NCBI GenBank assembly: GCA_049602155.1 | Contig: JBMYRH010000003.1 | Location: 301,871 to 365,870 of the forward strand | DNA: 64,000 nucleotides | Direction of reading: 5' to 3' | Source of the DNA: Myxococcota bacterium | GTDB lineage: Bacteria; Myxococcota_A; UBA9042; PHBI01; JBMYRH01 | Shown: one piece after another, positions 1-64,000 of the stretch | How positions within the stretch are numbered: position 1 is the stretch's first letter | Layout: each line of letters starts with the position of its first letter | The notes under the pieces: model-generated | Database searches by the model: none | What the model saw: the letters and a program-made list of their open reading frames with translations, nothing else | What the model was told of the DNA's origin: nothing | Made by a program: the position numbers and the translations under genes

Positions 1-225
1 CCCGTCGACCTGATCTTTCATCAAGCTGATCAGAGGGGAGACCACCAAGGCGACCCCAGAGGCCTGGAGCGCAGGGAGCTGGAAGCACAGCGACTTCCCC
101 GCACCGGTGGGCATCACCGCCACAGTCGGTCGGCCACGGAGGATCGACTCGACCACGGGCCGCTGCCCAGGTCGGAAGTCGTCAAAGCCGAAGTGCTCAG
201 AGAGCGCGCTGCGCATAGCATCCAT
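1..225 (-). CDS. recQ: ATP-dependent DNA helicase, RecQ family, N-terminal fragment (gene continues beyond window start)
   Basis: Reverse translation of 225..1 is open: [80 protein letters not shown], Walker-[16 protein letters not shown] and [11 protein letters not shown] are the hallmark RecQ N-terminal motifs. It is missing from the ORF track because it is cut by the window edge. Confidence 0.8.
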
Positions 226-377
226 CTCCAGCAGCCATACCGCAGCCGATCCGCGCGAACAACCCACAGGTGAGGGCCGCCGATAAAGAGGGCCTCTGCG
301 CGCGATTCAACGCCGCCACCACCCGCGTTGATGGGGCGGAGTCTGGCGAGTACCGCCAGCCGTGATACAACCGTCCC

Positions 378-1898
378 ATGTCGCCACATGGTTCCGCTCT
401 CTTCGACCACCTGCACCGCGCCTTCCACCAAGAGGAGAGCCGGGCCTATCAGATGACCGAGCGGGTGGTGTGGGTCTTCATCGTGGCCTCCATCCTCCTT
501 TTTATCGTCGAGCTTCAGCTCCCGGAGTCCAACCCGACCCGCGCCACACTCCAAACCATCGATGGGTTCATGCTGCTCGGGTTTGTCCTTGAGCTCGTGC
601 TCAGGGTCGCGAGCTTTCATCCCCCTGAGCTGAACCTCTTCCACATGGGCCACGCCCGGCGCCTCCGTATCCACGTCACCGGTCGGCTTCGCTTCCTCCT
701 GCGCCCGCTGCAGCTGGCCGACTTGCTGACGGTGTTGGCGCTCGTCCCCGCCCTCCGAGGTCTCCGCGCCATTCGGCTTCTGAGGCTGCTCCGGAGCGGC
801 GGCATCTTCCGATACAGTCACCCCCTCCGTGGCATCTCACGAGCCTTCCAAGAGAACGTCCTGCTCTACGCGGTGGGCTTTGGGCTCTTGACGACAGCGA
901 CCATCGTCGGCGGCCTCTCCATCTACCTCGTCGAGGTCCGGGCGAACCCGGACATCGCCACCATCGGGGACGGCATCTGGTGGGCGATCGTCACCCTCAC
1001 GACGGTGGGCTTTGGCGACATCACCCCGGTCACGAGCCTCGGCCGTGTCGTCGGGGGCACGCTGATGGTGGCGGGGATGTTTACCCTCGCGCTCTTTGCG
1101 GGCATCGTCGGCAACACTCTGTTAAACGTCGTCCTAAGCATTCGAGAGGAGCAGGTTCGGATGAGCGGCTATTACGACCACGTAGTGATCTGCGGATATG
1201 ACTCACGCAGCCAGATGCTCCTCGACGCTATCGTGGAGGAGTTCGACACAAACGAACGCCAAGTCGTTATCTTCGCGCCGCGATCGCGCCCCCCCGAGGT
1301 GCCGCCACACTTCACCTGGATACAGGGCGACCCCACCAAGGAGAGCGAGCTCGACAAGGTCCGACTGACACACGCGCGATGTGCGCTCGTCGTGGGGTCA
1401 CGCGATGTGCCGCCGAGCGACGCGGACGCTCGCACTATTCTGACGGTCTTCACGGCGCGCTCTTACCTCAGTGAGCGGCCATTGGTCAGCGACCGAAAGA
1501 AGCCTGTTTATATCGTCACCGAGATCTTGGACGCCGAGAACGTCGACCACGCTCGCACGGCCGGCGCGGATGAGGTCATCGAGACCACGCGGCTTGGCTT
1601 CTCGCTCCTGGCCCACACCGTCGACCAGCCCGGGACTGCCGCGCTGGTCAGCCGAGTCGGCGTGAAGGGCTGGCAGAACATCTACGTCGGCGCCTTGCCA
1701 CAGGACGTGAACGTCCCAGCGACCTTCCAGACCGTCTCGGCGCAGGTCAAGAGCGCCACAGGGGCGCTCTTAATCGGAATCCGCCCACGTGACGGTGGCG
1801 ACATCCTCAACCCCCCGGACGACACTCAGGTCGTCCAAGGGAGCCAAGTCGTCTACCTCGCGAGTAAACCTGTGCTCGAAACGCGGGGAGACGAATGA
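378..1898 (+). CDS. Potassium channel with S4-like Arg-rich segment and C-terminal RCK/TrkA-N domain
   Basis: TLTTVGFGDITP K+ selectivity filter. Several TM helices and an Arg-periodic segment (LRGLRAIRLLRLLRSG). A Rossmann-like VVICGYDSRS region follows the pore. Divergent from recQ. Confidence 0.85.
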   Translation: MSPHGSALFDHLHRAFHQEESRAYQMTERVVWVFIVASILLFIVELQLPESNPTRATLQTIDGFMLLGFVLELVLRVASFHPPELNLFHMGHARRLRIHVTGRLRFLLRPLQLADLLTVLALVPALRGLRAIRLLRLLRSGGIFRYSHPLRGISRAFQENVLLYAVGFGLLTTATIVGGLSIYLVEVRANPDIATIGDGIWWAIVTLTTVGFGDITPVTSLGRVVGGTLMVAGMFTLALFAGIVGNTLLNVVLSIREEQVRMSGYYDHVVICGYDSRSQMLLDAIVEEFDTNERQVVIFAPRSRPPEVPPHFTWIQGDPTKESELDKVRLTHARCALVVGSRDVPPSDADARTILTVFTARSYLSERPLVSDRKKPVYIVTEILDAENVDHARTAGADEVIETTRLGFSLLAHTVDQPGTAALVSRVGVKGWQNIYVGALPQDVNVPATFQTVSAQVKSATGALLIGIRPRDGGDILNPPDDTQVVQGSQVVYLASKPVLETRGDE

Positions 1899-2656
1899 CA
1901 GAGAGCGCGCTCTACAACGGCGTCTTTTGGGGATGGCTCGGCATGTCGGCCGTCGTCTTCTGTCTCCTCTTCTTCGTGTCGGCGCCCTACGGGCGTATGG
2001 CGCGTCAAGGGTGGGGACCTCAGATCCCGACCCGCATGGCTTGGTTGGTGATGGAGCTCCCCGCGGTCGTGACCATCTTAGTCGTCTGGTACTTGGCCGG
2101 ATCGCCCACCGATCTCGGTGGCCTCTGCCTGCTCGGGATGTGGGAGGCGCACTACATCAACCGGACCTTCATCTACCCATTCCGCACACGCACCAAGGGC
2201 AAGCAGACCCCCCTGGTCATCGCGGTGATGGGGGGCACCACGAACGTCGGGGTCGGCTACTTGGTGGGCTACGGGATCTTCACCCTTGGGCCCCCTTTGG
2301 GCGCAGAGTGGCTCGCCGATCCGCGCTTCATCGTCGGCGCCACGATCTTCGGGCTCGGGATGCTCATCAACATCCAAAGCGACAACATCTTGCTCGGTCT
2401 GCGAAAAGAGGGCGACACGGGCTATCATATCCCTCGCGGTGGTGGGTATCGGTGGGTGTCCTGCCCCAACTACTTGGGGGAGATCCTCGAGTGGATTGGC
2501 TTCGCGATCGCCTCCTGGTCCCTCGGCGGCCTCGCCTTCGCGGTCTGGACCATGTCCAACCTCGTCCCGCGCGCACTCTCGAGTCACGGGTGGTATCATC
2601 GCACCTTCGACGACTACCCCGCAGAGCGTAAAGCCGTCCTCCCATTCCTACTGTGA
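1895..2656 (+). CDS. 3-oxo-5-alpha-steroid 4-dehydrogenase (steroid 5-alpha-reductase) family membrane protein
   Basis: Polytopic membrane protein with the family C-terminal signature YHIPRGGGYRWVSCPNYLGEILEWIGFAIASWS...HGWYHRTF. ATGA start/stop overlap with the channel gene. Confidence 0.8.
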   Translation: MTESALYNGVFWGWLGMSAVVFCLLFFVSAPYGRMARQGWGPQIPTRMAWLVMELPAVVTILVVWYLAGSPTDLGGLCLLGMWEAHYINRTFIYPFRTRTKGKQTPLVIAVMGGTTNVGVGYLVGYGIFTLGPPLGAEWLADPRFIVGATIFGLGMLINIQSDNILLGLRKEGDTGYHIPRGGGYRWVSCPNYLGEILEWIGFAIASWSLGGLAFAVWTMSNLVPRALSSHGWYHRTFDDYPAERKAVLPFLL

Positions 2657-2720
2657 GCTTGCGCCTGCTCCCCGTTGTGGGGTGACATGGCCCCCACAGC
2701 AACTCCGGCCCGAACCTCCC

Positions 2721-4181
2721 ATGTTTCAGATCGACCGCGCGCTGACCCTTACGATCGCCTTTCACCCGGACACCAGTCGGGTCGGTGAGCAGTGCATCCT
2801 GAGGCACGCCATGCAGGGCGAGCCCATCTCCCTCAACCGCAACGCGCCCAGCTTTGCGCAGCACGGCGACATGCCGATGCCCCTTGAGGACTCCCACATC
2901 AGCCGCTCGCCCGTGCTCCTGCGCTTAGAGGAAGAAGACCTCGTCATCGACCCAACGCAGACCAGCACCGAGGTCGTCCTGAACAGCGAGTGGCTCCGTG
3001 AGGAGACGCGAATCCCCCGATGGAAAGTCAACCGGGGCCTCACCTTAAAGCTCGCGGATCGCGTCATGATCTGTGTGCACTTCTCCCAGCCCGGGCGTGG
3101 GAACTCCGCCGCTCGTGGACTCATCGGCCACGGCGACGCCATCGACGAGGTCCGCGAGCTGATCGGGGACCTCGCGGCGGACGACGATCCCGCCCTGCTG
3201 GTCGGTGAATACGGGGTTGGGAAGCGCCGCGTCGCAAAAGCCATCCATGACGCCAGCAGCCGCGGTGGACGCGCCTTTGAGGTCCTCGATCTGGCGGCGA
3301 TCCCCCCTGAGCATGTCAAACAGGCCCTCCGCGGCGACGACGGCGTGCTCCTCCGAGCCGACGGAGGGACCCTCTTCATCGAGGGGCTGTCCGAGGTCGA
3401 TGACGACGTTCAGCGGATGTTCGTCACCCTCGTTCAGAAGGGCCACATGCTTGACGTCGCCGGTCAGGAGCGGGCCATCGACGTCCGCTTATTGGTGGGC
3501 TCCGGGCGAGAGCTCGAGCACGCCGTCGCCGAAGATCATCTGCGGAGTGAGTTCATCGCGCTCTTCGCCATGTCCCTCCACATCCCCCCCTTGCGGCATC
3601 GCATCGAGGACATCGCCCCGCTCTTCCTCCACTTCTTGAAGCAGTCCCTCCGCGAAAAGGGACAGGTGATGCTGCTACAAGATGGCGGACCAGGGCGCCC
3701 CCTGTGGCTGCCCCCAGACTTCGTGGGGCGTCTGCTCAGACATCAATGGCCGGGCAACGGCAACCAGCTCGCCGCGGTCGCCGATGCAGTCGCCGATACC
3801 TGCGGCCAAGGCTACACGGTGCGCGTCACCAAGGACGTCGAGCGCTACCTCGACGATGCCGCGACCTTTGACCACGGCCTCGGGCTCGGGATGCCAGCGA
3901 CGGGCCACGTGGCCCCCTCAGACATCACCGACCAGGACCTGCTGGGTGCCCTGAAGGCCTACCGCTGGAACGCCACTGCGACCGCGACGCACCTCGGCAC
4001 CTCCGTGCGCGCCGTGAACGACTTGATGGACGCCTCCCCGATGTTCAAGACCCCGGACCGCCTCTCCGAGGCTGCTATCCAGGGCGCTATGCGCCAATTC
4101 GGGGGCGACATCACCCTCGCCTCAGAGCAGCTCCAGGTCTCTATTCGCGGCCTTCAGCGCCGCCTCTGGAGCGGCGCTTAG
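2721..4181 (+). CDS. FHA-like / degenerate sigma54-interaction (AAA+) / Fis-type HTH transcriptional regulator
   Basis: Start taken at ATG 2721 because the track ORF from 2286 overlaps the previous gene. EBP-like core: LLVGEYGVGKRRVAKAIH (Walker A variant), GGTLFIEGLSEV (Walker B position), RLLVGSGRELE, FAMSLHIPPLRHRIEDIAPLFLHFL. HTH: ALKAYRWNATATATHLGTSVRAVNDLM. Confidence 0.65.
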   Translation: MFQIDRALTLTIAFHPDTSRVGEQCILRHAMQGEPISLNRNAPSFAQHGDMPMPLEDSHISRSPVLLRLEEEDLVIDPTQTSTEVVLNSEWLREETRIPRWKVNRGLTLKLADRVMICVHFSQPGRGNSAARGLIGHGDAIDEVRELIGDLAADDDPALLVGEYGVGKRRVAKAIHDASSRGGRAFEVLDLAAIPPEHVKQALRGDDGVLLRADGGTLFIEGLSEVDDDVQRMFVTLVQKGHMLDVAGQERAIDVRLLVGSGRELEHAVAEDHLRSEFIALFAMSLHIPPLRHRIEDIAPLFLHFLKQSLREKGQVMLLQDGGPGRPLWLPPDFVGRLLRHQWPGNGNQLAAVADAVADTCGQGYTVRVTKDVERYLDDAATFDHGLGLGMPATGHVAPSDITDQDLLGALKAYRWNATATATHLGTSVRAVNDLMDASPMFKTPDRLSEAAIQGAMRQFGGDITLASEQLQVSIRGLQRRLWSGA

Positions 4182-4186
4182 AGCGC

Positions 4187-4762
4187 TCAGCGCGACCTGA
4201 ACCAGTCGTCTTCCTCAGGGTCTGCCGGGCCGTAGCTCGCCTCGAGGGTGTGAAGGGCACCGTCGTGATGGAGTTGGCTGGAGTAGAGGTGAAAGCTCTC
4301 TACCAAGAAGGGCTCAGAGCGATAGAGCGCATGACCGGCTAGGAAGCGCTGGAGCCGCTGGATCGGTGCGCCATAAGGGAACCTGGCCACTGTCACGTGA
4401 GGGCTGAACTTGCGGCGCTCGGGCTGCACCCCCGCAGCGTTGACCACGCGGTCCACAGCGCGACGCAAGGGTTCGATGGGGTCGGTCGGCGTCACCCCGG
4501 CCCAGAGCACCTTGGGCTCCCCACGCGGAGGGAAATGCCCGAACCCCTGCAGGCGCAGCGTGAAGGGCTCGAAGTCGACCTCCGCGAGCCCCGCCTCGAT
4601 GTCGCGATAGACAAGGCCGTCCACCTCACCAATGAAGCGGAGCGTCAGGTGGTACTGTTCGGGGTCGTTCCAGCGGGCGCCGGGGAGCCCCACACAGATC
4701 CGCTCGAGGCTTTCTGTGACCTCCTCTGGCAGATCGATGGCGACGAAGAGTCGCTGGTTCAT
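4187..4762 (-). CDS. thpR: RNA 2',3'-cyclic phosphodiesterase (2H phosphoesterase, LigT/ThpR)
   Basis: Two HxT motifs at the canonical spacing (YHLTLRFIGE and PHVTVARF). About 190 aa, typical for the family. Confidence 0.85.
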   Translation of the reverse strand: MNQRLFVAIDLPEEVTESLERICVGLPGARWNDPEQYHLTLRFIGEVDGLVYRDIEAGLAEVDFEPFTLRLQGFGHFPPRGEPKVLWAGVTPTDPIEPLRRAVDRVVNAAGVQPERRKFSPHVTVARFPYGAPIQRLQRFLAGHALYRSEPFLVESFHLYSSQLHHDGALHTLEASYGPADPEEDDWFRSR

Positions 4763-4805
4763 GACGTCCCCTCTGCGTGGCCCTCAGACCTCGCAAGCTC
4801 TGGGC

Positions 4806-5765
4806 TCATCTGACAGACTCGTACCAAGCCACAGTCTCACGGATGCCCTCCACGAAGGGAATGCGCGCCTCCCACCCGAAGAGCGCCTTCGCCCGCGAGG
4901 TGTCCAAGCAACGGCGTGGTTGCCCATTCGGCTTGTCTGTCAACCACTTGAGTTCACCCTCAAACCCGGTCTCACGCTTGATGAGCTCGACCAGGTCCAG
5001 GATGGTGATCTCAGCCCCGGTGCCCAAGTTCACAGGCTCAGGCCCATTGAAGCGCTCCGTCGCGGTCAAGATCCCCTCCGCAGCGTCACGCGCGTGGAGG
5101 AACTCGCGGCTCGGGCTGCCGTCTCCCCAGACCTCTACGTGGTCCGCCTTCGCATCACGCGCCTCGAGGCACTTCCGGACGAGCGCCGGGATGACGTGCG
5201 AGGTCTCGAGATCGAAGTTGTCGTTGGGGCCGTAGAGGTTGACCGGCAACAAGTAGATCGCGTTAAGACCGTACTGCTGACGGTAGGCTTGCCCTTGAAC
5301 CAAGAGCGCCTTCTTGGCCACGCCATAAGGGGCGTTGGTCTCCTCAGGGTACCCATCCCAGAGGTTGTCCTCGAGGAAGGGCACGGGGGTAAACTTGGGG
5401 TACGCGCAGATGGTCCCGAGGGTGACGAACTTCTCGACCCCGTACTGCCGGGCCTGCTCCATGAGCTCGATGCCCATGATCATGTTGTCGTAGAAGAACT
5501 TCCCAGGGTTCACCCGGTTCGCGCCGATGCCCCCGACCACTGCGGCCATGTGGATGACGATGTCCGGGCGCGCGATGTCGAACATGCGCTGGATGGCGGC
5601 GCGATCTCTCAGGTCGAACTCGGCCGAGCGAGGCACAAAGACGTGCTCAGCCCCGCGTGCGCGCAAGCCCTCCTGGACGAAGCTCCCGAGGAATCCAGCG
5701 CCGCCAGTCACGACGATTCGGCGCGTCGAGAGATCGAGGCTCTCGGCTTGAGTCGACTCAGTCAT
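4806..5765 (-). CDS. fcl: GDP-L-fucose synthase (GDP-4-keto-6-deoxy-D-mannose epimerase/reductase)
   Basis: SDR Rossmann [19 protein letters not shown] catalytic YxxxK. Fcl-like [15 protein letters not shown]. Overlaps the gmd stop by 8 nt, the classic gmd-fcl pair. Confidence 0.9.
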
Positions 5766-6846
5766 CGTCTTGCTCTCCCACCTGAAATCCAGCTTCTCGT
5801 AGTGTCACGTCGCGGCGCACAAGCTCCAGGTCCGCGTCGACCATGATCTCAACGAGCTCCTTAAAGGTGACCTTCGGCTCCCAGCCAAAGACTTCTCGCG
5901 ACTTGGTCGGGTCGCCGAGCAAGAGCTCGACCTCCGTCGGTCGGAAGTAGCGCGGGTCGACCTCGATTAACAGCCGACCGTCAGGCGCATAGCCACGTTC
6001 GTCAGCCCCCTCGCCTTCCCAGCGCAGGGGTAGGCCCACGCGGTCAAAGGCGCGCTCACAGAACTCGCGCACCGTGTGCATCTCTCCAGTCGCGGCGACG
6101 TAATCGTCCGGGGTGTCTTGCTGCAAGATCTGCCACATGGCCTCGACGTACTCCGGCGCGTAACCCCAGTCGCGCTGAGCACTCAGGTTACCCAAGTACA
6201 GGCGCTCCTGGAGGCCCAACGAGATGCGCGCGGCAGCGTGGGTGATCTTGCGGGTCACAAAGGTGCGACCGCGGCGGGGGCTCTCGTGGTTGAAGAGGAT
6301 GCCGTTGCACGCAAAGAGCCCATAGGCCTCGCGGTAGTTCACGACGAGCCAGTACGCGTACATCTTGGCGACGGCGTAGGGGCTCCGCGGATAAAATGGT
6401 GTCGTCTCACGCTGTGGGGTCTCTTGAACCTTTCCAAACAGCTCGCTCGTCGAGGCTTGATAAAAGCGGGTGTCGACCCCGGTCTCTTTGATGGCGTCCA
6501 AAAGGCGCAACGTACCCAAGCCGTCCACCTGGGCGGTGTACTCGGGGACCTGAAACGAGACGGCGACGTGGCTCTGAGCGCCGAGGTTGTAGATCTCTGA
6601 GGGGGCGATCTTCTCCACCAGCCGTGAGAGGTTCGATGAGTCCGTCAGATCACCGTAGTGAAGCTTCAGTTGCTGATCGGGGACGTGGGGATCTTGGTAG
6701 ATGTGGTCCAACCTCGCCGTATTAAACGAGCTCGAGCGTCGAATGATCCCATGGACCTCGTACCCCTTGGCGAGCAAAAACTCCGCCAGGTACGACCCGT
6801 CTTGTCCTGTGATGCCTGTGATGAGCGCCGTCTTGCGGTCCGTCAC
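5758..6846 (-). CDS. gmd: GDP-mannose 4,6-dehydratase
   Basis: [55 protein letters not shown] and [12 protein letters not shown] are canonical Gmd motifs. Confidence 0.95.
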
Positions 6847-7299
6847 GTCTGTCCTCCCAGTCCTCAGGTCTTGGCTCCGACATCACGTCGGACCTTAGGC
6901 TCTCGGTTGTTCCATCCGATGGCTCTGATCAGCCCATCGGTCAGCCCACGCCGAGGTGGCGCCTCAATAGCAGGCGTGTGGGCGGGTCGCAACCATCCTG
7001 AGCGGGTGACGGACCTCGGAATCTCGACTCTGAACCTGGCGTCGCACAGCCTATCGAACTCAGATTGCCCGCGGCGCCCCCTCTGACCACATCGCACGTC
7101 GGCGGAGCGGCCTGCCACGCCATCGATGACGATCGGCGCGCAACCGAAACGCCGACTAAGCGCCCATCCTGTCCATGACGCTTGCAGCGGGCTCCCCGAG
7201 TAGTGAGACTCCCCCACCACAAGCTCACTGCCCGCTCCGCGACGACGGCGCTCCGGACGGCCCGCTAAGAGTGCACCTGGACCATGACGAGGAGCCCCC

Positions 7300-8145
7300 A
7301 TGTCATCCCCGCCTTCAGCCGCAACGCGTGAGCCTGGGCAGGAACGCCCCCTCTTTGACCACGTGCTCACCGATGAAGAACTCGCTTCATGGCGCCGTGA
7401 CCATCGCCTAGTGCTCCGGGGCGCCTGCGACGGAGACGCATTGGCGCACATCCGAACCTGGACCGACGAACTGGCGAGCTGGCCAGAGACCCCCGGAAAG
7501 TGGATGGCCTACTACGAGCGCCACGCTCAAGACGACACTCGGATGCTCTGCCGCATCGAGAATTTCATCCCGTACCACGCGGGATATAAGGACCTAATCC
7601 AGGGGCCAGCGTTGATGACCTTGCTCAGCGCTTTGATGGGCGAAGAGGCGGTCCTCTTTAAAGAGAAGATCAACTTCAAGCTCCCGGGTGGGGCGGGCTT
7701 CGCTCCCCACCAGGACGCCCCTGCCTTCGCCTCATTCGGCCACCGCTATCACATCACCATGATGGTCGCGATCGACGACGCGACCACGCAGAACGGCTGC
7801 CTCGAGTTCGCGCCACCCACCGGGGTCGGTGAGCTCCTGACCCCCGCGGCGGATGGCACCATCGACCCCGATGTCGTCGCCTCAATGCCGTGGGCGCCCC
7901 TTGAGACCAAGGCCGGTGACGTCGTCTTCTTCGACTCCTACATCCCCCATCGCTCCCCGGGGAACAGCAGCGACGCGGCACGGCGCGCCACCTATGTGAC
8001 CTACAATCGCTTGGCCGAAGGGGACGTTCGGACGGCCTATTTCGAGAAGAAGAGGGCGGCATTTCCCCCGGAGTGTGAGCGGGTCGAGGGGGTCGACTAC
8101 TCGCAGAGTGGTGGGACCTTCAACCTAGGGAACCCTATCCGCTGA
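7300..8145 (+). CDS. Phytanoyl-CoA dioxygenase (PhyH) family Fe(II)/2-oxoglutarate oxygenase
   Basis: HQDAPAF (HxD iron ligands) with distal YIPHRSPGNSS and RRATYVTY (2OG-binding Arg region), in PhyH-like order. Confidence 0.75.
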   Translation: MSSPPSAATREPGQERPLFDHVLTDEELASWRRDHRLVLRGACDGDALAHIRTWTDELASWPETPGKWMAYYERHAQDDTRMLCRIENFIPYHAGYKDLIQGPALMTLLSALMGEEAVLFKEKINFKLPGGAGFAPHQDAPAFASFGHRYHITMMVAIDDATTQNGCLEFAPPTGVGELLTPAADGTIDPDVVASMPWAPLETKAGDVVFFDSYIPHRSPGNSSDAARRATYVTYNRLAEGDVRTAYFEKKRAAFPPECERVEGVDYSQSGGTFNLGNPIR

Positions 8146-8149
8146 CGCA

Positions 8150-8168
8150 GGCCCGGCCCCCTCGGGCT
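8150..8168. terminator. Short GC hairpin between convergent genes (possible bidirectional terminator)
   Basis: gcccg-gccccct-cgggc (8151-8167) lies in the 22-nt gap between the PhyH stop and the FKBP stop. Weak: 5-bp stem and no U-tract. Confidence 0.3.
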
Positions 8169-8878
8169 CAACCCCCAATCACCTTCACGAGTTCCAAGTC
8201 AAAGACCAGCATGCCTGCGGGTCCCCCGGCTTGACCCTTATAGGCGAGGGCCTCTGGCACCCACACTCGGCGACGTTCACCAGCGACCATCCCCGAGAGG
8301 GCCTCTTGCCACCCGGGGATGACGCGGTCGAGGGGGAAGGCTGCCGGCCGCCCCCGCGCAATAGAGCTGTCGAATGCCCTCCCGTCGGTGGTCCATCCGC
8401 TGTAGTGCACCAAGACCCGGCTGCTGAGGTTGGGGCGCACGGTGCCTGTGCCGGTGGCTAACACCCGCCAAGCGAGGCCGCTCTCGGCCCTCTCGGCGGT
8501 CTTAGGCGGTGCGGCCACATCACTAGGGGCGTCAGGGAGCTTGGCTGTGTCGAGCCCACCCGCCATGCGCACGGCGCCTATCTCCGCCATGACTTGCTTG
8601 TAGGATAAAATCCGCCCATCGACCGTGTGACACTCTTTGCCTTGGCAGCGGGTGTAGCCGGGGGGTGGGTTGACCGGGTCAAAGACGACCTCTGGCCGTG
8701 CAGATTTGACCACCTCGCCCGCCCCAGCAGCAGCCCCTGTAACATCCTCAACAGCAGCCTGAGCGACGGCCGACGCTGTGGCCACCTCCGAGAGAGCGGC
8801 TGCCGGTGCCTCGAGGGGGGCCGGCGTACAGGCGATGATGGTGAGCGCCAGGACAGCGAGGTGCAGGCTAGAAGACAT
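8168..8878 (-). CDS. FKBP-type peptidyl-prolyl cis-trans isomerase, lipoprotein
   Basis: C-terminal FKBP domain VLVHYSGWTTDGRAFDSS...FPLDRVIPGWQEALSGMVAGERRRVWVP...LVFDLELVKV. Start placed at ATG 8878 (MSSSLHLAVLALTIIAC, lipobox). The track ORF extends to 9001. Confidence 0.85.
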   Translation of the reverse strand: MSSSLHLAVLALTIIACTPAPLEAPAAALSEVATASAVAQAAVEDVTGAAAGAGEVVKSARPEVVFDPVNPPPGYTRCQGKECHTVDGRILSYKQVMAEIGAVRMAGGLDTAKLPDAPSDVAAPPKTAERAESGLAWRVLATGTGTVRPNLSSRVLVHYSGWTTDGRAFDSSIARGRPAAFPLDRVIPGWQEALSGMVAGERRRVWVPEALAYKGQAGGPAGMLVFDLELVKVIGG

Positions 8879-8999
8879 CGTGGACCTCCAAAGCGACGCC
8901 GGTTCTAGCCCGGAGTCGCAGCGCGGTCCAGCCCTGCGCACAAACAGAACGCTAGGCATGACCTCCTGCGAACCGCTACCATCGAGCCCTGACAAGGGC

Positions 9000-10157
9000 A
9001 TGCCAGTGGACGAAGTAGGTCGACGGAAATTCTTGAAACGCGCTGCGGTGACCGCGGCTACCCTGAGCGGCTGTCATACGGCGGATGCCCGTGATCCAGG
9101 CGCTTCGGCCGCTCCCTCCCCTCCGATGCCCCCCAAGCAGGCGGACCCCGTGAACGTAACGACGCTCCCCCTCCGGATGCCTTGGCAGACCCAAGACCCC
9201 TTCCTCTTCTGTGTCCACCACCTGGACGCGTACCCGAAAGGCGACGCGCAGATGGGCCCAGTGGCATCGCTGGATGGGCGACAGATGGGCTCTGACTTCT
9301 CGGGTAAGGACGGCTGGTCGATGTATCATGGGCGCGTGGTGCCGGGCTTCCCCCGTCACCCCCACCGCGGCTTCGAGACGATCACGGTCACCCGCCAAGG
9401 CGTCATCGATCACTCTGACTCGCTGGGCGCGACCGCGCGCTACGGTGACGGTGATGTGCAGTGGATGACCGCCGGGGAGGGGATCGTCCACTCAGAGATG
9501 TTCCCCTTGTGCAAAGACAACGAAGATAACCCGACAGAACTCTTTCAGATCTGGATGAACCTGCCCGCGAAGAGCAAGTTCACGACGCCCTACTTCACGA
9601 TGTTCTGGAAAGACGCGGTGCCCGTGCACACGCTGAGCGACGCTGAGGGACGCCAGATCGTCGTCACGACCATCGCCGGGGTGCTCAACGGCGTCGCCCC
9701 ACCGAGCCCTCCACCAGAGTCATGGGCCTCTCAGACCTTAGCTGACACAGCCATCTGGACCATCGACATGGCCCCCGGGGCGACGTGGACCATCCCCCCG
9801 TCAGCCGAAGGGCTGACTCGGAGCCTCTACGTCTACCGCGGTGACACCCTTGATGTCGCCGGAACCCCCGTGACGCCCAACCACCGAGCCTCTGTGGACT
9901 CTCACCTAGCGGTCCCCCTGACGGCCGGCGCGGTGCCCTGTAAACTGTTGCTCTTGCAGGGGCGCCCCATCGGAGAACCGGTCGCCCAGCATGGCCCCTT
10001 CGTGATGAACACACGGGAGGAGATTCGGCAGGCATTTCAGGACTACCAGCGCACGGGCTTCGGGGGGTGGCCCTGGAAGCGAGATGACCCTGTGCACGAG
10101 AAGACGGAGGGGCGCTTTGCCCTTCACCCCGGTGGACGGCGCGAGACCCCCAGCTGA
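9000..10157 (+). CDS. Pirin family protein with twin-arginine (Tat) signal peptide
   Basis: Start at ATG 9000 gives MPVDEVGRRKFLKRAAVTAATLSGC (RRxFLK Tat motif). Pirin cupin motif HPHRGFETITVTRQGVIDHSDSLG...GDVQWMTAGEGIVHSEMF. Confidence 0.85.
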   Translation: MPVDEVGRRKFLKRAAVTAATLSGCHTADARDPGASAAPSPPMPPKQADPVNVTTLPLRMPWQTQDPFLFCVHHLDAYPKGDAQMGPVASLDGRQMGSDFSGKDGWSMYHGRVVPGFPRHPHRGFETITVTRQGVIDHSDSLGATARYGDGDVQWMTAGEGIVHSEMFPLCKDNEDNPTELFQIWMNLPAKSKFTTPYFTMFWKDAVPVHTLSDAEGRQIVVTTIAGVLNGVAPPSPPPESWASQTLADTAIWTIDMAPGATWTIPPSAEGLTRSLYVYRGDTLDVAGTPVTPNHRASVDSHLAVPLTAGAVPCKLLLLQGRPIGEPVAQHGPFVMNTREEIRQAFQDYQRTGFGGWPWKRDDPVHEKTEGRFALHPGGRRETPS

Positions 10158-10355
10158 AGCGCGGCGAGCAAAGGCGTAGGCACTGAAACCCCATAGCCTC
10201 CTAAAAGCAGCCACTCAGCACGTCGTTTCGGCCGAAACTCCGCGCGCACGCGTAGGAAATATGGTCGGGGTGCACGGAGACAAGAGACGGCGGGAGGCCT
10301 GCCGTGCTACATTCTTACAGGGCATTCCGTAAAGACTCTCGCAGACGGGTTACGC

Positions 10356-13300
10356 GTGGCGTGTAGGGCGTTAATATCGCTGATTTTCTGTGTTGGACTT
10401 CTGATTCCAACGCGAGCGGTCCATGCGATCAACGTCCCGGTGAGCGCCTTCCTAGATCCGGCCGCTTGGACAGGTAACGCGAACGTTCCGATTCAGCTCC
10501 CGGCGAGCGTGGTCAACGTGATGGACGCGGTGCGCATCACAGACTTCAGCAGCAAAGGCTCGCCTGGCGCTTACACCGAGCTCGGCTTGAGCTGGAAAGG
10601 GCAAATCAAGCTGCCCATCCCGCTCCTCGGAGCGGGGCTTTACCTCGGCAAACCCGACCTGAACGGACACGCCCTCGGGACCCCCGCCGCGGAGAGCTCT
10701 GGCGTCGATAACGGCATACGGATGCGGTACGAATACGAAGAGAAGGGGGAAGAGGCGGACGGGCCTAAAGTGCTGAAATTCAGCGGTACCGAGGTCGACG
10801 GTGTGGTCATGACCTTCGAGTTGCCGGGCGCAGGTACCGGTCTGCTCACCAGGGAGGACAATGGCCTCCCTGCAGCCATCGAGGTCGTCGCGACCGAGGA
10901 CAACCCCATCCAAGCGACCACGGAGGGGGACTTCTTCGTCCCGAACCTGACCCTGCCCCGCACTTTGGTCGGGAATTCAGGAGTGGTCATCTCCGCCACG
11001 AACGTCGCGATCGACATGCACACCACGATCAGCCCGGATGGCGTCGATAACGACGGCTCCTGGCGCGGCGTTTTCTTGGGCTCGGTCGTCATCGACTTGC
11101 CCGACAACCTCGGCGGCATCGACGGCATCGAGGCCGAGAACTTCATCATTGAAGACGGTGGCGTGACCGGGACCGTGGACGTCAACTTCGACGGGGGCGG
11201 CATGGACGTCGGCGGCGGAATGACCGCCTCGTTGAACCAAGTCTGCGTGGCCTTCACCATCGACCCAGTGACCGGGGAACAGAAGGTCGACCTCTGCGGG
11301 GTTGGCGGTCAGATGGACCTCCCGAGTGATTACTTCTCCTGTATGGAGGACCCAGACGCCACGCTCCCTGTCGATCTCGCCTACGATCAAGGGGTGTTCA
11401 CCGGCATGCTGGACACCGAAAACCTGCCGGCCAACTGCCGCGAGTTAAGCTTTGGCTCCGATGCCGGGGGGGCCTTGGTCCTTGGAGAGACCGAGACCGC
11501 GACCGTGAACTGCGCCAGCTATGACATCACGGCCGAGAAGACCGCGCGCTTTATCCGCGTCGACGTCGTCACGAGCCCCGAATTCGAGATCACCCTGAGC
11601 GGCTTTGACGCCAGCACCGTCCCCGGAGAGCAGAACGAGCCCAACCTGAACAGCAGCGCCCCCATCGGCGTCTTCAAGCCATCAGCTGACAAGCTCAAGC
11701 CTATCTTGGACGACGCCCAAGGCAAGCCCGTCGATGGCATCGTGATGCCGGAGACCGTGGTCATAGGTGCCGAAGGTGTCTGCATCGGTTGCGGTGCCGG
11801 TGAGGGACTCTCAATGCCTCCGATGGAGGTCGGCTCAAGCGGCGTCGAAGTCTGCGCGGACCAGGTGGGCCTCGACTTCCACGAGGGGCTTAACAAGGCC
11901 GAGGATACCGTGAACGCCGGTGATGATGAGTGGATGGGGCTCTATGCGGCGTCCCTTGAGGTCACTGTCCCCTTTAAGAAGCAAGATGGCTCAAGCCTGA
12001 CGTTCGGCGCGACCCACATGTCCATCGGGAGCGGCGGAGTCTCGGGCAACTTCGTGGTCAACGCTGGCATCGATCCAGTCACCTTCGGGGGCTATGACGT
12101 CTCGCTGAGCGCCATCCAGATGAGCTTCGTGCACAACACGCCGACAGGCTTCGGTGTCTACGGCGACCTCAACGTGCCCTTCTTCGACGAGACCCTCGGC
12201 ATCAGCTTCGTCCTAGACGGACAGGGCGGCTGGCTCGCTCAGATCAGCGCGAGCGGCAACGGCGTCGACCTCTCGAAGAACCTCGGTCCGCTTGAGCTTC
12301 GATTATTGGTCCAGCGCATCGCCTTTGGGTGTGAGGCAGGCGACTGCGTGATCGCGCTCGACGCGACGACCGGTATCGGCTCCCCGGTCTTCGACACGGG
12401 CGATATCAACCTCCAGAACCTTCAGATCACCAGCGACGGCGAGGTCAAGCTTGACGGTGGATGGATGCAGTTCCCCGATCCCCGCATCATTAAGATCGCC
12501 GGCTTCGAGTATGAGCTGACCAAGTTCGGATTTGGCACCCGCGATGGCGCGAGTCCCCAGGAGGCCAGGCGCTGGGTCGGCCTTGGCGGAAACTTCCAGC
12601 TGCAAGACGTTCTACCGGTGACAATCGACGTCAACGAGATGAGCTTAAGCTGGGAGTACCAGGACGCCAGCGAGAACCCAGTCGCGTTCGCCAACCCGAA
12701 GCTTGAGATCGCCGACATCAAGCTCGGCATGGAGATCCCCAACGTCCTGAGCCTCGACGGTACGTTGCGCTTCTGCGAGGCCGGCAAGGTCGGCTGTGGA
12801 GACGGCACGACGGCGCTGGGAAGCAAGTGGTTTGAGGCCGCCGTGGACGTCAGACTCAAGCAGCCCGCCATCGAGCTCAAGGGGCAGCTCATGGTGGGCA
12901 AGAACCCAGGCGGCGCGGGTCTCGACCCATTCACGTTCTGGTACGCCCAGATCGACGCACAGCTGCCGTCGGGTATCCCCGTGCCGGCGACCGGGGTCTC
13001 CATCTATGGGTTCTCAGGGGGCTTCGGCAAAAACGTTGCGCTTAACGTGACTGATGCATTCCCGCGTCAACTCGACCTCGCTAACCCGGTCTCTCCGACC
13101 AGTGGGACCTTCGTCTTCATGGCGGGGGTCACCCTCGGCTCGGGGCACGACAACGGCTTCGTCATCAACACCGACGTCAAGCTCTTCGTCCAGATCCCAG
13201 GGCCCGTCATCGTCTTCAACGGGCAGGCCTGGGTCGCGACCGAACGCAACAAGCGTAAACTCCCGCCCTTGTTGACCGTCGACATCATCTTCGACGGCAT

Positions 13301-16300
13301 CAACAAGGAGTTCATCTTCAGCCTCGCGGCCCGCTATCAAAGCGGCGAAGGCAAAGACAACGTCGAGGAAAACGGCAAGATCGTCGACGCCTCGGGCAAC
13401 ATGGAGGTCTTCCTCTCTCAGACCGACTGGCACGTCTACTTGGGGACCAAGGCCCACCCGATCTCCGCGAAGATCGCCAAGGACCTCCTGGCGATCAACG
13501 CCGAGGCCTACGTGATGTTCGGCACTCAAGTGCCTTTTGATGCTGGAATTATGCCCGGCTTCCTCGTCGGCGCCGGGATCCATATGCAGAATTCAGGCGA
13601 AGCCCTCGGGGGCCTCGTCGGCTACGAATTCGGGCTCTACGCCCACGGCGAAATGGGCCTCCAGATGCAGCCTAAGCATGTGTTCGTCGTGGCCGGGATC
13701 GGGGGCAACGCGCGGGTCTGGGTCGGCCCTCTGAGCCTGGGGCTCGCGATCGACGCTATGCTCCGCGGTGAGACCCCCACACCGATGCTGCTCGACGCGA
13801 ACTTGGCCGTCGCGATCGAGCTCCCTTGGCCTTTCAAGGACATCTCGTTTGAGGTCGGTCTGCACTGGGAGAAGCCGTCTGATCCACCCGAATTCCCCAA
13901 GCCGCTTAAGGAGATCGTGTTCGAGAGCGAGGCGACCGGCCGCACGGTGCGCGCCTTCCCAGAGGACGGCGGGACACCTGATGTATGCCCGACGGGCACC
14001 ATCACCGACGTCCCCTTCGACGCTATCACCCAGCTGACCTTCAACCGCCGAATGGACTGCCGGGACGGAAGCTCGGTCCGCCCCTGCCCCGCCGGCACCG
14101 AGTCTAACTCGTACTTCCAAGACGAGACCGCAGGACATTATATCGCCAACCAGTTCACCGGGTGGAGCGTGACTCAAGCGGGTGGGGCCGCCGCAGACTT
14201 AACCCTCGTCGGCGGTTGGGGCGGCGCACTGGGCGCACCCGAGAGCGTCGGCACGACCGCCCAACGCCGCTATGAGACCTTCTCATTCCGCCCGACACAC
14301 TTCGCCTTCGAGGAGTGCCCAGGAGAGTGGAGCAACGCGACTGATCCTGATCAGTGCACGACGACCACCGTCCCTAACGGCGAGTGTCGGGTGCTGAGCA
14401 AGACCGCCGCTTGTGTCCAAGGGGGTGCGGGGTGTCACGGTCGCCTTTACGGTCAGACCAACCTCGTCGGTGACAAGGACCAGTTCAAACACAGCTCCTC
14501 TGACGCCGCCCAACCTGGACCGGGCTGGGTCGCGAGCCCCGTCACGAACCGACCCGCAGACATGGACAGCCTGACACCGGAAGCACACCGCACATGGAAG
14601 CACACCGTCGACCTACCGCCGAACGCTTGCCTCGCCGAGGCCAAGCTGGTCCTGAAGTGGAAGCGCGTCGGCCAGCAGCTACAGTGCGCACCGTGCGCCA
14701 ACCTGCCGGGTTCGCCGAGTCGACCGACCGAGACCCTCTCATTTGCAAGCGCATCCAAGGGGCAGCGGGACTTCGACTTCTGTACCGAGGCCTTCACCGG
14801 GGCGATGTTTGGCGATTGCACTCCATCCGGCGACGGCTACATCGGCGCGCTGGAGGGCCAGGCGACCCTGGACCTGGCTGACTTCCCAGAGGTCCTCGAC
14901 ATGGTCGAAGACGGTCAGCTGACCGTCAGCATCGCTGGCAACACCGCCATCGATTTTGCCGAGCTCGTCGTCAGCTATCAGATGAGCAGCGGTGGACAAG
15001 CCGCCACCTTCACTGGGCGGTACAACTCCAATCACCAGTCAGCGATCTACTACGCCCTCGGTGACCAGCTCGTGACCTTGGGGCAGGGGCAGATGCTCTA
15101 CAACCCCCCCGAGTGCCTCGCGGCCGGCGCACAGGAGGACGTCTGCTGCACCGCGCCGCTGAACCCCATCGCCTGTGAGGGCCCCAACGGCGACTGGTTG
15201 GTGACCGGCTACCACGTGAACGCCGCGGGCGACCTCTTCCAGATGGGCATGGGTGATCCGGTTCCGACCAACCCCGTCGGGAGCTGCGCGACCCTCGACG
15301 ACGCGATGATCGCGCCTTGTCCATCGAACGACCAAGCGCTGTGCCCATCGCTCGGCTCGGGCCCAAAGACCTTCTGCACGCTCTATGACGGCACGGCGGT
15401 CGCCCCCTCAACCGTGACCACCACCCCGGACTGCAGCAACGACGACGGGACTGGGCCGGAGTACTTGCCAGGCGCCCCGTTCTGCCCCGCCACGACGTAC
15501 GAGCTGAACCTCGTGATGAACCAAGACACGACCCCTGTCGATGGCGGCAGCACGTCGTCATCGGGCCAAACCTGCACGGTCACCTACCAGATCGAGGACC
15601 CACCCGAGGCGCTCTCGCCTTACGTCGCTTGGACCTACCCCGCGGACGCCCAGCGCGTCGTCTACACCGCCAACGACCTGATGGTGCAGTTCAATTCAGG
15701 CGTCATCTGTGAGCTCTACAGCTGCTGCTCAGGGGCGCCACTTGCGATCGAGCTCCGGAGCGCTGACGCGGTGTTGCCCACTGACGTCACCCCGGGTCAG
15801 CTCTACAGCGTCGGGTGCAACGAGGTGTCTGATATCACTGCGCTCTTCGACGATCCCAACGACTGGGAGCCCGTCGGTCAACAAGACGACTTCCTCATCT
15901 TCACCCCAGGTGAGATGCGTGACCTCGGCGCGGATTCCAGCCACTGCGTGGCCGGGACTTGTGTCTGTGACCCGGGCTACAGCCCAACTGTCGACGGCGA
16001 CTGTGTCGACATCGACGAATGTGCCACCGCCAACGGCGGATGTGGCGACCCGGCGCTCTACAGCTGTACAAACACCCTGGGCAGCTTTGAGTGCGCTGAC
16101 GTGGATGACTGTCAACAGAGCAGTGTGTGCCTCGATCCAGCCGACTGCGTCTTGTCCAACGGGGGATGCCCAAAGAACACCACCTGTCACAACCAGGTCG
16201 GCGCGCCGCGGACCTGCAGCTGCGAGAACGGGTTCGAGCTGAACCCCTCGGGAGACTGCGTGCCTGTGACTGGCTGTGAGACCACCACATGCCCGACAGG

Positions 16301-17306
16301 GAGCTACTGCGTGACCCCAGCCCAGCCTTGCACTGCGACCGACTGCAGCGATCCTGCCCTCGGCTGCGTGACGATCAATGTGCCGTGCGAGATCGGCGAG
16401 TGCGTCTGCGCGCCAGGGTGGGCCACCAACAGCGAGGGCGGCTGTGACGACGTAGACGAGTGCGCGACAGGCAATGGTGGCTGCGGCGATCCGCTCTACT
16501 ACAGCTGCACCAACACCCCTGGGAGCGTCCTCTGCGCCGACATCGATGAGTGTGAGGTCAATCACGGCGGCTGCGACCCCGCCGCATGGTGCACCAACGT
16601 CGATGGGGCTGCGGCGACCTGCGCCTGTAAACCCGGCTACGATTCAGACGGGCTCGGCGGATGCGTCGTCAACGCCACGTGCGCAGGGGTGGTCTGCGGC
16701 GACACCGCACCGCCGAATGAGCACTTTACCCTCGCGGCGCTGGCGGCGAACACGAAGTACTTCATGGCGATGCCCAACCCCCTGGGGACCAGCTCAGACG
16801 CCCCCCTCCTTGAGACGAGCTTCGTCACCAGTCAGTTCGAGACCTTCACCGAAGCGCTAGAGAGCGCTCTCGCGGTCGCCTCTTCGGACAGCACGCACAT
16901 CACGCTGACCACCCCCGAGGCGCTAGACTGGCTGCACACCAGTGCGGTCCTGGACCCTGACGGGACCGAGAACACCGGCGACGAGATCGACCTGGACCGC
17001 CTCCGATTGTCCGAGGACACCGACTCCATCCACGTCTTCGAGTTGGCGAGCGCCTCCGCCGCAGCTGGAGGCACCCTCCGCCTGACTTACCACAGCCGCC
17101 CACACGGGCGCTGCACCTGCACCGATGACGTCGACTGCCCCGGGGAAGGACGCTGCATCAGCGGCGTTTGCCAGGCAGGCCACATCTGCGATGAGGACCT
17201 TGAGTGCCCTGCGTCAGGCACCTGTGATCTCAGCGGCCCGGTAGTTCGTCGAGGCGGCACGGTGATCTCCGAGGACGTCAACCTGGTGCTGGAGGACGAG
17301 CTATGA
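10356..17306 (+). CDS. Giant secreted protein A (2316 aa): beta-rich core plus C-terminal cbEGF-like/Cys-rich region
   Basis: GTG start followed by signal peptide ACRALISLIFCVGLLIPTRAVHA. Uninterrupted 6.95-kb ORF with high GC3. Core motifs are shared with protein E (29799-34322). cbEGF-like DIDECATANGGCGD..YSCTNT.GS..C modules lie near 15945-16680. Confidence 0.85.
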   Translation: MACRALISLIFCVGLLIPTRAVHAINVPVSAFLDPAAWTGNANVPIQLPASVVNVMDAVRITDFSSKGSPGAYTELGLSWKGQIKLPIPLLGAGLYLGKPDLNGHALGTPAAESSGVDNGIRMRYEYEEKGEEADGPKVLKFSGTEVDGVVMTFELPGAGTGLLTREDNGLPAAIEVVATEDNPIQATTEGDFFVPNLTLPRTLVGNSGVVISATNVAIDMHTTISPDGVDNDGSWRGVFLGSVVIDLPDNLGGIDGIEAENFIIEDGGVTGTVDVNFDGGGMDVGGGMTASLNQVCVAFTIDPVTGEQKVDLCGVGGQMDLPSDYFSCMEDPDATLPVDLAYDQGVFTGMLDTENLPANCRELSFGSDAGGALVLGETETATVNCASYDITAEKTARFIRVDVVTSPEFEITLSGFDASTVPGEQNEPNLNSSAPIGVFKPSADKLKPILDDAQGKPVDGIVMPETVVIGAEGVCIGCGAGEGLSMPPMEVGSSGVEVCADQVGLDFHEGLNKAEDTVNAGDDEWMGLYAASLEVTVPFKKQDGSSLTFGATHMSIGSGGVSGNFVVNAGIDPVTFGGYDVSLSAIQMSFVHNTPTGFGVYGDLNVPFFDETLGISFVLDGQGGWLAQISASGNGVDLSKNLGPLELRLLVQRIAFGCEAGDCVIALDATTGIGSPVFDTGDINLQNLQITSDGEVKLDGGWMQFPDPRIIKIAGFEYELTKFGFGTRDGASPQEARRWVGLGGNFQLQDVLPVTIDVNEMSLSWEYQDASENPVAFANPKLEIADIKLGMEIPNVLSLDGTLRFCEAGKVGCGDGTTALGSKWFEAAVDVRLKQPAIELKGQLMVGKNPGGAGLDPFTFWYAQIDAQLPSGIPVPATGVSIYGFSGGFGKNVALNVTDAFPRQLDLANPVSPTSGTFVFMAGVTLGSGHDNGFVINTDVKLFVQIPGPVIVFNGQAWVATERNKRKLPPLLTVDIIFDGINKEFIFSLAARYQSGEGKDNVEENGKIVDASGNMEVFLSQTDWHVYLGTKAHPISAKIAKDLLAINAEAYVMFGTQVPFDAGIMPGFLVGAGIHMQNSGEALGGLVGYEFGLYAHGEMGLQMQPKHVFVVAGIGGNARVWVGPLSLGLAIDAMLRGETPTPMLLDANLAVAIELPWPFKDISFEVGLHWEKPSDPPEFPKPLKEIVFESEATGRTVRAFPEDGGTPDVCPTGTITDVPFDAITQLTFNRRMDCRDGSSVRPCPAGTESNSYFQDETAGHYIANQFTGWSVTQAGGAAADLTLVGGWGGALGAPESVGTTAQRRYETFSFRPTHFAFEECPGEWSNATDPDQCTTTTVPNGECRVLSKTAACVQGGAGCHGRLYGQTNLVGDKDQFKHSSSDAAQPGPGWVASPVTNRPADMDSLTPEAHRTWKHTVDLPPNACLAEAKLVLKWKRVGQQLQCAPCANLPGSPSRPTETLSFASASKGQRDFDFCTEAFTGAMFGDCTPSGDGYIGALEGQATLDLADFPEVLDMVEDGQLTVSIAGNTAIDFAELVVSYQMSSGGQAATFTGRYNSNHQSAIYYALGDQLVTLGQGQMLYNPPECLAAGAQEDVCCTAPLNPIACEGPNGDWLVTGYHVNAAGDLFQMGMGDPVPTNPVGSCATLDDAMIAPCPSNDQALCPSLGSGPKTFCTLYDGTAVAPSTVTTTPDCSNDDGTGPEYLPGAPFCPATTYELNLVMNQDTTPVDGGSTSSSGQTCTVTYQIEDPPEALSPYVAWTYPADAQRVVYTANDLMVQFNSGVICELYSCCSGAPLAIELRSADAVLPTDVTPGQLYSVGCNEVSDITALFDDPNDWEPVGQQDDFLIFTPGEMRDLGADSSHCVAGTCVCDPGYSPTVDGDCVDIDECATANGGCGDPALYSCTNTLGSFECADVDDCQQSSVCLDPADCVLSNGGCPKNTTCHNQVGAPRTCSCENGFELNPSGDCVPVTGCETTTCPTGSYCVTPAQPCTATDCSDPALGCVTINVPCEIGECVCAPGWATNSEGGCDDVDECATGNGGCGDPLYYSCTNTPGSVLCADIDECEVNHGGCDPAAWCTNVDGAAATCACKPGYDSDGLGGCVVNATCAGVVCGDTAPPNEHFTLAALAANTKYFMAMPNPLGTSSDAPLLETSFVTSQFETFTEALESALAVASSDSTHITLTTPEALDWLHTSAVLDPDGTENTGDEIDLDRLRLSEDTDSIHVFELASASAAAGGTLRLTYHSRPHGRCTCTDDVDCPGEGRCISGVCQAGHICDEDLECPASGTCDLSGPVVRRGGTVISEDVNLVLEDEL

Positions 17307-20300
17307 TCCTCAGCTTCAAACCCACCTCTTGGCCCCTGCTCCTGCTCGTCACCGTGATGACGCTGTCAGGGCTCTTCGTCTTCTACGAGCGCCCCGCCGA
17401 GACGGCCCCAGACCTGAGCCAAGTCGTCCCGGAACCACAGACTCCACCGCTGGCCCTCGTCGGCGTGCGGGACATCGCTCCCCCAGGCGCCCCTGCCCAG
17501 GTCGCACCGCTGCCCCCGCTGCGACGCACCTACACCCCAGACTGCGGCGCCACCGCAGCGAGCACCCAGAACTTGGCGCCGCACAACCTGCTCCGTTGGG
17601 CCTTTGAGCCGGATCTCGGGTTCCCTACTGAGGGCTATGATCTCTACCGCTGTTGTGGCGTCGAAGCGGCACCGCCACCCGGCGATCCCGGCTGGACGAA
17701 GCTCAACAAAGACCGGATCCGCCCGCCGCAAACCCACGCCGAAGGGCAGGTCTTTGTCTCTGGCATCGGCCTGCTTCCGGACGGCACACGGAACGTGATC
17801 GGCCCACGCATCACCGCGACGGAGTGGACGACATACTGCAACGTACTCGAGCAAACCACGGGGCTTCCGAGCGACTGCCCACCGCCCCCGCCTCCTGGCG
17901 CGGTCGACCCGACGGCCCAGACCTTCGAGGTAAGCCAAGACCCGGCCAGCTTCCTGCTCCTCGCCTCGATGAAGCCCGAGATCGCGACACTGCTCGGCCT
18001 CTATTGGGTCGATGACAAGCTCGAGTCCCCAAGCTGTATCTACCGCGTCGTCGGCCATTGGAGTGGCGGCATCGCGCATGAGTCGGTCACCGGCCCCCTC
18101 ATCGAGGCCCCGCTCTCTCCCCCGAACGGCTTGGCGGCTGAGCAGACGCCTCAGCCCGGCAGCTTCTCCTGTGAGGCTTTAGGGGGACCGACGCAGGCTG
18201 CAGGGAATCCAAACGTCGCGATGAACCTGACCTGGAACCTCCCCGTGGTCCAGTCGATGGTGGCCGCCGCGGACAGCCCCATCATGTACAACGTCTGCCG
18301 CGAGGCGCCTGGGGACGGGAACCTAGTTCAGATCTCTCGCGCGACCTATGACGACGGCACCGGCCCTCAGCTGGTCGAGAGCCCGATGATCGTGCCCCGG
18401 GTCCCGAGCTTCGACGGGCAAGGCAACCCCCTGCTGACTCCCTCGGGGGACCCGCTGATGGTCCTGCCGGACGTCTTCTACACCGATCACCTCGACGATG
18501 ACCCTCTGGCGATCGGCGCTTACACTTACGCGATCACCGGCCTCGACATCTTTGGTCGAGAGAGCCTGCCATCCCCTCCGGTGCAGCTGCCGCTCATCGA
18601 CCCCATCGGCCCGCCAAGTCCAGTCAACGTCAAAGCTCAGACGGTGCAGCCGCCGACCTCGTTGACCGCTGACGTGGAGCTCTCCTTTGACTGGACGGCC
18701 ATGGAGGCCGAGGCCGCCCCAGACGCCGCGGCCTTCAAGGTCTTCCGGCGCGTCGACACCCCAGACCTGACGATGAACGGCCAATGCCCGATCATGCCTC
18801 AAGACGACCCCGCCAACTGGGAGCTTGTCGCGACCATCCCGGTCGGCGCCTATGCCCACCTGTACAACAGCTACAACCCCCTCCCTGTCGATGAGCAGCC
18901 AGCGCTGAACCCCGTCTTACCTGTGCAGCGCTACGCGCTAACCGACACCCTGACGCTCCCCGCCGGACCGCCAGTGCGTCACTTCTTCTACCGAGTGGTC
19001 GCCTACGACGCGCCGAGTCAGAACCCAGGGCCACCGTCTGGAGCGGTCAACGGTCACGTCGTCGATATGGCCCCCGCGGTCCCACCCGACGACGTGACCC
19101 CCATCTACTCCTATTCCGAGTGGGACAGCTCCGTGCAAGTCCACCTTTTGTGGTCAGCCGGCGCGACCACCGGTAGCGACCCGATGGGTTATAAAGTGAT
19201 GCGCAGCTTGCGGGCGCTGGCGTGTGCGACGAGCAGCCAGTGCCCCAAAGATTGCGATCAAGACGGCTGTGTCCCCACGCCATGTCACCCATCAGGCTTC
19301 TGTGGCGACGGCCCTGACCTCGGCCCGACAGGTCACCGACAGGAGGACCGAGAGGCGATGCTCACCAATGGTGTCGAGCCCTACAACGCCACGGGGAGCT
19401 TAGAGGTCCTAGGGAAACTCCGCGCCTTGGCGGTCCTCGGCAACCTCTTCTACAGGGATCCCGCCACGGGCGCGCGCGTGAACGTCGCGCCGTCCTGTGC
19501 CACCGGTGACCAGAGCGCGTGTTCGGCGGAGCTCGCTACAGCCATCGATGGACGCACCCAATATCACCAGGACACGATCCCCGCGGACGCCTCTGGGCAA
19601 GTCTTCTTCTACCGCGTCATGGCTGTGAGCCGCGCCGGACTCCAAGAGAGCGAGGACACGGTGGCGAGCACCGTCTCAGCGCCCTTCTCGATTCAAGCTC
19701 CCGACTTTATCGCCCCGACGCGCCCTGAGCTGGTGGGCGCCATCGCCGACGGGGTGACCGGCGGCGCCGTCTCGATTCAATGGGCGGTCGGCCCCGAGTC
19801 AGACACCCTCGTCGCCGGGGCAGGCTACACGGTCGAGCGCGCCGACGTCGGCTGGGCGCGCTGTGAGAATCAGCGTGCGGTCTGCTGCGAGCTCACCAGC
19901 GGCACCGGCTCTACGTTCCATTGGCTAGAGCGGGGCGCCTGCGCCAGCCAAGGTGGGCAGCGCTTGGACACCCCCGCCACCGTCCAGGTCTTCAAAGAGA
20001 TCACGAACACCGGGGTCATCTTGACCATCAACGATCCCGCTGACGCCGCTGCGACAAGCGAGGTCATCATCGCCAACGAGCTCGGCGGCTTCTGCGTCCC
20101 CGAGGTCCCGGTCTGCTGCGAGCTCCCCGCGAGCCCCTACCCTGACTACCTGATGAGTGACGCCGCGATGTGCAACACCCTCGGCGGAAGCCCGTGGAAG
20201 CCGCTCACTGTGGGCAACAGCGGGACCTATACCCTGGATGACCTCGCCCCCGGTCGCTGCTACCGGGTTGATGTGGTGCCCGCCGGGCTCAAGCCCGACC

Positions 20301-21001
20301 CAAGCCGGGTCATCCAAACCGCCTACTTGCTCGGTGGCGCCCCTGGGACCATCACGTGGCGGCCCCCTGGTGACCTCAACCAAGTGGCGCTCATCGTCCG
20401 ACATGACGCCCTGAGCACGGTCAACACCTCGACGCTTATTCGGCCGAATCCGACCCCCCAAGTCATCGATGGCTACGACGTGGTCACACTGAACCCTGGG
20501 GCGCCGGACGAGCGCCTAAGCCTGCGCGACACGCCCCCGATCGACGCCCACGACTACTGCTACGCCCTGAAGGTGAGTGACGCGGCAGGCAACACCTCGC
20601 CCTACTCCGTGCCGCTCGTGGGTCGCTCTGTGGACATGACGCCGCCGGCGCCGCCAACCAACCTGGCCGTTGCCCGGGACAGCGGTGTCGCTACGCTGTC
20701 TTGGGGACACGACGAATCCCCGGTGCGGGTCCGCGTGAAGCGCAGCACCGCAGGCCCCAACGGGCCCTGGGTCACCTTGGACAAGGCCGCGGTAGCCATC
20801 GAGGTCGGCGACGGCAGCATCACGGCGCTCCCGCCCGAGAACTTCGAGCACTGGATCGATGGCGCGGGCTATGGCTACAGGTACAGAGATATGAGTGCTG
20901 AGCTGGGGCGTGAGTATTGGTATCGCGTTCAGATCTACGACGCGACCGGCCTCAAGTCCGGGCGTGATGACGGCAAAGTACTCTTGGGGGCAAGCGACTG
21001 A
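17303..21001 (+). CDS. Membrane-anchored FN3-repeat protein B (1232 aa)
   Basis: ATGA overlap with the A stop. N-terminal TM WPLLLLVTVMTLSGLFVFY. FN3-like units (e.g. PPAPPTNLAVARDSGVATLSWGHDESPVRVRVKRS...YWYRVQIYD). N-terminal pattern resembles protein F. Confidence 0.8.
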   Translation: MILSFKPTSWPLLLLVTVMTLSGLFVFYERPAETAPDLSQVVPEPQTPPLALVGVRDIAPPGAPAQVAPLPPLRRTYTPDCGATAASTQNLAPHNLLRWAFEPDLGFPTEGYDLYRCCGVEAAPPPGDPGWTKLNKDRIRPPQTHAEGQVFVSGIGLLPDGTRNVIGPRITATEWTTYCNVLEQTTGLPSDCPPPPPPGAVDPTAQTFEVSQDPASFLLLASMKPEIATLLGLYWVDDKLESPSCIYRVVGHWSGGIAHESVTGPLIEAPLSPPNGLAAEQTPQPGSFSCEALGGPTQAAGNPNVAMNLTWNLPVVQSMVAAADSPIMYNVCREAPGDGNLVQISRATYDDGTGPQLVESPMIVPRVPSFDGQGNPLLTPSGDPLMVLPDVFYTDHLDDDPLAIGAYTYAITGLDIFGRESLPSPPVQLPLIDPIGPPSPVNVKAQTVQPPTSLTADVELSFDWTAMEAEAAPDAAAFKVFRRVDTPDLTMNGQCPIMPQDDPANWELVATIPVGAYAHLYNSYNPLPVDEQPALNPVLPVQRYALTDTLTLPAGPPVRHFFYRVVAYDAPSQNPGPPSGAVNGHVVDMAPAVPPDDVTPIYSYSEWDSSVQVHLLWSAGATTGSDPMGYKVMRSLRALACATSSQCPKDCDQDGCVPTPCHPSGFCGDGPDLGPTGHRQEDREAMLTNGVEPYNATGSLEVLGKLRALAVLGNLFYRDPATGARVNVAPSCATGDQSACSAELATAIDGRTQYHQDTIPADASGQVFFYRVMAVSRAGLQESEDTVASTVSAPFSIQAPDFIAPTRPELVGAIADGVTGGAVSIQWAVGPESDTLVAGAGYTVERADVGWARCENQRAVCCELTSGTGSTFHWLERGACASQGGQRLDTPATVQVFKEITNTGVILTINDPADAAATSEVIIANELGGFCVPEVPVCCELPASPYPDYLMSDAAMCNTLGGSPWKPLTVGNSGTYTLDDLAPGRCYRVDVVPAGLKPDPSRVIQTAYLLGGAPGTITWRPPGDLNQVALIVRHDALSTVNTSTLIRPNPTPQVIDGYDVVTLNPGAPDERLSLRDTPPIDAHDYCYALKVSDAAGNTSPYSVPLVGRSVDMTPPAPPTNLAVARDSGVATLSWGHDESPVRVRVKRSTAGPNGPWVTLDKAAVAIEVGDGSITALPPENFEHWIDGAGYGYRYRDMSAELGREYWYRVQIYDATGLKSGRDDGKVLLGASD

Positions 21002-24000
21002 TGACGCGCCTTAGCACCGCCCTCGGCACCCTGTTGCTCGCGCTCAGCCTCAGCTGGAGCGCGCAGGCCGCCGTCTCTAACGTCTGCCTCCCGCTCTACA
21101 GTTTCGAGTCCGGAGCCGCAGGCTGGTACTACATCGATCAAGCCGGTGTGAAACAGACCGACCTCTGGCGCAGCGGCGTCGGGATCGGCGGCTCAGGGGC
21201 CCTGAAGGTCCCGAGCGGCGTCACCGCGATTCACCACGACAACCCAAGCTCTCTGCCGGGCGCTCAGCTCTGCTTCCATGCTCGACCATCGAGCGGACCG
21301 CTCGGGCAAGCGGCGGCGATGTGGACCCAAGACAACCAGGACTTCGGCTGCAGCTCCGGCTGCTTTACCAGCCAATACCCGCCGCGACAGCCATGCCCCT
21401 CTAAAACGGGCGCGCTCAAGGTCAGCAAGGACAGCGGCCTGAGCGGTGCGTCAATGCCCGTATCGACCGGCTACCAGCTCTACCAATTCCCCGCGGGCCT
21501 CCATCAAGGGCCCGACTGCGTCATCCCCGCGGGCGCGACCATCGGAATCGAGCACCTGTCCCATGTCTATATCGACAACATCGGGGTGATGTTCACGAAG
21601 AAAGACTGCCTTGAGGAATGCGTCGACGGTGCCGGCTGTGACGATCAAGACCCGTGCACCCAAGACCAATGCGTCGGCGGCCAGTGCCTCAATACCCCTA
21701 TCGCCGGCTGCTGCGAGAACAAAGAGGACTGCGGTGACGGTGACCCATGCACCATCGACCAGTGCCTGTTCAACGGGACGTGTCATCATATCCCGCGGCC
21801 CTTTTGCTGCGAGGATGACGCCGAGTGCACCGACGACTCGCCGTGCACCATCGACACCTGCGAGAACCATCACTGCGTGAACCTGATGGGCTGTGATGAC
21901 GGTCTCGACTGCACCTCCGACGTCTGCAACCCGGACACAGGGGCCTGCGATTACGTGCCCAATAATGAGGGCTGCCCCGCACCTCAAGACCCATGCATGA
22001 CGGCGGTGTGCGTCCCGGGCGAGGGATGTCGTGAGGAGCCGATCAACTGCGACGACGGGCTTCCATGCACCGTCGACACGTGCGTAGCAGGCCAAGGCTG
22101 CACCCACGAGAGCACCTGCGACGATGACAACCCATGCACCGACGATCATTGTGACGAGCAGGGCCAGTGCACCTCGGCCCCTAACCAGGCCCCATGTGAC
22201 GACGACGACAGCTGCACCGGTGGCGACCAGGCCCCTTGCGAGGGGACGATCACGATCTCCACCCACGGGAAGTGCCTGTTCGGAACCGCCGACGGTTCAG
22301 TGGGGCAAAGCCTCAACACCCAGACCATCACCACCGGCGGCTGTGGCGAGGAGGCTAACTGGACGCTCACCCTGGAGCCTGGTGGTCAATACTCGATCTC
22401 ACGCACCTCACCATCAGGCGACGTCTACTGCCTCAGCGCTTCGGCGACGGGACCGTCACCGATGGTGGAGACGCCGTGTATGCCCTCGGGGGATTGGGCA
22501 GGGCCCGCCGGCACGGTCTGGAGTCAGCGCTGGGACTTGGAGGCCTTTGCGGACGTCTATCGCATCCAGCGAGATGTCGGCGCCGGGGCCGAGTGTGTGC
22601 AACAGACCAATAACGGCATCGGCCTCGAGGTCTGCCCAGAGCTGGTCACCGGGCTCGACAGCTGGACCATCCTTGGACCCGACGGTGAGCCCTGCAGTTA
22701 TCAGGATCAATGCGCCGATGGCGTCTGCGGCGGCGCCGACCTCAGCTTGGCGGGGGACGGCTGCGCTGACGCCATCCCACTGCCTGCCAACCTGGGCACG
22801 AGCCTCTACGAAGGGAGCCTGGCATGTATGGCCGACCAAGCGTCGATGCTCTGCGGCGGCGAGGGGAGCCCAGAGGCGCTCTACACGTTGACTCTCCACG
22901 ATCCGACGCTCGTGAGCGCGCGCGTCCTCTCAAGCCACGACACCGTCCTCTACATGGCCACCAGCTGCGAGCCTGACGACGTCCCCTGCGCAGATGACAC
23001 GGGCGTCGGCCAAGCCGAGATCCTTGAGCAGGTGCTTGAGCCAGGGGTCTGGTTCATCGCGGTCGACGGCGCGAGCGGTACCGAGAGCGGCGGCTACACC
23101 CTGGAGGTGACCCTGACTGCCGTCGATCCGACTCAGCCCTTGACCGTCGAGGTCAGCGGCGAGGGACACGTAAGTAGTGAGCCGGATGGGATCCTCTGCG
23201 GCGTCCTCTGTCACGCCGACTTCTTGGAGGGGAGCGTCGTCGAGCTGACCGCTCATGGCTTCGCCGGTGCGCCCTTTTTGGGGTGGAGCGGCGGTGGCTG
23301 CGATGACACCACTGACTCGTGCATTGTGGAGATGAGCGCCGCGCAGTCTGTCACTGCGCACTTTGGCGAGGTCCCCGACCCCGAGCTCACCATCACGGAC
23401 CAGCCACCACTGGTCACCGCCTCGGCTGAGGCCTCGATCGACTTCCAGACGAACTTCATCGATCCGCAATACACCTGTCAGGTCGACGAGGAAGAGCCCA
23501 CCAGCTGCACACCACCGTTGCTGCTCACCGGGCTCATCAAGGGCCAGCACGCGGTCACGGTGCGGGCCACCCGACCTGCCGATGGTGCGCAGGTCATCGA
23601 GACCGTGCTGTGGACCGTCGACATCAGCGCACCTGAGACCTCGATCGTGACCGCACCCGAGGTCATCACGTGGTCGAACTCAGCGATGATTGAATTCACC
23701 TCGAACGAGGCGCTGGTCACCTTCACTTGCCGTCACCAAGGCCCACAGGGGCCCGGCGGCTGGTTCCCCTGTGACTCACCGCTGATGCTCAACGAGCTTC
23801 AACCAGGCTGGCACACGGTGTCCGTCTACGCGACCGACAGCGCAGGGAACGCCGACCTGACCCCTGCTCACACGACCTGGCAGGCTCGGAACCTCAACAC
23901 GGTCATCCTGACCGGTCCGCCAGAGGAGAGCACCGCCCCAGATGCGGCGTTCACCTTCGGCGTCAATGATCCCCAAGCCACGCTCCTCTACAGCCTCAAC

Positions 24001-27000
24001 GGCGGTCCAACCACCGGAACAGGGCTGACGCTCACGCTGAGCGATTTGCCGCTCGGCGCGTACAGCTTAGCCGTCTGGAGTGAGCACGTCGTCGACGGAC
24101 AGCTGCTCGTCGACGAGACACCAGCCGAGTGGGCATGGGCCCAGATCGCCGAGGAGCCCACCTGTGGTGACGGCATCACCCAGGGTGAAGAGGCCTGCGA
24201 CGACGGCAACACGGACAATGGAGACGCGTGCTCTGCGGACTGCAAGATCAACTGCGACGTCGATGAGGACGGATATATCGCCACGGTCTGCGGCGGCGAC
24301 GACTGCAACGACAACGAGCCGCTGCTCCCATCGGCCCCCCCTCTGGGCGTGAGCGAGGCTGACCTGCGCTGGCTCACCGCTCCAGCCAATGACGTCAGCA
24401 GCGCGACGGACCTCACCGGAGAAGGGTTGGCGCTCGTCGACGTGACCCTTGAGCCCCAGAGCCCGGGCTCAGTCATCGCCTTTGCCCCCTTGGCGTCGAG
24501 CCATATGAGCGATATCGCCGGGACCGTTGCGCGCTTCGCGGTGACAGCCACGATGCCCCACGATGGTGAAGGCGTTCGGTTCCAGGGGCGTGAATACGTG
24601 CAAGACAGCGTCGATGCGCCGGCGCCCTACGCCCCTCGACTCGTCCTATCATGCACGTCCAACGTGGCGTGCAAGGTGAGCTGTCCCCCGGTCACGACGG
24701 TATTCGAGGCGGTCGCCGATGCCTACGCGCAGGCACACCTGAGCAGCGATGTAGTCGAGCCATTGGCGCCGGAAGCGGCCCCCGAGCAGCTCTTAGTCAC
24801 CGCGAGCCAGGCCGCCGAGGGCACGACGTCAGCCAAGACTTGGCTGGCATTCGATCTCCGGGGCTACAGCTGCGACGGCACGCTCTCTTCCGGCAAGCTG
24901 GAGTTATCGGTCCTCCAGTGGCCGGCCAACGACTTCAAGCTGTCGCTCTACGGATTGTCACCTGGCCCGGCATGTGTCGATTCCTGTGACAGCGACGATG
25001 ACGCGGCCACTCACCCCTTGTGTGGCGGTGACGACTGCGATGATGAGGACCCTGGGGTGAATCCTGCGGCAGGAGAGATCTGCGACGACGGCAAAGACAA
25101 CGACTGTAACCCCGAGACCCCGGACGTCTGCACCGACCCCTGTGACGTAGACGGCGACGGATACATCTCTGTCGAGTGCCAGGGTGGAGACGACTGCAAC
25201 GACAACAACGAGTTCATCAACCCAGGGGTTGAGGAGAGCTGCGACGACGGCAAAGACAACGACTGTGACCCCGAGACCCCGGACGTCTGCATCGACCCCT
25301 GTGATGTAGACGGCGACGGATACATCTCTGTCGAATGTGCCGACGGAAACGACTGCGACGACAACGACAAGCTCGTCCACCCTGAGGCGGAAGAGGTCTG
25401 CGACGACGACAAAGACAACGACTGCAACCCCGAGACCCCAGACCAGTGCGAAGACCCCTGTGATGTAGACGGCGACGGATACATCTCTGTCGAATGTGCC
25501 GACGGAAACGACTGCGACGACAACGACAAGCTCGTCCACCCTGAGGCAGAAGAGATCTGCGGCGACGATAAAGACAACGACTGCAACCCCGAGACCTCGG
25601 ACGAGTGCCAAGATCCCTGTGATGCAGACGGAGACGGATACATCTCTGTCGAGTGCGCCGACGGAAACGACTGCGACGATAACGACAAGCTCGTCCACCC
25701 TGAGGCAGGAGAGATCTGCGGCGACGATAAAGACAACGACTGCAACCCCGAGACCTCGGACGAGTGCCAAGATCCCTGTGATGCAGACGGCGACGGATAT
25801 GCCTCTGTCGAGTGTGCCGACGGAAACGACTGTGACGACAATGACAAGCTCGTCCACCCAGGCGCGGAAGAGATCTGCGGCGACGGCAAAGACAATGACT
25901 GCAGCGGCCAGGGCTCCAACCAATGTCAGCTCACCGGGTCCTACAAAGCCGACGGAGGCCACGCGACGCTCATCGGCGCCTACACCCGCGGCCGCGTCGG
26001 GATGGCCTTCACCCCCACCGGAGATCTGAACGGTGACACAGCACCAGACATCGCCCTAGGCGCCCCTGCCGACATCGGTGAAGGCGGCACCGGTAGAGCC
26101 TTCCTTGTCAGGGGCACTGCCGCAGGCGAGGTCACCCTCTTAGTCAACGCCGAGGAGGTCCTGGGTAGCATGACAGGGTTCCCAGGTGCGCTCTTTGGCT
26201 CCTCATTGACCGCCGGCGCCCTAGCACCTGAGGCCGCCATAACCCTCGCCGTGGGCTCGCCCATGCACGCCAATGGTGAGGGCGAGTCTGCCTGTAAATC
26301 AGGCCGCATCTCACTCTTTGACGGCCCCTTCAATGGCAACGCTGAGGCCATCCCATGGAGCAACGCGACCGCGTCGATCGTAGGCACGGACTACATCTCC
26401 AAGGGCGGCTGCTACGACGACAGTATCGGCGCCCACCTCGACGCCAGCGCTGATCTGAACGCCGATGGACGCGTCGACCTGTTGTCGAACTCACGCTGGC
26501 TACTAGGGGCCGATCAAACCAACGCTTATGGCTACTTTGGCCCGCTCAACGGCGCGGTGATTGAGCCATCGCTGTCCTTCAAAAACCTAGGCAACCTAGA
26601 GGGCAGCGTCTCGATCCCCACTCAGGTCGTTCACCTCGGCGACATCAACGCCGATGGCCACGCCGACCTCGGCATCTCGTACACCCGCGACAGCACGGTC
26701 AAAGTCGACGCCGGCGCGCTGTACATCTTCCATGGCCCCTTTGAGCCGGGAGCCAGCCTGTCGATAGAGAGCGCAGGTGGGAGCATCCGCGGCGCATCCA
26801 CCGGCTTACAATTCGGCCAAGTCGAAGGCGGCGCGATGTCGGTAGCCGACGTCACCGGCGATGGCGTGGCTGACCTGCTGGTGACCAACGCGCCGACCGG
26901 TGAAGCCATCGGTGCGTATGTATTCGCTGGCCCCATCCAAGAGCACATCACGACGGCTCAAGCGAGCGCGGTTTGGTCTGGAGAGGGCACGCAGCGACCG

Positions 27001-27330
27001 ACCATTATCACCTCTGCCGGTGACTTCAACGGTGACGGCTTCACTGACGTCGTGCTCGGTGCGCCCGGCGCCGCCACGGCCGGAGAAAATGGCGGTGCCG
27101 CCTACCTCTTCTACGGCCCCGTCTCGGGTAGCTTCTCCCTCAGTGCAGCTGATGTCACCTTCAACAGCGTTCAAGGACAAGCGCTCGTCGGTCACCGTGT
27201 CGGGAGTCCTGGTGACCTCAACGGGGACGGAAATGACGACCTCGTCATCACCGCGCCAGGCTTTGACCATGTTGGGGGCGCTGGGGTCGACACCGGGGCC
27301 GCCTACGTTTGGTTGGGCCAGGGCGAGTAG
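21001..27330 (+). CDS. Giant secreted mosaic Cys-rich / FG-GAP repeat protein C (2109 aa)
   Basis: TGATG overlap with the B stop. Signal peptide LLLALSLSWSAQA. Run of D..PCT.D.C modules (~21600-22250). Pre-peptidase-C-terminal-like and InlB-B-repeat-like segments. CGDGITQGEEACDDGNTDNGDACSADC. MopE-like DVDGDGY..VEC..G.DCDD.D...HP.A.E.C.D.KDNDC repeats. C-terminal FG-GAP-like DLNGDG..D repeats. Confidence 0.85.
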   Translation: MTRLSTALGTLLLALSLSWSAQAAVSNVCLPLYSFESGAAGWYYIDQAGVKQTDLWRSGVGIGGSGALKVPSGVTAIHHDNPSSLPGAQLCFHARPSSGPLGQAAAMWTQDNQDFGCSSGCFTSQYPPRQPCPSKTGALKVSKDSGLSGASMPVSTGYQLYQFPAGLHQGPDCVIPAGATIGIEHLSHVYIDNIGVMFTKKDCLEECVDGAGCDDQDPCTQDQCVGGQCLNTPIAGCCENKEDCGDGDPCTIDQCLFNGTCHHIPRPFCCEDDAECTDDSPCTIDTCENHHCVNLMGCDDGLDCTSDVCNPDTGACDYVPNNEGCPAPQDPCMTAVCVPGEGCREEPINCDDGLPCTVDTCVAGQGCTHESTCDDDNPCTDDHCDEQGQCTSAPNQAPCDDDDSCTGGDQAPCEGTITISTHGKCLFGTADGSVGQSLNTQTITTGGCGEEANWTLTLEPGGQYSISRTSPSGDVYCLSASATGPSPMVETPCMPSGDWAGPAGTVWSQRWDLEAFADVYRIQRDVGAGAECVQQTNNGIGLEVCPELVTGLDSWTILGPDGEPCSYQDQCADGVCGGADLSLAGDGCADAIPLPANLGTSLYEGSLACMADQASMLCGGEGSPEALYTLTLHDPTLVSARVLSSHDTVLYMATSCEPDDVPCADDTGVGQAEILEQVLEPGVWFIAVDGASGTESGGYTLEVTLTAVDPTQPLTVEVSGEGHVSSEPDGILCGVLCHADFLEGSVVELTAHGFAGAPFLGWSGGGCDDTTDSCIVEMSAAQSVTAHFGEVPDPELTITDQPPLVTASAEASIDFQTNFIDPQYTCQVDEEEPTSCTPPLLLTGLIKGQHAVTVRATRPADGAQVIETVLWTVDISAPETSIVTAPEVITWSNSAMIEFTSNEALVTFTCRHQGPQGPGGWFPCDSPLMLNELQPGWHTVSVYATDSAGNADLTPAHTTWQARNLNTVILTGPPEESTAPDAAFTFGVNDPQATLLYSLNGGPTTGTGLTLTLSDLPLGAYSLAVWSEHVVDGQLLVDETPAEWAWAQIAEEPTCGDGITQGEEACDDGNTDNGDACSADCKINCDVDEDGYIATVCGGDDCNDNEPLLPSAPPLGVSEADLRWLTAPANDVSSATDLTGEGLALVDVTLEPQSPGSVIAFAPLASSHMSDIAGTVARFAVTATMPHDGEGVRFQGREYVQDSVDAPAPYAPRLVLSCTSNVACKVSCPPVTTVFEAVADAYAQAHLSSDVVEPLAPEAAPEQLLVTASQAAEGTTSAKTWLAFDLRGYSCDGTLSSGKLELSVLQWPANDFKLSLYGLSPGPACVDSCDSDDDAATHPLCGGDDCDDEDPGVNPAAGEICDDGKDNDCNPETPDVCTDPCDVDGDGYISVECQGGDDCNDNNEFINPGVEESCDDGKDNDCDPETPDVCIDPCDVDGDGYISVECADGNDCDDNDKLVHPEAEEVCDDDKDNDCNPETPDQCEDPCDVDGDGYISVECADGNDCDDNDKLVHPEAEEICGDDKDNDCNPETSDECQDPCDADGDGYISVECADGNDCDDNDKLVHPEAGEICGDDKDNDCNPETSDECQDPCDADGDGYASVECADGNDCDDNDKLVHPGAEEICGDGKDNDCSGQGSNQCQLTGSYKADGGHATLIGAYTRGRVGMAFTPTGDLNGDTAPDIALGAPADIGEGGTGRAFLVRGTAAGEVTLLVNAEEVLGSMTGFPGALFGSSLTAGALAPEAAITLAVGSPMHANGEGESACKSGRISLFDGPFNGNAEAIPWSNATASIVGTDYISKGGCYDDSIGAHLDASADLNADGRVDLLSNSRWLLGADQTNAYGYFGPLNGAVIEPSLSFKNLGNLEGSVSIPTQVVHLGDINADGHADLGISYTRDSTVKVDAGALYIFHGPFEPGASLSIESAGGSIRGASTGLQFGQVEGGAMSVADVTGDGVADLLVTNAPTGEAIGAYVFAGPIQEHITTAQASAVWSGEGTQRPTIITSAGDFNGDGFTDVVLGAPGAATAGENGGAAYLFYGPVSGSFSLSAADVTFNSVQGQALVGHRVGSPGDLNGDGNDDLVITAPGFDHVGGAGVDTGAAYVWLGQGE
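25141..25935 (+). repeat. Five tandem 159-bp (53-aa) coding repeats inside gene C
   Basis: Units start at 25141, 25300, 25459, 25618 and 25777, each CD(V/A)DGDGY(I/A)SVEC..G.DC.DN....(H/N)P......C.D.KDNDC. The first ~90 nt of the copies at 25300 and 25459 are identical by eye. Confidence 0.9.
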
Positions 27331-27334
27331 CCGG

Positions 27335-27361
27335 CGAAGGCCTAGCATGCGCTGGCCTTCG
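27335..27361 (+). terminator. Hairpin downstream of gene C
   Basis: cgaaggcc (27335-42) pairs with ggccttcg (27354-61), an 8-bp perfect stem, 5 nt after the TAG stop. No clear U-tract. Confidence 0.45.
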
Positions 27362-27397
27362 GCCTAGGCGCTGCAGAAATCTCCCCGTGAAAGAGGA

Positions 27398-27428
27398 GGC
27401 AGGAGCGACCGACCAAGGGGTCGCTGCC
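27398..27428 (-). terminator. Hairpin plus pyrimidine-rich tail downstream of gene F
   Basis: On the - strand, ggcagcgacc..loop..ggtcgc(tcc)tgcc is followed by tcctctttc. It lies ~80 nt after the F stop. Confidence 0.5.
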
Positions 27429-27505
27429 GAGTGCTCACCGGGTGCGTGGCCCACTGATCACGACGTGGCGTAGCCTGCAGCACCCGTGCGCGGTTCGAAG
27501 GCGAC

Positions 27506-29791
27506 TCAGGCCTTTCGACGCCACCACCACGTGCCGGCCCCCAAGAGCAAGAAGAGGCCGACCACAGCCCAAAGGAGCCATGGCGTCTCCGGCTCAGGGT
27601 CCTCAGGGGGTACATCAGCCTTAGGCGGCGCCTCGGTCACAGGCTTGGTCGCAAGGACCACGTGGGAGACCGTGGCCGCTGGACCGTTGAGCCCATGGAT
27701 GGTCGTCCCTTTGACCTCGAACTCCCATGAACCTGGAGAGTCGACGTCGGTCTGAATCCACAGGGGCGGCGCGGTCCCCTTGACTGTGCCGGCGTCTCGC
27801 CAATCCTCACCTGGCGGTTTAACCCTCACGGTGTACACGTGGGTCAGGCCATCGGTGATCCGTGCCCAGAAGACACGCAGACGCTGGAGCGCGGGCTCAC
27901 TGCGGACCTTGAGCTTAGTCGGCTTGACCGGTAGGCCAGCGCCCGCAGGCATCCGGTAGCTCCAGTCTTTGCCAAGATAGGAGCGGAGGCCCCCTTCGCT
28001 GACCGCCTGCACGTTGTAGCGGTGCTCAGATCCCCGTTCCAGGCGCTCAGTCTCCCACATGCGGGCGTCCGGCCCCAAAAGCGGCGAGGCGGTCACGGCC
28101 TTGCCGTTGATGTAGAGCTGGAACCCAGTGACGTTCTCAAGGGTGGGGAAGCGCCAGTGGAGGCGTAGACGGCGGCCCGAATCGATGAGCTCGAAGCGCT
28201 CGAAGACGACGTTCGGGAGGTACTTCCCTGGGGTGTCGATCTTGACCTCCGAGGGGGGGCTCTCGATGCTGGCCTTAGAGATCGCGGTGACACGGAACGT
28301 GTAAGGGCGCGCCTCCACCGTCCCGATTGGGTAACGATAAATGGGGGCGCTGAGAGGCTCGATGCCCGCCTGCCTCACGACCTCACCAGGGTGACTCTCA
28401 TCAGAGTCGATGAGCCATTGATGAGTCACCGTGTCATCCGCAGCGGGCGCTGCCCAGGTCAAGACCGCGAAGCGCTTGCCTTCCTGGACCTCGATGGTCG
28501 CCTTGAGATCTTGAGGAGCCGGTGGCTCTCGAAGGTCGCTGATGAGGACCGGAACGATCTTGGAGCTGTACGGCATGCGATCGCTCTTGCGGAGCGCGAC
28601 GACCTTGTAGCTGTAGGTATTACCAACAATCTTCTCGCTGGTATCCAAGGTGTGGCGCGTCGTCGGCGAGAGGTCGGCGCGGATTGCTTTGAAGGCCTCT
28701 CGGGCCCCCTCACGCCGATGGAGCTCGAAACCTTGGATGTACTTCTCGTGCGCCATATCGAATTCCCAGTTCACCGCGAGGTCGCCGTTTTGAAGCTGCT
28801 TAGCCTCTGTGAGGACCGGGGCCTCCAAGGGCAACACACGCGCCTCCTGCTCACGCACCGTCTCTGGATCGTAATCAGTGCTCGTCGTCCTCCTGTCTCT
28901 CGCTACGAAGCTCCGAGTGGTGACGTGGTACGTGTAGGGTGCCTCCTGATCAGCGAGGTGGTCGTAGAAGGAGCACTCAAGCATATCGCCGACGCGCTCA
29001 ATCACAGGGTGTCCGAGTTCTACGACCTCCTTATCACCCCCAGGGCCGATCACGTCGCGGCTGACCCCAAAGGGGCGCAAGTCGAGCTCGTCGTAGAGCG
29101 ACGCTGGGAAGCTCCACGTAAGCCGAACACCGGTTGGATGCACGGTGGCGAAGTTCGGAGTGACGGCGAGGCGAGGATCGTCATTGGGTACGTAGAGGTC
29201 ATGAAAGGTCCCTATTGGCTCCGCGGACCGCACCCCGGAGGCTGAGACCTCGAAGAAGCCATAGAGTTGCCCTGCTTGGGTGAGCGGCCGTGCGCGCGTG
29301 GTCCCGAACCCAAACACCCAGACGGCGTTCTCTTCGTGGAGGAGGTTTGCACGGACGGCGTTGATCATCTCTTCACCGCTGATCGTTGTGAGGAAGGCAA
29401 GGAAGGCGGCGTCGTCGTCGAAATTGATGGTCCCGTTAGCCAAGCGGGACATCAGATCCGCCCTCAGCAGGCTCTGTGCGACATCTTCGTAGTGTACGTC
29501 AGACCACACACGCTCCGTCGAGATCGAGGGCTTGATGGGCTTGAGCGTCGTCCTCACCCACGGTCCGCTCCTCACACCAGCGCCGTCACAGGGGGCTCGG
29601 AGGATATCGATCGCTGCAACATCAGCTGGCCACGCTTCGACCGGCACCCAGAGCAAGCGCACCTCCGCAGGCGCGCTGTCACCGTGGACCTCTAACCAGC
29701 TCGCGAGGCTGCTGGTCGAAAGGAGACACATCATCACAAGGGCTGATGCGCAGTGACATGCGAGTGTCATGATGCGCGCCGTAAACATCAT
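27506..29791 (-). CDS. FN3-repeat surface protein F (761 aa) with C-terminal PEP-like/TM/basic tail
   Basis: Starts 7 nt after the E stop. N-terminal signal-like hydrophobic segment. FN3-like units (PPAPQDLKATIEVQEGKRFAVLTWAAP...). C-terminus DPEPETPWLLWAVVGLFLLLGAGTWWWRRKA. Confidence 0.8.
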   Translation of the reverse strand: MMFTARIMTLACHCASALVMMCLLSTSSLASWLEVHGDSAPAEVRLLWVPVEAWPADVAAIDILRAPCDGAGVRSGPWVRTTLKPIKPSISTERVWSDVHYEDVAQSLLRADLMSRLANGTINFDDDAAFLAFLTTISGEEMINAVRANLLHEENAVWVFGFGTTRARPLTQAGQLYGFFEVSASGVRSAEPIGTFHDLYVPNDDPRLAVTPNFATVHPTGVRLTWSFPASLYDELDLRPFGVSRDVIGPGGDKEVVELGHPVIERVGDMLECSFYDHLADQEAPYTYHVTTRSFVARDRRTTSTDYDPETVREQEARVLPLEAPVLTEAKQLQNGDLAVNWEFDMAHEKYIQGFELHRREGAREAFKAIRADLSPTTRHTLDTSEKIVGNTYSYKVVALRKSDRMPYSSKIVPVLISDLREPPAPQDLKATIEVQEGKRFAVLTWAAPAADDTVTHQWLIDSDESHPGEVVRQAGIEPLSAPIYRYPIGTVEARPYTFRVTAISKASIESPPSEVKIDTPGKYLPNVVFERFELIDSGRRLRLHWRFPTLENVTGFQLYINGKAVTASPLLGPDARMWETERLERGSEHRYNVQAVSEGGLRSYLGKDWSYRMPAGAGLPVKPTKLKVRSEPALQRLRVFWARITDGLTHVYTVRVKPPGEDWRDAGTVKGTAPPLWIQTDVDSPGSWEFEVKGTTIHGLNGPAATVSHVVLATKPVTEAPPKADVPPEDPEPETPWLLWAVVGLFLLLGAGTWWWRRKA

Positions 29792-29798
29792 GCGCCGC

Positions 29799-32700
29799 CT
29801 AGAATGTGTGACTGAAGGAGTGGTTGACGTTCACCCCAAAGCTAGTAACGAAATAAGCTGAACCAGCGACCCTCAGGCGGTTGGTGGAGGTCTGGCTCGC
29901 CTGGAAGCTCGCGCTCGCGGAGACCGAGAGGTAACTGAAGCAGCTTGAGCAGCCAAAGGGGCAGGGCCACTTGACCTTGACGTTGCCGTTAAACGAGGCA
30001 TGGACACCAAAGCTGCCACCACTCATCCCGTCGTTATCAAAATTCGCCCCGAGGCTCCCGCCGATAGACATCCCGATACCGCCGCCGGCACCTAGGCCGA
30101 GAGAGTTCGAGGTCGCTTGGGCGGTCGAGCAGGTGGCCGAGTTGAATCCGCTCGGGTACCTGAAGGTGACCGACCCACCCACTTCGATTGATCCGCTGAT
30201 GTGCCCGTTGAACGAGTTCTCAAGGACCGCAGGGTTCGTCGAGACCTGAGAGCTAAAGTTGAAGGTCCCTTGAACCTCAAGGAAGCCCCAAAAGAGGTTG
30301 GCGACGATCGGCGTCGGGGTCTCCACAGACCACCCACCCTCATCGGACTCATAGAGCACGGTGCCGTTCAACTCAAAGAACCAGGGGTCACCGCGGGGTA
30401 TCTCAACGTTGGTTGAGATACCCCCAGCCATTGAGTCGCCGCCCAGCTCGTAGTTGTTGATAAAGACCGTGCCGCTGATCCAGGGGTCGACCTGCGGGAT
30501 CGAGATGCCCGCTGCACCGGAGAGCAACGTTGGACCACTGCCAAACTGGACTTGGACATAGAGGTCGAAGCCGATAATCCCGGCCGGATCGCCGAGGCCG
30601 ATGCCCAAGCCGACGATGTAGTTCCCGAGAGATGGGTAGCCGGGTGCAGCGAGCGTCTCACCACTGCCGCCTCCCCCCCCAAAGGGCAAACAGACCTGGC
30701 CAGGGTCTGGTGGGCAGCCCGCGATGCCGTCCATCCCATAGTTGTAGCCTCCCGCGGCCGCGAACTTCTTCACGAAGGGGAGCGGGAGCCCCGCCGCGAC
30801 GATCTGAAGGTAGATGAACGTGAAGGGACTCGAACCGCTGAGCGCCGTGCCAACATCGATCGATGCGCCCACCGTCACCAGGCCGGCGATGCTCAGGTTG
30901 TTGATATAGCCAGTGAAGCGCGAGGTGGTCCCGTTATCTTCGTATGAGGCCTGGAAGGTCCCCGTGAGCGGCGCTTGCGTGAGCGCCCCAGTGATCTTCT
31001 GAATCGAGATCAGGCCAGCGTCATTGCACTTGAAATTGATGATCGTGAACTGACCAAGCGGCGGGATCACCAGCTTGGCCGAGAACGTCAACTCGCTGCC
31101 TGCGGTGATATAGCTCGCGTTGGTCACCGAGAGCTCGAAGCCCTGGAACCCCGTCGTAAACGAGGCCATGGAGAATTCGCTTATCCCTAGCCCAGTCGCC
31201 CCTGGAAGGTCCTCAAGCTTGACCACGACCCCCTCGATGGCGGTGTCAAAGTCGGGGTGTTGGGCCGAGGCCGTACCCACGAGCGAGATGAGGTCAAAGT
31301 CGTAGCTGAAGACCCCGGTGAGGCTCAGGTTACTGATCTCCATCCCCACCACTTCAATTGTGCTCGCGCCCGTCGCGCAGCATGAGCAGCCGAGGCCCAA
31401 GCCCAAGCCCACAGTCACTTGGGTCGGGGCGAAGTCCAAGACCAAGTCTATGCTGCCGTCGAGCCCTGCGAAGCCAGAGGTTGAGAGCGCACCGCCCCCT
31501 GAGAGGAAGTCCAGTTGACTGTTGGCGATGTTGTAGTTGAAGCCCACGGAGAGGTCGCAGATCTGCGCCGTGACCCCGAAGGTCGTGAACGTAATCGGCG
31601 CCGCTTGGACAAGGGTCGCCTCCAGCACCCCTGTTGGCTGCAGCACACCGGTCGCTGAGGCGAGCACGTCGGTGCCCCTGACGAGATCGATGTGGATCCC
31701 CTCGATCCCACCGAAATTCCAGTTCCCCGTCCAATCTGTATCGCCACCGAACGCGAAGCTGAAGGTCCCGTAAAGCCCGTGACGTAAAATCGCGTTGGTG
31801 CCCAGGTTGGCGTCCGCTGTGGTCGCGACCTCGAAGTCGACGATACCTGAAAGCTGCCCTTGATTATTCAACGCCAAGGTGACCTCGGTCACCTTGCCCT
31901 CGACGACCCCGAAGGTCCCCACAGCCTGCTCACCTTCCCAGGTCACGACCGCGGACGCGAATTCCTGCGAACCACCGCTGCCGGCCACTGGCGCCTGCTC
32001 TTTCCAAGCCAGGGTCACTTGGCTCAAATCCATCGTCTTGACGAAGAGCGTCTCGGTTTTGATCTCCAGGCTCGGTGGCACGTACTCGTAGCTGCACAAG
32101 CCCTGGTCGTCTTGCCCCGTAAACGCGACGCCACCAGAGGTCCAGTCAACGCTGAACGGCACCAGAGTCGAGTTGCTGATAGCGAAGGCCGATGGCGTCA
32201 GGAGGTCAAGACAGGACTCAAAGCCAGCGACGGGATCGTTGATGTCATCGCTGCCTTGGCAGTCCCCCGGGCACATCGAAGGGTTCTCGTTGATCTCGCA
32301 GACCCCATTGCCGCATTCACTGTCAATCGCCGGGCAGTTGGCGTTGCAGCTGTTGTCTGCGAGGGCGATACAGTCCTCTGTCCAGTTGCCGGTGCAGCAC
32401 GCGGAGTCGATGGCGCATACGCAGGCCGCGATGCCCTCCGTCTCGCAGCCTGGGCTACCATTCTCTGTGCAGCAGCCCCCCTCGTAGTCGGCGGGGCCGG
32501 AGTTGCTGCCCCCTTGCAAGACGGTGTTGGCAGAGGCGGCGCAGGTCGCGCCGTTTGTGTAGCCAAACTGAAGCACAATTTCCTGGAACTCCACGGGCGC
32601 CGTCGTAGCCCCGTCCAGGCCCGCGCGGAGGAAGACTTGTGAAGGGACCACCTCGCCCGCGGCCAGGTCCCACTGGTATGGGAGCGTGATTGGGCCGGTG

Positions 32701-34322
32701 CAGTCGGGGTTCAAGAAGACCTCAACGTTGCCTTGACCGAGTTGGAGCGTGGCCGTCCCTTGGCAGATCGCGCTCGGAGGCGGGATGTCGAGGCTGAGGT
32801 TGACCGCTGTGAGCAGGTCACCGGAGCCGCACGCCGATGCTGAGGTGTCGCCGAAGGACACCTCTCCGGTGCACGAGGAGATCTCAAGGTTGCAACCCGG
32901 TGGAGAAGAGGTGACCCGGATCCAGCTCTCGTGGACGTCCGTCTGAGCTGCGAAGTCCGTGACGGTCACGACGACCTTGTACTCTCCTTCGGGGAAGCTC
33001 GCCGTGTCGATTGCACCCTCCGTCTCCTCCTCTTCGTCTCTCCAGGTCTCGGGCAGGCAGTCGGCGTCGGGGCGCGCTCGGAGGTTCGCGAGGTTGTAGA
33101 CGTGCGGGGAGGTCTTCGTGACCGGCGGCTCGAAGGGGTTGTAGAGCAGATCGCTCCCGATATCGGATTCTCCAGAGCCATCGAGCCGTGCGTTCGCTTC
33201 CGCCAAGCAGTAGGGCCCGGCCTGATAGGGGGTCGCGAGCATCGGGTGGATGTAGTCGCTCACCGTGGGCGATGGCGGGGGCGCAAGGGGATCGAGGCCA
33301 AAGATCTCGACGTCGATCTGCTTGATCGCCCTCGTCGGATCTGCTGCCGCATCAACCGCCTCGCATGTGACCACCGGCGGGGCGGTCTCCGTCCCTCCGT
33401 CCGCGTCACAGCGCGGCGGACCCACGTCGCGAACGCCGACGGTAATGTCGAAGAGGGCCGGATCTCCAGGGACGCTCGCCGTCGGCACGACGACCGCGGG
33501 CACCGAGGTCCCGCCAATGTTGACCGTCTGGATCCCAAGGGCGTTGTTACCGCTCATGCTGCCGTGAGCATACATGGTGACCTGGGTGATCTGGGGCGGC
33601 GTTGTATCCCCATCCAGCGCCTGAACCGGGGCGCTCTGAGGCGCCAACCCGAGGTTCAGGTAGATCATCGGGTCGAGGTAGTATCCCTTAGGATCGAGGA
33701 CAGTGATGGTGATGCGCCCTCGAGGGCCCAGCGAGGCCGCGCCGATCCCTCGGGGTTTGCCCAGCACGTCGCCCATACGCACCACGTAGGCCTCGGGCTC
33801 CTCTTGGCTGTACTTGATGAACTTCTCTGAGAAGATCTGCGCGTCGCCTACCTCGGCCTCCGATGGGTTCAGCGGGTCATCGGCCTCCTCCGCCAAGTAG
33901 AGGGCCTTGACCGCCTTTCGGACCTCACTGGCCTGCAACCCGCCGATGAGCACGTATTGAGGGACGGCTTTGACCTCCTCAATCTCGTTGATTTGGTCCT
34001 TTTTAGGCTTCAGTGTCACCCGCACAGTGCCGTAGCCCTGGGCTTGGTCGCACCACACACCGGGGGGGCACCACTCCATGATGCCGTCCACTGGCGAGGA
34101 GATCGGGATCTCCTTCGAGATCCACATGCGCACGCCGGTGCTCATGTGGACCTGCTCATCGTCGTCTTCGTACAGCTGGCCGAAGTAACGCTCTAGGTAG
34201 AATCCGCCGTTGGCGTTCAGGTCAAAGGCAGTGGGGACCAAGAAGGGCTTCTTGCAGCCGGCCGCAAAGAGGCCAAGGGCTGCGACGATCAGGAGTGCTG
34301 CGACGAGGCGAATACGGGTCAT
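29799..34322 (-). CDS. Giant lipoprotein E (~1507 aa), beta-rich, paralogous core to protein A
   Basis: ATG 34322 forms an ATGA overlap with the D stop; the track lists a GTG at 34331. It gives MTRIRLVAALLIVAALGLFAAGC (lipobox). Gly/Ser/Thr/Val-rich repeats. Ends ...VTSFGVNVNHSFSHTF. Confidence 0.85.
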   Translation of the reverse strand: MTRIRLVAALLIVAALGLFAAGCKKPFLVPTAFDLNANGGFYLERYFGQLYEDDDEQVHMSTGVRMWISKEIPISSPVDGIMEWCPPGVWCDQAQGYGTVRVTLKPKKDQINEIEEVKAVPQYVLIGGLQASEVRKAVKALYLAEEADDPLNPSEAEVGDAQIFSEKFIKYSQEEPEAYVVRMGDVLGKPRGIGAASLGPRGRITITVLDPKGYYLDPMIYLNLGLAPQSAPVQALDGDTTPPQITQVTMYAHGSMSGNNALGIQTVNIGGTSVPAVVVPTASVPGDPALFDITVGVRDVGPPRCDADGGTETAPPVVTCEAVDAAADPTRAIKQIDVEIFGLDPLAPPPSPTVSDYIHPMLATPYQAGPYCLAEANARLDGSGESDIGSDLLYNPFEPPVTKTSPHVYNLANLRARPDADCLPETWRDEEEETEGAIDTASFPEGEYKVVVTVTDFAAQTDVHESWIRVTSSPPGCNLEISSCTGEVSFGDTSASACGSGDLLTAVNLSLDIPPPSAICQGTATLQLGQGNVEVFLNPDCTGPITLPYQWDLAAGEVVPSQVFLRAGLDGATTAPVEFQEIVLQFGYTNGATCAASANTVLQGGSNSGPADYEGGCCTENGSPGCETEGIAACVCAIDSACCTGNWTEDCIALADNSCNANCPAIDSECGNGVCEINENPSMCPGDCQGSDDINDPVAGFESCLDLLTPSAFAISNSTLVPFSVDWTSGGVAFTGQDDQGLCSYEYVPPSLEIKTETLFVKTMDLSQVTLAWKEQAPVAGSGGSQEFASAVVTWEGEQAVGTFGVVEGKVTEVTLALNNQGQLSGIVDFEVATTADANLGTNAILRHGLYGTFSFAFGGDTDWTGNWNFGGIEGIHIDLVRGTDVLASATGVLQPTGVLEATLVQAAPITFTTFGVTAQICDLSVGFNYNIANSQLDFLSGGGALSTSGFAGLDGSIDLVLDFAPTQVTVGLGLGLGCSCCATGASTIEVVGMEISNLSLTGVFSYDFDLISLVGTASAQHPDFDTAIEGVVVKLEDLPGATGLGISEFSMASFTTGFQGFELSVTNASYITAGSELTFSAKLVIPPLGQFTIINFKCNDAGLISIQKITGALTQAPLTGTFQASYEDNGTTSRFTGYINNLSIAGLVTVGASIDVGTALSGSSPFTFIYLQIVAAGLPLPFVKKFAAAGGYNYGMDGIAGCPPDPGQVCLPFGGGGGSGETLAAPGYPSLGNYIVGLGIGLGDPAGIIGFDLYVQVQFGSGPTLLSGAAGISIPQVDPWISGTVFINNYELGGDSMAGGISTNVEIPRGDPWFFELNGTVLYESDEGGWSVETPTPIVANLFWGFLEVQGTFNFSSQVSTNPAVLENSFNGHISGSIEVGGSVTFRYPSGFNSATCSTAQATSNSLGLGAGGGIGMSIGGSLGANFDNDGMSGGSFGVHASFNGNVKVKWPCPFGCSSCFSYLSVSASASFQASQTSTNRLRVAGSAYFVTSFGVNVNHSFSHTF

Positions 34323-37300
34323 TGTAGACACCCCCCAGGCGGGCCTTCATCGAACTGAGGCGCGCAGAAATCGCACACATCATCGCAGCAGTCACCAAAG
34401 TCAAAGCAGCCAGGATCGCAAGCACAATTGCCAGCGTATCCGCCGCACTGCCCTGCGCAAGAGCCGTCGATTACGCAGACCCCATTGGGGCTGCACTGCT
34501 CGCCGTCACCGCACAACCCACAGGTGCCGCCACAACCATCAGGCCCGCAGGCGCTGTCCGGCGCGCAGCTGGGTTCACACACCGGGCACTGCCCGTTGGT
34601 ACACTGTCCACCGTCAGCGCAGGTCCCACAAGAGCCCCCGCAGCCATTGGGTCCACACTGCTTACCGTCGCAGTCAGGCTCACACCCCCCCGCGCACCCG
34701 TTGGGCGGCGCCTCCAAGAAGAGGTCTCCGCATGCGTCACAGATGTCATCGCAGCAGTTCCCAAGGGCGAAGCAGAAAGCGTCGCAGGCGCAGGTCTGAG
34801 CGCTCGCGCCGCAGAGCCCCCCGCAGGAGTCAGCCGCCAAGCACTCTCCAAAGGGTGAGCAATCCTGCCCAGCCTCGCACGCGCCACAGCTGCCACCACA
34901 GCCATCATCGCCGCAGGCCTTGTCCGCGCAGTCGGGGACACACGCACCGCACACGCCAGCATGACAGACCGCGCCATCGGCACAGGACCCGCACGTTCCC
35001 CCGCAGCCATCCGAACCACAGCCCTTGCCGTCGCAGTCGGGGACACACGCTCCACAGAGCCCCTGAGCGGCGAGCCCTGGGCAAGCATCGCAAGCGTCGT
35101 CACAACAGTCACCAGTCTCAAAACACTCACCGTCGCAGAAGCAGCCACCGGGCGCAGCGCCACCACAGTAGCCGGCGCAGCTCGTCGCGTTCGTACACTG
35201 ACCGGATGGCCCGCACGCCTCCCCGTCGGCGCACACACCGCAGGTGCCTCCGCAGCCATCCGGACCACAGCTCACGCCCTCGCAGGCCGGTTGGCAGACC
35301 TCACATTGCCCAGCCGCTGTGCAATTTTCACCCTCCGCGCAGGTCCCACAGGTCTCCGCGCAACCGTCCGATCCGCACACCTTGCCTTCGCAGCTCGGCT
35401 CACACAGCCCGCAGGCGACCTGACCGGGCAGACTCAAGATGGGACCACAGGTCTCACACACGTCGGCGCAACAATCGCCGTTATCGAAGCAGCTGGAGTC
35501 GCAATAGCACTGACCCGGCGAACCGGAGCATTGCCCAGCGCAGGAAGCCGGGTCGGTGCACGCACCGAGCAAACAGTAGAGCCCATCATCACAGGCGCCG
35601 CAGCTCCCTCCACATCCATCAGAGCCACACGCTTTGCCCTCGCAGACGGGCGTGCAGAGGACGCAAGCCCCTGCGGCACAATAGTCGCCGACCTCACACT
35701 CCCCGCACTGACCGCCGCAGCCATCTGGGCCGCAGGCCTTACCCTCACACGAGGGGACGCACGGCGCACACGCACCCTCATCGTCACACACCTCACCAGC
35801 GTCGCAGGAGCCACACGCGCCACCACACCCATCGGGGCCGCAGAGCTTACCGTCGCAGCTCGGCTCGCACGGCGCGCAGCCCTCCGGCGCGGGGCCATCA
35901 AAGGCCCCTGAGCATGCATCGCAGAAGTCCGCACAGCAGTCCCCAAAGAGGACGCAATCCGCGTCGCACACGCAGTCACCGCCGACGTCACCGCAGCGGT
36001 CCACACACGAGCCCGACGAGACACATTGGAGGGAGAGCCCGCACACCTCACCTTCACCGCACGCACCGCAGCTGCCTCCGCAGCCATCTGGGCCGCAGGA
36101 GGCGCCTTCGCACGAGGGCACACACACGGTGCACGCCCCGTCATCGCAGGTCTGGCCCTCGGCGCAGTCGCCGCAGCTCCCGCCACAGCCGTCATCACCG
36201 CACACCGCGGCACCACAGTCCGGGACACAGGGTTGCCCGCAACCAACAGGCGTCGGCTCGGGGTAGACATCGACACACACGTCGCAGAGGTCGTCACAGC
36301 AGTCGCCCGTGATTTGACACGTGATCGAGCACGAGCAGCCGCCAGCGTCCAAGGAGCCGCACTTTCCAACGCAGGAGCCCGAAGCCATGCAGAGCCCATC
36401 CGCGGTGCAGAGGACCCCTTCGGCACACGCGCCACAGGTTCCGCCGCAGCCGTCGTCTCCGCATGCTTTGCCGTCGCAGCTCGGCTCGCATGCATCGCAC
36501 TTGTCCCCCGACACAGAGCACTGTTGGCCTGCCGGGCAGAGGCCGCAGAGCGTCCCGCAGCCATCATCACCGCACACTTTCCCGTCGCAAGCCGGTTGGC
36601 AGAGCGTGCAGCTCACTGGCGCATCATCTCCGCACACCGGGCAGACATCCGGACAGCACGTGCCCTTAGTCGCGCAGTCTGGGTCGCAGTCGCAGAGGGC
36701 CCCTAAGGTCCCACAGCGGTTCACGCATGAGGAGGGATTCACGCACTGCCCCTCAAGGTCGCAATAGGTCGAGTCGTCACAGGCGCCGCAGCTGCCGCCG
36801 CACCCGTCGTCACCACAGGTCTTGCCGTCGCAGCTCGCGACGCAACCTTCGCAGGCAAAGGCCGGCGAACAGGTGGTGCCCTCCGCGCACTCGCCACAGG
36901 TGCCGCCGCACCCATCGTCACCGCACGCCTTATCCGCACAGTCGGGCGTGCAATCGCAGCCAGCGATCACCACGCCGACGCAACCATCTGGCGTGCAGGC
37001 ATCGTCTGAGGTGCACGGGTCATCATCGTCGCAGGTGCTCCCGGCCTCGGCCGAGACCTCGGCACACGCTCCGTCCGCGCAGATGGCCACCATGCACGGC
37101 CCGGAGAGCTCAAAGTCGACGCACTCCTCATCAGAGACGCACCCACTCACGTCGAGGGCCGATGCATCTCCGGTCGCATCGGTCGTATCGAGCGCCGGGC
37201 CAACGTCGGCGTCTTCTGCGTCGGATGGGGCGTCGGGGACATCAGGCTCTGGCGCGACATCCTCAGCGTCCTCGGGGGGCGTCACCACATCGGCAGTGTC

Positions 37301-37564
37301 ATCAACCGGGGGCACGTCCGTGGTGTCTTCAGGGGGGGCGACGACGGCGTCATTGACGTCAAGCTCCGGGACAAGCGCGTCAGAGGCGTCAGCCTCTGGC
37401 GTGATGTCCGCCGACACAGCGGTGTCCTCAGGTGCCTCGGTGTCCGTCGGCAGTGGCGAGTCCTCGGGACCACACGCAGCTAGACAGGCGCAAAGAAGCA
37501 CCATCCGGAAGGTCACCGAGCGCTCCAAACAGGAGACACGCCTTTGATCGTCAATTGCCCGCAT
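34319..37564 (-). CDS. Hyper-Cys-rich repeat lipoprotein D (1081 aa)
   Basis: Lipoprotein signal MVLLCACLAACG; an alternative start at ATG 37504 is possible. Acidic Pro/Asp/Glu linker. By my count, 15 C..C.GK.CG.DGCGG.CG.C modules are interleaved with 7 SC.G.CG....C.CD..C...GDCC.D.C..C modules. Confidence 0.85.
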   Translation of the reverse strand: MRAIDDQRRVSCLERSVTFRMVLLCACLAACGPEDSPLPTDTEAPEDTAVSADITPEADASDALVPELDVNDAVVAPPEDTTDVPPVDDTADVVTPPEDAEDVAPEPDVPDAPSDAEDADVGPALDTTDATGDASALDVSGCVSDEECVDFELSGPCMVAICADGACAEVSAEAGSTCDDDDPCTSDDACTPDGCVGVVIAGCDCTPDCADKACGDDGCGGTCGECAEGTTCSPAFACEGCVASCDGKTCGDDGCGGSCGACDDSTYCDLEGQCVNPSSCVNRCGTLGALCDCDPDCATKGTCCPDVCPVCGDDAPVSCTLCQPACDGKVCGDDGCGTLCGLCPAGQQCSVSGDKCDACEPSCDGKACGDDGCGGTCGACAEGVLCTADGLCMASGSCVGKCGSLDAGGCSCSITCQITGDCCDDLCDVCVDVYPEPTPVGCGQPCVPDCGAAVCGDDGCGGSCGDCAEGQTCDDGACTVCVPSCEGASCGPDGCGGSCGACGEGEVCGLSLQCVSSGSCVDRCGDVGGDCVCDADCVLFGDCCADFCDACSGAFDGPAPEGCAPCEPSCDGKLCGPDGCGGACGSCDAGEVCDDEGACAPCVPSCEGKACGPDGCGGQCGECEVGDYCAAGACVLCTPVCEGKACGSDGCGGSCGACDDGLYCLLGACTDPASCAGQCSGSPGQCYCDSSCFDNGDCCADVCETCGPILSLPGQVACGLCEPSCEGKVCGSDGCAETCGTCAEGENCTAAGQCEVCQPACEGVSCGPDGCGGTCGVCADGEACGPSGQCTNATSCAGYCGGAAPGGCFCDGECFETGDCCDDACDACPGLAAQGLCGACVPDCDGKGCGSDGCGGTCGSCADGAVCHAGVCGACVPDCADKACGDDGCGGSCGACEAGQDCSPFGECLAADSCGGLCGASAQTCACDAFCFALGNCCDDICDACGDLFLEAPPNGCAGGCEPDCDGKQCGPNGCGGSCGTCADGGQCTNGQCPVCEPSCAPDSACGPDGCGGTCGLCGDGEQCSPNGVCVIDGSCAGQCGGYAGNCACDPGCFDFGDCCDDVCDFCAPQFDEGPPGGCLQ

Positions 37565-37728
37565 CCCCTTGAGGCTAGAGGGTCGAGAGACAGACGGTCA
37601 AGCAACGAGGGGCCCCTCTGAGACCTGAGATCTGGGGCCCCGCCATACCCAACGTACAAACGCGAACCGGATGACCTCAAAAACTCAATACTTTCAAATT
37701 GTTGCAACCCTGCGAGTCACATCTTCAC

Positions 37729-37748
37729 GGCGCGCGAGTCGGCGCGCC
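37729..37748 (-). terminator. GC hairpin between the CRTAC1-like gene and gene D
   Basis: ggcgcgc-gagtcg-gcgcgcc (7-bp stem) ~130 nt downstream of the 37878 stop, immediately before an AT-rich stretch (37660-37715) that probably carries the promoter of D. No U-tract. Confidence 0.3.
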
Positions 37749-37877
37749 TCTAGAGAGAAATCCTGAAACCGTTCAGAGCGACCTGTGAGCCCGTGCCTGC
37801 TCATCACCACGATGCGATCAGAGTCCGGGCTCAAAGTCGTCCGCGGACCGGACACCGATTCACGTGTCACAGGCGTG

Positions 37878-39995
37878 TCAGAGCCATGTAATTCGTGGTT
37901 TTATCGTGACCGGGACGCCGTCAATATGCGCCTCCACCACTGTCTCGCCGGGGACGCCGGGTGGAGGGATCTCCCAGCGCATTCCCCCACCATCAGGGAC
38001 GCCAGGTCCAGCGAGCTCTCCCACGCCATGGATGATGGTCAGGCTGAGCGACGCGTCAGAGCGGACCGAGCCATCTGGGGCACGGGCCGTAATCGCCACA
38101 AACGCCGACGCGGTGCCGTCAGATGGCAGCCGCCGAGACCAAGGGCTGACCTCGACCGTCCTCGGCTCGGTCACCGTGTGAACACGCCCAGCCTCGAGCT
38201 CAGCGATGACGTGGACCAAGCCGGAGGGCCAGGTAATCTCGACCTCTGACGCGACCTCTGCGGCGCCCAGCCCCACGAAGATGAGCGGTTGCGAGGTGCC
38301 GTAGGGGCTCCCGATATGCCCCATCACGTGGAGCTGTTGGGGGTCTCCTGGGCGCGGTCGCACGCGCACCAGGGCGCCCAAGCCCAGGGTGTTACTGGTC
38401 GTACCCCGGAGCCGAAGAGCGAGGCCATATCCTTCGGACTCAATGGCGTTTCGATAGACCCGTGGAAACTCCCCTAGGCCCCCTACGCCGAGGTCCGGCA
38501 GCCCGTCACCATCGAGGTCCCCAACCGTCAGGGCGCGCCACTCTCCAAGCGCCGACAAGCCGAGGCGCTCGGTGACGTCTGCGAAGCGCATCTGGCCGCC
38601 ATTCCAGTGCGCGCTGACATGCTGAGGTCCGACTTCGACGCGCAGCTTATCTCCCCCGGGGTTCGGGTCAGCGCCGTGACTGTAGACGAGGTCCACCCGA
38701 CCATCTCTGTCGAGGTCAAGCGCGGCAGCGCCCCAGGGGATCATGTAGCCATCCGGGGCCAAAGGGTTCGGAGGCAAGAGCAGCCCATCGGTGCCGATGC
38801 CGGTCCAGGTCGTGATGTCGGTGAGGGGATACGCCACCTCGGCCCTCAAGACGACATGATACGCGTCGGTCGTGATGGTCACGTCGAGGTCTCCATCTCC
38901 GTCGAGATCTGCAACAGACCCGCCCATCGGAGAGGAGAGCGAGAGATCGAGCGTGGGGGTCTCTCCCGCGGCGTCTACAGCCTCAAAGCGCGGCCTCGCT
39001 TGGTCATCCAAGCCGATCTCTCGGTAAAACACGTGGCTACGGCCCCCGCAGGCGCTCACCGCGGCGAAGGACATGAGGAGGCGCTCGTCACCGACTGGGG
39101 CGACGAGGGAGGCACACACGTTGGCATGGTTCACCGTCTCGATGAGCTCCGAGTGCGCCTTGTAGTGACGCCGCCCCGTCGCGAGGACCACGGCGAGCTC
39201 CGGGCAAGTCACGCTGCAACAGTCCACGGGCTGCCCGATGAGGTCGACCAGACCGTCGCGGTCGATATCGGCGAGTCCGAGCGCCTTCCACCCGATCAAT
39301 TCTGCCCCACCGGCCTGCTCCAACGTCAGGCTGTGGGCGATCGGCTCTCCTCCCCAGTGGACCGTGCTCGGGCCTTGGGTCAGCAGATCATCGCGGCCAT
39401 CGCCGTCGAGGTCGACGACCGCCAAGATATGACCAACCGGCAAGGGGATGGTCGCGTCTTCGACCAAGGAGTCGGTCAACGGATCGTGGCGAAGCGCGAG
39501 GCTCGTGACCGTCTCCCATGCACCCTCGCTGTCCGGCACACCCCGACGGTCACTCGACACGATGACCTCTTGAGCGCCGTCTCCATCGAGGTCCCCAAAG
39601 AGTGCCGTCGTAGGGCTCGGGATATCCCCGCCGTCTCCCGGGAAGAGCGGAAAGGGTGGCGACGACTCGAAGGTCGTCTTCAGGGACACAAACCCACCGG
39701 TGAAGCTCTCCGGGGGCTCAGGGACAGGCGGCAAATCGCCCGGGGGCCGCGGGTGAACCCCCCCGAGGTACTCGGACACCGCGCTGTCGTGCACCTCGGT
39801 CACGGGAGGCTCCCCACCCGCGTCGCCAGCGTCACCGCGTGGGGACGGCAACGGATCTGCAGCGTCAGCCAGAGAGACCGACACGTCGACATACGATGCA
39901 GCGTCAGGTTCGGCCGAGCAGCCAGCGATGAGGATGAACCCAAGCGCAAGGCAGCGCAGGCCGCGGGAGTTCGTTGTCGTCCGTCGATGCCTCAC
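37878..39995 (-). CDS. FG-GAP/VCBS-repeat lipoprotein with ASPIC/UnbV-like C-terminal domain (CRTAC1 family)
   Basis: Lipobox LGFILIAGC. Repeated DLDGDG..D(L/V) FG-GAP/VCBS motifs. C-terminal ...GLGAAEVASEVEITWPSGLVHV... is typical of UnbV_ASPIC. Confidence 0.8.
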   Translation of the reverse strand: MRHRRTTTNSRGLRCLALGFILIAGCSAEPDAASYVDVSVSLADAADPLPSPRGDAGDAGGEPPVTEVHDSAVSEYLGGVHPRPPGDLPPVPEPPESFTGGFVSLKTTFESSPPFPLFPGDGGDIPSPTTALFGDLDGDGAQEVIVSSDRRGVPDSEGAWETVTSLALRHDPLTDSLVEDATIPLPVGHILAVVDLDGDGRDDLLTQGPSTVHWGGEPIAHSLTLEQAGGAELIGWKALGLADIDRDGLVDLIGQPVDCCSVTCPELAVVLATGRRHYKAHSELIETVNHANVCASLVAPVGDERLLMSFAAVSACGGRSHVFYREIGLDDQARPRFEAVDAAGETPTLDLSLSSPMGGSVADLDGDGDLDVTITTDAYHVVLRAEVAYPLTDITTWTGIGTDGLLLPPNPLAPDGYMIPWGAAALDLDRDGRVDLVYSHGADPNPGGDKLRVEVGPQHVSAHWNGGQMRFADVTERLGLSALGEWRALTVGDLDGDGLPDLGVGGLGEFPRVYRNAIESEGYGLALRLRGTTSNTLGLGALVRVRPRPGDPQQLHVMGHIGSPYGTSQPLIFVGLGAAEVASEVEITWPSGLVHVIAELEAGRVHTVTEPRTVEVSPWSRRLPSDGTASAFVAITARAPDGSVRSDASLSLTIIHGVGELAGPGVPDGGGMRWEIPPPGVPGETVVEAHIDGVPVTIKPRITWL

Positions 39996-40094
39996 CCGAT
40001 CACTGTACCGGCCCTCTCAGGGGCGAGCCAGGCAGAAGGGGTGTGGCGCACGCGAAAGCCTGCCCCGGCTGTCCGAGCGCTGGGGCGCAGCTGT

Positions 40095-41183
40095 TCACGG
40101 CCCCAAGCGCACCCGAGTGGCCACTTCACGGAGCAAGAGGGGCTCGACATCCTCTTGGCTCCGCACCCACGCGAGGTGCTCGGCGACGACCCGACGGAAC
40201 ACCTTGCCCCCAGAGAGCTGAGGTTCGGCGTGAATGGCGAGGGTCGCGAGGCCCCCTAGAGCACGGACCCACTCGCACTTCTCTCGCCAGAGCGAGGCGA
40301 TCGCGCCGCGACCATGCAAGGTGAAGCGCAATGAAGAGTCCATCGGGAGGGTGATCGGGATCACAACGCCACCATGTAGACCGTAAGGCCGGACAGTCGT
40401 GACGCCGCGCGCGACCTCAAGGTCGGCGTCACAGACGCTTGAGTCATACGCGAAGTGTTGAGCGACAGCGGTCAGCGTGCGCGGGGAGCGCAAGAGCGAG
40501 GGTGAGCGAAACCCCACGCCATCAAAGGGCATGATACTCTCACGGGCGGCCATCAACCGGGCGTGAAGGGCCTCTGGTTCGAGGGTCGTCAGGCGGTTAT
40601 CGTGTCGGACATCGTGGCTGCCGATCTCGTGCCCCCGCGCGACCAGCTCATGGCCGATCTCCGGGGTCCCCTCCAAGACCTCTCCCACGACAAAGAATGT
40701 GGCGCGCATGCCCGCCTCTTCCACCGTATCTGCGACCTTGAGGGCCCGGCGCCACCCCGCGCCAGAGTCGACATCACAGGTCACGGCGAAGCCCCAGCTC
40801 GCCCCTCGCCATTGCAGGACCGGGGGGTCGCCGCGGAGCGCACGCAAGACATCTAAGGCGGGCGCCACTGGCCAACTGGGGTCTTGGCGATTGCGAAGCA
40901 TACGCTGTGGTGTGAACACCGCGACAGCCCCGAGGCCGCGCAAGACCCAAGGCAATCGGTCATAGGCGAAGGGCAACCTTTGAGTGACCGACCGCATCTC
41001 CTGAGCCCAGCGTTCGTCCTCGAGTCGCGCGATCGCGCTGGCGAGGTCAAAGCCAAACGTCGGCGTATCAGGCCCCTCGATGACGCAGGCCTCTTCACCA
41101 GGCTCGATCGGGATCAGCACGGCGCGCTCACCCAGCCATGCTGGCCGCAGACTGGGGGGCAGCGAGAGCTCTAACCAGGCCAA
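40095..41183 (-). CDS. Polysaccharide deacetylase (NodB/ArnD-like) family protein
   Basis: ATFFVVGEVLEGTPEIGHELVARGHEIGSHDVRHD (NodB-type motifs). The start lies 1 nt after the stop of the upstream SDR-GT2 gene. Confidence 0.8.
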   Translation of the reverse strand: MAWLELSLPPSLRPAWLGERAVLIPIEPGEEACVIEGPDTPTFGFDLASAIARLEDERWAQEMRSVTQRLPFAYDRLPWVLRGLGAVAVFTPQRMLRNRQDPSWPVAPALDVLRALRGDPPVLQWRGASWGFAVTCDVDSGAGWRRALKVADTVEEAGMRATFFVVGEVLEGTPEIGHELVARGHEIGSHDVRHDNRLTTLEPEALHARLMAARESIMPFDGVGFRSPSLLRSPRTLTAVAQHFAYDSSVCDADLEVARGVTTVRPYGLHGGVVIPITLPMDSSLRFTLHGRGAIASLWREKCEWVRALGGLATLAIHAEPQLSGGKVFRRVVAEHLAWVRSQEDVEPLLLREVATRVRLGP

Positions 41184-41184
41184 C

Positions 41185-43050
41185 TCAGCGCTCCGTCGTG
41201 CCAGGCGGCTTGAGCCGTCGCACCTTGCCCGGGAGGCTCAGGAGCTCCATCGCCGTGTGGGTCACGTTGCGTAACGTCACATGGGTCTCCTCGCCCCACG
41301 TGCGAGGTAAATGCTCCACGGGGAGCTCGGTCATGCGCGCCCCGAGGGCCGCGAGCTTCACGAGGACCTCCGCGTCCGCGCTGAACCCTGGGGTCTCAAT
41401 CGTGACCTGGCTCAAGAGCCTCCTTCGGTAGAGCTTCACCCAGTTGATGTCGGTCAACGTCACGCCGTGAGAGGCGCGCATATAGCGGTTGAAGATGCCA
41501 GACGCCCAGCGCCGATCCCAGGTCTCCTTCCGGCCCTGCCGAACACCGCCTATCACGTCCGCTGTATCGCGCACTGCGAGGTAGCGCGCCAGATCCCGGA
41601 TATCGAACTGGTTGTCTCCAGGGACGAGCGCGACCCAGTCATACTGAGCGATGAGGAACCCAGACTTCTGCGCCGCCCCATAACCGAGGTTGAACGGATG
41701 ATGCACCGCTCGGACACGATCATCTTCTCGACACAGGCGGTCGATGATCTCGCGCGTCCCATCGTGGCTCCCATCGTTGACGACGATCACCTCCATGGCG
41801 CGCGTGAACGTGGGGACATGGCGCAAGCAATCACGCACCATGCGCTCGATATTTCCGGCCTCGTTGTACGCAGGCACGACGATTGAGATCGTGGCATCCT
41901 CTGAGAGCGCGCCCGCGTCGGAGAGCCCCCCACCTCGGACGATCCCCGACTGGCGCAGTCCCCCGAGCGCGTCCTGCGACGACTCTTCAGCCGGTCCTTT
42001 CGCCTTCAGCCACGCGACCGCCTCAGCGAGCCCCTCCTCAAAGCCGACCTCAGCGGACCAGCCTAGGGACTGCATGGCAGAGCAATCCCCCACGAGGTGT
42101 CGGATATCGAGGGCCCGATAAGCCCCCTGGAGATCAGGCATCAACTCCGGGTGGCCAAGGTGCTCTGCGACGCGCTGAGCGACGTCACCGATCGCCGTAC
42201 CGACCCCGGTCCCGACGTTGAACGCGCGCCCCGCGGCGTCTGGGTGCTCCAGCGCGACCACCGTCGCTGCGGCGGCATCCCGAACATGGAGAAAATCACG
42301 GGTCTGGGCCCCGTCCTCAAAGACCATCGGCGCGAGCCCGTGCTGAATCCGGTTGGCGAAGATCGCGATGACGCCGGTGTATGGGTTCGAAGGCGACTGC
42401 CTCGGGCCGTAGGTCAGGAAGTAGCGAAGCGCGACGACCTCTAAGCCATCGGTGCGGCCAAAGCTGAGGGCCAGCTGCTCTTGGTCGAGCTTAGAGATGC
42501 AGTATGGGTTGGGGGGATCCGGTCGCTTGCCCTCGCCTGTCGGCACCGGGGTCATCGTCTCACCATCTGGGCCGAGCGGCTCCCATTGACCGGCCTCCAG
42601 CTGTGCGACAGGGCGCAGATCGCCGTCGACGATCTCCCCCGCAGCGGTCTGATAGCGCCCTTCCCCGTAGATCCCGACCGATGATGCGATCACGAGGCGA
42701 CGCAAGGGCGTTGAGCGGCTACGGATCGCCTCCAGTAACGTCGCCGTGCCCACCGTGTTCGCGCGGAAATAATGCCCGATATCCGGCGTGAACCCGACAG
42801 TGGCCGCCAAGTGAATCACGGCGTCGACCCCATCCAAAGCGGCCTCAATGGTCGGCCGATGCCCCACATCACCGTGGATGAACTCCGCCTCTTCAGGCAC
42901 CCAATCCGGGACGCGTCCATCGAGGTGTGTCGGCGCCCGTAAGGCGTCCAGAATGCGCACGCGGTGGCCCTTGGCCAGCAGCGCGTCGACTGTATGCGAG
43001 CCTATGAGCCCCGCACCCCCCGTGACCAGAACCCGCTCAGTCATGCTCAA
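41185..43050 (-). CDS. Fusion protein: NAD-dependent sugar epimerase/dehydratase (SDR) + family-2 glycosyltransferase
   Basis: N-terminal VLVTGGAGLIGSHTVDALLAKGHRVRILD and NPYCISK (YxxxK). C-terminal ISIVVPAYNEAGNIERMV...VIVVNDGSHDGTREIIDRL...ALVPGDNQFD (GT2, polyprenyl-phosphate glycosyltransferase-like). Confidence 0.85.
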   Translation of the reverse strand: MSMTERVLVTGGAGLIGSHTVDALLAKGHRVRILDALRAPTHLDGRVPDWVPEEAEFIHGDVGHRPTIEAALDGVDAVIHLAATVGFTPDIGHYFRANTVGTATLLEAIRSRSTPLRRLVIASSVGIYGEGRYQTAAGEIVDGDLRPVAQLEAGQWEPLGPDGETMTPVPTGEGKRPDPPNPYCISKLDQEQLALSFGRTDGLEVVALRYFLTYGPRQSPSNPYTGVIAIFANRIQHGLAPMVFEDGAQTRDFLHVRDAAAATVVALEHPDAAGRAFNVGTGVGTAIGDVAQRVAEHLGHPELMPDLQGAYRALDIRHLVGDCSAMQSLGWSAEVGFEEGLAEAVAWLKAKGPAEESSQDALGGLRQSGIVRGGGLSDAGALSEDATISIVVPAYNEAGNIERMVRDCLRHVPTFTRAMEVIVVNDGSHDGTREIIDRLCREDDRVRAVHHPFNLGYGAAQKSGFLIAQYDWVALVPGDNQFDIRDLARYLAVRDTADVIGGVRQGRKETWDRRWASGIFNRYMRASHGVTLTDINWVKLYRRRLLSQVTIETPGFSADAEVLVKLAALGARMTELPVEHLPRTWGEETHVTLRNVTHTAMELLSLPGKVRRLKPPGTTER

Positions 43051-43145
43051 ACCCTACCACAGATGCCCCCGTCGACGCTTCAGGGTAGCGCGAGACCCAA
43101 ACGTCGGGCAGGCTTCGTCGCGCCCCTGACCTCTGGAGAGGCCCC

Positions 43146-43856
43146 ATGGACCTGCACCCCGACGACCCAAGGCTCCCCGTTCAAGCGCTCTTTGATCGAT
43201 GGGCAGACAATGGCCGCGCCGAGGGCATGGAGGAGGGCCACACCCCGACGGCGAGAGAGGCCTTCGAGCGCCTGCACCTCACCCCCGGTGACTCCTACCT
43301 CGATATCGGGTGCGGCAACGGCTACTCGGTGCGCTGGGCTGCACAATTAGACCCGAGCATCCGCGCGACGGGCCTCGATCTCAGCCCGCAGATGGTCGCG
43401 CGCGCCCGGGAGCAGTCATCCAAGCACCCCAACACGCGCTTTATCCACGCCCCCTTTCCCCTCCCGATGCTCCGCGATGGCGCATTCAACGCGATCTTCT
43501 CGATGGAGGTCTTCTACTACCTCCCAGACCTCAGCGTAGGGCTCCGAGAGGTCGCGCGGCTCCTCGCGCCCGGCGGACGGTTCGTCTGCATCATCGACTT
43601 CTATGAGGAGAACACCGCCAGCCACAGTTGGCCCGAAGACGTCGGCGTTCAGATGAACCTCATGCCTGAGAGCATGTGGCGGGCAGCGATGACCTACGCC
43701 GGCCTTGAGGTCCTTGAACAGACCCGCCTTCGTCACCCACTCCCGGAGGGCGAAGCCCCCAGCTGGAAGCAAACCGAGGGGAGCCTGATGACCCTCGCGC
43801 GGAGGCGCCCCACAGCGCCGCCGACTCAAAGTGACGAGCTACCTGAGAGCGCCTGA
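43146..43856 (+). CDS. Class I SAM-dependent methyltransferase
   Basis: Motif I YLDIGCGNGYSVRWAA, plus post-I GLDLSPQMV and LAPGGRFV. Confidence 0.85.
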   Translation: MDLHPDDPRLPVQALFDRWADNGRAEGMEEGHTPTAREAFERLHLTPGDSYLDIGCGNGYSVRWAAQLDPSIRATGLDLSPQMVARAREQSSKHPNTRFIHAPFPLPMLRDGAFNAIFSMEVFYYLPDLSVGLREVARLLAPGGRFVCIIDFYEENTASHSWPEDVGVQMNLMPESMWRAAMTYAGLEVLEQTRLRHPLPEGEAPSWKQTEGSLMTLARRRPTAPPTQSDELPESA

Positions 43857-43857
43857 G

Positions 43858-46800
43858 CTAGGGGATCTCGCCGTCGAGGCAGTCGCCCCCGTCCCAAAGC
43901 AGCTCATCACAGGCAAACACCGCATCGCAGCTGTTGTCGCCGTACCACGTGTTTGGTGTGCAACCGCCGAAGCAATTGGCCGTCTGATCCTGTGCGCAGG
44001 TGCCATTCGAGGGGCAATCGCCGTCATCCCAAGAGAGCTCGATGCACTGAAACTGAATGTCGCACCATGAATCGCCCAGCCACCCAGCCGGCCGACACAC
44101 CTGCTTGCAGTCTTTGATTTGCCCCTCTGGGCAGCAGTCACCACCGTCCCACTCGCCGTCTTCGCAGGCGAAGGTGGGATCACACAGGCCGTCACCCATC
44201 GAGGCCTCGGCGCAGACCCCTTCGCAGTTCGTCGCTTGACCCTCTGGGCATGGGATCGGGCAGTCGCCAGCGTCCCAATTAAGGGCCTCGCAGGCGAAGG
44301 CTGGATCGCAGAAGCCGTTGCCCAGGCCTACGAACTTGCAGACGCCAGCGCAGTCTTTGATCTGCCCCATCGGGCAGCAATCTCCCCCGTCCCAAGAGTT
44401 CTGCCAGCACGCCAGGACAGACTGGCAGGTGCCGTCACCCAACCACGCTTCAGGTTGGCAAGTCCCATCACAGCCCTTGACCGTCCCATCACCGCAACAG
44501 TCGCCACCATCCCAGTCCGTCTCCGCGCAGTTCATCGAGCTGCTGCAAGACCCGTTGCCGAGCTCAGAGGCCGCTGTGCAGATGCCCTGGCAGCTCTTCA
44601 CGTAGCCATCGGGGCAACAGTCGAAGTTGTCGTAGCTCATCGTCACGCATTGCAGCTCCGGCTGGCAGATCCCGTCACCGAGAAGCGCCTGATCGATGCA
44701 GTTAAAGTCGCAGTCCACGATCTCTCCTGGCGCGCACTCCACGATCGGTGAACAGTCTCCGGCGTCCCAAGCGAGCGCTTCGCACTGGAGCTGCGGCTGG
44801 CAGAGGCCGTCCCCAAGCCACCAACTCCAGGAGCACGTCCCATCGCAGTCCGTGATCTCGAAGGCTGTACAGCAGTCGCCACCGTCCCACGCGTGAGAGA
44901 GGCAACGGAGCGCCTCGTCACACTGACCATCTCCCACCGACGATGAAGGCTGGCAGCCGCCTACGCAGTCCGCGACCTCTCCGGGCGGGCAGACGACGAG
45001 GGCCTCGCAGTCGCCAGAGTCCCACCCAAAGGTCTCGCATTGAAACTCGGGATCACAGAAACCATCACCCAACCAAGTCGGCCAAGCGCAACCACCGTCG
45101 CATGTCTTGATCTCCCCTGTCGGGCAGCAATCCAGCCCATCCCAACCCGTATCTAAGCAGGCCAAAGTAGCTTGGCAGGTGCCATCGCCCAGCCACGTCG
45201 CCGGGAGGCAGCCCCCGACGCAATCGGCCACCTCATCTTCTGCGCACTCAGCGACGACGGGGCAATCGCCCTCATCCCAATTCGTCGCCGAGCAGGCCAG
45301 GGACTGGTCGCAGGTGCCGTCGCCGAGCCAGCTGAGCCATACGCAGCCGCCCTGGCAGTTGGCGACCTGAAGGTCGGTGCAGCAATCGCCGCCGTCCCAG
45401 ACCGTCTCCTCGCATTGCAGGGGTGCGTCACAGATCCCGTTGCCGAGCGCCGATGAGGCGACACAGCCCCCCAAGCAGTCTGGGGTCTCCCCATTGGGGC
45501 ACACCACCACAGGCTCACAGTCACCGCCATCCCAGCCCGTCAACTCGCAGGCGAGCACGGGATCACAGAGGCCATCGCCGAACCAGGTCTCAAAAGAGCA
45601 CTCTCCGAGACAATCGGGGGCTTTACCGGTCGGGCAGCAGTCTTCACCATCCCAATCGGTCTCCTCACACCTCAAGCTCTCGTCGCACACCCCGTCACCC
45701 AGCGATGATGCAGGCTGGCACCCTCCCAAACAGTCAGGAGTTTCTCCGAGGCCGCACTCGACCACCGGCGCGCAGTCGCCATTGTCCCACCCCAGCTCCT
45801 CGCACGCGAAGACATCGTCGCAGCTGCCGTTGCCCAACCAGCCAGCCCATGAGCACGCCCCAAGGCAGTTCGGTGTGAGGCCGTCCGCGCACTGCGTCGG
45901 GGCGCAATCACCGCCGTCCCAGCTGGTCGCTTCACAGTCCAGTTCAAAGTCGCAGAAGCCGTTGCCGTAGACCTCGGCGGGCAGGCAGGTCGCCGCACAG
46001 CTGGGCGTCTGACCGGGAGGACAGAAGACGCCTGGGCAATCCCCGCCATCCCAGTTCAATGCATCACACGCGAAGGGCTCATCACACTCACCGTCACCGT
46101 ACCAACTTTGCCAACTGCACGTCTCCATGCAGTCGAGCTGTTGCCCGTCTGGGCACACAGGCGCGTCGATACAATCGCCCTCGTCAAAGCCCTGGGCTTC
46201 ACAGTTGAGCGCCTCATCACACTGACCATCCCCAAGGGCGGCCACAGCGGTGCATCCACCGAGGCAATCCAAGACCTCTGTGGCCGGGGCGCACACTGGA
46301 CCAGGAGGCTGACAGTCCCCGTTATCCCAGTCGGTCGCCTCGCAATCGAAGAGCGGGTCACAAAAACCGTCCCCCAACCAGTTCTCCTGCGTACACCCGT
46401 CTGCACAGTTCGGAGCTTGCCCGATCGGGCAGCCAATCACGCCGCAATCCCCGCCATCGAGGCCAAAGGGGATGCAATCAAAATTGCTGTCACAGACGCC
46501 GTCACCCACCTTCGCGAGGTCCCCACACACCCCTGTGCAGTCGTAGAGGAAGCCCACGGGGCAGTCACCGGCGATGCAATCGCCGCCATCCTCTTGGTAA
46601 GCGGGACAGTTAAACGCGTCATCACAGCTGCCGTTACCGATTAACCCCTCTGGCAGGCACTCCCCCACGCAGCTCGGGACTTCCCCAGGGGGGCAGCAGT
46701 CACCTGAATCATAGCCGCTTTCTTTACAGTTCAGCTCGGGGTGACATTCGCCATCACCATTGAGCACTGCGGCGATGCACTCCCCTTCGCAGTCCAGGAT

Positions 46801-48033
46801 CTGCCCCGGCAAGCACTCCCCGGTGACGCAGTCGCTGCCGTCGTAGTCCCAAAGCCCGCAGTTCAACGACGCGTCGCATTGACCATCGCCGAGCGCCCCC
46901 TCCGGTGTGCAGCCGTCGAGACAATCCACCAGGTCACCATCCGGGCATGGGTCAACGACACAGTCACCGCCATCCCAGTTGAAGGCCTCGCAGTTCAGCG
47001 CTTCGTCACACGTGCCGTCGTTCACGAGCGCCGCCAATACACAGCTGCCGTCACAGGCCAAGAGCTCGGCGGGCGCGCACGCCGAGCAGTCGCCTCCATC
47101 AAAGCTGAGCTCTGGGCAGTTTAATGCGGGGTCGCAAACCCCGTCTCCGTAGGACAGCGAGGGCGTGCATCCGCCAATGCAGTCAGACATCTCGTTCATG
47201 GGGCACCCTGCCGCGCATAGCCCATCTGCACCACAGGTGGTGCCGACGCCGCAGGTCCCGCAGCTGCCGCCACATCCATCGTCGCCGCACGCTTTGTCGT
47301 CACATTGCGGTGTGCAGGCTGTGGGATCGACACAGACCCCGTCTTCAGAGCACATGAACCCCACGCCACAGACACCACAGCTGCCACCGCACCCGTCGTC
47401 ACCGCACGCTTTATTCGCGCAGTCCGGGGTGCACACCGAGGGGTCAACGCACTGCCCCTCTAGAGAACAGGTCAGCCCGATGCCGCACACCCCGCAGCTG
47501 ACGCCGCACCCATTATCACCACACTCGCGGGTGTCACAGACACCACAACAAGGGTCATCGGCCGGTGGCGTGTGGATACAGCCGTCAGTGCCACAGGTGT
47601 CCACGGTGCAGGCATCGCCGTCGTCACAATTCTTTGCAAAGCCGCCAACGCACACGCCTCCTTGGCATGCCTCTCCGTCCAAACACGGCGCGCTATCACA
47701 AGGCGAACCGTCCTCTGCAAAGGCAACCTCGCAGACCCCAAGGGTGCACACGACCTGCTCACATGTCCCCGCGATCAGCCCCGCGCAGTCGGCGTCTTCT
47801 TGGCACTCCGGCTCTGCTGCTTGGTCGAGGGTGTCCCCGGGCGTCGCCGTGCTGCCCGCGTCTGCGCGCGCGACCTCGCTGGTCTGAGTCCAACCGGGCT
47901 GCGGAGCGGGCGGCACGCTGCTCGTGGTGTCACCAGACAGGTCACCACCGGTGCACGCGCTCGCGAAGAGCGCGGCCGCCATCAAGAAGAAGGTAAGACA
48001 AGCGCGACGGATGAGATCCCCCTGGGTGATCAA
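43858..48033 (-). CDS. Giant Cys-rich lipoprotein with 26 tandem LNR (Lin-12/Notch repeat)-like modules
   Basis: The stop is firm; the start is uncertain. The track ORF reaches 48291, but 48034-48291 is low-GC and not protein-like. TTG 48033 gives (M)ITQGDLIRRACLTFFLMAAALFASAC; ATG 47982 is also possible. N-terminal region has CG.(D/N)GCG.SCG.C modules, followed by the LNR-like array. Confidence 0.8.
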   Translation of the reverse strand: MITQGDLIRRACLTFFLMAAALFASACTGGDLSGDTTSSVPPAPQPGWTQTSEVARADAGSTATPGDTLDQAAEPECQEDADCAGLIAGTCEQVVCTLGVCEVAFAEDGSPCDSAPCLDGEACQGGVCVGGFAKNCDDGDACTVDTCGTDGCIHTPPADDPCCGVCDTRECGDNGCGVSCGVCGIGLTCSLEGQCVDPSVCTPDCANKACGDDGCGGSCGVCGVGFMCSEDGVCVDPTACTPQCDDKACGDDGCGGSCGTCGVGTTCGADGLCAAGCPMNEMSDCIGGCTPSLSYGDGVCDPALNCPELSFDGGDCSACAPAELLACDGSCVLAALVNDGTCDEALNCEAFNWDGGDCVVDPCPDGDLVDCLDGCTPEGALGDGQCDASLNCGLWDYDGSDCVTGECLPGQILDCEGECIAAVLNGDGECHPELNCKESGYDSGDCCPPGEVPSCVGECLPEGLIGNGSCDDAFNCPAYQEDGGDCIAGDCPVGFLYDCTGVCGDLAKVGDGVCDSNFDCIPFGLDGGDCGVIGCPIGQAPNCADGCTQENWLGDGFCDPLFDCEATDWDNGDCQPPGPVCAPATEVLDCLGGCTAVAALGDGQCDEALNCEAQGFDEGDCIDAPVCPDGQQLDCMETCSWQSWYGDGECDEPFACDALNWDGGDCPGVFCPPGQTPSCAATCLPAEVYGNGFCDFELDCEATSWDGGDCAPTQCADGLTPNCLGACSWAGWLGNGSCDDVFACEELGWDNGDCAPVVECGLGETPDCLGGCQPASSLGDGVCDESLRCEETDWDGEDCCPTGKAPDCLGECSFETWFGDGLCDPVLACELTGWDGGDCEPVVVCPNGETPDCLGGCVASSALGNGICDAPLQCEETVWDGGDCCTDLQVANCQGGCVWLSWLGDGTCDQSLACSATNWDEGDCPVVAECAEDEVADCVGGCLPATWLGDGTCQATLACLDTGWDGLDCCPTGEIKTCDGGCAWPTWLGDGFCDPEFQCETFGWDSGDCEALVVCPPGEVADCVGGCQPSSSVGDGQCDEALRCLSHAWDGGDCCTAFEITDCDGTCSWSWWLGDGLCQPQLQCEALAWDAGDCSPIVECAPGEIVDCDFNCIDQALLGDGICQPELQCVTMSYDNFDCCPDGYVKSCQGICTAASELGNGSCSSSMNCAETDWDGGDCCGDGTVKGCDGTCQPEAWLGDGTCQSVLACWQNSWDGGDCCPMGQIKDCAGVCKFVGLGNGFCDPAFACEALNWDAGDCPIPCPEGQATNCEGVCAEASMGDGLCDPTFACEDGEWDGGDCCPEGQIKDCKQVCRPAGWLGDSWCDIQFQCIELSWDDGDCPSNGTCAQDQTANCFGGCTPNTWYGDNSCDAVFACDELLWDGGDCLDGEIP
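43879..47205 (-). repeat. Array of 26 tandem ~40-47-aa coding repeats (LNR-like)
   Basis: Each unit has the form C(P).G....C.G.C......G(D/N)G.C(D)....C.....(W/Y/F)D.GDC, e.g. CLGGCTAVAALGDGQCDEALNCEAQGFDEGDC. Counted from the translation (residues 363-1471 of the track ORF). Confidence 0.9.
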
Positions 48034-48319
48034 GGGCGCTCGAACGTCTCTCAACGCCAGCTCAAGCCGGCAGTGAAATGATGGTGCCCTCTTAGCCGGA
48101 TACGACAGAGCGACGGGTAGAATCAAGTCTCGGTCCAAACCGAGGCCATCAAAGGGGTCGGTAAAACCTCCCCAATGCGGCGGCTCAAGGTCACCAAGTG
48201 AAAGGCTCGACTGGACAAACCCACGACAACGAGCGACACTTAAGTGATTAGAATTATAACCAAATCGCGACAAAGCCGAACCAAGGGACACACAGATAAG
48301 GACTCAGAGGCTGCTCTTT

Positions 48320-49036
48320 GTGGGGCTCCTCAGCACATCGCTCCTCGCCTGTGGTGGCGAAGGGACCGCTGACAACGACGCGTCGCTTCAAGACGTCACG
48401 GCGTCGACCGACGCATCGAGCGAAGACACCCAAGCCCCAAGTGATGTCGTGACAGAGGGCGACGCGGCCCAGGCTCACGACGCTCAGGCCGAAGACGACA
48501 CAGAGCAACCCGAGGAGTCCGGGTGCCGAAGCGCCGACGATTGCCCGTTAGACAGTAACTTTGAGAGCTACTGCGCGACCCCTTATGACGACACTCATGT
48601 CTGTGGCATCCCTGCTGCTTACCCTGATTACCCCTGCGAAGAGCTCTGCCCAGGTGTGGGTGGGCCATTCGACGGGGAATTCCCCGGGGGCAGCGAGTGT
48701 CACGCGGTCATGTCGAATTGCTCGGCCAATGGAATCGGGGGTTACTGCGCAGATCCTTCGGAGGACGCGGTCTTCAACACGCCATGCGGAGGCTCCGAAC
48801 CCGGGGACGAGTTGACCTGGAACGAGGAGGGCGTCCGTGTGCCGCAGAGCTGTGAGGATGGCTACGCGTGTCACGCGGTCCAGAGCTGTGAGCCCAGCGC
48901 AGCGCATAGCGACCTGCACGGCTGCGCATTCGCGCTCTGCGAGGCCGACTCAGACTGTGAGGAGGGGCTCTTTTGCGTCAACGGTCAATGCATCGACACC
49001 TTGGGGACGTGCGCACTGAATACGCCTAGTCCCTAA
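48320..49036 (+). CDS. Cys-rich hypothetical lipoprotein
   Basis: GTG start. GLLSTSLLACGG lipobox, acidic linker, then 20+ Cys. Divergent from the LNR gene. Confidence 0.55.
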   Translation: MGLLSTSLLACGGEGTADNDASLQDVTASTDASSEDTQAPSDVVTEGDAAQAHDAQAEDDTEQPEESGCRSADDCPLDSNFESYCATPYDDTHVCGIPAAYPDYPCEELCPGVGGPFDGEFPGGSECHAVMSNCSANGIGGYCADPSEDAVFNTPCGGSEPGDELTWNEEGVRVPQSCEDGYACHAVQSCEPSAAHSDLHGCAFALCEADSDCEEGLFCVNGQCIDTLGTCALNTPSP

Positions 49037-49136
49037 CGCCCGCAGTCAATGGGGCTATCGGCCCTTCGCCCTCAGCCCTTGCTCTAGAGCAGCACAGTGC
49101 TAATCTCCCGAGCGTCGCACACCCGGGAGGCGAAAG

Positions 49137-50546
49137 ATGGACACTAAGCGCGCACGTAAGCTCATCGAAGACGTCTGGGAGAGCTCCATCATACCGACCT
49201 TGGTCGAGTACGTTCGGATCCCAAATAAGTCCCCTGCATTCGACGCCCAATGGGCCGAGCACGGCTACATGGACGAGGCCATCACCTTGGCTGAGAACTG
49301 GGTGCGTGAACACGCGCCAAGTGACGCATCGATTGAGGTCGTCCGCTTGCCTGGGCGCACGCCGGTCCTGCTCGTCGATGTCCCGGGTACGGCACCCGGC
49401 AACGTGCTGCTCTACGGTCACTTGGACAAGCAGCCCGAGATGATCGGCTGGGATGCGGACCTCGGGCCCTGGGATCCGGTCTTGCGCGACGGCAAGCTCT
49501 ACGGACGAGGTGGCGCCGATGATGGCTACGCGGTCTTCGCGTCGCTCACGGCCATCAACGTCCTGCGCGACCAAGACATCCCTCATGCCCGGGCGCTCAT
49601 CCTCATCGAGACCTGCGAGGAGAGCGGGTCCTTTGACCTGCCCTATTATATCGACCACCTCACCGAGAAGATCGGCACCCCTGAGCTTGTGATCTGCCTC
49701 GACAGCGGCGCAGGCAACTACGAGCAGCTCTGGATGACGACGTCGCTTCGCGGGATGATCGGCGGCACCCTTAAGGTCGATGTCCTCAAAGAGGGCGTCC
49801 ACAGCGGCGACGCCAGCGGCGTAGTTGCGTCGAGCTTCCGCGTGGCGCGAGAGCTCCTCGATCGCATCGAGGACTCTAAGACCGGCGTGATGCACATCGC
49901 CGCCTGTAACGCTGAGATCCCTCAGCAGCGGGTCGAGCAAGCCAAGGCCGCCGCGGAGTGCCTAGGGGGCGTCATCTCAGACCGCTTCCCGTGGGTCGAG
50001 GGCATGGGCCCTGTCACCGAAGACCGGGCGGAGCTGGTCCTGAACCGCACCTGGCGCCCGACCCTCTCGGTCACCGGCGTCGCTGGGCTCCCATCTCTGC
50101 AAGACGCCGGCAGCGTGCTGCGCCCCGGCACATCACTCAAGCTCAGCTTCCGACTGCCGCCGACCGTGGACGCGACGGTCGCCTACGCGGCGGTCAAAGA
50201 GGAGCTCGAGCGAGAGAGCCCCTACGGCGCTCAAGTGAGCTTTGAAGGCTCTGGCGAGTCAGGCTGGCACGCCCCAATCTTGAGCCCCTGGCTCGAAGAC
50301 GCGCTCAACGGCGCCTCGATGTCCTGGTTTGGGCGACCATCGATGCAGATGGGCGAAGGCGGGACCATCCCCTTTATGGGCATGCTTGGAGAGAAGTTCC
50401 CCGAGGCTCAGTTCGTCATCACAGGTGTCCTCGGGCCGGGCTCAAACGCCCACGGCCCAAACGAATTCCTGCACCTCGGCATGGCGAAAAACCTGACCGG
50501 CTGTATGGCACACGTGATGGCAATTCACGCCAAGCGCAGCCTCTGA
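49137..50546 (+). CDS. M20 family metallopeptidase (dipeptidase-like)
   Basis: LLYGHLDKQPE, GRGGADDGYAVFASLTAI and IETCEESGS metal-ligand motifs of M20/M25/M40 enzymes. Confidence 0.9.
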   Translation: MDTKRARKLIEDVWESSIIPTLVEYVRIPNKSPAFDAQWAEHGYMDEAITLAENWVREHAPSDASIEVVRLPGRTPVLLVDVPGTAPGNVLLYGHLDKQPEMIGWDADLGPWDPVLRDGKLYGRGGADDGYAVFASLTAINVLRDQDIPHARALILIETCEESGSFDLPYYIDHLTEKIGTPELVICLDSGAGNYEQLWMTTSLRGMIGGTLKVDVLKEGVHSGDASGVVASSFRVARELLDRIEDSKTGVMHIAACNAEIPQQRVEQAKAAAECLGGVISDRFPWVEGMGPVTEDRAELVLNRTWRPTLSVTGVAGLPSLQDAGSVLRPGTSLKLSFRLPPTVDATVAYAAVKEELERESPYGAQVSFEGSGESGWHAPILSPWLEDALNGASMSWFGRPSMQMGEGGTIPFMGMLGEKFPEAQFVITGVLGPGSNAHGPNEFLHLGMAKNLTGCMAHVMAIHAKRSL

Positions 50547-50654
50547 TCTGGTTATTCTCTTAAGGATCTTCGCCCAGCATCCGTAGGAGAGGGTGGAGTT
50601 CTCGCCCGGCACGAGTGTTGCGCGGGTCGGGGCGCACGCCGCGCCTGCGGGGAC

Positions 50655-50740
50655 TCCATCCACGATAACGGCAAACCAGTCGCGAGGCTGGGACGCAAAA
50701 CCAAGGGTCTCTTTGAGACAGCCTGGCTACCGAAGGAGAA
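50655..50740 (+). promoter_or_regulatory. c-di-GMP-I (GEMM-I) riboswitch-like aptamer, copy 1
   Basis: cacgataacGGCAAACCagtcGCGAggctGGGACGCAAAACCaagggtctctttgagacagcctggctACCGAagg. It matches the remembered GEMM-I/Vc2 core GGCAAACC-stem-GNRA-stem-GGGACGCAAAGCC-hairpin-ACCGA. CCAGTC/GGCTGG forms a 6-bp stem capped by GCGA, and GTCTC/GAGAC forms the second hairpin. Confidence 0.75.
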
Positions 50741-50972
50741 TGTCGAGAAAGGTGGACTTTCGTCTAGCAGGCCGGCCTCAGCACCCGTCCTTTGACGCCC
50801 GCTCCCTCTGAGGGGGGCGGCGCGTCAAGCCCCGACGACGACACCTAAGCAACCTCAGATGGCGCCCTCGCAGGGGAGCGCCTCGTCTATCTGACCCATT
50901 CGCGAGCATCCACGCCCCCGTGATGCCACGTCGCCGATGTCCCGCATCGGTCGAAACGTACAGGAGTGCCCT

Positions 50973-51173
50973 ATGAAGACCGTCGTGCTCTGTCTCCTCA
51001 CTTTAGCCCTGATAAGTGCCATGCACCACTTTGATATCAGGGACCTAAACCGGCCCTCGGGGCTCTCAACCTCCCTCGAACAAGGCGGTAAAAACGGTCA
51101 CATCGAGGGACACATGCACCAAGGCGCCGTGCAACCCATTCAGCGTGTCACCTCCGAGAGGAGGCAAGGCTAA
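50973..51173 (+). CDS. Small secreted His-rich peptide (66 aa), hypothetical
   Basis: AGGAG lies 6 nt upstream of ATG 50973. Signal-peptide-like MKTVVLCLLTLALISA. It is followed 7 nt later by a perfect 8-bp hairpin. The track ORF begins at 50937. Confidence 0.5.
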   Translation: MKTVVLCLLTLALISAMHHFDIRDLNRPSGLSTSLEQGGKNGHIEGHMHQGAVQPIQRVTSERRQG

Positions 51174-51179
51174 CCCAAC

Positions 51180-51198
51180 CACCGCGATCCTCGCGGTG
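51180..51198 (+). terminator. Perfect 8-bp hairpin after the small ORF
   Basis: caccgcga-tcc-tcgcggtg directly after TAA 51171-73. No U-tract. Confidence 0.45.
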
Positions 51199-51200
51199 AC

Positions 51201-51285
51201 ATCATCCCGAAATGGCAAACCAGTCGCGAGGCTGGGACGCAAAACCAAGGGTCTCTCTGAGACAGCCTAGCTACCGAAGGAACAT
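51201..51285 (+). promoter_or_regulatory. c-di-GMP-I (GEMM-I) riboswitch-like aptamer, copy 2
   Basis: The ~68-nt core is nearly identical to copy 1 (ggcaaaccagtcgcgaggctgggacgcaaaaccaagggtctctCtgagacagcctAgctaccgaagga). The two internal substitutions fall in the hairpin loop and in a predicted mismatch position. The 3' end gaagga doubles as an SD-like element 7 nt before ATG 51289. Confidence 0.75.
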
Positions 51286-51558
51286 CCCATGAAGACGCAT
51301 CAAAAGCCGCGGCCCGCGCCGCAACACATTCGCCCCCATGAGCGTCTGACGGCCGCCACGCCTGATGACCGAATCACCACGTACCGAAGCGACAGAGGAT
51401 CTCATGCCAGACAACGTCTTTATCCAGCTCCCCCTCGTCATCCAAGACCTCTACTCCAGCGTCAATGACCTCCCCGTAGGTCCGCTGAACAACGAAAGGC
51501 CGCGCACAAACGCCCAGAGCACAAAAGACGATCAGGACACCGGCGCAGTCGGGCAACG

Positions 51559-52818
51559 CTAAGGGGCTGGTGGTTCGGCAACCAAACGGGCGCCGATCGC
51601 CATCCAAGGTGGCGGTGTCTCCGGCGCCGCCAACCTACGGCTGTTTCGGCATAAGAGCGCCATAAACGGGCGCTGACAGGCCCCCCCGCGAACGACTCGG
51701 GTGACGGGGGTGCGCGCGTCGTCGCGCGGGGGGCCTGCCGGGTCAATCACCTCAGGCGCGGTCATCCCGTAGGCCTCTGCCAAGTGGTAATCCGCAGTCC
51801 ACTCCGGACAGTTACCCACCATGTCGTAGAGCCCATACCCGTTGGGCGCATACGAGGCGACTGGGACCGGGGCGGGGCGGTCAAAATTGCACCGGGAGCC
51901 ATCGATCGGGGCGTCCCCCCACGGAAAAGGCGCCCCCTCGATGCCCCCTCGTGCGGCGCGTTCCCACTCAGCCTCGGTCGGTAACCGGTAGCGCCACCCA
52001 TCTCGACCTTCTAATACAGCGCATAAGCGCACGACATCGGCGATGCTGAGCCCGGTCTGGGGTAACGCGCCGACATAGGCGTCAAGGGGGGGAGCGTCGG
52101 GCGCAGAGACAGAGGCCCACAGCGCCCGCGTCACCGGCCAGGCGGCCATCCAATAGTCCTCTGTCAGCGTGACACAACGCAGCGGCAACTCACTCGCCTT
52201 TTGCGCAGGGCTGCCACCCATGGTGAAGGTGCCCGCGGGCACCTTGCGAAAGGGGAGCCCGGAGGGGGACCACGCCACCGAGGGGTCGGCCTTGAGGCGC
52301 TGCAAATGAGCAGCGCGCTCTGGGCGTAAGGCCGCCTCGGCCCCTTCGGCCTGCCTAGGCAACCCGCTCAGGTCTGGGTGAGCAGGCAAGAAGACTGGGC
52401 GCTGCCGATGCCAAGCGATGCGATGACGGATCGGGTGGTTAGGGTGCCCGTCGAGGAGGTCCTCCCAGGTCCGCCAAGCGCCTGCATGATCGCCAGCCCG
52501 ATAGGCGTCGAGCCCTTCGTGATACGCCACCATCCCGGGATCAGGCCTGTCCGCATCAGGCACCTCCGCCGCGTACTCTGGGTGGGCAAAGAGTGCGCCA
52601 CGCAGTGCAGCGAGGATCTCTTCGACGGCGCTCCCGCTGCGGAACCTCCCAGCGATCTCGCCTTGTGGTGTCAGGATGAGGCAATCAGGGGGAGCCGCAG
52701 CGGCGCGGCTGGAGTCTAAGCTCGAGTTGACCAAGGCTCGCCCCACGGGATCCACCCCGCAGCCCTCAAGCGCCATGCTGATCCTCACCGGCACAAAGGC
52801 TTTGGCGATCAGGCGCAC
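51559..52818 (-). CDS. Formylglycine-generating enzyme (FGE/SUMF1) family protein; reading frame probably continues upstream to 53010 through an in-frame TGA
   Basis: C-terminal FGE-sulfatase motifs GTFTMGGSP, RLPTEAEWERAARGG, NGYGLYDMVGNCPEWTADY and VVRGGA. The track ORF starts at GTG 52818. The same frame is open from ATG 53010 except for TGA 52869-52867. Confidence 0.8.
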   Translation of the reverse strand: MRLIAKAFVPVRISMALEGCGVDPVGRALVNSSLDSSRAAAAPPDCLILTPQGEIAGRFRSGSAVEEILAALRGALFAHPEYAAEVPDADRPDPGMVAYHEGLDAYRAGDHAGAWRTWEDLLDGHPNHPIRHRIAWHRQRPVFLPAHPDLSGLPRQAEGAEAALRPERAAHLQRLKADPSVAWSPSGLPFRKVPAGTFTMGGSPAQKASELPLRCVTLTEDYWMAAWPVTRALWASVSAPDAPPLDAYVGALPQTGLSIADVVRLCAVLEGRDGWRYRLPTEAEWERAARGGIEGAPFPWGDAPIDGSRCNFDRPAPVPVASYAPNGYGLYDMVGNCPEWTADYHLAEAYGMTAPEVIDPAGPPRDDARTPVTRVVRGGACQRPFMALLCRNSRRLAAPETPPPWMAIGARLVAEPPAP

Positions 52819-53042
52819 GATCTCAGGTTCAGAGAAGCCGACGGCCCTCTGGTACTGTGCGGCGGGTCACAAGTCGTCCGCGCTCCCTATGCCCTGTCCG
52901 CACGGGTGTAAGAGCACCATACGGCGATCTCGCTGGGCCACTTCGAGCCCGTCAGAGATCGCCTCGAGCCACACGATATCCCGAAGTTCCTCATTCATCT
53001 CGCCCACCATAACGCGAGAGGCTTGTCAGGTGTCAGCGGACA

Positions 53043-53555
53043 GTGAAGAGTGGGGTCGTGTTTGCACGACGCCTCAGCCTCTTCATCCTCCTCGCCGCGA
53101 ACCTCGCCGGCTGCGAAACCAAGTCACCGTGTGCGCTCACCGGAACTTGGGAGGTCGAGCGCCTCGCTTGTACAGGTCACCCTGAAGCCCGCCCCGACCA
53201 CGTCAAAGCGAGCTACACCTTCGACGGCGCGGGGGGCACGACCAGGTGGGAGCTCCCCGGGTGCACCGTCGAGGCCCAGTTTGAACTCACCCTCCAAGGC
53301 ACCCAAGTGATCTTGCGAGAGCACCAACACACCTGTGAAGCCACAGCGGTCGCGGATGGTGAGGCAGCCACCCCCTGCTGCACCTCATCTGCAGTGGACA
53401 TGACGCTGAATTATCGATGCCAGCCCGGCTCAGAGGGCGTGGACTGGATCGCGACCCTGGCAACGGACGGTGAGACAGGGCCTTGGGCCAACCGGGGCGC
53501 CTGGCGTGGCTGCCCCACAGGCTCCCTCGGGATGATGCGCCTCGTCACCCACTGA
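53043..53555 (+). CDS. Hypothetical lipoprotein
   Basis: GTG start. LFILLAANLAGC lipobox. No recognisable family. Confidence 0.5.
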   Translation: MKSGVVFARRLSLFILLAANLAGCETKSPCALTGTWEVERLACTGHPEARPDHVKASYTFDGAGGTTRWELPGCTVEAQFELTLQGTQVILREHQHTCEATAVADGEAATPCCTSSAVDMTLNYRCQPGSEGVDWIATLATDGETGPWANRGAWRGCPTGSLGMMRLVTH

Positions 53556-53620
53556 GCTGCCCGGCCTCGACGTCGCGACGCGCGCAAGGTACACCCGATC
53601 CCTGACCGACGGAGGGCACG

Positions 53621-54877
53621 ATGAACGGCACCTTGGACATGGCATCAATTCGAGCGCAGTACCCTGCCTTTAAGCGCACCCAAGGTGGCCAACCCGTGGT
53701 CTTCTTTGATGGCCCCGCCGGGAGCCAAGTTCCGCAACGGGTCATCGACGCCTCGAGCCACGCCTTGGGCTACGTGAACGCCAACACCCACGGAGAGTTC
53801 GTCACCGCGCTTGAGAGTGACGCCATGCTGGCCAAAGCGCACCAGGCCATGGCCGATTTGATCGGCGCAGATGACCCGAACCTCGTCGCCTTCGGCCCCA
53901 ACATGACGACGCTCACCTTGGGGCTCAGTCGAGCGCTCGGGCGCACCTGGGGGCCCGGTGACGAGATCGTCGTGACGCGCCTGGATCATGACGCCAACGT
54001 CTGGCCCTGGGCCCTCGCCGCGAAGGACGCGGGGGCAACGCTTCGGTACATCGAGATCGATCAAGAGGACTGTACGCTGGATATGGACAGCGCTCGGTCC
54101 GTCATTGGACCCAAGACCAAGCACGTCGCCGTGGGCGCCGCCTCGAACGCGGTGGGGACGATCAACCCGCTGCGTGAGGTCGCGGACTTGGCTCACGCGG
54201 TCGGCGCGACCTTCTTCGTCGACGCGGTCCACTACGCACCCCACGGGCTCATCGATGTCGACGCCTGGGGCTGCGACTTCCTTGCTTGCTCGGCCTACAA
54301 GTTCTTCGGCCCGCACGTCGGCGTACTTTGGGGCCGGCGTGAGTGGATGACGACCCTAGACGCTTACCGCGTGCGCCCGGCGGGTAACAACACACCCGAT
54401 CGCTGGATGACCGGGACTCAGAACCACGAGGGGATCGCGGGGGCGCTCGAGGCGGTCGAGTACCTCGCCGACCTAGGCCGCGAGGCCAGTGAAGACCCGA
54501 ACCTGGAGCGTCGCGACGCCCTGAAGGCCGCCTTCGATGTCATCGAGCGCCACGAATCCGAGCTGTGCCAACGCATGATCGGCGGACTTCAAGCCCTGGA
54601 TGGCGTGCGTGTCCTCGGCATCACAGACCCCTCAAAAGCAGCTCAACGCTGCCCCACGATCTCGATCGTGCACGACGCACACACACCCATGGCCATCGCC
54701 CGGCACCTCGCCGGCGATGGCATCTTTGTCTGGGAAGGGCACTTCTACGCTGTGGAGCTGAGCCAGACCTTGGGCTTGGAGCCCAACGGGATGGTCCGCA
54801 TCGGCCTGCTGCACTACAACACCGCCGGCGAAGTCGATCGGCTGATCGAGTCACTGCAGCGCCTGGTCAAAAGGTGA
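53621..54877 (+). CDS. Class V aminotransferase / cysteine desulfurase-like PLP enzyme
   Basis: IRAQYPAF...FFDGPAGSQVPQRVIDA N-terminus. TRLDHDANVWPW. SAYKFFGPHVGVLWG (PLP-Lys). Confidence 0.85.
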   Translation: MNGTLDMASIRAQYPAFKRTQGGQPVVFFDGPAGSQVPQRVIDASSHALGYVNANTHGEFVTALESDAMLAKAHQAMADLIGADDPNLVAFGPNMTTLTLGLSRALGRTWGPGDEIVVTRLDHDANVWPWALAAKDAGATLRYIEIDQEDCTLDMDSARSVIGPKTKHVAVGAASNAVGTINPLREVADLAHAVGATFFVDAVHYAPHGLIDVDAWGCDFLACSAYKFFGPHVGVLWGRREWMTTLDAYRVRPAGNNTPDRWMTGTQNHEGIAGALEAVEYLADLGREASEDPNLERRDALKAAFDVIERHESELCQRMIGGLQALDGVRVLGITDPSKAAQRCPTISIVHDAHTPMAIARHLAGDGIFVWEGHFYAVELSQTLGLEPNGMVRIGLLHYNTAGEVDRLIESLQRLVKR

Positions 54878-54880
54878 GCG

Positions 54881-55540
54881 TCACGTCGGGCGGCTGATCT
54901 TCAAGACGATCGCGACGAAGACACCGGCGACGAAGCCACCGATATGCGCCCACCAGGCCACGCCAGCCTCGCTGAGGCTCATGAACTGATAACCGAACCA
55001 GAGGCTCAACATGAGCAAGGCTGGGACCCTGATCCGCGTGATGAGGATGAAGATGAAGAGGAGCACGTGGACCTTGGCGCCGGGGTAGAGCACGGCGTAG
55101 GCCCCCAAGACCCCGGCGATCGCCCCTGAGGCACCCACCATCGGGACGCTCGGATCTCCGCCAAAGATGAACTGAGCGGCGGCGGCTACCCATCCCCAGG
55201 CGAGGTAAATCCCGAGGAATCGCAGGTGGCCAAGTCGGTCCTCAACGTTGTCCCCGAAGATCCACAGGAACCACATATTCCCGATCAGGTGCATCCAGCC
55301 CCCGTGCATGAACATGTGCGTCACCAGCGTGAAGGGGAGCGGCAAAAGCTCGACCCCTTGAGGCACCTCGCCTCCGATCAGGCGCGATGGCAGGAAGCCC
55401 GCGGCGTAGACCAACTCCACCAACGCCTGATCGGGCAGTGAGATCTCGTAAAGGAAGACCAGTGCGTTGATCAGGATGAGGGTCACGGTCACTACGGGGC
55501 GCTGCTGGTTCGGGTTGTCATCGTAAAGAGGGAGCAGCAT
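54881..55540 (-). CDS. Rhomboid family intramembrane serine protease
   Basis: HMFMHGGWMHLIGNMWFLWIFG and GASGAIAGVLGAY (GxSG catalytic Ser), AHIGGFVAG (catalytic His), polytopic. Confidence 0.9.
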   Translation of the reverse strand: MLLPLYDDNPNQQRPVVTVTLILINALVFLYEISLPDQALVELVYAAGFLPSRLIGGEVPQGVELLPLPFTLVTHMFMHGGWMHLIGNMWFLWIFGDNVEDRLGHLRFLGIYLAWGWVAAAAQFIFGGDPSVPMVGASGAIAGVLGAYAVLYPGAKVHVLLFIFILITRIRVPALLMLSLWFGYQFMSLSEAGVAWWAHIGGFVAGVFVAIVLKISRPT

Positions 55541-55610
55541 CGGTGGCCTTTTTGCGGGGTCCGGTCCCCGAAGATAGCATCGATCCTATGATCTCGAAGG
55601 ACACAGCGCC

Positions 55611-56396
55611 ATGAGGACGATCGCCGCGATCCAAGCACGCCTTGGATCGACACGGCTCCCCCAGAAAGTACTCGCTGACCTGAACGGCCTCCCTATGGTC
55701 CTTCAGATCGCGCGGAGGCTCGCAGCGTCTGCCGCGATTGACGACGTCGTCCTGGCGACGACGACCCACGCCTCAGACGACGCGCTCGCCGACGCCGTGA
55801 GTGCCCATGGGCTTGAGGTTCATCGCGGCGCAGTAGACGACCTGGTGGAGCGCCTCTACGGCGCCGTAGTGGCCTCCGAAGCTGACGTGCTCGTCCGTGT
55901 CTGGGGAGACTGTCCGTGCGTCGATCCCGGGGTCGTGACGCGCGCCGTGGAGACCCTCATCGAAGGCGACCACCTCTTCGTCTCGACCATGCGACCACCA
56001 GGACGCACGCTCCCGCTCGGCCTCGACATCGAGGTCTACCGAGGGGACTGCCTCGCGGCCATCCTCAAGGGCAGCGCGGACCCTTTCTATCGGGAATTTC
56101 CTGTTGAATTCGTCAACCGAGAGGTCGAGGGCAGCCGAGTCGGCGGCATTCGGCACCACACAGACGTCTCGGACCTGCAGATCACCGTCGACTACCCTGA
56201 AGACCTCACCTTCGCCCGGGCTGCGTTCGCCGCCCTCGATCGCCCCGATGACATCTTCACTGTCGATGAGCTCGTCGCGTGGATGACGAGCGACGCTGGT
56301 CGCGCTGCCCTCCCTGAAGGGCTGGCCCGCAACGCCGACTATTTGACCAAGAAGGCGGCCCACCAGGGCCCACCACAAGGAGTGACGTCTTCATGA
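55611..56396 (+). CDS. SpsF/NeuA-like sugar cytidylyltransferase family protein
   Basis: N-terminal IAAIQARLGSTRLPQKVLADLNGLPMV signature. First gene of a + strand operon. Confidence 0.75.
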   Translation: MRTIAAIQARLGSTRLPQKVLADLNGLPMVLQIARRLAASAAIDDVVLATTTHASDDALADAVSAHGLEVHRGAVDDLVERLYGAVVASEADVLVRVWGDCPCVDPGVVTRAVETLIEGDHLFVSTMRPPGRTLPLGLDIEVYRGDCLAAILKGSADPFYREFPVEFVNREVEGSRVGGIRHHTDVSDLQITVDYPEDLTFARAAFAALDRPDDIFTVDELVAWMTSDAGRAALPEGLARNADYLTKKAAHQGPPQGVTSS

Positions 56397-56992
56397 GCGA
56401 GACCATCCCTTTCCTCGACGGCAACCTCACCTTGCTACGCGGCCTCACCGAAGAGGACCTCGACGGCCCCATGTCTCAATGGTCCAACGACCGAGAGGTG
56501 ACGCGCATGCTCTATCGTGGCGCCTTCCCAGAGACCCGCGCGACCGCCGCCGCCGCGATGGCTGCCGTCGCTGCGAACCCGAGAGAGGTCGAACTCGCGA
56601 TCGAAGACAAGGCGTCGGGCAAGCATATCGGGATCGCAGGCATCCACTCGATGAACCCGATCGCGCACTCCGCAGAATTCCGAATCCTCATCGGAGAAAA
56701 GGGCTTCTGGAACGGCGGCTACGGTACCGAGGTCACGCAGCTGATGGTGGCCTACGGCTTCGAGGTCCTGAACATGCACAAAGTGTGGCTCGGGGTGACC
56801 GCCGATAACGTTGGCGCCGTGCGCTGCTACGAGAAGGTCGGCTTCGTCAAAGAGGGCGTCCTGCGCGCAGAGACCTATCGCAACAGCCGCTACTACGACG
56901 CCGTGCGTATGAGCATCCTCCGTCCCGAATACGACCAACTGCGAGACAAATGGGCGATCGCCGACAAACTCCAGACGCAATTCCCGCGGTAG
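56393..56992 (+). CDS. GNAT family N-acetyltransferase (RimJ/RimL-like)
   Basis: ATGA overlap with the upstream gene. WNGGYGTEVTQLMVAYGFEVLNMHKVWLGVTADNVGAVRCYEKVGFVKEG. Confidence 0.8.
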   Translation: MSETIPFLDGNLTLLRGLTEEDLDGPMSQWSNDREVTRMLYRGAFPETRATAAAAMAAVAANPREVELAIEDKASGKHIGIAGIHSMNPIAHSAEFRILIGEKGFWNGGYGTEVTQLMVAYGFEVLNMHKVWLGVTADNVGAVRCYEKVGFVKEGVLRAETYRNSRYYDAVRMSILRPEYDQLRDKWAIADKLQTQFPR

Positions 56993-57993
56993 CCATCTTC
57001 GGCTGCGGCCGAATCGGGAGCGCGCTCGATGAATCAGGGTCAGCCCACGTGTTGACGCACGCGGCGGCGTGCGCACAACACCCCCGCCTGCGACTGGCGG
57101 CCCTCTGTGACGCAGATCCAGAGCGCCTGAGGGAGGCTGGCCGAGCGCGTCATGTCTCCGCGCTCTATACCGACGCCGATGCGCTCCTCGAGGGTACCCC
57201 CATCGACGTGGCGGTGATCGCGACACCGACCCATCTCCGCACCCCAGTGGTTCAGAGCGCACTCGACGCTGGGGTCCGCACCTTCGTCATAGAGAAGCCA
57301 CTGGCATCAAGCCTCGAGGAGGCCGAGCACCTCGCTCAGCTGCTTCGAGCCCACGACGCCACGGTCTCAGTGAACTACCTTCGACGCTACGCTGCGGGCC
57401 TGATCGACGCCCGAGAGCGGCTCGTTCGCGGTGATCTGGGTGCGCCCCAGGTGGCGCGGGTGCTCTACGGCAAAGGCCTGAGCAACAATGGCTCTCACGC
57501 CATCGATCTCATGCGGTGGTGGCTTGGAGAGCCGTCACAGGTCACGGCGCTCGGTCATGTCTCTGATGGGCGTGATGACGACACGACCCTGCACGCCCAC
57601 TACACGCTCCGCACCAACGGAGGCGCCCTCCCCGTGACCCTCCAGGGCTGCGATCACCGAGCCATCTCGCTCTTCGAACTCGACGTGCTCTGCGCGCACG
57701 GACGGCTGCGGCTCACAGACCGCGGCGATCAGGTTCGAATCAGCACTGTCACCGAGGACCCGGCCTTCCCTGGTTACTCCGCCCTGGGGGCCGAGATCGT
57801 CACCTTAGGCGGCGTCAGTGACGCTCTCGCGGGGCTGTGGGACGACCTCGTAGCGGTGCTCAGCGGTCAGCGCGACGCGCCGCGTTGCACCCTGGAAGAT
57901 GGGCTCGCTGCCCTGCGCATCGTTGAAAGCACACGCCTGGCCTCGCGACGTGGCGAGGTCACACAGATCCCTGACCCCAGCATGACGAGGTGA
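56950..57993 (+). CDS. Gfo/Idh/MocA family oxidoreductase
   Basis: N-terminal Rossmann VAIFGCGRIGS and EKPLASSLEEAEHL motif. The 43-nt overlap with the GNAT gene makes the exact start uncertain. Confidence 0.8.
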   Translation: MGDRRQTPDAIPAVAIFGCGRIGSALDESGSAHVLTHAAACAQHPRLRLAALCDADPERLREAGRARHVSALYTDADALLEGTPIDVAVIATPTHLRTPVVQSALDAGVRTFVIEKPLASSLEEAEHLAQLLRAHDATVSVNYLRRYAAGLIDARERLVRGDLGAPQVARVLYGKGLSNNGSHAIDLMRWWLGEPSQVTALGHVSDGRDDDTTLHAHYTLRTNGGALPVTLQGCDHRAISLFELDVLCAHGRLRLTDRGDQVRISTVTEDPAFPGYSALGAEIVTLGGVSDALAGLWDDLVAVLSGQRDAPRCTLEDGLAALRIVESTRLASRRGEVTQIPDPSMTR

Positions 57994-57997
57994 GCCG

Positions 57998-59365
57998 ATG
58001 AGCACACCAGCGATCCTAGGCGGCGAGCCAGTACGCCACACCCCCTTCTTGCCTCGCACCACGATGGGGGAGCCCGAGAAGCGAGCCGCCATGGAGGTCC
58101 TGGACTCGGACGTCCTCAGCGCGTTCCTCGGTTCCTCAGGTAAATTCTTCCTCGGGGGCGCAAAGGTCAGAGCCTTCGAGGACGCGTGGCGCACACGCTA
58201 CGGCTTCAAGCACTGCGTGACCGTCAACTCCTGGACGACGGGCCTGATGGTCGCGTTTGGCGCAGTAGGCGTAGAGCCTGGAGACGAGGTGATCTGCCCG
58301 CCTTACACCATGAGCGCCAGCGCCACAGCGGCGATGTTCTACGGTGGTGTCCCCGTCTTCGCGGACGTCGAGGCCTCCACGTTGTGCCTCGACCCTGCCG
58401 ACTTCGAGGCGAAGATCACGCCCCGCACCAAAGCAGTCGTCGTCGTCCACCTCCTCGGACGGCCAGCCTCGATGGACCCCATCTGCGAGATCGCCAAACG
58501 CCACGGGATCGCGGTGGTCGAGGATGCTGCCCAAGCTCCCGGGGTCTTTTACCGTGGGCGCCCGGTCGGCACCATCGGGGACGTCGGCGGCTTCAGCCTC
58601 AACTTCCATAAGCACATCCACTGCGGAGAGGGCGGGGTCATCGTCACCGATGACGACGCCATCGCCCGGGCCTGCCAGCTGATCCGAAACCACGGCGAGA
58701 ACGCGGTCACCGAAGAGGAACTTGAGGCCTTGGTGAACCCCATCGGCGCCAATTATCGCCTCACCGAACTTCAAGCGGCCATTGGGCTGGCTCAGCTCGG
58801 GCGCCTCGAGGGCTACCTCACGACACGGCAGGCGCTGGCCCAGCACCTCACAGAGCGGCTCGGGGACCGGCCTGGGCTGACCCTCCAATCCGTCGAGCCT
58901 GGGAGCACACACGCCTACTACGTGTTCCCGATACGATACGACGCTGCGGTCATCGGGCTGTCTCGGTCGATGTTCGTTCGAGCCGTCTGCGCCGAATTGC
59001 CCACGCCGGAGGGCTTCGAGTCACTCCCATTGGCGGCCGGCTACGTGAAGCCGCTCTACCTAAACCCGGTCTATCAAAGACGCCGCGCACTAGGGCGCGG
59101 AGGCTATCCCTGGGCCTTCAACCCCGAGGTCACCTACGACTACAGCGAGGGGCTGTGCCCGGTCGCCGAGCGGATGTACGCCGAAGAGCTGCTGCTCTCT
59201 CCCTTGGTCCGAGAGCCGCACACCATCAAGGACATGGACGACTTCGCGGACGCGATAGAGAAGGTCCTGGACCACGCCGACGCCATCCGCCAAGGGGCCT
59301 CGCACCTCGACGATGGCCAGGTCGTCACCCCAGTGGACGCAGCGAATGCCACCAACACCACCTGA
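57998..59365 (+). CDS. DegT/DnrJ/EryC1/StrS family sugar aminotransferase
   Basis: ILGGEPV start, VVEDAAQAPG, SLNFHKHIHCGEGG (PLP-Lys), NYRLTELQAAIGLAQL. Confidence 0.9.
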   Translation: MSTPAILGGEPVRHTPFLPRTTMGEPEKRAAMEVLDSDVLSAFLGSSGKFFLGGAKVRAFEDAWRTRYGFKHCVTVNSWTTGLMVAFGAVGVEPGDEVICPPYTMSASATAAMFYGGVPVFADVEASTLCLDPADFEAKITPRTKAVVVVHLLGRPASMDPICEIAKRHGIAVVEDAAQAPGVFYRGRPVGTIGDVGGFSLNFHKHIHCGEGGVIVTDDDAIARACQLIRNHGENAVTEEELEALVNPIGANYRLTELQAAIGLAQLGRLEGYLTTRQALAQHLTERLGDRPGLTLQSVEPGSTHAYYVFPIRYDAAVIGLSRSMFVRAVCAELPTPEGFESLPLAAGYVKPLYLNPVYQRRRALGRGGYPWAFNPEVTYDYSEGLCPVAERMYAEELLLSPLVREPHTIKDMDDFADAIEKVLDHADAIRQGASHLDDGQVVTPVDAANATNTT

Positions 59366-60398
59366 GACCACGGGCCCCATCGCGTTCCTCGCGCGCCAAG
59401 CCGGGACCGCCGCGGCCTTCACGCCCCTCATCGACGCCCTTGAGGCCTCGGGGGACACCCCGCTCGTCATGGCCCTCGGCGACGCCCAGAGGAGCTGGGG
59501 AGCGCGTGCCTCACTGAGCCACGCGGCGTTCTCGGGGCTTGAGGGAGAGCTGGCCGCGCAAGCGCTCCCCTCCCTCTTGATCACCGGCACCTCCGCCGAG
59601 GTGGACGATGACGCGCGGAGCTGGCGGTGGGCGCGCCAAGCCGGTGTCCCGACTGTCGCCTTCGTCGACAGCTGGGTGAACTACGCGATGCGCTTCACTG
59701 CGTCTCACGGGGGCTGGGTCGACCCGCTCCCCGATGTGATCGCTGTGATCGATGAAGCCTCGCGGGAGCGCATGCGGCGCCTAGGCCTGCCTGACGGGCG
59801 CCTGCGTGTCCTGGGGAGCCCCGCGTTCGATGCACTAATGAGCCAAAGGAGCCCAAGCCCGTCGCAAGACGGCGGGGTCGAGCTGCTCTTCGCCAGCCAG
59901 CCCCTCGCGGGACGAGGGTTGGCGGCATCATGGAACGAGCATGCCGCGCTGGATCTGCTCATCGACACCCTCAAATCCATGGTCTTCGAGCTCCCCGTGA
60001 CGTTGGTGCTTCGCCGACACCCCGCCGAGCCCGAGGGGCTCTTCTCACCACGCCTCGAGGGCGCTCAATCACCTGACTTGCGGCTCCGTATAGACGACCG
60101 CCCGGACCGAATTGCCTCGGTGGCGGCAGCCCACGTGGTCGTGAGCGTCGTGTCGATGTTGCAGGTGGAGGCCCAGTGGCTAGGGCGCCCAGCGCTTTCC
60201 ATTCAGCCGGGTGATCCCGCTCCGGCGGACCTCTTGGACCTCCATCACGTCCCTGTAGCGACGGATAAGGTGACGGTCAAAGCCGCCCTTGAGCGCCTCT
60301 TGAGCGAGCGCTGGAGCGCGCCAAGTTCGCCACCTCTAGCGACCCCTCAATGGTTAGATTTCATCTCACAAATGTGCCGGTACGACCGGCGAGAATAG
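59346..60398 (+). CDS. Hypothetical protein, possibly a GT-B-fold sugar-processing enzyme
   Basis: Start chosen at ATG 59346, overlapping the DegT stop; the track gives 59313. The two-lobed alpha/beta pattern and operon context suggest a glycosyltransferase or hydrolase-like role. No diagnostic motif was recognised. Confidence 0.45.
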   Translation: MPPTPPETTGPIAFLARQAGTAAAFTPLIDALEASGDTPLVMALGDAQRSWGARASLSHAAFSGLEGELAAQALPSLLITGTSAEVDDDARSWRWARQAGVPTVAFVDSWVNYAMRFTASHGGWVDPLPDVIAVIDEASRERMRRLGLPDGRLRVLGSPAFDALMSQRSPSPSQDGGVELLFASQPLAGRGLAASWNEHAALDLLIDTLKSMVFELPVTLVLRRHPAEPEGLFSPRLEGAQSPDLRLRIDDRPDRIASVAAAHVVVSVVSMLQVEAQWLGRPALSIQPGDPAPADLLDLHHVPVATDKVTVKAALERLLSERWSAPSSPPLATPQWLDFISQMCRYDRRE

Positions 60399-60457
60399 TC
60401 CCCCCTGTCGGGTAGCAGGTGCACCCGACGATCTGATGTGCATAATGGGCGCCAATC

Positions 60458-61363
60458 ATGACAGGCAATTCACAAGACACAGTGGCTGAATCCCTTGAGA
60501 AGAGCGGGGATTGGGCGGGGCTCGCAGAGCACCTCCGTGAGCGGATGATGTCCGGCGACCCCGGGTACCATGACCTGGCAAATCGCCTGGCCGTCCTACT
60601 TGAAACCCAGCTGAGTCAGCCCGATGAAGCGGGCGACGTCCTTGAGTGGTTGCTCGATAAGGCCCCGGGCGACAACGACGTGCGCCACGCGCTGGAGCGG
60701 CTGCGAAGCGAGACGCAAAACTGGAGCGGGCTCGTCGCCGCCTACCGGCGCGGCCTGGACCTGGCCGAAGGGGCCCCTGAGAAGACGGCTATCCTGGAGA
60801 AGATCCTCCGCGTCCAACGTGACGGACAGGGTGATATCCAAGGTCAACGCGCGACCTGTGTTGAGACCTTGTCACTCCAACCAGACTGCGAATGGGCTTG
60901 GTCAGCCATCGCAGAGAGTCACGCCGCCGACGAGAGCTGGTGGGAGCTGGTCAAAGAGCTGGCCCAAGCGGCGATGAATGCTGGGGACAAGAGCGGCCCG
61001 ATCACCTTCCGCATCGCGACCGTGATGGACGAACATCTGGGTCAGGTCGACAAAGCCATCGCCCTCTATGAAGCGGCGCTCGGCGCGGGCGCAGAGCCCT
61101 TGCCTTGCCTAGATGCCCTCGAGGCGCTCTACGCCGAGAGCGAGAATTGGGCTCAGCTGATCGAGACTTACACGCGCCTCATACCGTACGCGGCCGATGC
61201 AGAGGAGCGCGCGACCCTGCAGCGCAATAGCGCCATGGTGCTCTCCGACGGGCTCAAAGATATTCAAGGCGCCATCGCCCTCTATGACGCGATCCTCGAA
61301 GAAAACCCAGAAGATAAAGAGGCGTTTCAAGCCATGATGGCGCTTCAAAAGCGCACAGGCTGA
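60458..61363 (+). CDS. TPR-like helical repeat protein
   Basis: Repeated A/L/Y-periodic helices, e.g. KAIALYEAALGAG and GAIALYDAILEENPEDKEAFQAMMAL. Confidence 0.6.
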   Translation: MTGNSQDTVAESLEKSGDWAGLAEHLRERMMSGDPGYHDLANRLAVLLETQLSQPDEAGDVLEWLLDKAPGDNDVRHALERLRSETQNWSGLVAAYRRGLDLAEGAPEKTAILEKILRVQRDGQGDIQGQRATCVETLSLQPDCEWAWSAIAESHAADESWWELVKELAQAAMNAGDKSGPITFRIATVMDEHLGQVDKAIALYEAALGAGAEPLPCLDALEALYAESENWAQLIETYTRLIPYAADAEERATLQRNSAMVLSDGLKDIQGAIALYDAILEENPEDKEAFQAMMALQKRTG

Positions 61364-61412
61364 GCGCGGCTTGCCCCTTGTCCTCTGCCCCAGAACGGGC
61401 TAACTGGCGGAC

Positions 61413-62723
61413 ATGATCACCGTCCTCCGTGCCGGCGCAGGCCGAGCCAACATCTCCCCAGCCAAGGGGACCTACCTCGCGGGCTATGGGCACCCGTTCC
61501 GAACCTCTAAGGCTGTTCGGGACCCCCTCTCTGTAACCGTCCTCATGCTCGATGATGGCGCCACACAGCTCGCGCTGGTCACCTTAGATGCCCTGAGCGT
61601 CCACGAGGACATCGTCGTCCGCCTGAGGGAGGTCGTCCACCACGCGACGAAGGTGCCCATCGCGCACGTGATGATCGCGTGCTCTCACAGCCACTGCTCC
61701 CCCGTCCTCTCCTCGCTTGAGGACAGCTCAAAGCGCCAACGAGACCATATTGAGATGACCATCACCCGCCTCGGTGAGGCGGCGCGCGACGCAGCGGCAC
61801 ACATGGCGCCTGTGACACTCCAGGTCGGGCGCGGTGAGAACACGATCGCGGTCAACCGCCGTGAGACCAACGCAAAGGGCGAGACCGTCATCGGCGTCGT
61901 CCCCGACGGCACCATCGATCCCGACCTCCTCGTCCTCCAGCTTCGTGACTCAGACGGAGGCGTCAAAGCCACCGTGGTCAACCTCGCGTGCCACCCGACC
62001 TGCTTAAGCCCGAAACATAGGGTCGCCACAGCGGCTTGGCCTGGGCAAATGCGCGCGGTCGTCGAGGCCGAGACCAAGGCCCCTGTCCTCTTTATGCAAG
62101 GTGCGACCGGGGACCTGAACCCTGACGCCTCTTGGGGCAAAGCCGAGATCGAGGCCATGGTGCGGCTCGGCAACACCGTCGGCGAAGCCACCCTGAGCGT
62201 CCTTGAGCGCATGGACGACGTCACCGGGGTGCCTTTGGCGGCAGCTCGGGTAGAGGTCCCCATCCCGATCGCCACTGAGCGAGGCCCAAAGGGCGAGCCG
62301 CTGGACCACCTTGACGGCCTGCGGAAGAAGATCCCCCTGCCACGCTTCGCCATTCGATGGCTCCTCAACCGCTGCTATCCTTGGCAGTCGAGGCAGACCA
62401 TGACCCCCGACGGCACCTCTGCGGTCCCGATGGAGGCCCAGGTGCTTCGGTTGGGCGAGGTCGCGCTCATCGGGTGGGCTGCTGAGGTCTTTCATGGGCT
62501 CGCGGTCGCCATGAAGGCGCAGTCACCGGCGACCGTCACGCTCTTCGCCGGATACTCAAACGGGATGATTGGCTACCTGCCGACCGCCGAGGAGCACGCG
62601 CGCGGCGGCTACGAGGTCGATGTCTCCCCCTATTTCTATCGCCTTGGGGGGCCACTGGACCCGAGCGCTGGCGAACGCGCATCCAAGCAGTCACACGAAC
62701 TTCTCGCGCGGCTCTTCTCATAG
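61413..62723 (+). CDS. Neutral/alkaline ceramidase N-terminal-domain-like hydrolase
   Basis: N-terminal GAGRANISPAKGTYLAGYGH (family pattern G.A..DITPP.G..M.GY) and later CSHSHCSP and GYSNGMIGYLPT. Confidence 0.65.
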   Translation: MITVLRAGAGRANISPAKGTYLAGYGHPFRTSKAVRDPLSVTVLMLDDGATQLALVTLDALSVHEDIVVRLREVVHHATKVPIAHVMIACSHSHCSPVLSSLEDSSKRQRDHIEMTITRLGEAARDAAAHMAPVTLQVGRGENTIAVNRRETNAKGETVIGVVPDGTIDPDLLVLQLRDSDGGVKATVVNLACHPTCLSPKHRVATAAWPGQMRAVVEAETKAPVLFMQGATGDLNPDASWGKAEIEAMVRLGNTVGEATLSVLERMDDVTGVPLAAARVEVPIPIATERGPKGEPLDHLDGLRKKIPLPRFAIRWLLNRCYPWQSRQTMTPDGTSAVPMEAQVLRLGEVALIGWAAEVFHGLAVAMKAQSPATVTLFAGYSNGMIGYLPTAEEHARGGYEVDVSPYFYRLGGPLDPSAGERASKQSHELLARLFS

Positions 62724-62787
62724 AGTGAGAGGCCTTGCTCACACGAGGGTGACCCATTAAGGTCTCGCGACTTTCAGGGAGAGCGCG

Positions 62788-63363
62788 ATGTGTGTGCGTG
62801 GAAATGCCTTGGGTACGCTAGCGATCCTAGCGATGCTCATGGGATGTCAAAGCGAGACCGTGGGGTACTACCCGGACTCCGAGATGACCATTGGTAAAGA
62901 TGTGGCCACCTCCGGTGACACGACGAGCGGTAACAATGGCCCCACAGGCGACGTCACCGGCGCACCAGACGGCGGCGCCGACGAGGCCCCGCTGCTCACC
63001 GGCCCGGCCTGCGCTGCGGATGACGAGTGCGCCTCGGAGACCTGCATCACCACCGAGTTCCTCGAGAGCTTAGGGGCCACCGGGATCGACATCCCGGGCG
63101 GCCTGTGCAGCAAACTCTTGTGCAGCTCCGACGATGACTGCGGACCCCAAGCCACGTGCATTGACGGGGCCCCCTTTGGCGCCGATGGCTTTCAAATCTG
63201 CCTGTCGACCTGTGAAGGGTTGATGGACTGCCGGTGGGAAGAGTCCTGGGGCTGCATCGCGCCGCTGAGCGATTCACCAGAACTCTCGGTCTGCCTGCCC
63301 GACAACGTCATCGTGTCACTGGAATGCGAGCAATCGGGCACCTGTGAGGAGGACTCACCGTGA
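62788..63363 (+). CDS. Cys-rich hypothetical lipoprotein
   Basis: LAILAMLMGC lipobox, Gly/Asp/Thr linker, then CAADDEC...C.S.DDDC style Cys-rich domain. Confidence 0.55.
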   Translation: MCVRGNALGTLAILAMLMGCQSETVGYYPDSEMTIGKDVATSGDTTSGNNGPTGDVTGAPDGGADEAPLLTGPACAADDECASETCITTEFLESLGATGIDIPGGLCSKLLCSSDDDCGPQATCIDGAPFGADGFQICLSTCEGLMDCRWEESWGCIAPLSDSPELSVCLPDNVIVSLECEQSGTCEEDSP

Positions 63364-63365
63364 AG

Positions 63366-64000
63366 ATGAACACCCTGCTCTGCCTCCCGCTGGCGCTCCT
63401 TATCAGCGCTGATGTGTGGGCTCAAGAGGCCGCGACGAGGGCACCCGACGCTGAGCGAACGGCCACAGAGGCGCCGGCAGAGGCCGTGCCTGATGCGCCG
63501 CCGTCAGACAGCGAAGCGCCCGCCGCCACGGAGCCTGCCTCCGAGATCCCGATCGCAGCGCCGGCAGAGACCGCCCCAGCGGCCCCCGCAGCTGAAGAGG
63601 ACGAGGGCGGCTGGAACCCCCTCGAGATCCAGCCTAATGATGGATGGTACGTGCGCCTGCTCAAGAGTGAGATCAAGCGTGTCGGGGACAAAGACCTCTT
63701 CGGCAACTCCGCTCAGCTGCCCCGTGGCTACCTGTCGATCAAGTACGACTGGACGACCACCAAGGCCGGCAGCCGCTTTGACTCCGCCGGCAACCTCGGG
63801 CCGGTGATGTCACCCATCAGCTTCGAAGAGAACGGCAACAAAATCATCAACGTCGACCTCGGGATGAGCGGCGAGGGCGGTGGCCACGGGTTCATGGTCT
63901 CCTACGGCATCATCGACCCCCTGGACTGGTTCCTAGAGCTCCCCTTCACTTACATGAACCTGAGCCTCAACCCCGTGGTCGCTGAGATCGATGAAGAGGG
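63366..64000 (+). CDS. Secreted hypothetical protein, 5' fragment (continues beyond window end)
   Basis: Frame is open from ATG 63366 to the window end, so it is not in the track. Signal peptide MNTLLCLPLALLISADVWAQ, a Pro/Ala/Glu linker, then a beta-strand-like region (YLSIKYDWTTTKAGSRFDSAGN...). The start abuts the upstream stop. Confidence 0.55.
   Translation, partial: MNTLLCLPLALLISADVWAQEAATRAPDAERTATEAPAEAVPDAPPSDSEAPAATEPASEIPIAAPAETAPAAPAAEEDEGGWNPLEIQPNDGWYVRLLKSEIKRVGDKDLFGNSAQLPRGYLSIKYDWTTTKAGSRFDSAGNLGPVMSPISFEENGNKIINVDLGMSGEGGGHGFMVSYGIIDPLDWFLELPFTYMNLSLNPVVAEIDEE

Follow-up and report, generated by a model that had tools for sequence, protein, structure and literature searches.

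Three of six giant genes in a Myxococcota genome probably represent a Sec-exported branch of a widespread DUF6603-related multi-gene system

Results

Organization of the locus

The window analyzed in this work, a stretch of 64,000 nucleotides from a Myxococcota genome, contains six giant ORFs, named A to F, that form the convergent operons A-B-C and D-E-F (Table 1). The initial annotation described them as two translationally coupled, paralogous three-gene modules encoding surface proteins. An ORF check of the sequence establishes all six genes as real at their proposed positions, with ATGA couplings at A/B (an overlap of 4 nt) and D/E, a TGATG coupling at B/C, and a gap of 7 nt between E and F; the longest ORF for E starts with GTG at 34331. 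The composition is also as proposed, with 11-12% Gly and 7.6% Thr in A and E, and 5.5% and 18.9% Cys in C and D, respectively. ATPase, TPS, T1SS and usher domains, said to be missing from both modules, were indeed absent in searches of Pfam, NCBIfam and PADLOC. The two hairpins in the spacer between the operons were recovered from sequence and folding, whereas their interpretation as exceptional terminators was rejected, since no T-tract or canonical terminator lies inside 27331-27505 and the folding is not unusual (z = -0.72).

Table 1. Coordinates of genes and features in the window
Feature	Position	Strand	Length	Description
Gene A	10356-17306	+	2316 aa	ORF with signal-like N-terminus
A residues 198-349	10947-11402	+		Partial duplicate, within A, of the initial ~150 core positions; second HMM domain, 42-48 bits
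A residues 480-1260	11793-14135	+		Conserved all-beta core, DUF6603-like superfamily
A residues 1868-2099	15957-16652	+		EGF-like Cys-rich modules; Pfam EGF_3, EGF_CA and cEGF above cut-offs
Gene B	17303-21001	+	1232 aa	ATGA overlap with A
B residues ~90-420	17570-18562	+		Conserved N-domain, motif LRW...GFxLxR...W.KLN..I.P; defines B-type partners
Gene C	21001-27330	+	2109 aa	TGATG overlap with B
C residues 22-215	21064-21645	+		N-domain common to third genes of exported triads
Convergent intergenic spacer	27331-27505		175 bp	Two GC-rich hairpins
Gene F	27506-29791	-	761 aa	
F residues 738-757	27521-27580	-		C-terminal hydrophobic helix followed by RRKA; read from sequence
Gene E	29799-34322	-	1507 aa	ATG start
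E residues 909-1459	29946-31598	-		Probable very divergent DUF6603-like core; best-supported part 1054-1333 (30324-31163)
Gene D	34319-37564	-	1081 aa	

The DUF6603-like core of protein A

Protein A is a giant exported protein that combines a signal peptide, a DUF6603-like core, a Cys-rich EGF-like region and a conserved C-terminal domain; its orthologues share 80-85% identity with it and its relatives 41-44%. Residues 1-1860 have no Pfam match at E<=0.01 and do not reach the gathering score of PF20248, and comparison of A, B and E with PHROGs, PADLOC, NCBIfam and PDB sequences returned nothing informative. In a tblastn search, A 445-1229 matched a Mycetohabitans endofungorum protein named 'DUF6603 domain-containing protein' in RefSeq (WP_235091495.1) over ~785 aa (3e-42, 24.8% identity). 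Proteins positive for PF20248 are found by the A-core profile at 1e-145 to 1e-203, the relatives P0014 and P0034 score 30-36 bits against PF20248 (cut-off 27), and two sampled loci (L012 and L013) carry precomputed Pfam DUF6603 matches. By these sequence comparisons, A belongs to a large superfamily partly catalogued as PF20248 (DUF6603), much of which is missed by the Pfam model. The description of the locus as previously undescribed has to be qualified accordingly, although the superfamily is functionally uncharacterized. No paper was found in a literature search for DUF6603, PF20248 and IPR046538.

The A-core profile retrieves 3,092 protein cluster representatives at E<=1e-3. Core proteins end in variable domains of lectin type, and some of the loci that encode them are found on mobile islands, next to TIR, integrase, toxin-antitoxin and TcB/TcC-like genes. 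A signal peptide is absent from 138 of 141 core-family representatives (~97%), so that the window carries a rare Sec-exported branch of the family. The core also occurs without a signal peptide in the monoderm Arthrobacter and the archaeon Haloferax. An A-subfamily profile search of GTDB species-representative contigs gave one match, a distant locus in a Flavobacteriales MAG, and a metagenome scan with A-subfamily patterns gave none. In 50,697 phage genomes searched by tblastn no core-family match was found, which leaves the idea of a phage structural protein unsupported.

The AF2 model of the A core (pLDDT 82, pTM 0.60) predicts ~42 long, amphipathic strands. Foldseek comparison of this model with PDB and BFVD returned no match of TM >0.25, just generic beta-meander similarities. 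The best PDB matches were the SlpA, LptD and usher barrels and the ApoB100 beta-belt (TM 0.17-0.25, rmsd >16 A); the barrels had E values of 1e-5 to 1e-3 and probabilities of 0.9-1.0 at these low TM values.

Conservation of the core/B gene pair and the variable third gene

In protein B, an N-terminal hydrophobic stretch (anchor or signal) precedes a conserved N-domain and FN3-like repeats that have diverged. An HMM of the N-domain retrieves partners from all sampled loci (1e-9 to 1e-134), and in these B-type partners the N-domain is followed by FN3- or LamG-type modules. The initial proposal that the giant-protein/partner pair is a conserved neighbourhood was upheld by synteny: a B-like gene adjoins the core gene in all 12 individually inspected loci (L004-L013, L014 and L016), which come from bacteria and one archaeon and include Mycetohabitans and Haloferax, and in 36 of the 37 metagenomic loci with enough flanking sequence. 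B-type adjacency as a membership rule is empirical, being derived in this analysis rather than taken from a published criterion. Where the core gene comes first, the gene directly after it is always B-type (the window, L005-L008, L011, Haloferax and a distant subgroup). Across phyla and in one archaeon, the A-B(-C) adjacency persists at identities between ~25% and 85%.

Protein C consists of a signal peptide, a conserved N-domain, Cys-rich modules, six MopE-type acidic repeats, which probably bind Ca2+, and a C-terminal FG-GAP region (Pfam Cu-binding_MopE, 1.7e-31; FG-GAP, 1.9e-19). No enzymatic or toxin domain was found in it with Pfam and NCBIfam; its FG-GAP region has a sub-threshold match to TcdB_toxin_midN (18.7 bits vs a cut-off of 24.8, E=0.0012). 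The C N-domain is 31-33% identical to the third genes of L005, L006 and L008 (E 1e-22 to 1e-31); D, E, F and all remaining ORFs of the window lack it. The full triad, with this N-domain in the third gene, recurs in Aminicenantes (30-37% identity) and in two metagenomic loci. Most sampled loci have a variable third gene beside the core/B pair, which is PLD-like in 21 loci (~40% of those sampled), encodes a beta-helix in four, and carries a Baseplate_J domain (47 bits) in the Haloferax triad.

Relationship between the two operons

Pairwise BLASTP among A-F detected only A/C, via EGF-like Cys repeats, and A/E (A 854-953 vs E 1165-1270, 31% identity, E=0.002), confirming that the A/E motifs noticed initially are shared above chance. 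The A and E families were aligned by hhalign over 216 columns (E=1.7e-4), and the broad core profile was aligned with the E family over 261-485 collinear columns (E=1.6e-4, probability 50%), compared with E values of 0.36-0.6 for reversed-E, B and F controls. Scores of E-family proteins against the core HMM are 7-22 bits, which would not survive a database-wide search, but none of the block-shuffled controls (500 per protein) exceeded 3.2 bits, and only A and E are matched among the 221 ORFs of the window. The C-terminal ~450-550 aa of E are probably a very divergent copy of the core.

The D-E-F operon is confined to four close relatives. E is a lipoprotein (lipobox LFAAGC, Cys23) with the C-terminus ...HTF, for which only four homologues, at least 67% identical, were found among 5.8 billion proteins; the AF2 model of its residues 880-1507, built from a four-sequence alignment, has a pLDDT of 40. 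D is a lipoprotein with an acidic linker followed by 14 CGxDGCG units and six somatomedin-B-like GDCCxDxC units, and orthologues of D are encoded upstream of E in L001 and L003 as well as on the P0002 contig. F has a signal peptide, a lineage-specific N-terminal half with only one further homologue found, FN3 domains (Pfam fn3 at residues 425-515, 32.4 bits vs a gathering score of 25) that match the PHROG 'central tail fiber J', and a TM helix at the C-terminal end that precedes RRKA, with a weak, sub-threshold NCBIfam match to GVDTG_CTERM. A further Cys-rich giant lipoprotein is encoded at 43858-48291.

The remaining correspondences between the operons were not supported. B and F, proposed to be paralogous, are related at chance level in six tests that used HMMs and hhalign on full families, N-domains and the distant B2 cluster: F matches the B HMMs with E values of 0.54-0.69 (Bfam), 0.084 (Bn) and 0.76 (B2), hhalign probabilities are 0.2-0.9%, and the proposed common N-terminal pattern is itself aligned at E=0.058 (probability 0.9%). 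Their description as FN3-type holds for F but is sub-threshold for B (13.3 bits, E=0.1), and the membrane anchor is N-terminal in B and C-terminal in F. C and D have Cys-richness alone in common; BLASTP detects nothing between them. With the gene orders giant-partner-Cys vs Cys-giant-partner, and with no relation of B to F or of C to D detected by these tests, the claim of two paralogous three-gene modules is not supported. On this evidence the second operon would be at best a very divergent partial copy rather than a clean duplicate.

Comparison with known systems

No characterized system matched the locus in Pfam, NCBIfam, PHROGs, PADLOC, PDB sequence or Foldseek searches, in agreement with the initial annotation. 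The closest likeness is to the DUF6603 proteins themselves (WP_235091495.1), which have the same core, giant size and an adjoining B-type partner; A differs from them in its Sec signal peptide, its EGF-like modules and a third partner of C-type instead of the PLD-like one. Tc (ABC) toxins resemble the system in having three adjacent giant genes and lectin-like variable domains, as well as in the absence of signal peptides from the mainstream core family, the faint TcdB_toxin_midN match of C, which is below cut-off, and the position of one relative near a TcB/TcC-like gene. However, the Tc toxin domains VRP1/TcA, TcA_TcB_BD, SpvB, TcdB_mid and RHS are absent from A-F in Pfam and NCBIfam searches, and the A core is all-beta, with a Foldseek match to the TcB-TcC cocoon of TM 0.10. 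The TcA shell is largely helical.

Giant outer-membrane barrels (LptD, SlpA, ushers) have long antiparallel meander sheets in common with the A core but no sequence relation to it, and the core family also occurs where there is no outer membrane. T1SS or T5SS/TPS adhesins are similar in size, beta-richness, FN3/EGF/FG-GAP-type modules and probably Ca-binding acidic repeats; these families have neither the core nor the B N-domain, and Pfam and NCBIfam searches of A-F and the flanking genes detected no RTX/T1SS signal, ABC/MFP/TolC, TpsB/POTRA, haemagglutination domain, autotransporter barrel or usher/chaperone. The Baseplate_J domain in Haloferax and the tail-fiber match of F recall phage tails or contractile baseplates, but the family has no match in phage genomes or PHROGs and no baseplate match in Foldseek, and sheath, tube and spike genes were found near none of the sampled loci. 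Contractile injection was rejected for the Haloferax triad, as no other CIS genes lie within ~30 kb and the clusters of the haloarchaeal CIS paper are unrelated. PADLOC anti-phage models match none of A, B, E, F, P0012 and the middle gene of L004.

Discussion

The A-B-C operon is likely a Sec-exported branch of a very widespread multi-gene system, in which the invariant pair consists of a giant protein with an all-beta DUF6603-like core of ~700 aa and its B-type partner. The two genes are strictly adjacent and translationally coupled, and their export signals co-vary, which suggests that the core and the B N-domain would make up the conserved structural centre of a hetero-complex, with variable modules displayed on, or recruited to, this scaffold. 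A, B, C and their orthologues have signal-like N-termini, and these Sec signals, together with domains typical of oxidizing compartments (EGF-like, Cys-rich, MopE-type, FG-GAP propeller), lead us to expect a location in the envelope or at the surface. There the complex might be tethered by the N-terminal hydrophobic segment of B and bind external ligands such as glycans, other cells or matrix, while D-E-F could be a second surface assembly, lipid- and TM-anchored, that reuses a degenerate core. This part of the model, an envelope or surface binding complex on a core/B scaffold, is possible but doubtful when taken by itself; for identity and mechanism together, which constitute our best explanation, we estimate a probability of about 0.45. 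The surface apparatus envisaged initially is plausible for the exported A-B-C branch, but it cannot be assumed for the whole family, and neither can roles in adhesion, prey contact or matrix, because most members have no signal peptide. The same absence, and the position of some loci on mobile islands, mean that the ancestral role may not be surface adhesion.

Several other explanations can be weighed against this one. An ancient duplication of the whole module, with F corresponding to B and D to C diverged beyond recognition, would account for E being the sole other window ORF matched by the core HMM, for translational coupling in both modules, and for F following E in the place where every core-first locus has a B-type gene. 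It is also consistent with the only B/F hhalign alignment falling exactly on the conserved N-terminal motif and with F scoring best among non-members against the B N-domain HMM. We nevertheless consider full paralogy unlikely, given the chance-level B/F results in BLASTP, two HMMs and three hhalign runs, the lack of the C N-domain in D, the different gene order and anchor topology, and the restriction of D-E-F to close relatives. At the opposite extreme, the six genes could be independent large surface proteins adjacent by chance, with A and E alike through convergent beta-rich composition. Large secreted proteins tend to be numerous in genomes with EGF, MopE, FG-GAP and Cys-rich repeats, and the present genome encodes the additional Cys-rich giant lipoprotein noted above. 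Such an absence of any system is highly improbable: the A/E signal exceeds that of shuffled, reversed and unrelated-family controls, the start/stop overlaps also speak against it, and for A-B-C the conserved synteny largely refutes it.

Two further possibilities concern function. The core/B pair could be a carrier or translocation scaffold of an effector or toxin-like complex directed at other cells, in which the variable third protein, a PLD-like phospholipase or nuclease, a beta-helix enzyme, or C in this locus, would act after export or release. The variable and often enzymatic third genes point in this direction, as do the lectin-type domains of core proteins, the mobile islands, the Baseplate_J-containing third protein and the weak Foldseek matches to giant beta-barrels and beta-belts. 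However, C lacks enzymatic and toxin domains, nothing resembling an immunity gene is apparent, the phage genomes and PADLOC yielded nothing, the Haloferax triad has no contractile-system genes nearby, and the barrel similarity is very low, so this function appears rather unlikely for the system. Alternatively, the A core could be a very large outer-membrane beta-barrel or groove, serving by itself as a translocon or lipid conduit by which the remainder of A and the partner proteins would be exported or anchored. The ~42 amphipathic strands, the barrel and beta-belt matches and the absence of any other exporter encoded nearby would fit such a conduit, and E ends in Phe, as outer-membrane-protein beta-signals do. 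It is improbable in view of the low TM values and large rmsd, the signal-less cores in Arthrobacter and Haloferax, organisms that lack both an outer membrane and BAM, and the amphipathic pattern on one face, which would equally fit a sandwich or groove.

Conclusions

Returning to the exported branch of a widespread system as the preferred explanation, we tentatively propose that the core and B-type pair is the heart of an unrecognized multi-protein machine, spread over bacterial phyla and at least one archaeon, whose all-beta fold would be new and whose third subunit could be exchanged, being a PLD-like enzyme, a beta-helix protein, a Baseplate_J-containing protein or a C-type adhesin, and that this genome has both a canonical A-B-C and a hyper-divergent D-E-F form. 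The pair comprises ~3,000-5,000 aa, its protein clusters number in the thousands and range from Actinomycetota to Haloferax, and it has no structural relative or literature; the B-type partner family, despite its recognizable N-domain, has no model at all. The mainstream form has cultured hosts, Mycetohabitans and Haloferax mediterranei, the latter genetically tractable. A-B-C provides a defined three-protein set for a family otherwise mostly lacking export signals, and this exported branch would pin down the compartment, since Sec signals and disulfide-type domains are found in each of the three.

Gene organization in the window

The six ORFs called on the window form a + strand operon (A, B, C) and a - strand operon (D, E, F), with the same positions as in the initial annotation (see table). 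The junctions described there were also recovered, namely ATGA overlaps at A/B and D/E, a TGATG overlap at B/C and a 7-nt gap at E/F; the longest ORF for E uses a GTG start 9 nt upstream of the ATG. The 175 bp separating C from F carry the two reported hairpins, both GC-rich. No T-tract terminator was found in this spacer, which folds no better than shuffled sequence (z = -0.72).

Among the flanking genes are those for sugar-nucleotide and glycan functions, for an FG-GAP/ASPIC protein and for a rhomboid protease. Polysaccharide genes flank both the A-F block and the related triad in Aminicenantes (locus L008), possibly by coincidence. A third hyper-Cys-rich giant is encoded near both operons. 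It has a probable lipoprotein start near residue 104 (...LFASAC), 13.4% Cys and ~23 tandem Notch/LNR-like repeats of ~43 aa ending in [WFY]D.GDC, and lacks a Pfam match even at E<=1.

Coordinates of genes, domains and related loci (window positions unless another locus or a protein is named)
Feature	Location	Strand	Description
A	10356-17306	+	ORF, 2316 aa
B	17303-21001	+	ORF, 1232 aa
C	21001-27330	+	ORF, 2109 aa
F	27506-29791	-	ORF, 761 aa
E	29799-34322	-	ORF, 1507 aa counted from ATG
D	34319-37564	-	ORF, 1081 aa
Third Cys-rich giant	43858-48291	-	ORF, 1477 aa
Polysaccharide genes near A-F	5758-6846, 40095-43856		GDP-mannose dehydratase, epimerase-GT2 fusion, deacetylase, methyltransferase
Rhomboid-family protease	54881-55540	-	neighbours: cytidylyltransferase, GFO/IDH/MocA oxidoreductase, DegT aminotransferase
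Partial core copy	10947-11402	+	A residues 198-349
Cys-rich domain of E	32259-32480	-	E residues ~615-688
C-terminus of E	29799-29810	-	C-terminal Phe
EGF-type modules	A residues 1868-2099		Pfam/NCBIfam search
Six MopE-type acidic repeats, FG-GAP repeats	C		Pfam/NCBIfam search
fn3	F		Pfam/NCBIfam search
Somatomedin-B, weak match	D		Pfam/NCBIfam search
Polysaccharide genes, Aminicenantes	L008 2396-6137		methyltransferase, sugar transferase, PIG-L, oxidoreductase
Haloferax mediterranei pHME322 triad	L016 2388-15501		DUF6603-like 1858 aa, B-like 1370 aa, 1142-aa protein
Mainstream triad	L012 1170-25118		LamG B-like 2129 aa, 800-aa protein, DUF6603 1705 aa
Mycetohabitans endofungorum megaplasmid locus	L014 6317-19338		PLD-like third gene

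Domains and anchors of the six proteins

A has a signal-peptide-like N-terminus, B a single N-terminal hydrophobic segment, D and E a lipobox each, and F a signal peptide together with a C-terminal hydrophobic helix that has RRKA directly after it. The F tail gives a faint, sub-threshold match to the NCBIfam sorting domain GVDTG_CTERM. The residue after the lipobox Cys of E is Lys. E terminates in ...TF, as do its homologues (...HTFD in one of them), resembling the beta-signal of outer-membrane proteins, which is odd for a lipoprotein.

Pfam and NCBIfam searches gave no match above threshold for B or E (B against fn3 was sub-threshold, E=0.1) and, in agreement with the initial annotation, revealed no enzyme, ATPase, transporter or usher in the six genes. 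Upstream of its full core, A carries a partial internal copy of the first ~150 core positions. E contains a small Cys-rich domain (CCTENGSPGCE...CVC...CC) that matches two tandem copies in the B-like protein of the related locus L006 (33-40% identity, ~1e-10), a resemblance suggesting that core-type and partner-type proteins have exchanged domains.

The A core family and its link to DUF6603

Along A 1-1850, close orthologues share 80-85% identity, two relatives 41-44% and two others 24-25%; no close relatives of A were found among GTDB species-representative genomes. A profile of the all-beta core (A 480-1260) searched against 1.84 billion cluster representatives retrieved 3,092 proteins at E<=1e-3, including 816 at E<=1e-30. 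Their usual length is 1,600-2,400 aa, the core occupying about residues 150-900, and all those with names are called 'hypothetical protein'. Some members reach the Pfam DUF6603 threshold; A does not, and it aligns at 3e-42 with a RefSeq 'DUF6603 domain-containing protein' from Mycetohabitans endofungorum. A is classed as a divergent, sub-threshold member of the DUF6603 superfamily.

The AF2 model of the A core (40-sequence alignment; pLDDT 82, pTM 0.60) has about 42 beta-strands, with amphipathic hairpins of 15-20 residues in its second half. Foldseek found no real structural neighbour among PDB and viral structures; the best PDB matches (SlpA, LptD, ushers and ApoB100) had TM 0.17-0.25 and the best viral ones TM <= 0.17. 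No match to the core family was found in 50,697 phage genomes, PADLOC or PHROGs.

A conserved core-partner pair with an exchangeable third gene

In the loci of the 41-44% relatives, the A-like gene precedes a B-like gene (43-49% identity) and then one encoding the ~190-aa N-terminal domain of C (C N-domain), the hallmark of C-type third genes. In Aminicenantes (CP070627.1), the core protein (36.6% identity to A over 921 aa) is encoded ahead of a B-like protein (30% identity over 851 aa, HMM 3e-129) and then a 333-aa protein with the C N-domain (33% identity, 8e-22); the A-B-C(N) triad is thus kept in a second phylum. The order B-like gene, third gene, core is found at L004, L009 (Arthrobacter oryzae), L010, L012, L013 and on the Mycetohabitans megaplasmid.

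A scan of metagenomic contigs with patterns of the mainstream core (family members outside the exported A branch) yielded 49 loci, 26 of them with a B-like neighbour by HMM (E<=1e-3). Another 10 form a distant subgroup: here the core protein has 2,400 aa, and the next gene encodes a ~1,250-aa protein that is B-type by hhalign (probability 76%, E=2e-5). In 12 of the remaining 13, the contig ends within 3 kb of the core gene; L060 is the sole metagenomic locus where ample upstream sequence is present and no B-like neighbour was found. The suggestion that the giant protein and its partner form a conserved neighbourhood was strongly borne out, far more widely than the window could reveal.

The third-gene classes are exchangeable. 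The commonest is PLD-like (phospholipase D / nuclease superfamily; 21 loci, among them L014 and 19 metagenomic loci), and is either stand-alone (~500-600 aa) or forms the C-terminal domain within a protein of ~1,200 aa. Four loci each have a ~900-aa type of no recognised kind, a beta-helix type, a second type of no recognised kind, and the C-N-domain type (the window, L005, L006 and L008).

A signal-like hydrophobic segment is absent from 138 of the 141 top representatives with complete N-termini, and likewise from their B-like partners. Core proteins of the A branch (A, P0010, P0011, P0014, P0017) carry signals, as do the B-type and third proteins of the window, L005, L006 and L008.

Relationship between the two operons

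The two operons had been proposed to be paralogous three-gene modules, of which only the A/E similarity stood, as a remote one. BLASTP of A against E gives one segment (A 854-953, E 1165-1270; 31% identity, E=0.002), which contains both motif pairs cited for this claim. When the A family (8 sequences) and the E family (4 sequences) are compared profile to profile, a single match results (E=1.7e-4, probability 49%, 216 columns). A broad core profile (155 sequences) matches the E family at E=1.6e-4 (probability 50%); this match spans 261 columns with default settings and 485, all collinear, on greedy extension (core 91-641, E 909-1459). The controls were far weaker (reversed E alignment, E=0.36; B family, 0.38; F family, 0.6). 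The core HMM scores 7-22 bits at the same place in all four E-family proteins, compared with 0/500 block-shuffled versions per protein above 3.2 bits, and among the 221 six-frame ORFs of the window (>=100 aa) it matches only A and E. The C-terminal third of E is thus probably a very divergent copy of the A core, as judged from sequence profiles; the AF2 model of E 880-1507 is unusable (pLDDT 40).

For B and F, all tests were at chance level: BLASTP (E=0.29), full-family hhalign (probability 0.6%), and F against the HMMs of the B family (E=0.5-0.7), the B N-domain (E=0.084) and the distant B-type cluster (E=0.76). The N-terminal pattern noted initially is exactly what hhalign of the N-domains aligns (LLRW...YDLYR...W.KLN..IRP with RLLW...IDILR...W.R..L.PIKP), but at E=0.058 and a probability of 0.9%. 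The pairing of C with D is not supported either, Cys-richness being their only common feature; none of D, E and F contains the C N-domain. A search of 5.8 billion proteins returned 4 homologues of E (>=67% identity), for the N-terminal half of F just one more homologue turned up, and D-E-F synteny is confined to these close relatives.

Proposed function and novelty

The core protein and its B-type partner are a strictly conserved, often translationally coupled pair, usually with an exchangeable third protein; A, B and C all have export signals, and their domains are of kinds usual in oxidising, extracellular compartments. Since only the core and the B N-domain are conserved family-wide, we propose that these two would form a structural hetero-complex. 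Specificity or activity may then reside in the variable regions. In mainstream core proteins these are lectin-type C-terminal domains; B-type proteins carry LamG or FN3 modules, and the third protein itself varies between PLD-like, beta-helix and C-type. Our tentative reading, to which we give a probability of roughly 0.3, is that A-B-C is an envelope or surface ligand-binding complex and D-E-F a second anchored assembly.

The main rival, somewhat less probable, sees the complex as effector-delivering or toxin-like, its third protein serving as cargo or effector; this would fit the PLD-like and beta-helix partners, the mobile-island settings with TIR, integrase, toxin-antitoxin and TcB/TcC-like neighbours, and a single Baseplate_J association. 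That the core is an outer-membrane barrel or conduit agrees with its strand pattern and Foldseek neighbours, but appears unlikely given that the family occurs in a monoderm and in an archaeon, where its members lack signal peptides.

The Baseplate_J case is the archaeal triad of Haloferax mediterranei, where the core and B-like (HMM 5e-21) genes are followed by that of the 1142-aa protein with this domain (47 bits); no sheath, tube, spike or other contractile-system genes were found within about 30 kb. The mainstream triad at L012 adjoins genes for a TIR-domain protein, a phage integrase, an HTH_17 protein and an SpvB/TcdB/RHS (TcB-TcC-like) giant, surroundings that look like a mobile or defence-type island.

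The initial view that no characterised system matches holds; judged by their defining features, Tc toxins, T1SS/TPS/usher adhesin systems, contractile-injection baseplates and known defence systems are each rejected here. The nearest catalogued entity is Pfam DUF6603, a family of no known function; a literature search for DUF6603, PF20248 or IPR046538 found no paper mentioning any of them, and none of the model libraries searched covers the B-type partner family or the C N-domain.

In the ligand-binding complex that we favour, B would serve as the tether, A would contribute a scaffold with EGF-like modules, and C would add an FG-GAP propeller along with acidic repeats that probably bind Ca2+; D-E-F would be a lipid- and TM-anchored assembly around a degenerate core. 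What is new is A-B-C as an exported triad, together with the divergent E, both being variants of the catalogued, uncharacterised DUF6603 kind.

Follow-up and report, generated by a model that had tools for sequence, protein, structure and literature searches.

Introduction

The somatomedin-B (SMB) domain (PF01033; SCOP g.64) is found in vitronectin, ENPP1/2/3, EndoU/PP11 and SUSD2. It is extracellular, occurs in tandem arrays and adjoins hemopexin, nuclease or phosphodiesterase domains. A binding role is established for the SMB domains of vitronectin (PAI-1, uPAR) and of the ENPPs, and in the latter the domain has structural or dimerisation roles as well. EGF and LDL-A repeats, which are disulfide-locked modules of 35-40 aa, form extended extracellular stalks when arrayed in animal matrix and receptor proteins. 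In Myxococcota, TIGR02232 (Myxococcus cysteine-rich repeat / DUF4215) is a cysteine-rich repeat enriched in secreted proteins. A further repeat of this kind, CysRRep, has 27 Myxococcota hits and the spacing Cx6-9Cx5-7Cx8-11Cx7-8CC (bioRxiv 10.64898/2026.06.07.730663). A fold survey of 2022 (PMC9541633) listed both the SMB fold (g.64) and that of Notch/LNR (g.65) as Holozoa synapomorphies, and in our literature search no description of SMB domains in bacteria turned up. Here we analyze gene D of an uncultured marine bacterium, probably a member of the Myxococcota, located in a window (the whole stretch of DNA analyzed) of 64,000 nucleotides, which encodes seven SMB domains (B modules) set between modules of a second type (A modules).

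Results

Architecture of the protein encoded by gene D

Translation of gene D yielded a protein of 1,081 aa with 204 cysteines (18.9%), of which at least 2,452 homologous proteins were found. It was divided into the following parts:

34319..37564, minus strand: gene D, predicted cysteine-rich lipoprotein of 1,081 aa, stop codon included (ORF and translation)
37472..37564, minus strand: predicted signal peptide with lipobox, aa 1-31 (read by eye from the sequence)
37145..37471, minus strand: acidic proline-rich linker, aa 32-140, 109 aa (composition)
36953..37144, minus strand: cysteine-rich head domain, aa 141-204, 64 aa, 10 Cys (likeness to the LNR protein)
36602..36952, minus strand: supermodule 1, aa 205-321 (A 205-238, A 241-274, B 279-319; regex and HMM parsing, as for those below)
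36230..36601, minus strand: supermodule 2, aa 322-445 (A 322-356, A 359-392, B 397-442)
35870..36229, minus strand: supermodule 3, aa 446-565 (A 446-478, A 481-514, B 519-563), the one modelled with AlphaFold2
35405..35869, minus strand: supermodule 4, aa 566-720 (A 566-599, A 602-634, A 637-669, B 674-718)
35048..35404, minus strand: supermodule 5, aa 721-839 (A 721-754, A 757-790, B 795-837)
34685..35047, minus strand: supermodule 6, aa 840-960 (A 840-872, A 875-908, B 913-957)
34322..34684, minus strand: supermodule 7, aa 961-1081 (A 961-993, A 996-1030, B 1035-1079)

Bacterial lipoprotein signals consist of a basic n-region, a hydrophobic h-region and a lipobox [LVI][ASTVI][GAS]C. When compared with this consensus by eye, the N-terminus of D (MRAIDDQRRVSCLERSVTFR-MVLLCACLAA-C31-G) showed all three elements: a basic n-region, the hydrophobic stretch MVLLCACLAA and the lipobox L-A-A-C. 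The signal peptide has a pI of 8.5, compared with 4.05 for the remaining protein. We therefore infer a lipoprotein signal from the established lipobox consensus, and both the processing of D and its final location are predictions. The linker that follows contains 34 Asp and Glu, 17 Pro and neither Lys, Arg nor Cys. The preliminary description had placed the supermodules directly after this linker. The linker is indeed present, but the head domain with its 10 Cys lies between it and supermodule 1. The head gave no significant match in Pfam and shares 37% identity (E 2e-6) with the N-terminal part of the LNR protein encoded in the same window; similar heads were recognized by eye in the related proteins P0009 and P0026.

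The repeat block proposed earlier for positions 34322-36952 was recovered with identical borders and corresponds to aa 205-1081. Regex and HMM parsing agreed on 15 A and 7 B modules, arranged as AAB AAB AAB AAAB AAB AAB AAB, confirming seven supermodules of two or three A modules closed by one B. A modules comprise 33-35 aa with 8 Cys (C..C.GK.CG.DGCGG.CG.C..G..C...G.C), B modules carry 10 Cys each, and in both the Cys positions are invariant between the copies in D. Given this invariance and the Pfam E-values of single B modules (8.5e-7 to 3e-3), the repeat pattern is not due to chance. The supermodules share 47-61% identity at the protein and 55-68% at the DNA level, TRF detected no tandem array in the repeat DNA and, as judged from the sequence, the supermodules are old copies. 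Gene D is also not an assembly artefact, since two contigs of equal depth from one public run tile it with 0 differences and a contig of an independent study runs across their junction. No RNA run was found to contain gene D.

The B modules are somatomedin-B domains

The preliminary description had recognized an SMB-like pattern in the second module, and all of its suggested checks that were run here agreed with it. In the search against Pfam Somatomedin_B (PF01033; profile length 40, gathering threshold 23.1 bits) the whole D protein scored 24.0 bits. When submitted singly, all seven B modules matched: three above the threshold (27.0, 23.5 and 29.6 bits, the last being the B module of supermodule 3) and four just below it (21.0, 18.2, 20.0 and 20.4 bits), with matches covering profile positions 1 or 2 to 37-39. 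The eight SMB cysteines were invariant in the seven copies and in 41 relatives (C-x3-C-xn-C-x-C-x3-C-x5-CC-x6-C). In D the spacing is C-x3-C-x6-7-C-x-C-x3-C-x5-CC-x6-C, which is nearly identical to that of the known domains in the same Cys order, while the first loop is shorter (6-7 residues versus 9 in SMB) and two Cys are additional.

It might be argued that this likeness is convergent and that B is an unrelated bacterial knot sharing its Cys spacing with SMB by chance, as the domain has only about 40 aa, its score is dominated by Cys and the B modules contain the two additional Cys. However, none of ten shuffles that kept every Cys in place matched PF01033, demonstrating that the match exceeds Cys spacing. 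The residues shared beyond Cys comprise Ser before the first Cys and Gly-Arg/Lys before the second (SC.GRCG in the SMB consensus), C.CD and GDCC.D. In the reciprocal direction, a B-module profile searched against PDB sequences retrieved SMB proteins only (43/43 chains, identities 34-47%, best EndoU with E 5.3e-12). In addition, an animal and a protist protein with the same 10-Cys variant, described below, bridge the bacterial and the eukaryotic forms. Convergence is thus improbable.

The structural prediction is in line with the profile searches. AlphaFold2 modelled supermodule 3 with a pLDDT of 93.3 (all five models at least 89), and Foldseek returned the SMB domains of ENPP1, ENPP2, ENPP3, vitronectin and SUSD2 as top matches for this model (rmsd 1.5-2.2 Å; TM-score 0.75 on 1oc0_B). 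Taken together, these results demonstrate that the seven B modules are true SMB domains of a 10-Cys variant.

Where a single extra Cys had been reported for B, two were found, one at position CC+4 and a tail Cys 8-12 residues further on. Of 328 modules that have a Cys at CC+4, 324 also contain the tail Cys; among 384 modules lacking the CC+4 Cys, 202 do. This co-occurrence implies that both pair as a fifth disulfide. The tail Cys is kept even where a B module closes a protein, and in supermodule 7 it lies only 2 residues before the C-terminus of D. The predicted disulfide would staple the C-terminal tail of the SMB domain onto the knot and would thereby fix the junction with the following A module.

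The same variant is also found in further bacterial proteins and in proteins of animals and protists. The closest architecture was found in P0009, a metagenomic protein of 905 aa (ENA, with precomputed PF01033) that has never been named or described. It has a D-like cysteine-rich head, 10 A and 7 B modules and about 40% identity to D, but its units are mostly A-B instead of A-A-B, and as recorded it starts without a lipobox and may be truncated. An animal DMBT1-like CUB/ZP protein (P0125, UniRef UPI00398EF8D3; 14 SMB repeats) and a protist MMETSP transcript (P0128) carry the 10-Cys variant (CC-x3-C-x2-C ... C) in long tandem arrays. Unlike D these are eukaryotic and without A modules; Thr/Pro-rich mucin-like linkers lie between their SMB repeats, or the repeats occur together with CUB and ZP domains.

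The A module represents an uncatalogued family

A modules gave no match in Pfam and NCBIfam, the NCBIfam scan yielding 0 families at E up to 10. The two module types therefore do not belong to one known bacterial repeat family, the finding that would have spoken against the preliminary description. Curated bacterial cysteine-rich repeats (e.g. myxo_disulf_rpt), and with them TIGR02232, were rejected for A and B, as the NCBIfam scan including TIGRFAMs gave no match, and the spacing of CysRRep differs from both. EGF-like and LDL-A modules were ruled out for A as well, since it has eight instead of six Cys and did not match EGF or Ldl_recept_a at E up to 10. A differs from them further in its Cys spacing and its Gly-rich CG.DGCGG.CG.C core, and belongs to neither family. 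Its C-terminal half (C..G..C...G.C) is predicted to form a beta-hairpin like that of the EGF module, and weak Foldseek matches to fibrillin, LDLR, VLDLR and megalin had probabilities of at most 0.12. A search of the A profile against PDB sequences gave a single match to an unrelated protein (E 0.19). A model of A only was confident in just one of five AlphaFold2 models, and in Foldseek nothing scored above a probability of 0.08.

In 268 scanned sequences 1,713 copies of A were counted, and each of its eight Cys was at least 99.8% conserved across 1,590 copies, which suggests a constrained structural unit. Among Myxococcota-like metagenomic proteins A is very frequent, with at least 2,452 matches. 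In these relatives it lies between agmatine deiminase, endoglucanase, peptidase, lamin-tail and PPC domains or follows them, and it also precedes MYXO-CTERM-like tails, so that it would usually act as a spacer adjoining enzymes. Being abundant, with eight invariant Cys and absent from Pfam, NCBIfam and PDB, A is an obvious candidate both for curation as a new family and for structure determination.

The size of the modules, as in knottin or conotoxin-type peptides, and the top, although insignificant, Foldseek match of the A-only model to a conotoxin would suit a precursor polyprotein whose cleavage yields many small disulfide-rich peptides acting as toxins, signals or inhibitors. Such a role is extremely improbable: conserved dibasic or other cleavage motifs were absent between modules, A-A junctions have only 2 residues, the tail Cys of B abuts the following module, and relatives fuse the same modules to enzymes and sorting tails.

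Gene D is surrounded by genes for giant repeat proteins

The genes adjoining D and the second locus with A modules are:

29799..34322, minus strand: downstream gene, predicted lipoprotein of about 1,507 aa (LFAAGC), ATG overlapping the TGA of D
27506..29791, minus strand: fn3-repeat protein of 761 aa with C-terminal TM and RRK tail (fn3 match)
47212..47547, minus strand: three N-terminal A modules of the LNR-like giant protein (43858..48291; translation and HMM)

As the start of 29799..34322 overlaps the stop of D (caATGAcc), the two genes are translationally coupled. Its product had no match in Pfam and NCBIfam; its CC..GC..C.C..CC..WD..C module may correspond to CysRRep. The gene at 27506..29791 begins 7 nt past the stop of 29799..34322 and encodes a protein with a weak GVDTG_CTERM match. 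Both partners carry export signals, and the three genes likely form an operon. The A modules previously noticed at the start of the LNR protein are three copies with HMM scores of 23.9, 40.3 and 37.6 bits; apart from this protein and D, no ORF in the window contained A or B modules. The cluster around D encodes giant, secreted repeat proteins with EGF, MopE, FG-GAP, fn3 and LNR-like domains.

MopE-type putative metal-binding motifs are present in one neighbour, and together with the 19% Cys and the strongly acidic character of D they could point to a metal- or redox-active thiol protein, i.e. a metallothionein-like buffer or metal scavenger without disulfide bonds. This is highly improbable, as the export signal implies folding outside the cytoplasm, the number of Cys per module is even (8 and 10) with invariant spacing, compact folds were predicted with confidence and B is homologous to a known disulfide knot.

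Discussion

Mature D, predicted to be exported, is a highly acidic and disulfide-rich chain of 22 small modules with putative knot folds. We propose that Cys31 of the lipobox is acylated and anchors D in the envelope, probably at the outer membrane or cell surface. Together, the linker and A modules, working like EGF/LDL-A arrays, would form a long, stiff, protease-resistant stalk, on which the seven SMB knots, one per 2-3 A modules, would act as repeated protein-binding sites. D would then be a multivalent adhesin or binding scaffold that functions with its two probably co-transcribed envelope proteins inside a cluster of giant 'matrix-like' proteins. For this reading as a whole, an anchored disulfide-stiffened stalk with SMB binding knots, envelope partners and the fifth disulfide, we estimate a probability of about 0.5. 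The residues that form the PAI-1/uPAR site of vitronectin are only partly matched in B (alignment from the PDB profile search), so that its ligand cannot be transferred to the B modules.

Considering the structural or dimerisation roles in ENPPs, a binding role does not necessarily follow for the B modules. D might be a purely structural envelope or matrix part that builds a surface layer, fibril or spacer with its operon partners, with A and B as stable bricks lacking a specific ligand. The use of A as a spacer in many relatives, the lack of position-specific divergence between A modules, the uniformly acidic character of D, the giant repeat proteins filling its neighbourhood and the established structural function of SMB in ENPPs all agree with this. 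Yet the strict spacing of B at every 2-3 A modules and the recurrence of the SMB variant in otherwise different relatives suggest a selected function beyond filler, and only 13 of the best 150 multi-SMB proteins also contain A, indicating that B is an independent unit. We regard a purely structural role as unlikely, although well worth considering, and favor the anchored adhesin or scaffold.

An exhaustive search with the SMB-module profile yielded 1,511 protein clusters, in animals, protists and several bacterial groups. The SMB fold, which the fold survey assigned to the animal lineage, thus appears to be used by bacteria too. It is possible, and put forward only tentatively, that SMB knots and the LNR-like knots of the neighbouring gene belong to a toolkit of modules that cross-domain transfer has spread among eukaryotes and marine bacteria (Myxococcota, Planctomycetota, Bacteroidota) and that may have originated in bacteria; A would then be an unrecognized, very large family with its own fold, serving as backbone for a class of bacterial 'extracellular matrix' proteins. 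Such very stable small disulfide modules in regular arrays are also of practical interest as scaffolds. A bacterial lipoprotein, as predicted here, with seven well-supported SMB domains bears on the origin of animal extracellular-matrix modules.

Architecture of protein D

The Cys-rich lipoprotein D is built from the following features:

34319-37564, minus strand: D gene, a single ORF encoding 1,081 aa with 204 Cys (18.9%)
N-terminus: signal with basic n-region, hydrophobic core and lipobox L-A-A-C31
After the signal: linker of 109 aa with 34 acidic, 0 basic and 17 Pro residues
aa 141-204: head of 64 aa with 10 Cys
aa 205-1081 (window 34322-36952): repeat block

By regular-expression parsing, 15 copies of an A module and seven copies of a somatomedin-B (SMB)-like B module were obtained in D. 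The same result came from an HMM scan run independently on the ORFs of all six frames. The module counts, examples and coordinates of the preliminary description were right. The modules are arranged in the order AAB, AAB, AAB, AAAB, AAB, AAB, AAB. Module A follows the pattern C-x3-C-x4-C-G-x-D-G-C-G-G-x-C-G-x-C-x5-C-x4-6-C (8 Cys, 33-35 aa), while module B follows S-C-x3-C-x6-7-C-x-C-x3-C-x5-CC-x3-C-x2-C and then carries a further Cys after 8-12 residues (10 Cys in total). Read from its sequence, D is shown to be an acidic, predicted exported chain in which SMB domains make up seven of the 22 disulfide-type modules. A metallothionein-like thiol or metal function was rejected as very unlikely, and so was the reading of the chain as a polyprotein precursor.

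Module B is a variant somatomedin-B domain

When whole D was scanned against Pfam, the sole family obtained was Somatomedin_B (PF01033; 24.0 bits, cut-off 23.1). Each of the seven B modules, scanned singly, matched PF01033 along almost the whole profile, with E from 8.5e-7 to 3e-3, and three exceeded the Pfam gathering score. As a control for Cys-spacing bias in these matches, ten Cys-preserving shuffles, with every Cys fixed, were scanned and no SMB match was observed, even at E up to 10. A reciprocal search of PDB sequences with the seven-module B profile gave 43 distinct matches, all of them SMB-containing proteins; the best were EndoU (5.3e-12), SUSD2 (4.6e-9) and ENPP1 (2.1e-7), and ENPP3, vitronectin and autotaxin followed. 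Supermodule 3, one unit of A modules plus a B module, was modelled by AlphaFold2 from an alignment of 91 sequences with a mean pLDDT of 93.3 (all five models at least 89). Compared with PDB structures by Foldseek, this model came closest to SMB domains: ENPP1 aligned over 32-35 columns with an rmsd of 1.5-1.8 A and 43-47% identity, vitronectin (1oc0_B) gave a TM-score of 0.75 and an rmsd of 2.2 A, and ENPP2, ENPP3 and SUSD2 were also among the best matches. The Pfam matches, the PDB search and the predicted fold support the earlier proposal that B is SMB-like, and point to a somatomedin-B domain of variant form in an unexpected host; that the likeness arose by convergence is improbable.

B differs from canonical SMB by an added Cys four residues past the CC pair (CC+4) and by an added tail Cys beyond the last SMB Cys. 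Among 712 SMB-like modules from the fetched proteins, a tail Cys was present within 2-14 residues in 324 of the 328 modules with the CC+4 Cys, compared with only 202 of the 384 without it (Fisher's p 5e-54, a value that overstates independence because the sequences are related). The tail Cys was retained where the module is the end of the protein, as in D, in P0009, the closest architecture found, and in the homologues P0005, P0028 and P0057. We infer that the CC+4 Cys and the tail Cys would form a fifth disulfide, stapling the tail to the knot. The ten-Cys variant is not only bacterial: it was found in an animal DMBT1-like CUB/ZP protein (P0125) and a marine protist transcript (P0128), and also in a Flavobacteriales T9SS protein (P0135).

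SMB modules in bacteria

When 1.84 billion representatives were searched exhaustively by HMMER with a B profile of 41 sequences, 1,511 clusters matched at E up to 1e-3, and 368 did so at E up to 1e-10; bacterial SMB domains are therefore numerous. The CC-x3-C-x2-C variant was observed in 56 of the 150 best clusters, and A modules were also present in 13 of these 150. Some bacterial SMB proteins (P0009, P0121) were already marked by automatic Pfam annotation; no papers on bacterial SMB domains were found in the literature. A 2022 fold survey (PMC9541633) counted the folds g.64 (SMB) and g.65 (Notch) among the synapomorphies of Holozoa.

The bacterial multi-SMB proteins P0123, P0134, P0140 and P0141 carry dockerin/EF-hand-like tails (DLNGDG.VN..DLL.LL..WG.CP), and P0134 also contains a fused metallo-beta-lactamase-fold hydrolase; thus SMB modules serve in several unrelated bacterial architectures. 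Tails of this type are presumably typical of Planctomycetota-type secreted proteins.

Age and occurrence of the repeat

The supermodules of D share 47-61% pairwise identity at the protein level and 55-68% at the DNA level, and no tandem array was detected in the D DNA by Tandem Repeats Finder. Therefore, the repeat is old and selectively maintained, and is the product of neither slippage nor assembly collapse. A test for duplication of the supermodule as a unit gave no support: A modules sharing a position resemble one another no more than A modules from different positions do (non-Cys identity 44.8% and 43.9%, respectively; permutation p 0.24).

Two equal-depth contigs from one seawater metagenome tile the D gene without any difference, and their junction is spanned by a contig from a different study. 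Several studies yielded metagenomes with the gene, of seawater, marine and estuary origin. No RNA runs containing it and no database record of the exact protein were found, and a promoter and terminator scan at the locus gave background level only.

Module A is an abundant, uncatalogued family

No match of module A to Pfam or NCBIfam was obtained at E up to 10, and the sole match of its profile to PDB sequences was an unrelated protein (E 0.19). An A-only model was confident in just one of five runs and gave three Foldseek matches, all with a probability of at most 0.08. Inside the supermodule model, A reached a pLDDT of 93-96 with a predicted C-terminal beta-hairpin that recalls EGF modules. 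In a search with whole D, at least 2,452 matches were found among 8,000 candidates scored, and 1,713 A copies were counted by HMM in 268 sequences scanned. Each of the eight Cys is conserved to at least 99.8%; eight single losses and no double loss were observed in 1,590 modules, and hence no paired loss that would reveal the disulfide pairing. A literature search for the motif DGCGG returned nothing relevant, and the repeat CysRRep, rejected as a candidate for A, is a different repeat (bioRxiv 10.64898/2026.06.07.730663). A is an uncatalogued and abundant module family.

Named relatives belong to Myxococcota or 'Deltaproteobacteria' MAGs. In these relatives, A arrays adjoin domains of the agmatine deiminase, endoglucanase, papain-like peptidase, lamin-tail and PPC types and are often followed by a MYXO-CTERM-like tail of the form GGCS-hydrophobic-RRR; a role as structural spacer would fit, since the arrays lie beside enzyme domains and sorting-like tails. 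The main rival to a binding function of D extends such a role to B, so that both modules would be purely structural, which is conceivable but doubtful. Long A arrays are fused to an agmatine/peptidylarginine deiminase domain (PF04371) in many relatives, among them P0006, P0008, P0017, P0035 and P0043; these proteins end in the GGCS-hydrophobic-RRR tail, whereas in D this tail is absent and a lipobox is found instead. P0030, which combines A modules with Peptidase_M43 and CAP domains, has a Ser/Ala-rich TM tail and is eukaryotic-looking, suggesting that the A module may also cross domains of life.

LNR protein and operon partners

A giant neighbouring protein with LNR-like repeats shares two elements with D:

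43858-48291, minus strand: LNR protein, probably starting at M104 (~47982), with lipobox MAAALFASAC
47623-47811: D-type Cys-rich head, 37% identical to the D head (E 2e-6)
47212-47547, minus strand: three A modules

The previously noted link between the two loci was therefore confirmed by the A modules and extends to the head. Past the A modules, at least 19 regex-matched repeats (~30 by eye) of the form C..G....C.G.C......GDG.CD...C....WDGGDC follow. The whole protein had no Pfam match at 1e-3; single repeats gave weak matches to Pfam Notch/LNR (E 0.0014-1.5), and a set of three repeats reached 23.6 bits (cut-off 21.2). The LNR fold is also among the listed holozoan synapomorphies (PMC9541633).

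The stop codon (TGA) of D and the start codon (ATG) of the next gene overlap (caATGAcc), and the surroundings contain:

29799-34322, minus strand: lipoprotein gene (~1,507 aa), translationally coupled to D
27506-29791, minus strand: fn3-repeat protein gene (761 aa), starting 7 nt past the lipoprotein gene
10356-27330, plus strand: three consecutive giant genes (2,316, 1,232 and 2,109 aa)

D and the two minus-strand genes probably form one operon. No Pfam or NCBIfam family was found for the ~1,507-aa lipoprotein. A CC..GC..C.C..D..CC..W..C module within it (CCTENGSPGCETEGIAACVCAIDSACCTGNWTEDC) recurs in the D relatives P0002, P0003, P0007, P0011, P0131 and P0133 and may be CysRRep, for which 27 Myxococcota matches were reported (bioRxiv 10.64898/2026.06.07.730663). 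The fn3-repeat protein has a C-terminal hydrophobic TM helix with an RRK tail and a weak, sub-threshold match to the GVDTG_CTERM sorting domain. Of the plus-strand genes, the first encodes EGF/cEGF repeats and the third MopE and FG-GAP repeats, while the second belongs to no known family; across the giant secreted proteins around the operon, EGF, MopE, FG-GAP, UnbV_ASPIC and LNR-like repeats were found. Together with the D operon and the LNR gene, these genes devote ~40 kb of the window to 'matrix-like' secreted repeat proteins.

Related loci with A and B modules were found in Myxococcales and Nannocystaceae MAGs; only these relatives of D point to that lineage, and the phylum Myxococcota is therefore a probable placement. 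The neighbouring housekeeping-type genes are without close reference: DegT shares 68% identity with a Tara 'uncultured proteobacterium', and a class-V aminotransferase shares ~60% with many Planctomycetota and with one Polyangiaceae.

Proposed role of D

With a probability of roughly one half, D would be a lipid-anchored stalk presenting seven SMB binding sites. The anchor would lie at Cys31, followed by the acidic linker as a long, flexible segment; the A modules would form a stiff stalk that holds the seven SMB knots, as putative binding sites, at regular intervals, and D would act together with the two probably co-transcribed envelope proteins. The A module is of relevance to domain curation, and bacterial SMB domains bear on how animal extracellular modules originated.

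What the first reader, a model, noticed from the sequence alone, without database searches (positions are those of the whole stretch)
43879..47205. 26 tandem Lin-12/Notch-repeat (LNR)-like modules in a single bacterial lipoprotein
By my count, residues 363-1471 of the track ORF form 26 consecutive ~40-47-aa units. Each has the form C.G.C......G(D/N)G.C(D)....C.....WD(G)GDC. Examples are CLGGCTAVAALGDGQCDEALNCEAQGFDEGDC and CLGGCQPASSLGDGVCDESLRCEETDWDGEDC. The Cys spacing, the GDG.CD element and the terminal WDGGDC closely mirror the metazoan Notch/PAPP-A LNR consensus C...C......G...C...CN...C.WDGGDC. That consensus forms a Ca2+-binding, three-disulfide module. To my knowledge, LNR modules are rare outside eukaryotes and normally occur in sets of three. 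An array of 26 would be exceptional. The DNA copies are diverged, so this is not a recent amplification or an assembly artefact.
Basis: partly seen in the sequence, partly recalled or inferred. Interest (0 to 1): 0.75.

Follow-up and report, generated by a model that had tools for sequence, protein, structure and literature searches.

The report
Bacterial protein with 26 Notch-type repeats
A probable cell-surface lipoprotein of an uncultured, probably myxobacterial, organism is three-quarters made of 26 back-to-back copies of a small calcium-binding, disulfide-knotted module; this module is a previously unannotated bacterial cousin of the Lin-12/Notch repeat, which is known mainly from animal Notch receptors.

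Summary
Residues 363-1471 of the 1477-aa ORF (43858-48291, minus strand) are 26 uninterrupted units of 39-47 aa, each with exactly six Cys and ending in WDGGDC.

The LNR reading holds for the C-terminal ~25 residues of each unit:
- The array alone hits dozens of PF00066-annotated proteins (E down to 7e-30).
- hhalign against PF00066-positive modules gives 97.4% probability.
- AlphaFold models (pLDDT 93-94) superpose on Notch1 LNRs at 0.6-1.0 Å.
- The three acidic positions aligned with LNR are invariant; that they bind Ca2+ is assigned from memory.

It is not a canonical LNR. Notch Cys4 and Cys5 are absent, one shifted Cys replaces them, and an N-terminal hairpin adds another Cys. Pfam scores sit at or below threshold, and the whole-protein scan returns nothing.

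The subtype is rare: about 1,000 of 1.84 billion protein clusters, mostly in Myxococcota MAGs, and unnamed in Pfam and NCBIfam. Twenty-six is the largest count found but not an outlier. Bacterial relatives have 25 units, and diatom proteins have 21-25 four-Cys LNRs.

Most likely it is a Ca2+-stiffened, highly acidic, beads-on-a-string surface stalk or multivalent binder. That function is inferred. This is a new variant of a known kind and of moderate interest.

The parts
43858..48291 (-). Longest ORF, 1477 aa, encoding the whole protein. No frameshift or internal stop.
   Evidence: Homologs at E down to 2e-125 show it is a real gene.
47953..48033 (-). Probable true start (TTG, codon 87) and lipoprotein signal peptide MITQGDLIRRACLTFFLMAAALFASA|C. 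Lipobox LFASAC, with the lipidated Cys at residue 113.
   Evidence: Start candidates are listed. The sequence shows an RR n-region, a hydrophobic core and A-S-A-C. Homologs P0001, P0004, P0020 and P0123 have similar L-x-A/G-C lipoboxes. No signal-peptide predictor was available, so this is inferred.
47815..47952 (-). Low-complexity Ser/Thr/Pro/Asp-rich tether (residues 114-159) following the lipid anchor.
   Evidence: Sequence.
47206..47814 (-). N-terminal Cys-rich region (residues 160-362; 38 Cys). It has one Dicty_CTDC-like 'NCDDGDACTVDTC' element and three 'C.P.C..KACGDDGCGGSCG.CG.G..C' repeats, shared with hundreds of Myxococcota proteins.
   Evidence: It accounts for the many short, high-identity hits. 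No Pfam or NCBIfam match.
43879..47205 (-). Uninterrupted array of 26 LNR-like six-Cys modules (residues 363-1471; 156 Cys; 212 Asp+Glu against 13 Lys+Arg).
45637..45771 (-). Unit 12 (residues 841-885, APVVECGLGETPDCLGGCQPASSLGDGVCDESLRCEETDWDGEDC). This is the unit modelled alone; units 12-14 (window 45382-45771) were modelled together.
   Evidence: AlphaFold2 pLDDT 94.1 and 92.8. Secondary structure: beta-hairpin at residues 10-12 and 18-20, short 3-10 turns, and a helix at residues 36-43 after the fifth Cys.
43858..43878 (-). C-terminal tail LDGEIP plus stop codon. There is no C-terminal domain, sorting signal or anchor after the last module.

Best explanation
The gene encodes a secreted, lipid-anchored, extremely acidic protein. 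The mature form is about 1365 aa and 139 kDa, with computed pI about 4, 255 Asp+Glu against 18 Lys+Arg, and 194 Cys available for 97 disulfides. The organism is uncultured and probably belongs to Myxococcota.

The C-terminal 75% of the protein is a head-to-tail string of 26 small modules that belong to the Lin-12/Notch-repeat (LNR) superfamily but form a distinct bacterial subtype. Each module has two parts.
(a) An LNR core: ...LGDGxCD-x4-C-x4-WDGGDC. It retains the D/N of GDG and both Asp of WDGGDC, which I assign as the Ca2+ ligands from my recollection of the Notch1 LNR-A NMR structure.
(b) An N-terminal beta-hairpin extension: C-x7-C-x3-C.

The two Cys that pair across the middle of a Notch LNR (C4 and C5) are missing. 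One shifted Cys and the extra N-terminal Cys take their place.

The predicted, untested disulfide map is C1-C3, C2-C5, C4-C6. That is the connectivity of LDL-receptor class A modules placed on an LNR-type core. It would explain why Foldseek returns both LDL-A and Notch LNR structures.

Mechanistic inference: after Sec export, lipidation and oxidative folding in the periplasm, each module would bind one Ca2+. The array would then form a rigid beads-on-a-string rod, tens of nanometres long, projecting from the envelope. It would act as a spacer and/or a multivalent Ca2+-dependent binding surface, as LNRs do in PAPP-A and GlcNAc-1-phosphotransferase.

Shown here: the repeat anatomy, homology to PF00066 members, a confident fold prediction, and the rarity and distribution of the subtype.
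Inferred: lipidation and localisation, Ca2+ binding, disulfide connectivity, rod-like behaviour, and biological role.
For: Anatomy.

Homology to LNR:
- PF00066 is the only credible Pfam hit for pieces of the array (22.0 bits against GA 21.2 for units 1-3; 10.6-19.9 bits for the other pieces).
- phmmer of units 1-3 against PDB hits the Notch2 NRR at E=4.5e-4, then Notch3 and GNPTAB.
- The 109-unit profile hits the two Notch repeats of human GlcNAc-1-phosphotransferase at E=6.3e-5 over 35 of 41 positions.
- The unit profile hits P0213 and P0223 at E=1e-21 and 3e-20 in 1.84e9 proteins. Both are PF00066 at E=1.6e-45 and 2.5e-40.
- The array alone hits about 50 PF00066-annotated proteins, including a Chaetoceros protein that UniRef names 'LNR domain-containing protein'.
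- hhalign of the unit against PF00066-positive modules gives 97.4% and E=1.5e-11. Against LDL-A modules from the same protein family it gives only 20% over 14 columns.

Structure:
- AlphaFold2 pLDDT is 92.8 for three units and 94.1 for one unit.
- Foldseek superposes the C-terminal 23-25 residues on Notch1 NRR at 0.6 Å (3i08) and 1.0 Å (3l95), on PAPP-A at 1.4 Å, and on the LNR-A NMR structure at 2.4 Å over 30 residues.

Putative Ca2+ ligand positions: D/N in 26 of 26 units, D in 26 of 26, D in 26 of 26.

Tolerance of variable Cys number in accepted LNRs: PAPP-A LNRs have one or two disulfides yet keep the fold and the Ca2+ ligands (PMC9579167).

Extracellular, modular nature: the partner domains in relatives are LDL-A, MopE metal-binding motifs, Somatomedin-B, Dicty_CTDC, lamin-tail domain, peptidase M23, TIG and beta-propellers.

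Acidity and Cys parity.
Against: - The whole-protein Pfam scan returns nothing. Single units are below the PF00066 gathering score, and only profile positions ~11-36 align.
- Two of the six canonical LNR Cys are not conserved.
- Single-unit Foldseek matches are not statistically significant (best E=0.25). The top-ranked full-length matches are LDL-A modules (TM about 0.5, rmsd 3.7-4.6 Å), and the three-unit model ranks LDL-A arrays (E=1e-4) ahead of Notch NRRs (E=5e-3).
- AlphaFold was trained on Notch structures, so the sub-angstrom fit of the conserved motif is not fully independent of the sequence similarity.
- Nothing in the gene neighbourhood points to a specific function.
- The distal end of the protein has no recognisable head domain.
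Confidence: 0.68

Rival explanations
1. The units are LDL-receptor class A (LA) type modules, or an independent convergent Ca2+-binding disulfide knot. On this reading the WDGGDC / GDGxCD resemblance to LNR is convergence on a Ca2+ cage rather than common ancestry.
For: - Foldseek ranks LA arrays (megalin, VLDLR) first for the three-unit model (E=1e-4 to 6e-4).
- LA modules are the only structures that align over the whole ~42-residue unit.
- The 3+3 distribution of Cys, and the C4-x5-C5-x9-C6 spacing, match LA spacing (read directly from the sequence against the LA consensus as I recall it).
- Genuine LA modules sit next to these units in P0003, P0012, P0123 and P0127.
Against: - No PF00057 hit for any piece, even at E<=10, while PF00066 is hit repeatedly.
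- hhalign against LA modules from the same proteins gives 20% probability over 14 columns, against 97.4% for LNR modules.
- The array hits about 50 PF00066 proteins by plain phmmer, and in the one carrier with only PF00057 precomputed (P0298) the aligned stretch was not inspected.
- The LA acidic cage motif (D-x-S-D-E) is absent.
- Full-length fits to LA are loose (3.7-4.6 Å), whereas the C-terminal half fits Notch at 0.6-1.0 Å.
Confidence: 0.1
2. The module identity is the same, but the role differs. The array is not mainly a stalk; it is the functional part itself. It could be a multivalent, Ca2+-dependent binding surface for a protein or glycan partner (prey cell surface, matrix, or self-recognition), by analogy with LNR exosites in PAPP-A and substrate-binding Notch repeats in GlcNAc-1-phosphotransferase.
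For: - There is no head domain distal to the array.
- Surface positions between the conserved Cys and Asp are highly variable between units (45% mean protein identity), as expected if units present different binding faces.
- LNRs in PAPP-A interact with substrate or inhibitor (PMC9579167, PMC11925022).
- In relatives the module accompanies enzymes and binding domains rather than always forming long rods.
Against: - No partner can be named from the context.
- The extreme net negative charge would limit protein partners to basic or Ca2+-bridged ones.
- Variability between units is equally expected from neutral drift in a spacer.
Confidence: 0.3
3. The protein is mainly a polyanionic Ca2+ reservoir or buffer, or a mineral-interacting coat, at the cell surface. 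The modules would serve to hold many Ca2+ ions.
For: The mature protein has 255 acidic against 18 basic residues and a computed pI of about 4, and 26 predicted Ca2+ sites.
Against: One structural Ca2+ per ~43 residues is a poor store. Tightly bound structural Ca2+ in LNRs is not readily exchangeable (established knowledge of Notch LNRs). There is no supporting genomic context.
Confidence: 0.07
4. The array is an assembly artefact or a decaying pseudogene.
For: Repetitive genes are prone to mis-assembly in metagenomes. No identical protein was found in the 5.8e9-sequence collection.
Against: - Copies share at most 67% DNA identity, so they cannot be collapsed or mis-joined by an assembler.
- The 4.4-kb frame is intact.
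- All 156 array Cys and all putative Ca2+ ligand positions are preserved, which indicates strong purifying selection.
Confidence: 0.02

Closest known systems
Lin-12/Notch repeats of Notch receptors (Pfam PF00066; structures 1pb5, 3eto, 3i08, 2oo4)
   Same: About 35-45-aa extracellular module. It shares the C-terminal signature (G)D/N-G-x-C-D ... C ... W-D-G-G-D-C, with the same Asp/Asn positions that I recall as the Ca2+ ligands. The predicted backbone of the last ~24 residues superposes at 0.6-1.0 Å. Four of six Cys are positionally equivalent.
   Different: - Notch C4 and C5 are absent. One Cys lies three residues upstream of C5, and there is an added N-terminal Cys plus a beta-hairpin, so the disulfide connectivity must differ.
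- Notch has three LNRs that wrap and autoinhibit the heterodimerisation domain. Here there are 26 in a row with no such domain.
- The host is a bacterium and the protein is lipid-anchored.
Notch-type repeats of GlcNAc-1-phosphotransferase alpha/beta (GNPTAB; 7s05, Drosophila 7dxi)
   Same: Best sequence match among solved structures (E=6.3e-5 with the 109-unit profile). The alignment spans 35 of 41 positions, including the N-terminal C-x3-C spacing and the 'sW(l/i)xDGxCD' stretch.
   Different: GNPTAB keeps canonical LNR C4 and C5. It has two repeats embedded in a eukaryotic Golgi enzyme, where they help recognise lysosomal hydrolases.
PAPP-A / PAPP-A2 LNR modules
   Same: They show that accepted LNRs tolerate altered Cys number (one or two disulfides) while keeping the fold and Ca2+ ligands (PMC9579167). 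They act as Ca2+-dependent interaction sites. Foldseek fit is 1.4 Å over 25 residues.
   Different: Three dispersed modules in a metazoan metalloprotease. Fewer Cys, not an alternative set of six.
Uncharacterised PF00066 arrays of diatoms and other plankton (e.g. P0286 and P0293 from Chaetoceros, P0213, P0281)
   Same: Long tandem arrays (12-25 units) of LNR-family modules. They are directly detectable from the bacterial array by phmmer (E=7e-30 to 1e-16).
   Different: Four-Cys units (C-x~10-GDGxC-x~9-C-x6-C) that pass Pfam thresholds strongly. Eukaryotic. Units are separated by short 'xEFNxxYPxC' linkers. No N-terminal hairpin Cys pair.
Myxococcota multi-module proteins P0001, P0002, P0004, P0014 (lamin-tail-domain proteins) and P0003, P0012 (LDL-A-containing)
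   Same: They carry the same six-Cys bacterial module (33-36% identity over 42-76% of the query), up to 25 units by the same HMM. They have a lipoprotein-type N-terminus and a similar N-terminal Cys-rich head.
   Different: Their units are interleaved with CGDGxC...CPxDC modules, helical Cys-rich inserts or LDL-A modules, and they end in a lamin-tail domain. The window protein is a pure, uninterrupted array with no terminal domain.
LDL-receptor class A modules (PF00057)
   Same: About 40 aa, six Cys distributed 3+3, an N-terminal hairpin plus a C-terminal Ca2+ cage, often in long tandem arrays. Top Foldseek hits for the whole unit. The predicted C1-C3/C2-C5/C4-C6 connectivity would be identical.
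   Different: No sequence-profile relationship. The acidic cage motif differs (DxSDE against WDGGDC). The structural fit is loose (about 4 Å).

Membership tests
LNR domain (Pfam PF00066 / Lin-12-Notch repeat) | Score at or above the Pfam gathering threshold (21.2 bits) | tested here: inconclusive
   Whole protein: no hit at E<=10, probably lost to the compositional-bias filter. Units 1-3: 22.0 bits, just above threshold. Other pieces: 10.6-19.9 bits, below it. Only profile positions ~4/11-36 are matched.
LNR domain (Pfam PF00066 / Lin-12-Notch repeat) | Statistically significant sequence homology to accepted family members | tested here: met
   - The array hits about 50 proteins with precomputed PF00066 at E=7e-30 to 1e-4.
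- The unit profile hits P0213 and P0223 (PF00066 at E=1e-45 and 1e-40) at E=1e-21 and 3e-20.
- hhalign gives 97.4% and E=1.5e-11.
- The profile hits GNPTAB Notch repeats at E=6.3e-5 and the Notch2 NRR at E=4.5e-4.
LNR domain (Pfam PF00066 / Lin-12-Notch repeat) | Conserved Ca2+-coordinating Asp/Asn positions (D/N before the third Cys; both Asp of W-D-G-G-D-C) | tested here: met
   Column counts over 26 units: D20/N6, D26, D26. The Asp after that Cys is present in 20 of 26 units. The positions align with those of Notch2, Notch3 and GNPTAB. The identity of the ligands themselves comes from my knowledge of the Notch1 LNR-A NMR structure and from PMC9579167.
LNR domain (Pfam PF00066 / Lin-12-Notch repeat) | Canonical six-Cys framework of Notch LNRs (three disulfides; C1-C5, C2-C4, C3-C6 as I recall from the Notch1 literature) | tested here: not met
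   Ungapped alignments put Leu/Phe/Ala at LNR C4 and a non-Cys residue at LNR C5. The unit's fifth Cys lies three residues upstream of LNR C5, and its first Cys has no LNR counterpart. This feature is not universal in the family: PAPP-A LNRs have one or two disulfides (PMC9579167), and diatom PF00066 units have four Cys.
LNR domain (Pfam PF00066 / Lin-12-Notch repeat) | LNR fold | tested here: inconclusive
   The C-terminal 23-30 residues of the confident model fit Notch1, PAPP-A and LNR-A at 0.6-2.4 Å, but Foldseek E-values are 1.3-2.4, which is not significant for a 45-residue query. The N-terminal hairpin has no LNR counterpart. The three-unit model hits Notch NRRs at E=5e-3.
LNR domain (Pfam PF00066 / Lin-12-Notch repeat) | Ca2+ binding and Ca2+-dependent folding; actual disulfide connectivity | not testable with these tools
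   Model coordinates are not exposed. Correlated Cys loss is uninformative because 183 of 195 units keep all six Cys. This needs biochemistry.
LDL-receptor class A module (PF00057) | Match to the PF00057 profile or to LA modules by profile-profile comparison | tested here: not met
   No PF00057 hit for any piece at E<=10. hhalign against 14 LA modules from P0003, P0012 and P0123 gives 20% probability over 14 columns.
LDL-receptor class A module (PF00057) | Acidic Ca2+ cage motif C-D-G-x-x-D-C-x-D-x-S-D-E | tested here: not met
   The unit consensus is C-D-x-x-L-x-C-x4-W-D-G-G-D-C. Genuine LA modules in relatives do show the motif.
LDL-receptor class A module (PF00057) | LA fold | tested here: inconclusive
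   LA modules give the top Foldseek hits: E=1e-4 for three units, and TM about 0.5 with rmsd 3.7-4.6 Å over 40-43 columns for one unit (E>=0.25).
Named bacterial Cys-rich repeats (NCBIfam/TIGRFAM models such as the Myxococcus cysteine-rich repeat; CysRRep of the 2026 preprint) | Match to a curated model or to the published Cys spacing | tested here: not met
   NCBIfam: no credible hit for the whole protein or for a single unit. CysRRep spacing is Cx6-9Cx5-7Cx8-11Cx7-8CC (bioRxiv 10.64898/2026.06.07.730663), which differs from Cx7Cx3Cx9-11Cx5Cx9C.

The most novel reading that the evidence does not exclude
The six-Cys bacterial module is an ancient prokaryotic branch, possibly the source, of the LNR superfamily. 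The Ca2+-binding core that animals later used to gate Notch would then have existed first as a building block of bacterial surface proteins, or been exchanged between bacteria and marine protists. In long arrays such as this one it would act as a Ca2+-dependent, force-bearing or force-sensing tether, not as inert filler.
Probability: 0.15. Interest if true: 0.7.

Novelty: new variant of a known kind. Interest (0 to 1): 0.45.

Why it matters
Recent papers in the field state that LNR modules are known only from Notch receptors and PAPP-A/PAPP-A2 (PMC9579167, PMC11925022). This locus shows a distinct bacterial subtype of the same Ca2+-binding core, with a re-wired Cys framework, in about a thousand mostly uncultured-bacterial protein clusters. 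It also shows that standard annotation misses the subtype: a whole-protein Pfam scan returns nothing.

What it offers:
(i) a natural experiment on which parts of the LNR are essential, namely the Ca2+ cage and the C3-C6 bond, as opposed to the other two disulfides;
(ii) material for dating and rooting the LNR family, which bears on how the Notch negative regulatory region was assembled;
(iii) a simple, pure 26-module protein for studying the Ca2+-dependent mechanics of LNR strings.

It does not reveal a new mechanism or system, and the biological role remains inferred.

Tried and rejected
- Whole-protein Pfam scan: zero hits. This was misleading, because pieces do hit PF00066.
- NCBIfam: nothing credible.
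- Word-indexed search with the 40-aa unit profile: only 52 candidates and 2 hits, so uninformative.
With the whole protein it used exact peptides and found only 4 loci, so it is not a taxonomic survey.
- Inferring disulfide pairs from correlated Cys loss: 183 of 195 units keep all six Cys, so there is no signal.
- Reading disulfides from the AlphaFold model: coordinates are not exposed.
- Container alignment of 92 full-length hits, to get domain-partner statistics in one Pfam call: the tool failed. Replaced by a 10-protein sample.
- TRF on the DNA: no array found, because the copies are too diverged.
- Identifying the source organism by exact look-up of the neighbouring M20 peptidase: only a 2.4-kb Logan contig from SRR27204701, with no taxonomy.
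- Literature: three searches found no description of bacterial LNR-like repeats. The 2026 'CysRRep' preprint describes a different Cys spacing.
- LDL-A identity: considered and rejected on profile evidence.
- Two-unit super-repeat: units 12-20 alternate between 45 and 40 aa, but DNA identity is only marginally higher at even offsets (0.56-0.58 against 0.52-0.54). This is suggestive, not established.

Full report
**1. What is there**

The window carries one long ORF on the minus strand, 43858..48291, of 1477 codons. Residues 363-1471 map exactly to the reported 47205..43879. They split into 26 consecutive units of 39-47 aa with nothing in between. Only six residues (LDGEIP) follow the last unit.

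Every unit has exactly six Cys with the spacing C-x7-C-x3-C-x9-11-C-x5-C-x9-C. In the 26-row alignment, five Cys and the two Asp of the terminal W-D-G-G-D-C are invariant. The first Cys and the two Gly of G-D-G are conserved in at least 90% of rows. The residue between those Gly is Asp in 20 units and Asn in 6.

The copies are old. Mean pairwise identity is 45% for protein and 53% for DNA, with a DNA maximum of 67%. TRF sees no tandem array. A seed-and-extend search recovers 17 in-register copies at 60-72% identity, spaced 117-135 nt or multiples of that. Assembly collapse or recent amplification is therefore excluded. The preservation of all 156 Cys points to purifying selection. The module occurs nowhere else in the window.

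**2. The rest of the protein**

The longest ORF starts at a GTG. A TTG at codon 87 gives MITQGDLIRRACLTFFLMAAALFASAC, which has a basic n-region, a hydrophobic core and an A-S-A-C lipobox. Relatives have comparable lipoboxes. I therefore take Cys113 as the lipidated first residue of the mature protein. No predictor was available, so this is an inference.

After Cys113 come three segments:
- a Ser/Thr/Pro/Asp-rich tether;
- a Cys-rich region with three 'KACGDDGCGGSCGxCG' repeats that are common in Myxococcota proteins, and which explain most of the 858 hits of the first homology search;
- the array.

The mature protein is about 139 kDa with a computed pI of about 4. It has 255 Asp+Glu against 18 Lys+Arg. 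It has 194 Cys after the lipidated one, an even number that is compatible with 97 disulfides.

**3. Is the unit an LNR?**

*Sequence evidence.*
- A whole-protein Pfam scan gives nothing. Pieces of one to three units hit PF00066 (LNR) and nothing else credible: 22.0 bits for units 1-3 (gathering score 21.2) and 10.6-19.9 bits for four other pieces. The hits always cover only the C-terminal two-thirds of the profile.
- NCBIfam has no model for the unit.
- phmmer of units 1-3 against PDB sequences finds the Notch2 NRR (E=4.5e-4), then Notch3 and GlcNAc-1-phosphotransferase.
- A 109-unit profile finds the two Notch repeats of GlcNAc-1-phosphotransferase at E=6.3e-5 over 35 of 41 positions.

*The strongest evidence is transitive and direct homology to accepted family members.*
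- The unit profile, run exhaustively over 1.84 billion representatives, hits P0213 and P0223 at E=1e-21 and 3e-20. Pfam scores these two at 1.6e-45 and 2.5e-40 for PF00066.
- The array alone, by plain phmmer, hits about 50 proteins that carry precomputed PF00066, at E from 7e-30 to 1e-4. One is a Chaetoceros tenuissimus protein that UniRef calls 'LNR domain-containing protein'.
- hhalign of the 26-unit alignment against PF00066-positive modules gives 97.4% probability and E=1.5e-11 over 26 columns. Against genuine LDL-A modules taken from the unit's own relatives it gives 20% over 14 columns.
- Unit by unit, 24 of 26 beat all 1,040 composition-matched shuffles against the LNR HMM.

*Structural evidence.* AlphaFold2 with alignments of paralogous and homologous units gives confident models: pLDDT 92.8 for units 12-14 and 94.1 for unit 12. 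Each unit has a small beta-hairpin (just before the second Cys and at the third), short 3-10 turns, and a helix after the fifth Cys.
- Foldseek with three units ranks LDL-A arrays first (E=1e-4) and Notch NRRs next (E=5e-3).
- With one unit nothing is significant, as expected for 45 residues, but the matches are informative. Notch1 NRR fits at 0.6 Å over 23 residues (3i08) and 1.0 Å over 24 (3l95). PAPP-A fits at 1.4 Å over 25, and the LNR-A NMR structure at 2.4 Å over 30.
- LDL-A modules align over the whole unit, but only at 3.7-4.6 Å.

I read this as an LNR core with an N-terminal hairpin that gives the whole unit an LDL-A-like outline. One caveat applies: AlphaFold has seen Notch structures, so the tight fit of the conserved motif is not independent of the sequence similarity.

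**4. Where it departs from the family**

Alignments to Notch2, Notch3 and GNPTAB show that the unit's second, third, fourth and sixth Cys correspond to LNR C1, C2, C3 and C6. LNR C4 and C5 are not Cys here. The unit's fifth Cys lies three residues upstream of the LNR C5 position, and its first Cys lies in the N-terminal extension. The Notch connectivity, as I recall it from the Notch1 literature, is C1-C5, C2-C4, C3-C6. PMC3145759 confirms three disulfides per module. That connectivity cannot hold here.

The most economical re-wiring keeps LNR C3-C6 (our C4-C6). It keeps an equivalent of LNR C1-C5 (our C2-C5). It replaces LNR C2-C4 with a bond from our C3 to the new C1. The result is the LDL-A pattern C1-C3, C2-C5, C4-C6.

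This is an inference.

Variation in Cys number is already accepted within the family. PAPP-A LNRs have one or two disulfides yet keep the fold and the Ca2+ ligands (PMC9579167). The diatom PF00066 units have four Cys. I therefore file the unit as a new subtype within the LNR superfamily, not as a canonical LNR.

**5. How common is it, and is 26 exceptional?**

The exhaustive profile search finds 1,026 representative clusters at E<=1e-3, 302 at E<=1e-10 and 49 at E<=1e-30, out of 1.84 billion. The subtype is rare.

Carriers that have names are mostly Myxococcota MAGs. Related units also occur in:
- Neomarinimicrobiota MAGs, including a 3144-aa protein that holds both six-Cys and four-Cys units;
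- a Desulfosarcina MAG;
- Flavobacteriales beta-propeller proteins.

No identical or orthologous protein was found; the best hit has 35% identity.

Counted with one HMM, the window protein has 26 units, P0001 and P0002 have 25 and P0123 has 19. In those relatives the units are interleaved with other Cys-rich modules. The window protein has the longest uninterrupted array seen. With the four-Cys LNR HMM, plankton proteins reach 25 (P0286, Chaetoceros), 23 and 21 units. P0257 is from the green alga Prasinococcus.

Relative to the characterised proteins, which have three LNRs in Notch and PAPP-A and two in GNPTAB, 26 is extraordinary. Relative to what already sits unannotated in databases, it is the top of a continuous range.

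**6. Context and likely function**

The gene is flanked by a convergent SAM-methyltransferase gene and a divergent small Cys-rich lipoprotein gene. Further out lie a GT2/epimerase fusion, a polysaccharide deacetylase and an M20 peptidase. None forms an obvious functional unit with it.

About 35 kb of the window encodes other giant secreted proteins with Ca2+-binding EGF, MopE, FG-GAP, fn3 and Somatomedin-B-like modules. This is a typical myxobacterial repertoire. GC content of the gene matches the window.

In relatives the module accompanies LDL-A, MopE, Somatomedin-B, Dicty_CTDC, lamin-tail, M23 peptidase, TIG and beta-propeller domains. It is therefore a promiscuous extracellular building block.

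Known LNRs are Ca2+-stabilised interaction modules (PMC9579167, PMC11925022, PMC2770060). My best account is a lipid-anchored protein, folded by the periplasmic disulfide machinery, with one Ca2+ per module. It would form a stiff, very acidic rod tens of nanometres long that acts as a spacer and/or a multivalent Ca2+-dependent binding surface. Whether it is mainly a stalk or mainly a binder cannot be decided here. The lack of any distal head domain leans slightly towards the array itself being the functional surface.

**7. Verdict**

Novelty: a new variant of a known kind, namely an unannotated bacterial six-Cys LNR subtype that standard whole-protein Pfam scanning misses.

Interest is moderate (0.45). 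The finding contradicts statements in the recent literature that LNRs are confined to Notch and PAPP-A, and it offers a handle on LNR evolution and mechanics. It does not uncover a new mechanism, and the function remains inferred.

Noticed in passing
window 34319-37564 (-): A 1081-aa lipoprotein-like ORF with 204 Cys (18.7%). About 20 'C.P.C.GK.CG.DGCGG.CG.C' repeats, the same type as residues 250-362 of the target, alternate with 'SC..RCG....C.CD..C...GDCC.D.C..C' modules that Pfam scores as Somatomedin_B (24.0 bits against GA 23.1). This is another animal-type disulfide module in a bacterial protein.
   Followed up: partly
window 10356-39995: A run of giant secreted multi-module proteins:
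- 2316 aa with EGF_CA/cEGF/EGF_3;
- 1232 aa with no Pfam hit;
- 2109 aa with MopE metal-binding motifs plus FG-GAP;
- 761 aa with fn3;
- 1510 aa with no Pfam hit;
- 705 aa with FG-GAP/ASPIC-UnbV.
Roughly half the window encodes proteins with 'eukaryote-like' extracellular modules.
   Followed up: partly
window 48320-49036 (+): A 238-aa Cys-rich (20 Cys) protein with an LLAC lipobox, transcribed divergently from the target. It has no Pfam family, and its function and any link to the target are unknown.
   Followed up: no
window 43858-48291 (-) and relatives P0001-P0004: Annotation blind spot. hmmscan of the whole protein against Pfam returns nothing even at E<=10, while 1-3-unit pieces hit PF00066. 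The bacterial relatives likewise carry no PF00066 in precomputed Pfam. HMMER's compositional-bias filter probably discards Cys/Asp/Gly-rich arrays.
   Followed up: partly
L002 526-9960 (+) (Neomarinimicrobiota MAG MED764): A 3144-aa protein whose C-terminus I read as a T9SS-type sorting domain (not checked with any tool). It contains both six-Cys bacterial-type units (e.g. CDYYGSAGVIDCDLNCSAQSWLGNGGCSLSLNCEVLDWDGEDC) and four-Cys Notch/diatom-type units (e.g. CGGTLSWISDGYCDSSNNNADCAYDGGDC). It is a possible bridge between the subtypes.
   Followed up: no
proteins P0286, P0281, P0304, P0340, P0293: Diatom (Chaetoceros) and other plankton proteins carry 16-25 tandem four-Cys PF00066 LNR modules. 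Some other plankton proteins fuse the modules to trypsin domains (P0175, P0302, P0305). Long LNR arrays in protists appear not to be discussed in the literature I searched, which describes LNRs as confined to Notch and PAPP-A.
   Followed up: partly
window 45382-46099 (units ~12-20 of the array): Units alternate strictly between a 45-aa form with an 'xPVVxC' linker and a 40-aa form that abuts the previous unit as 'DCC'. DNA identity is slightly higher at even offsets (0.56-0.58 against 0.52-0.54). This hints at ancient expansion by two-unit blocks.
   Followed up: partly
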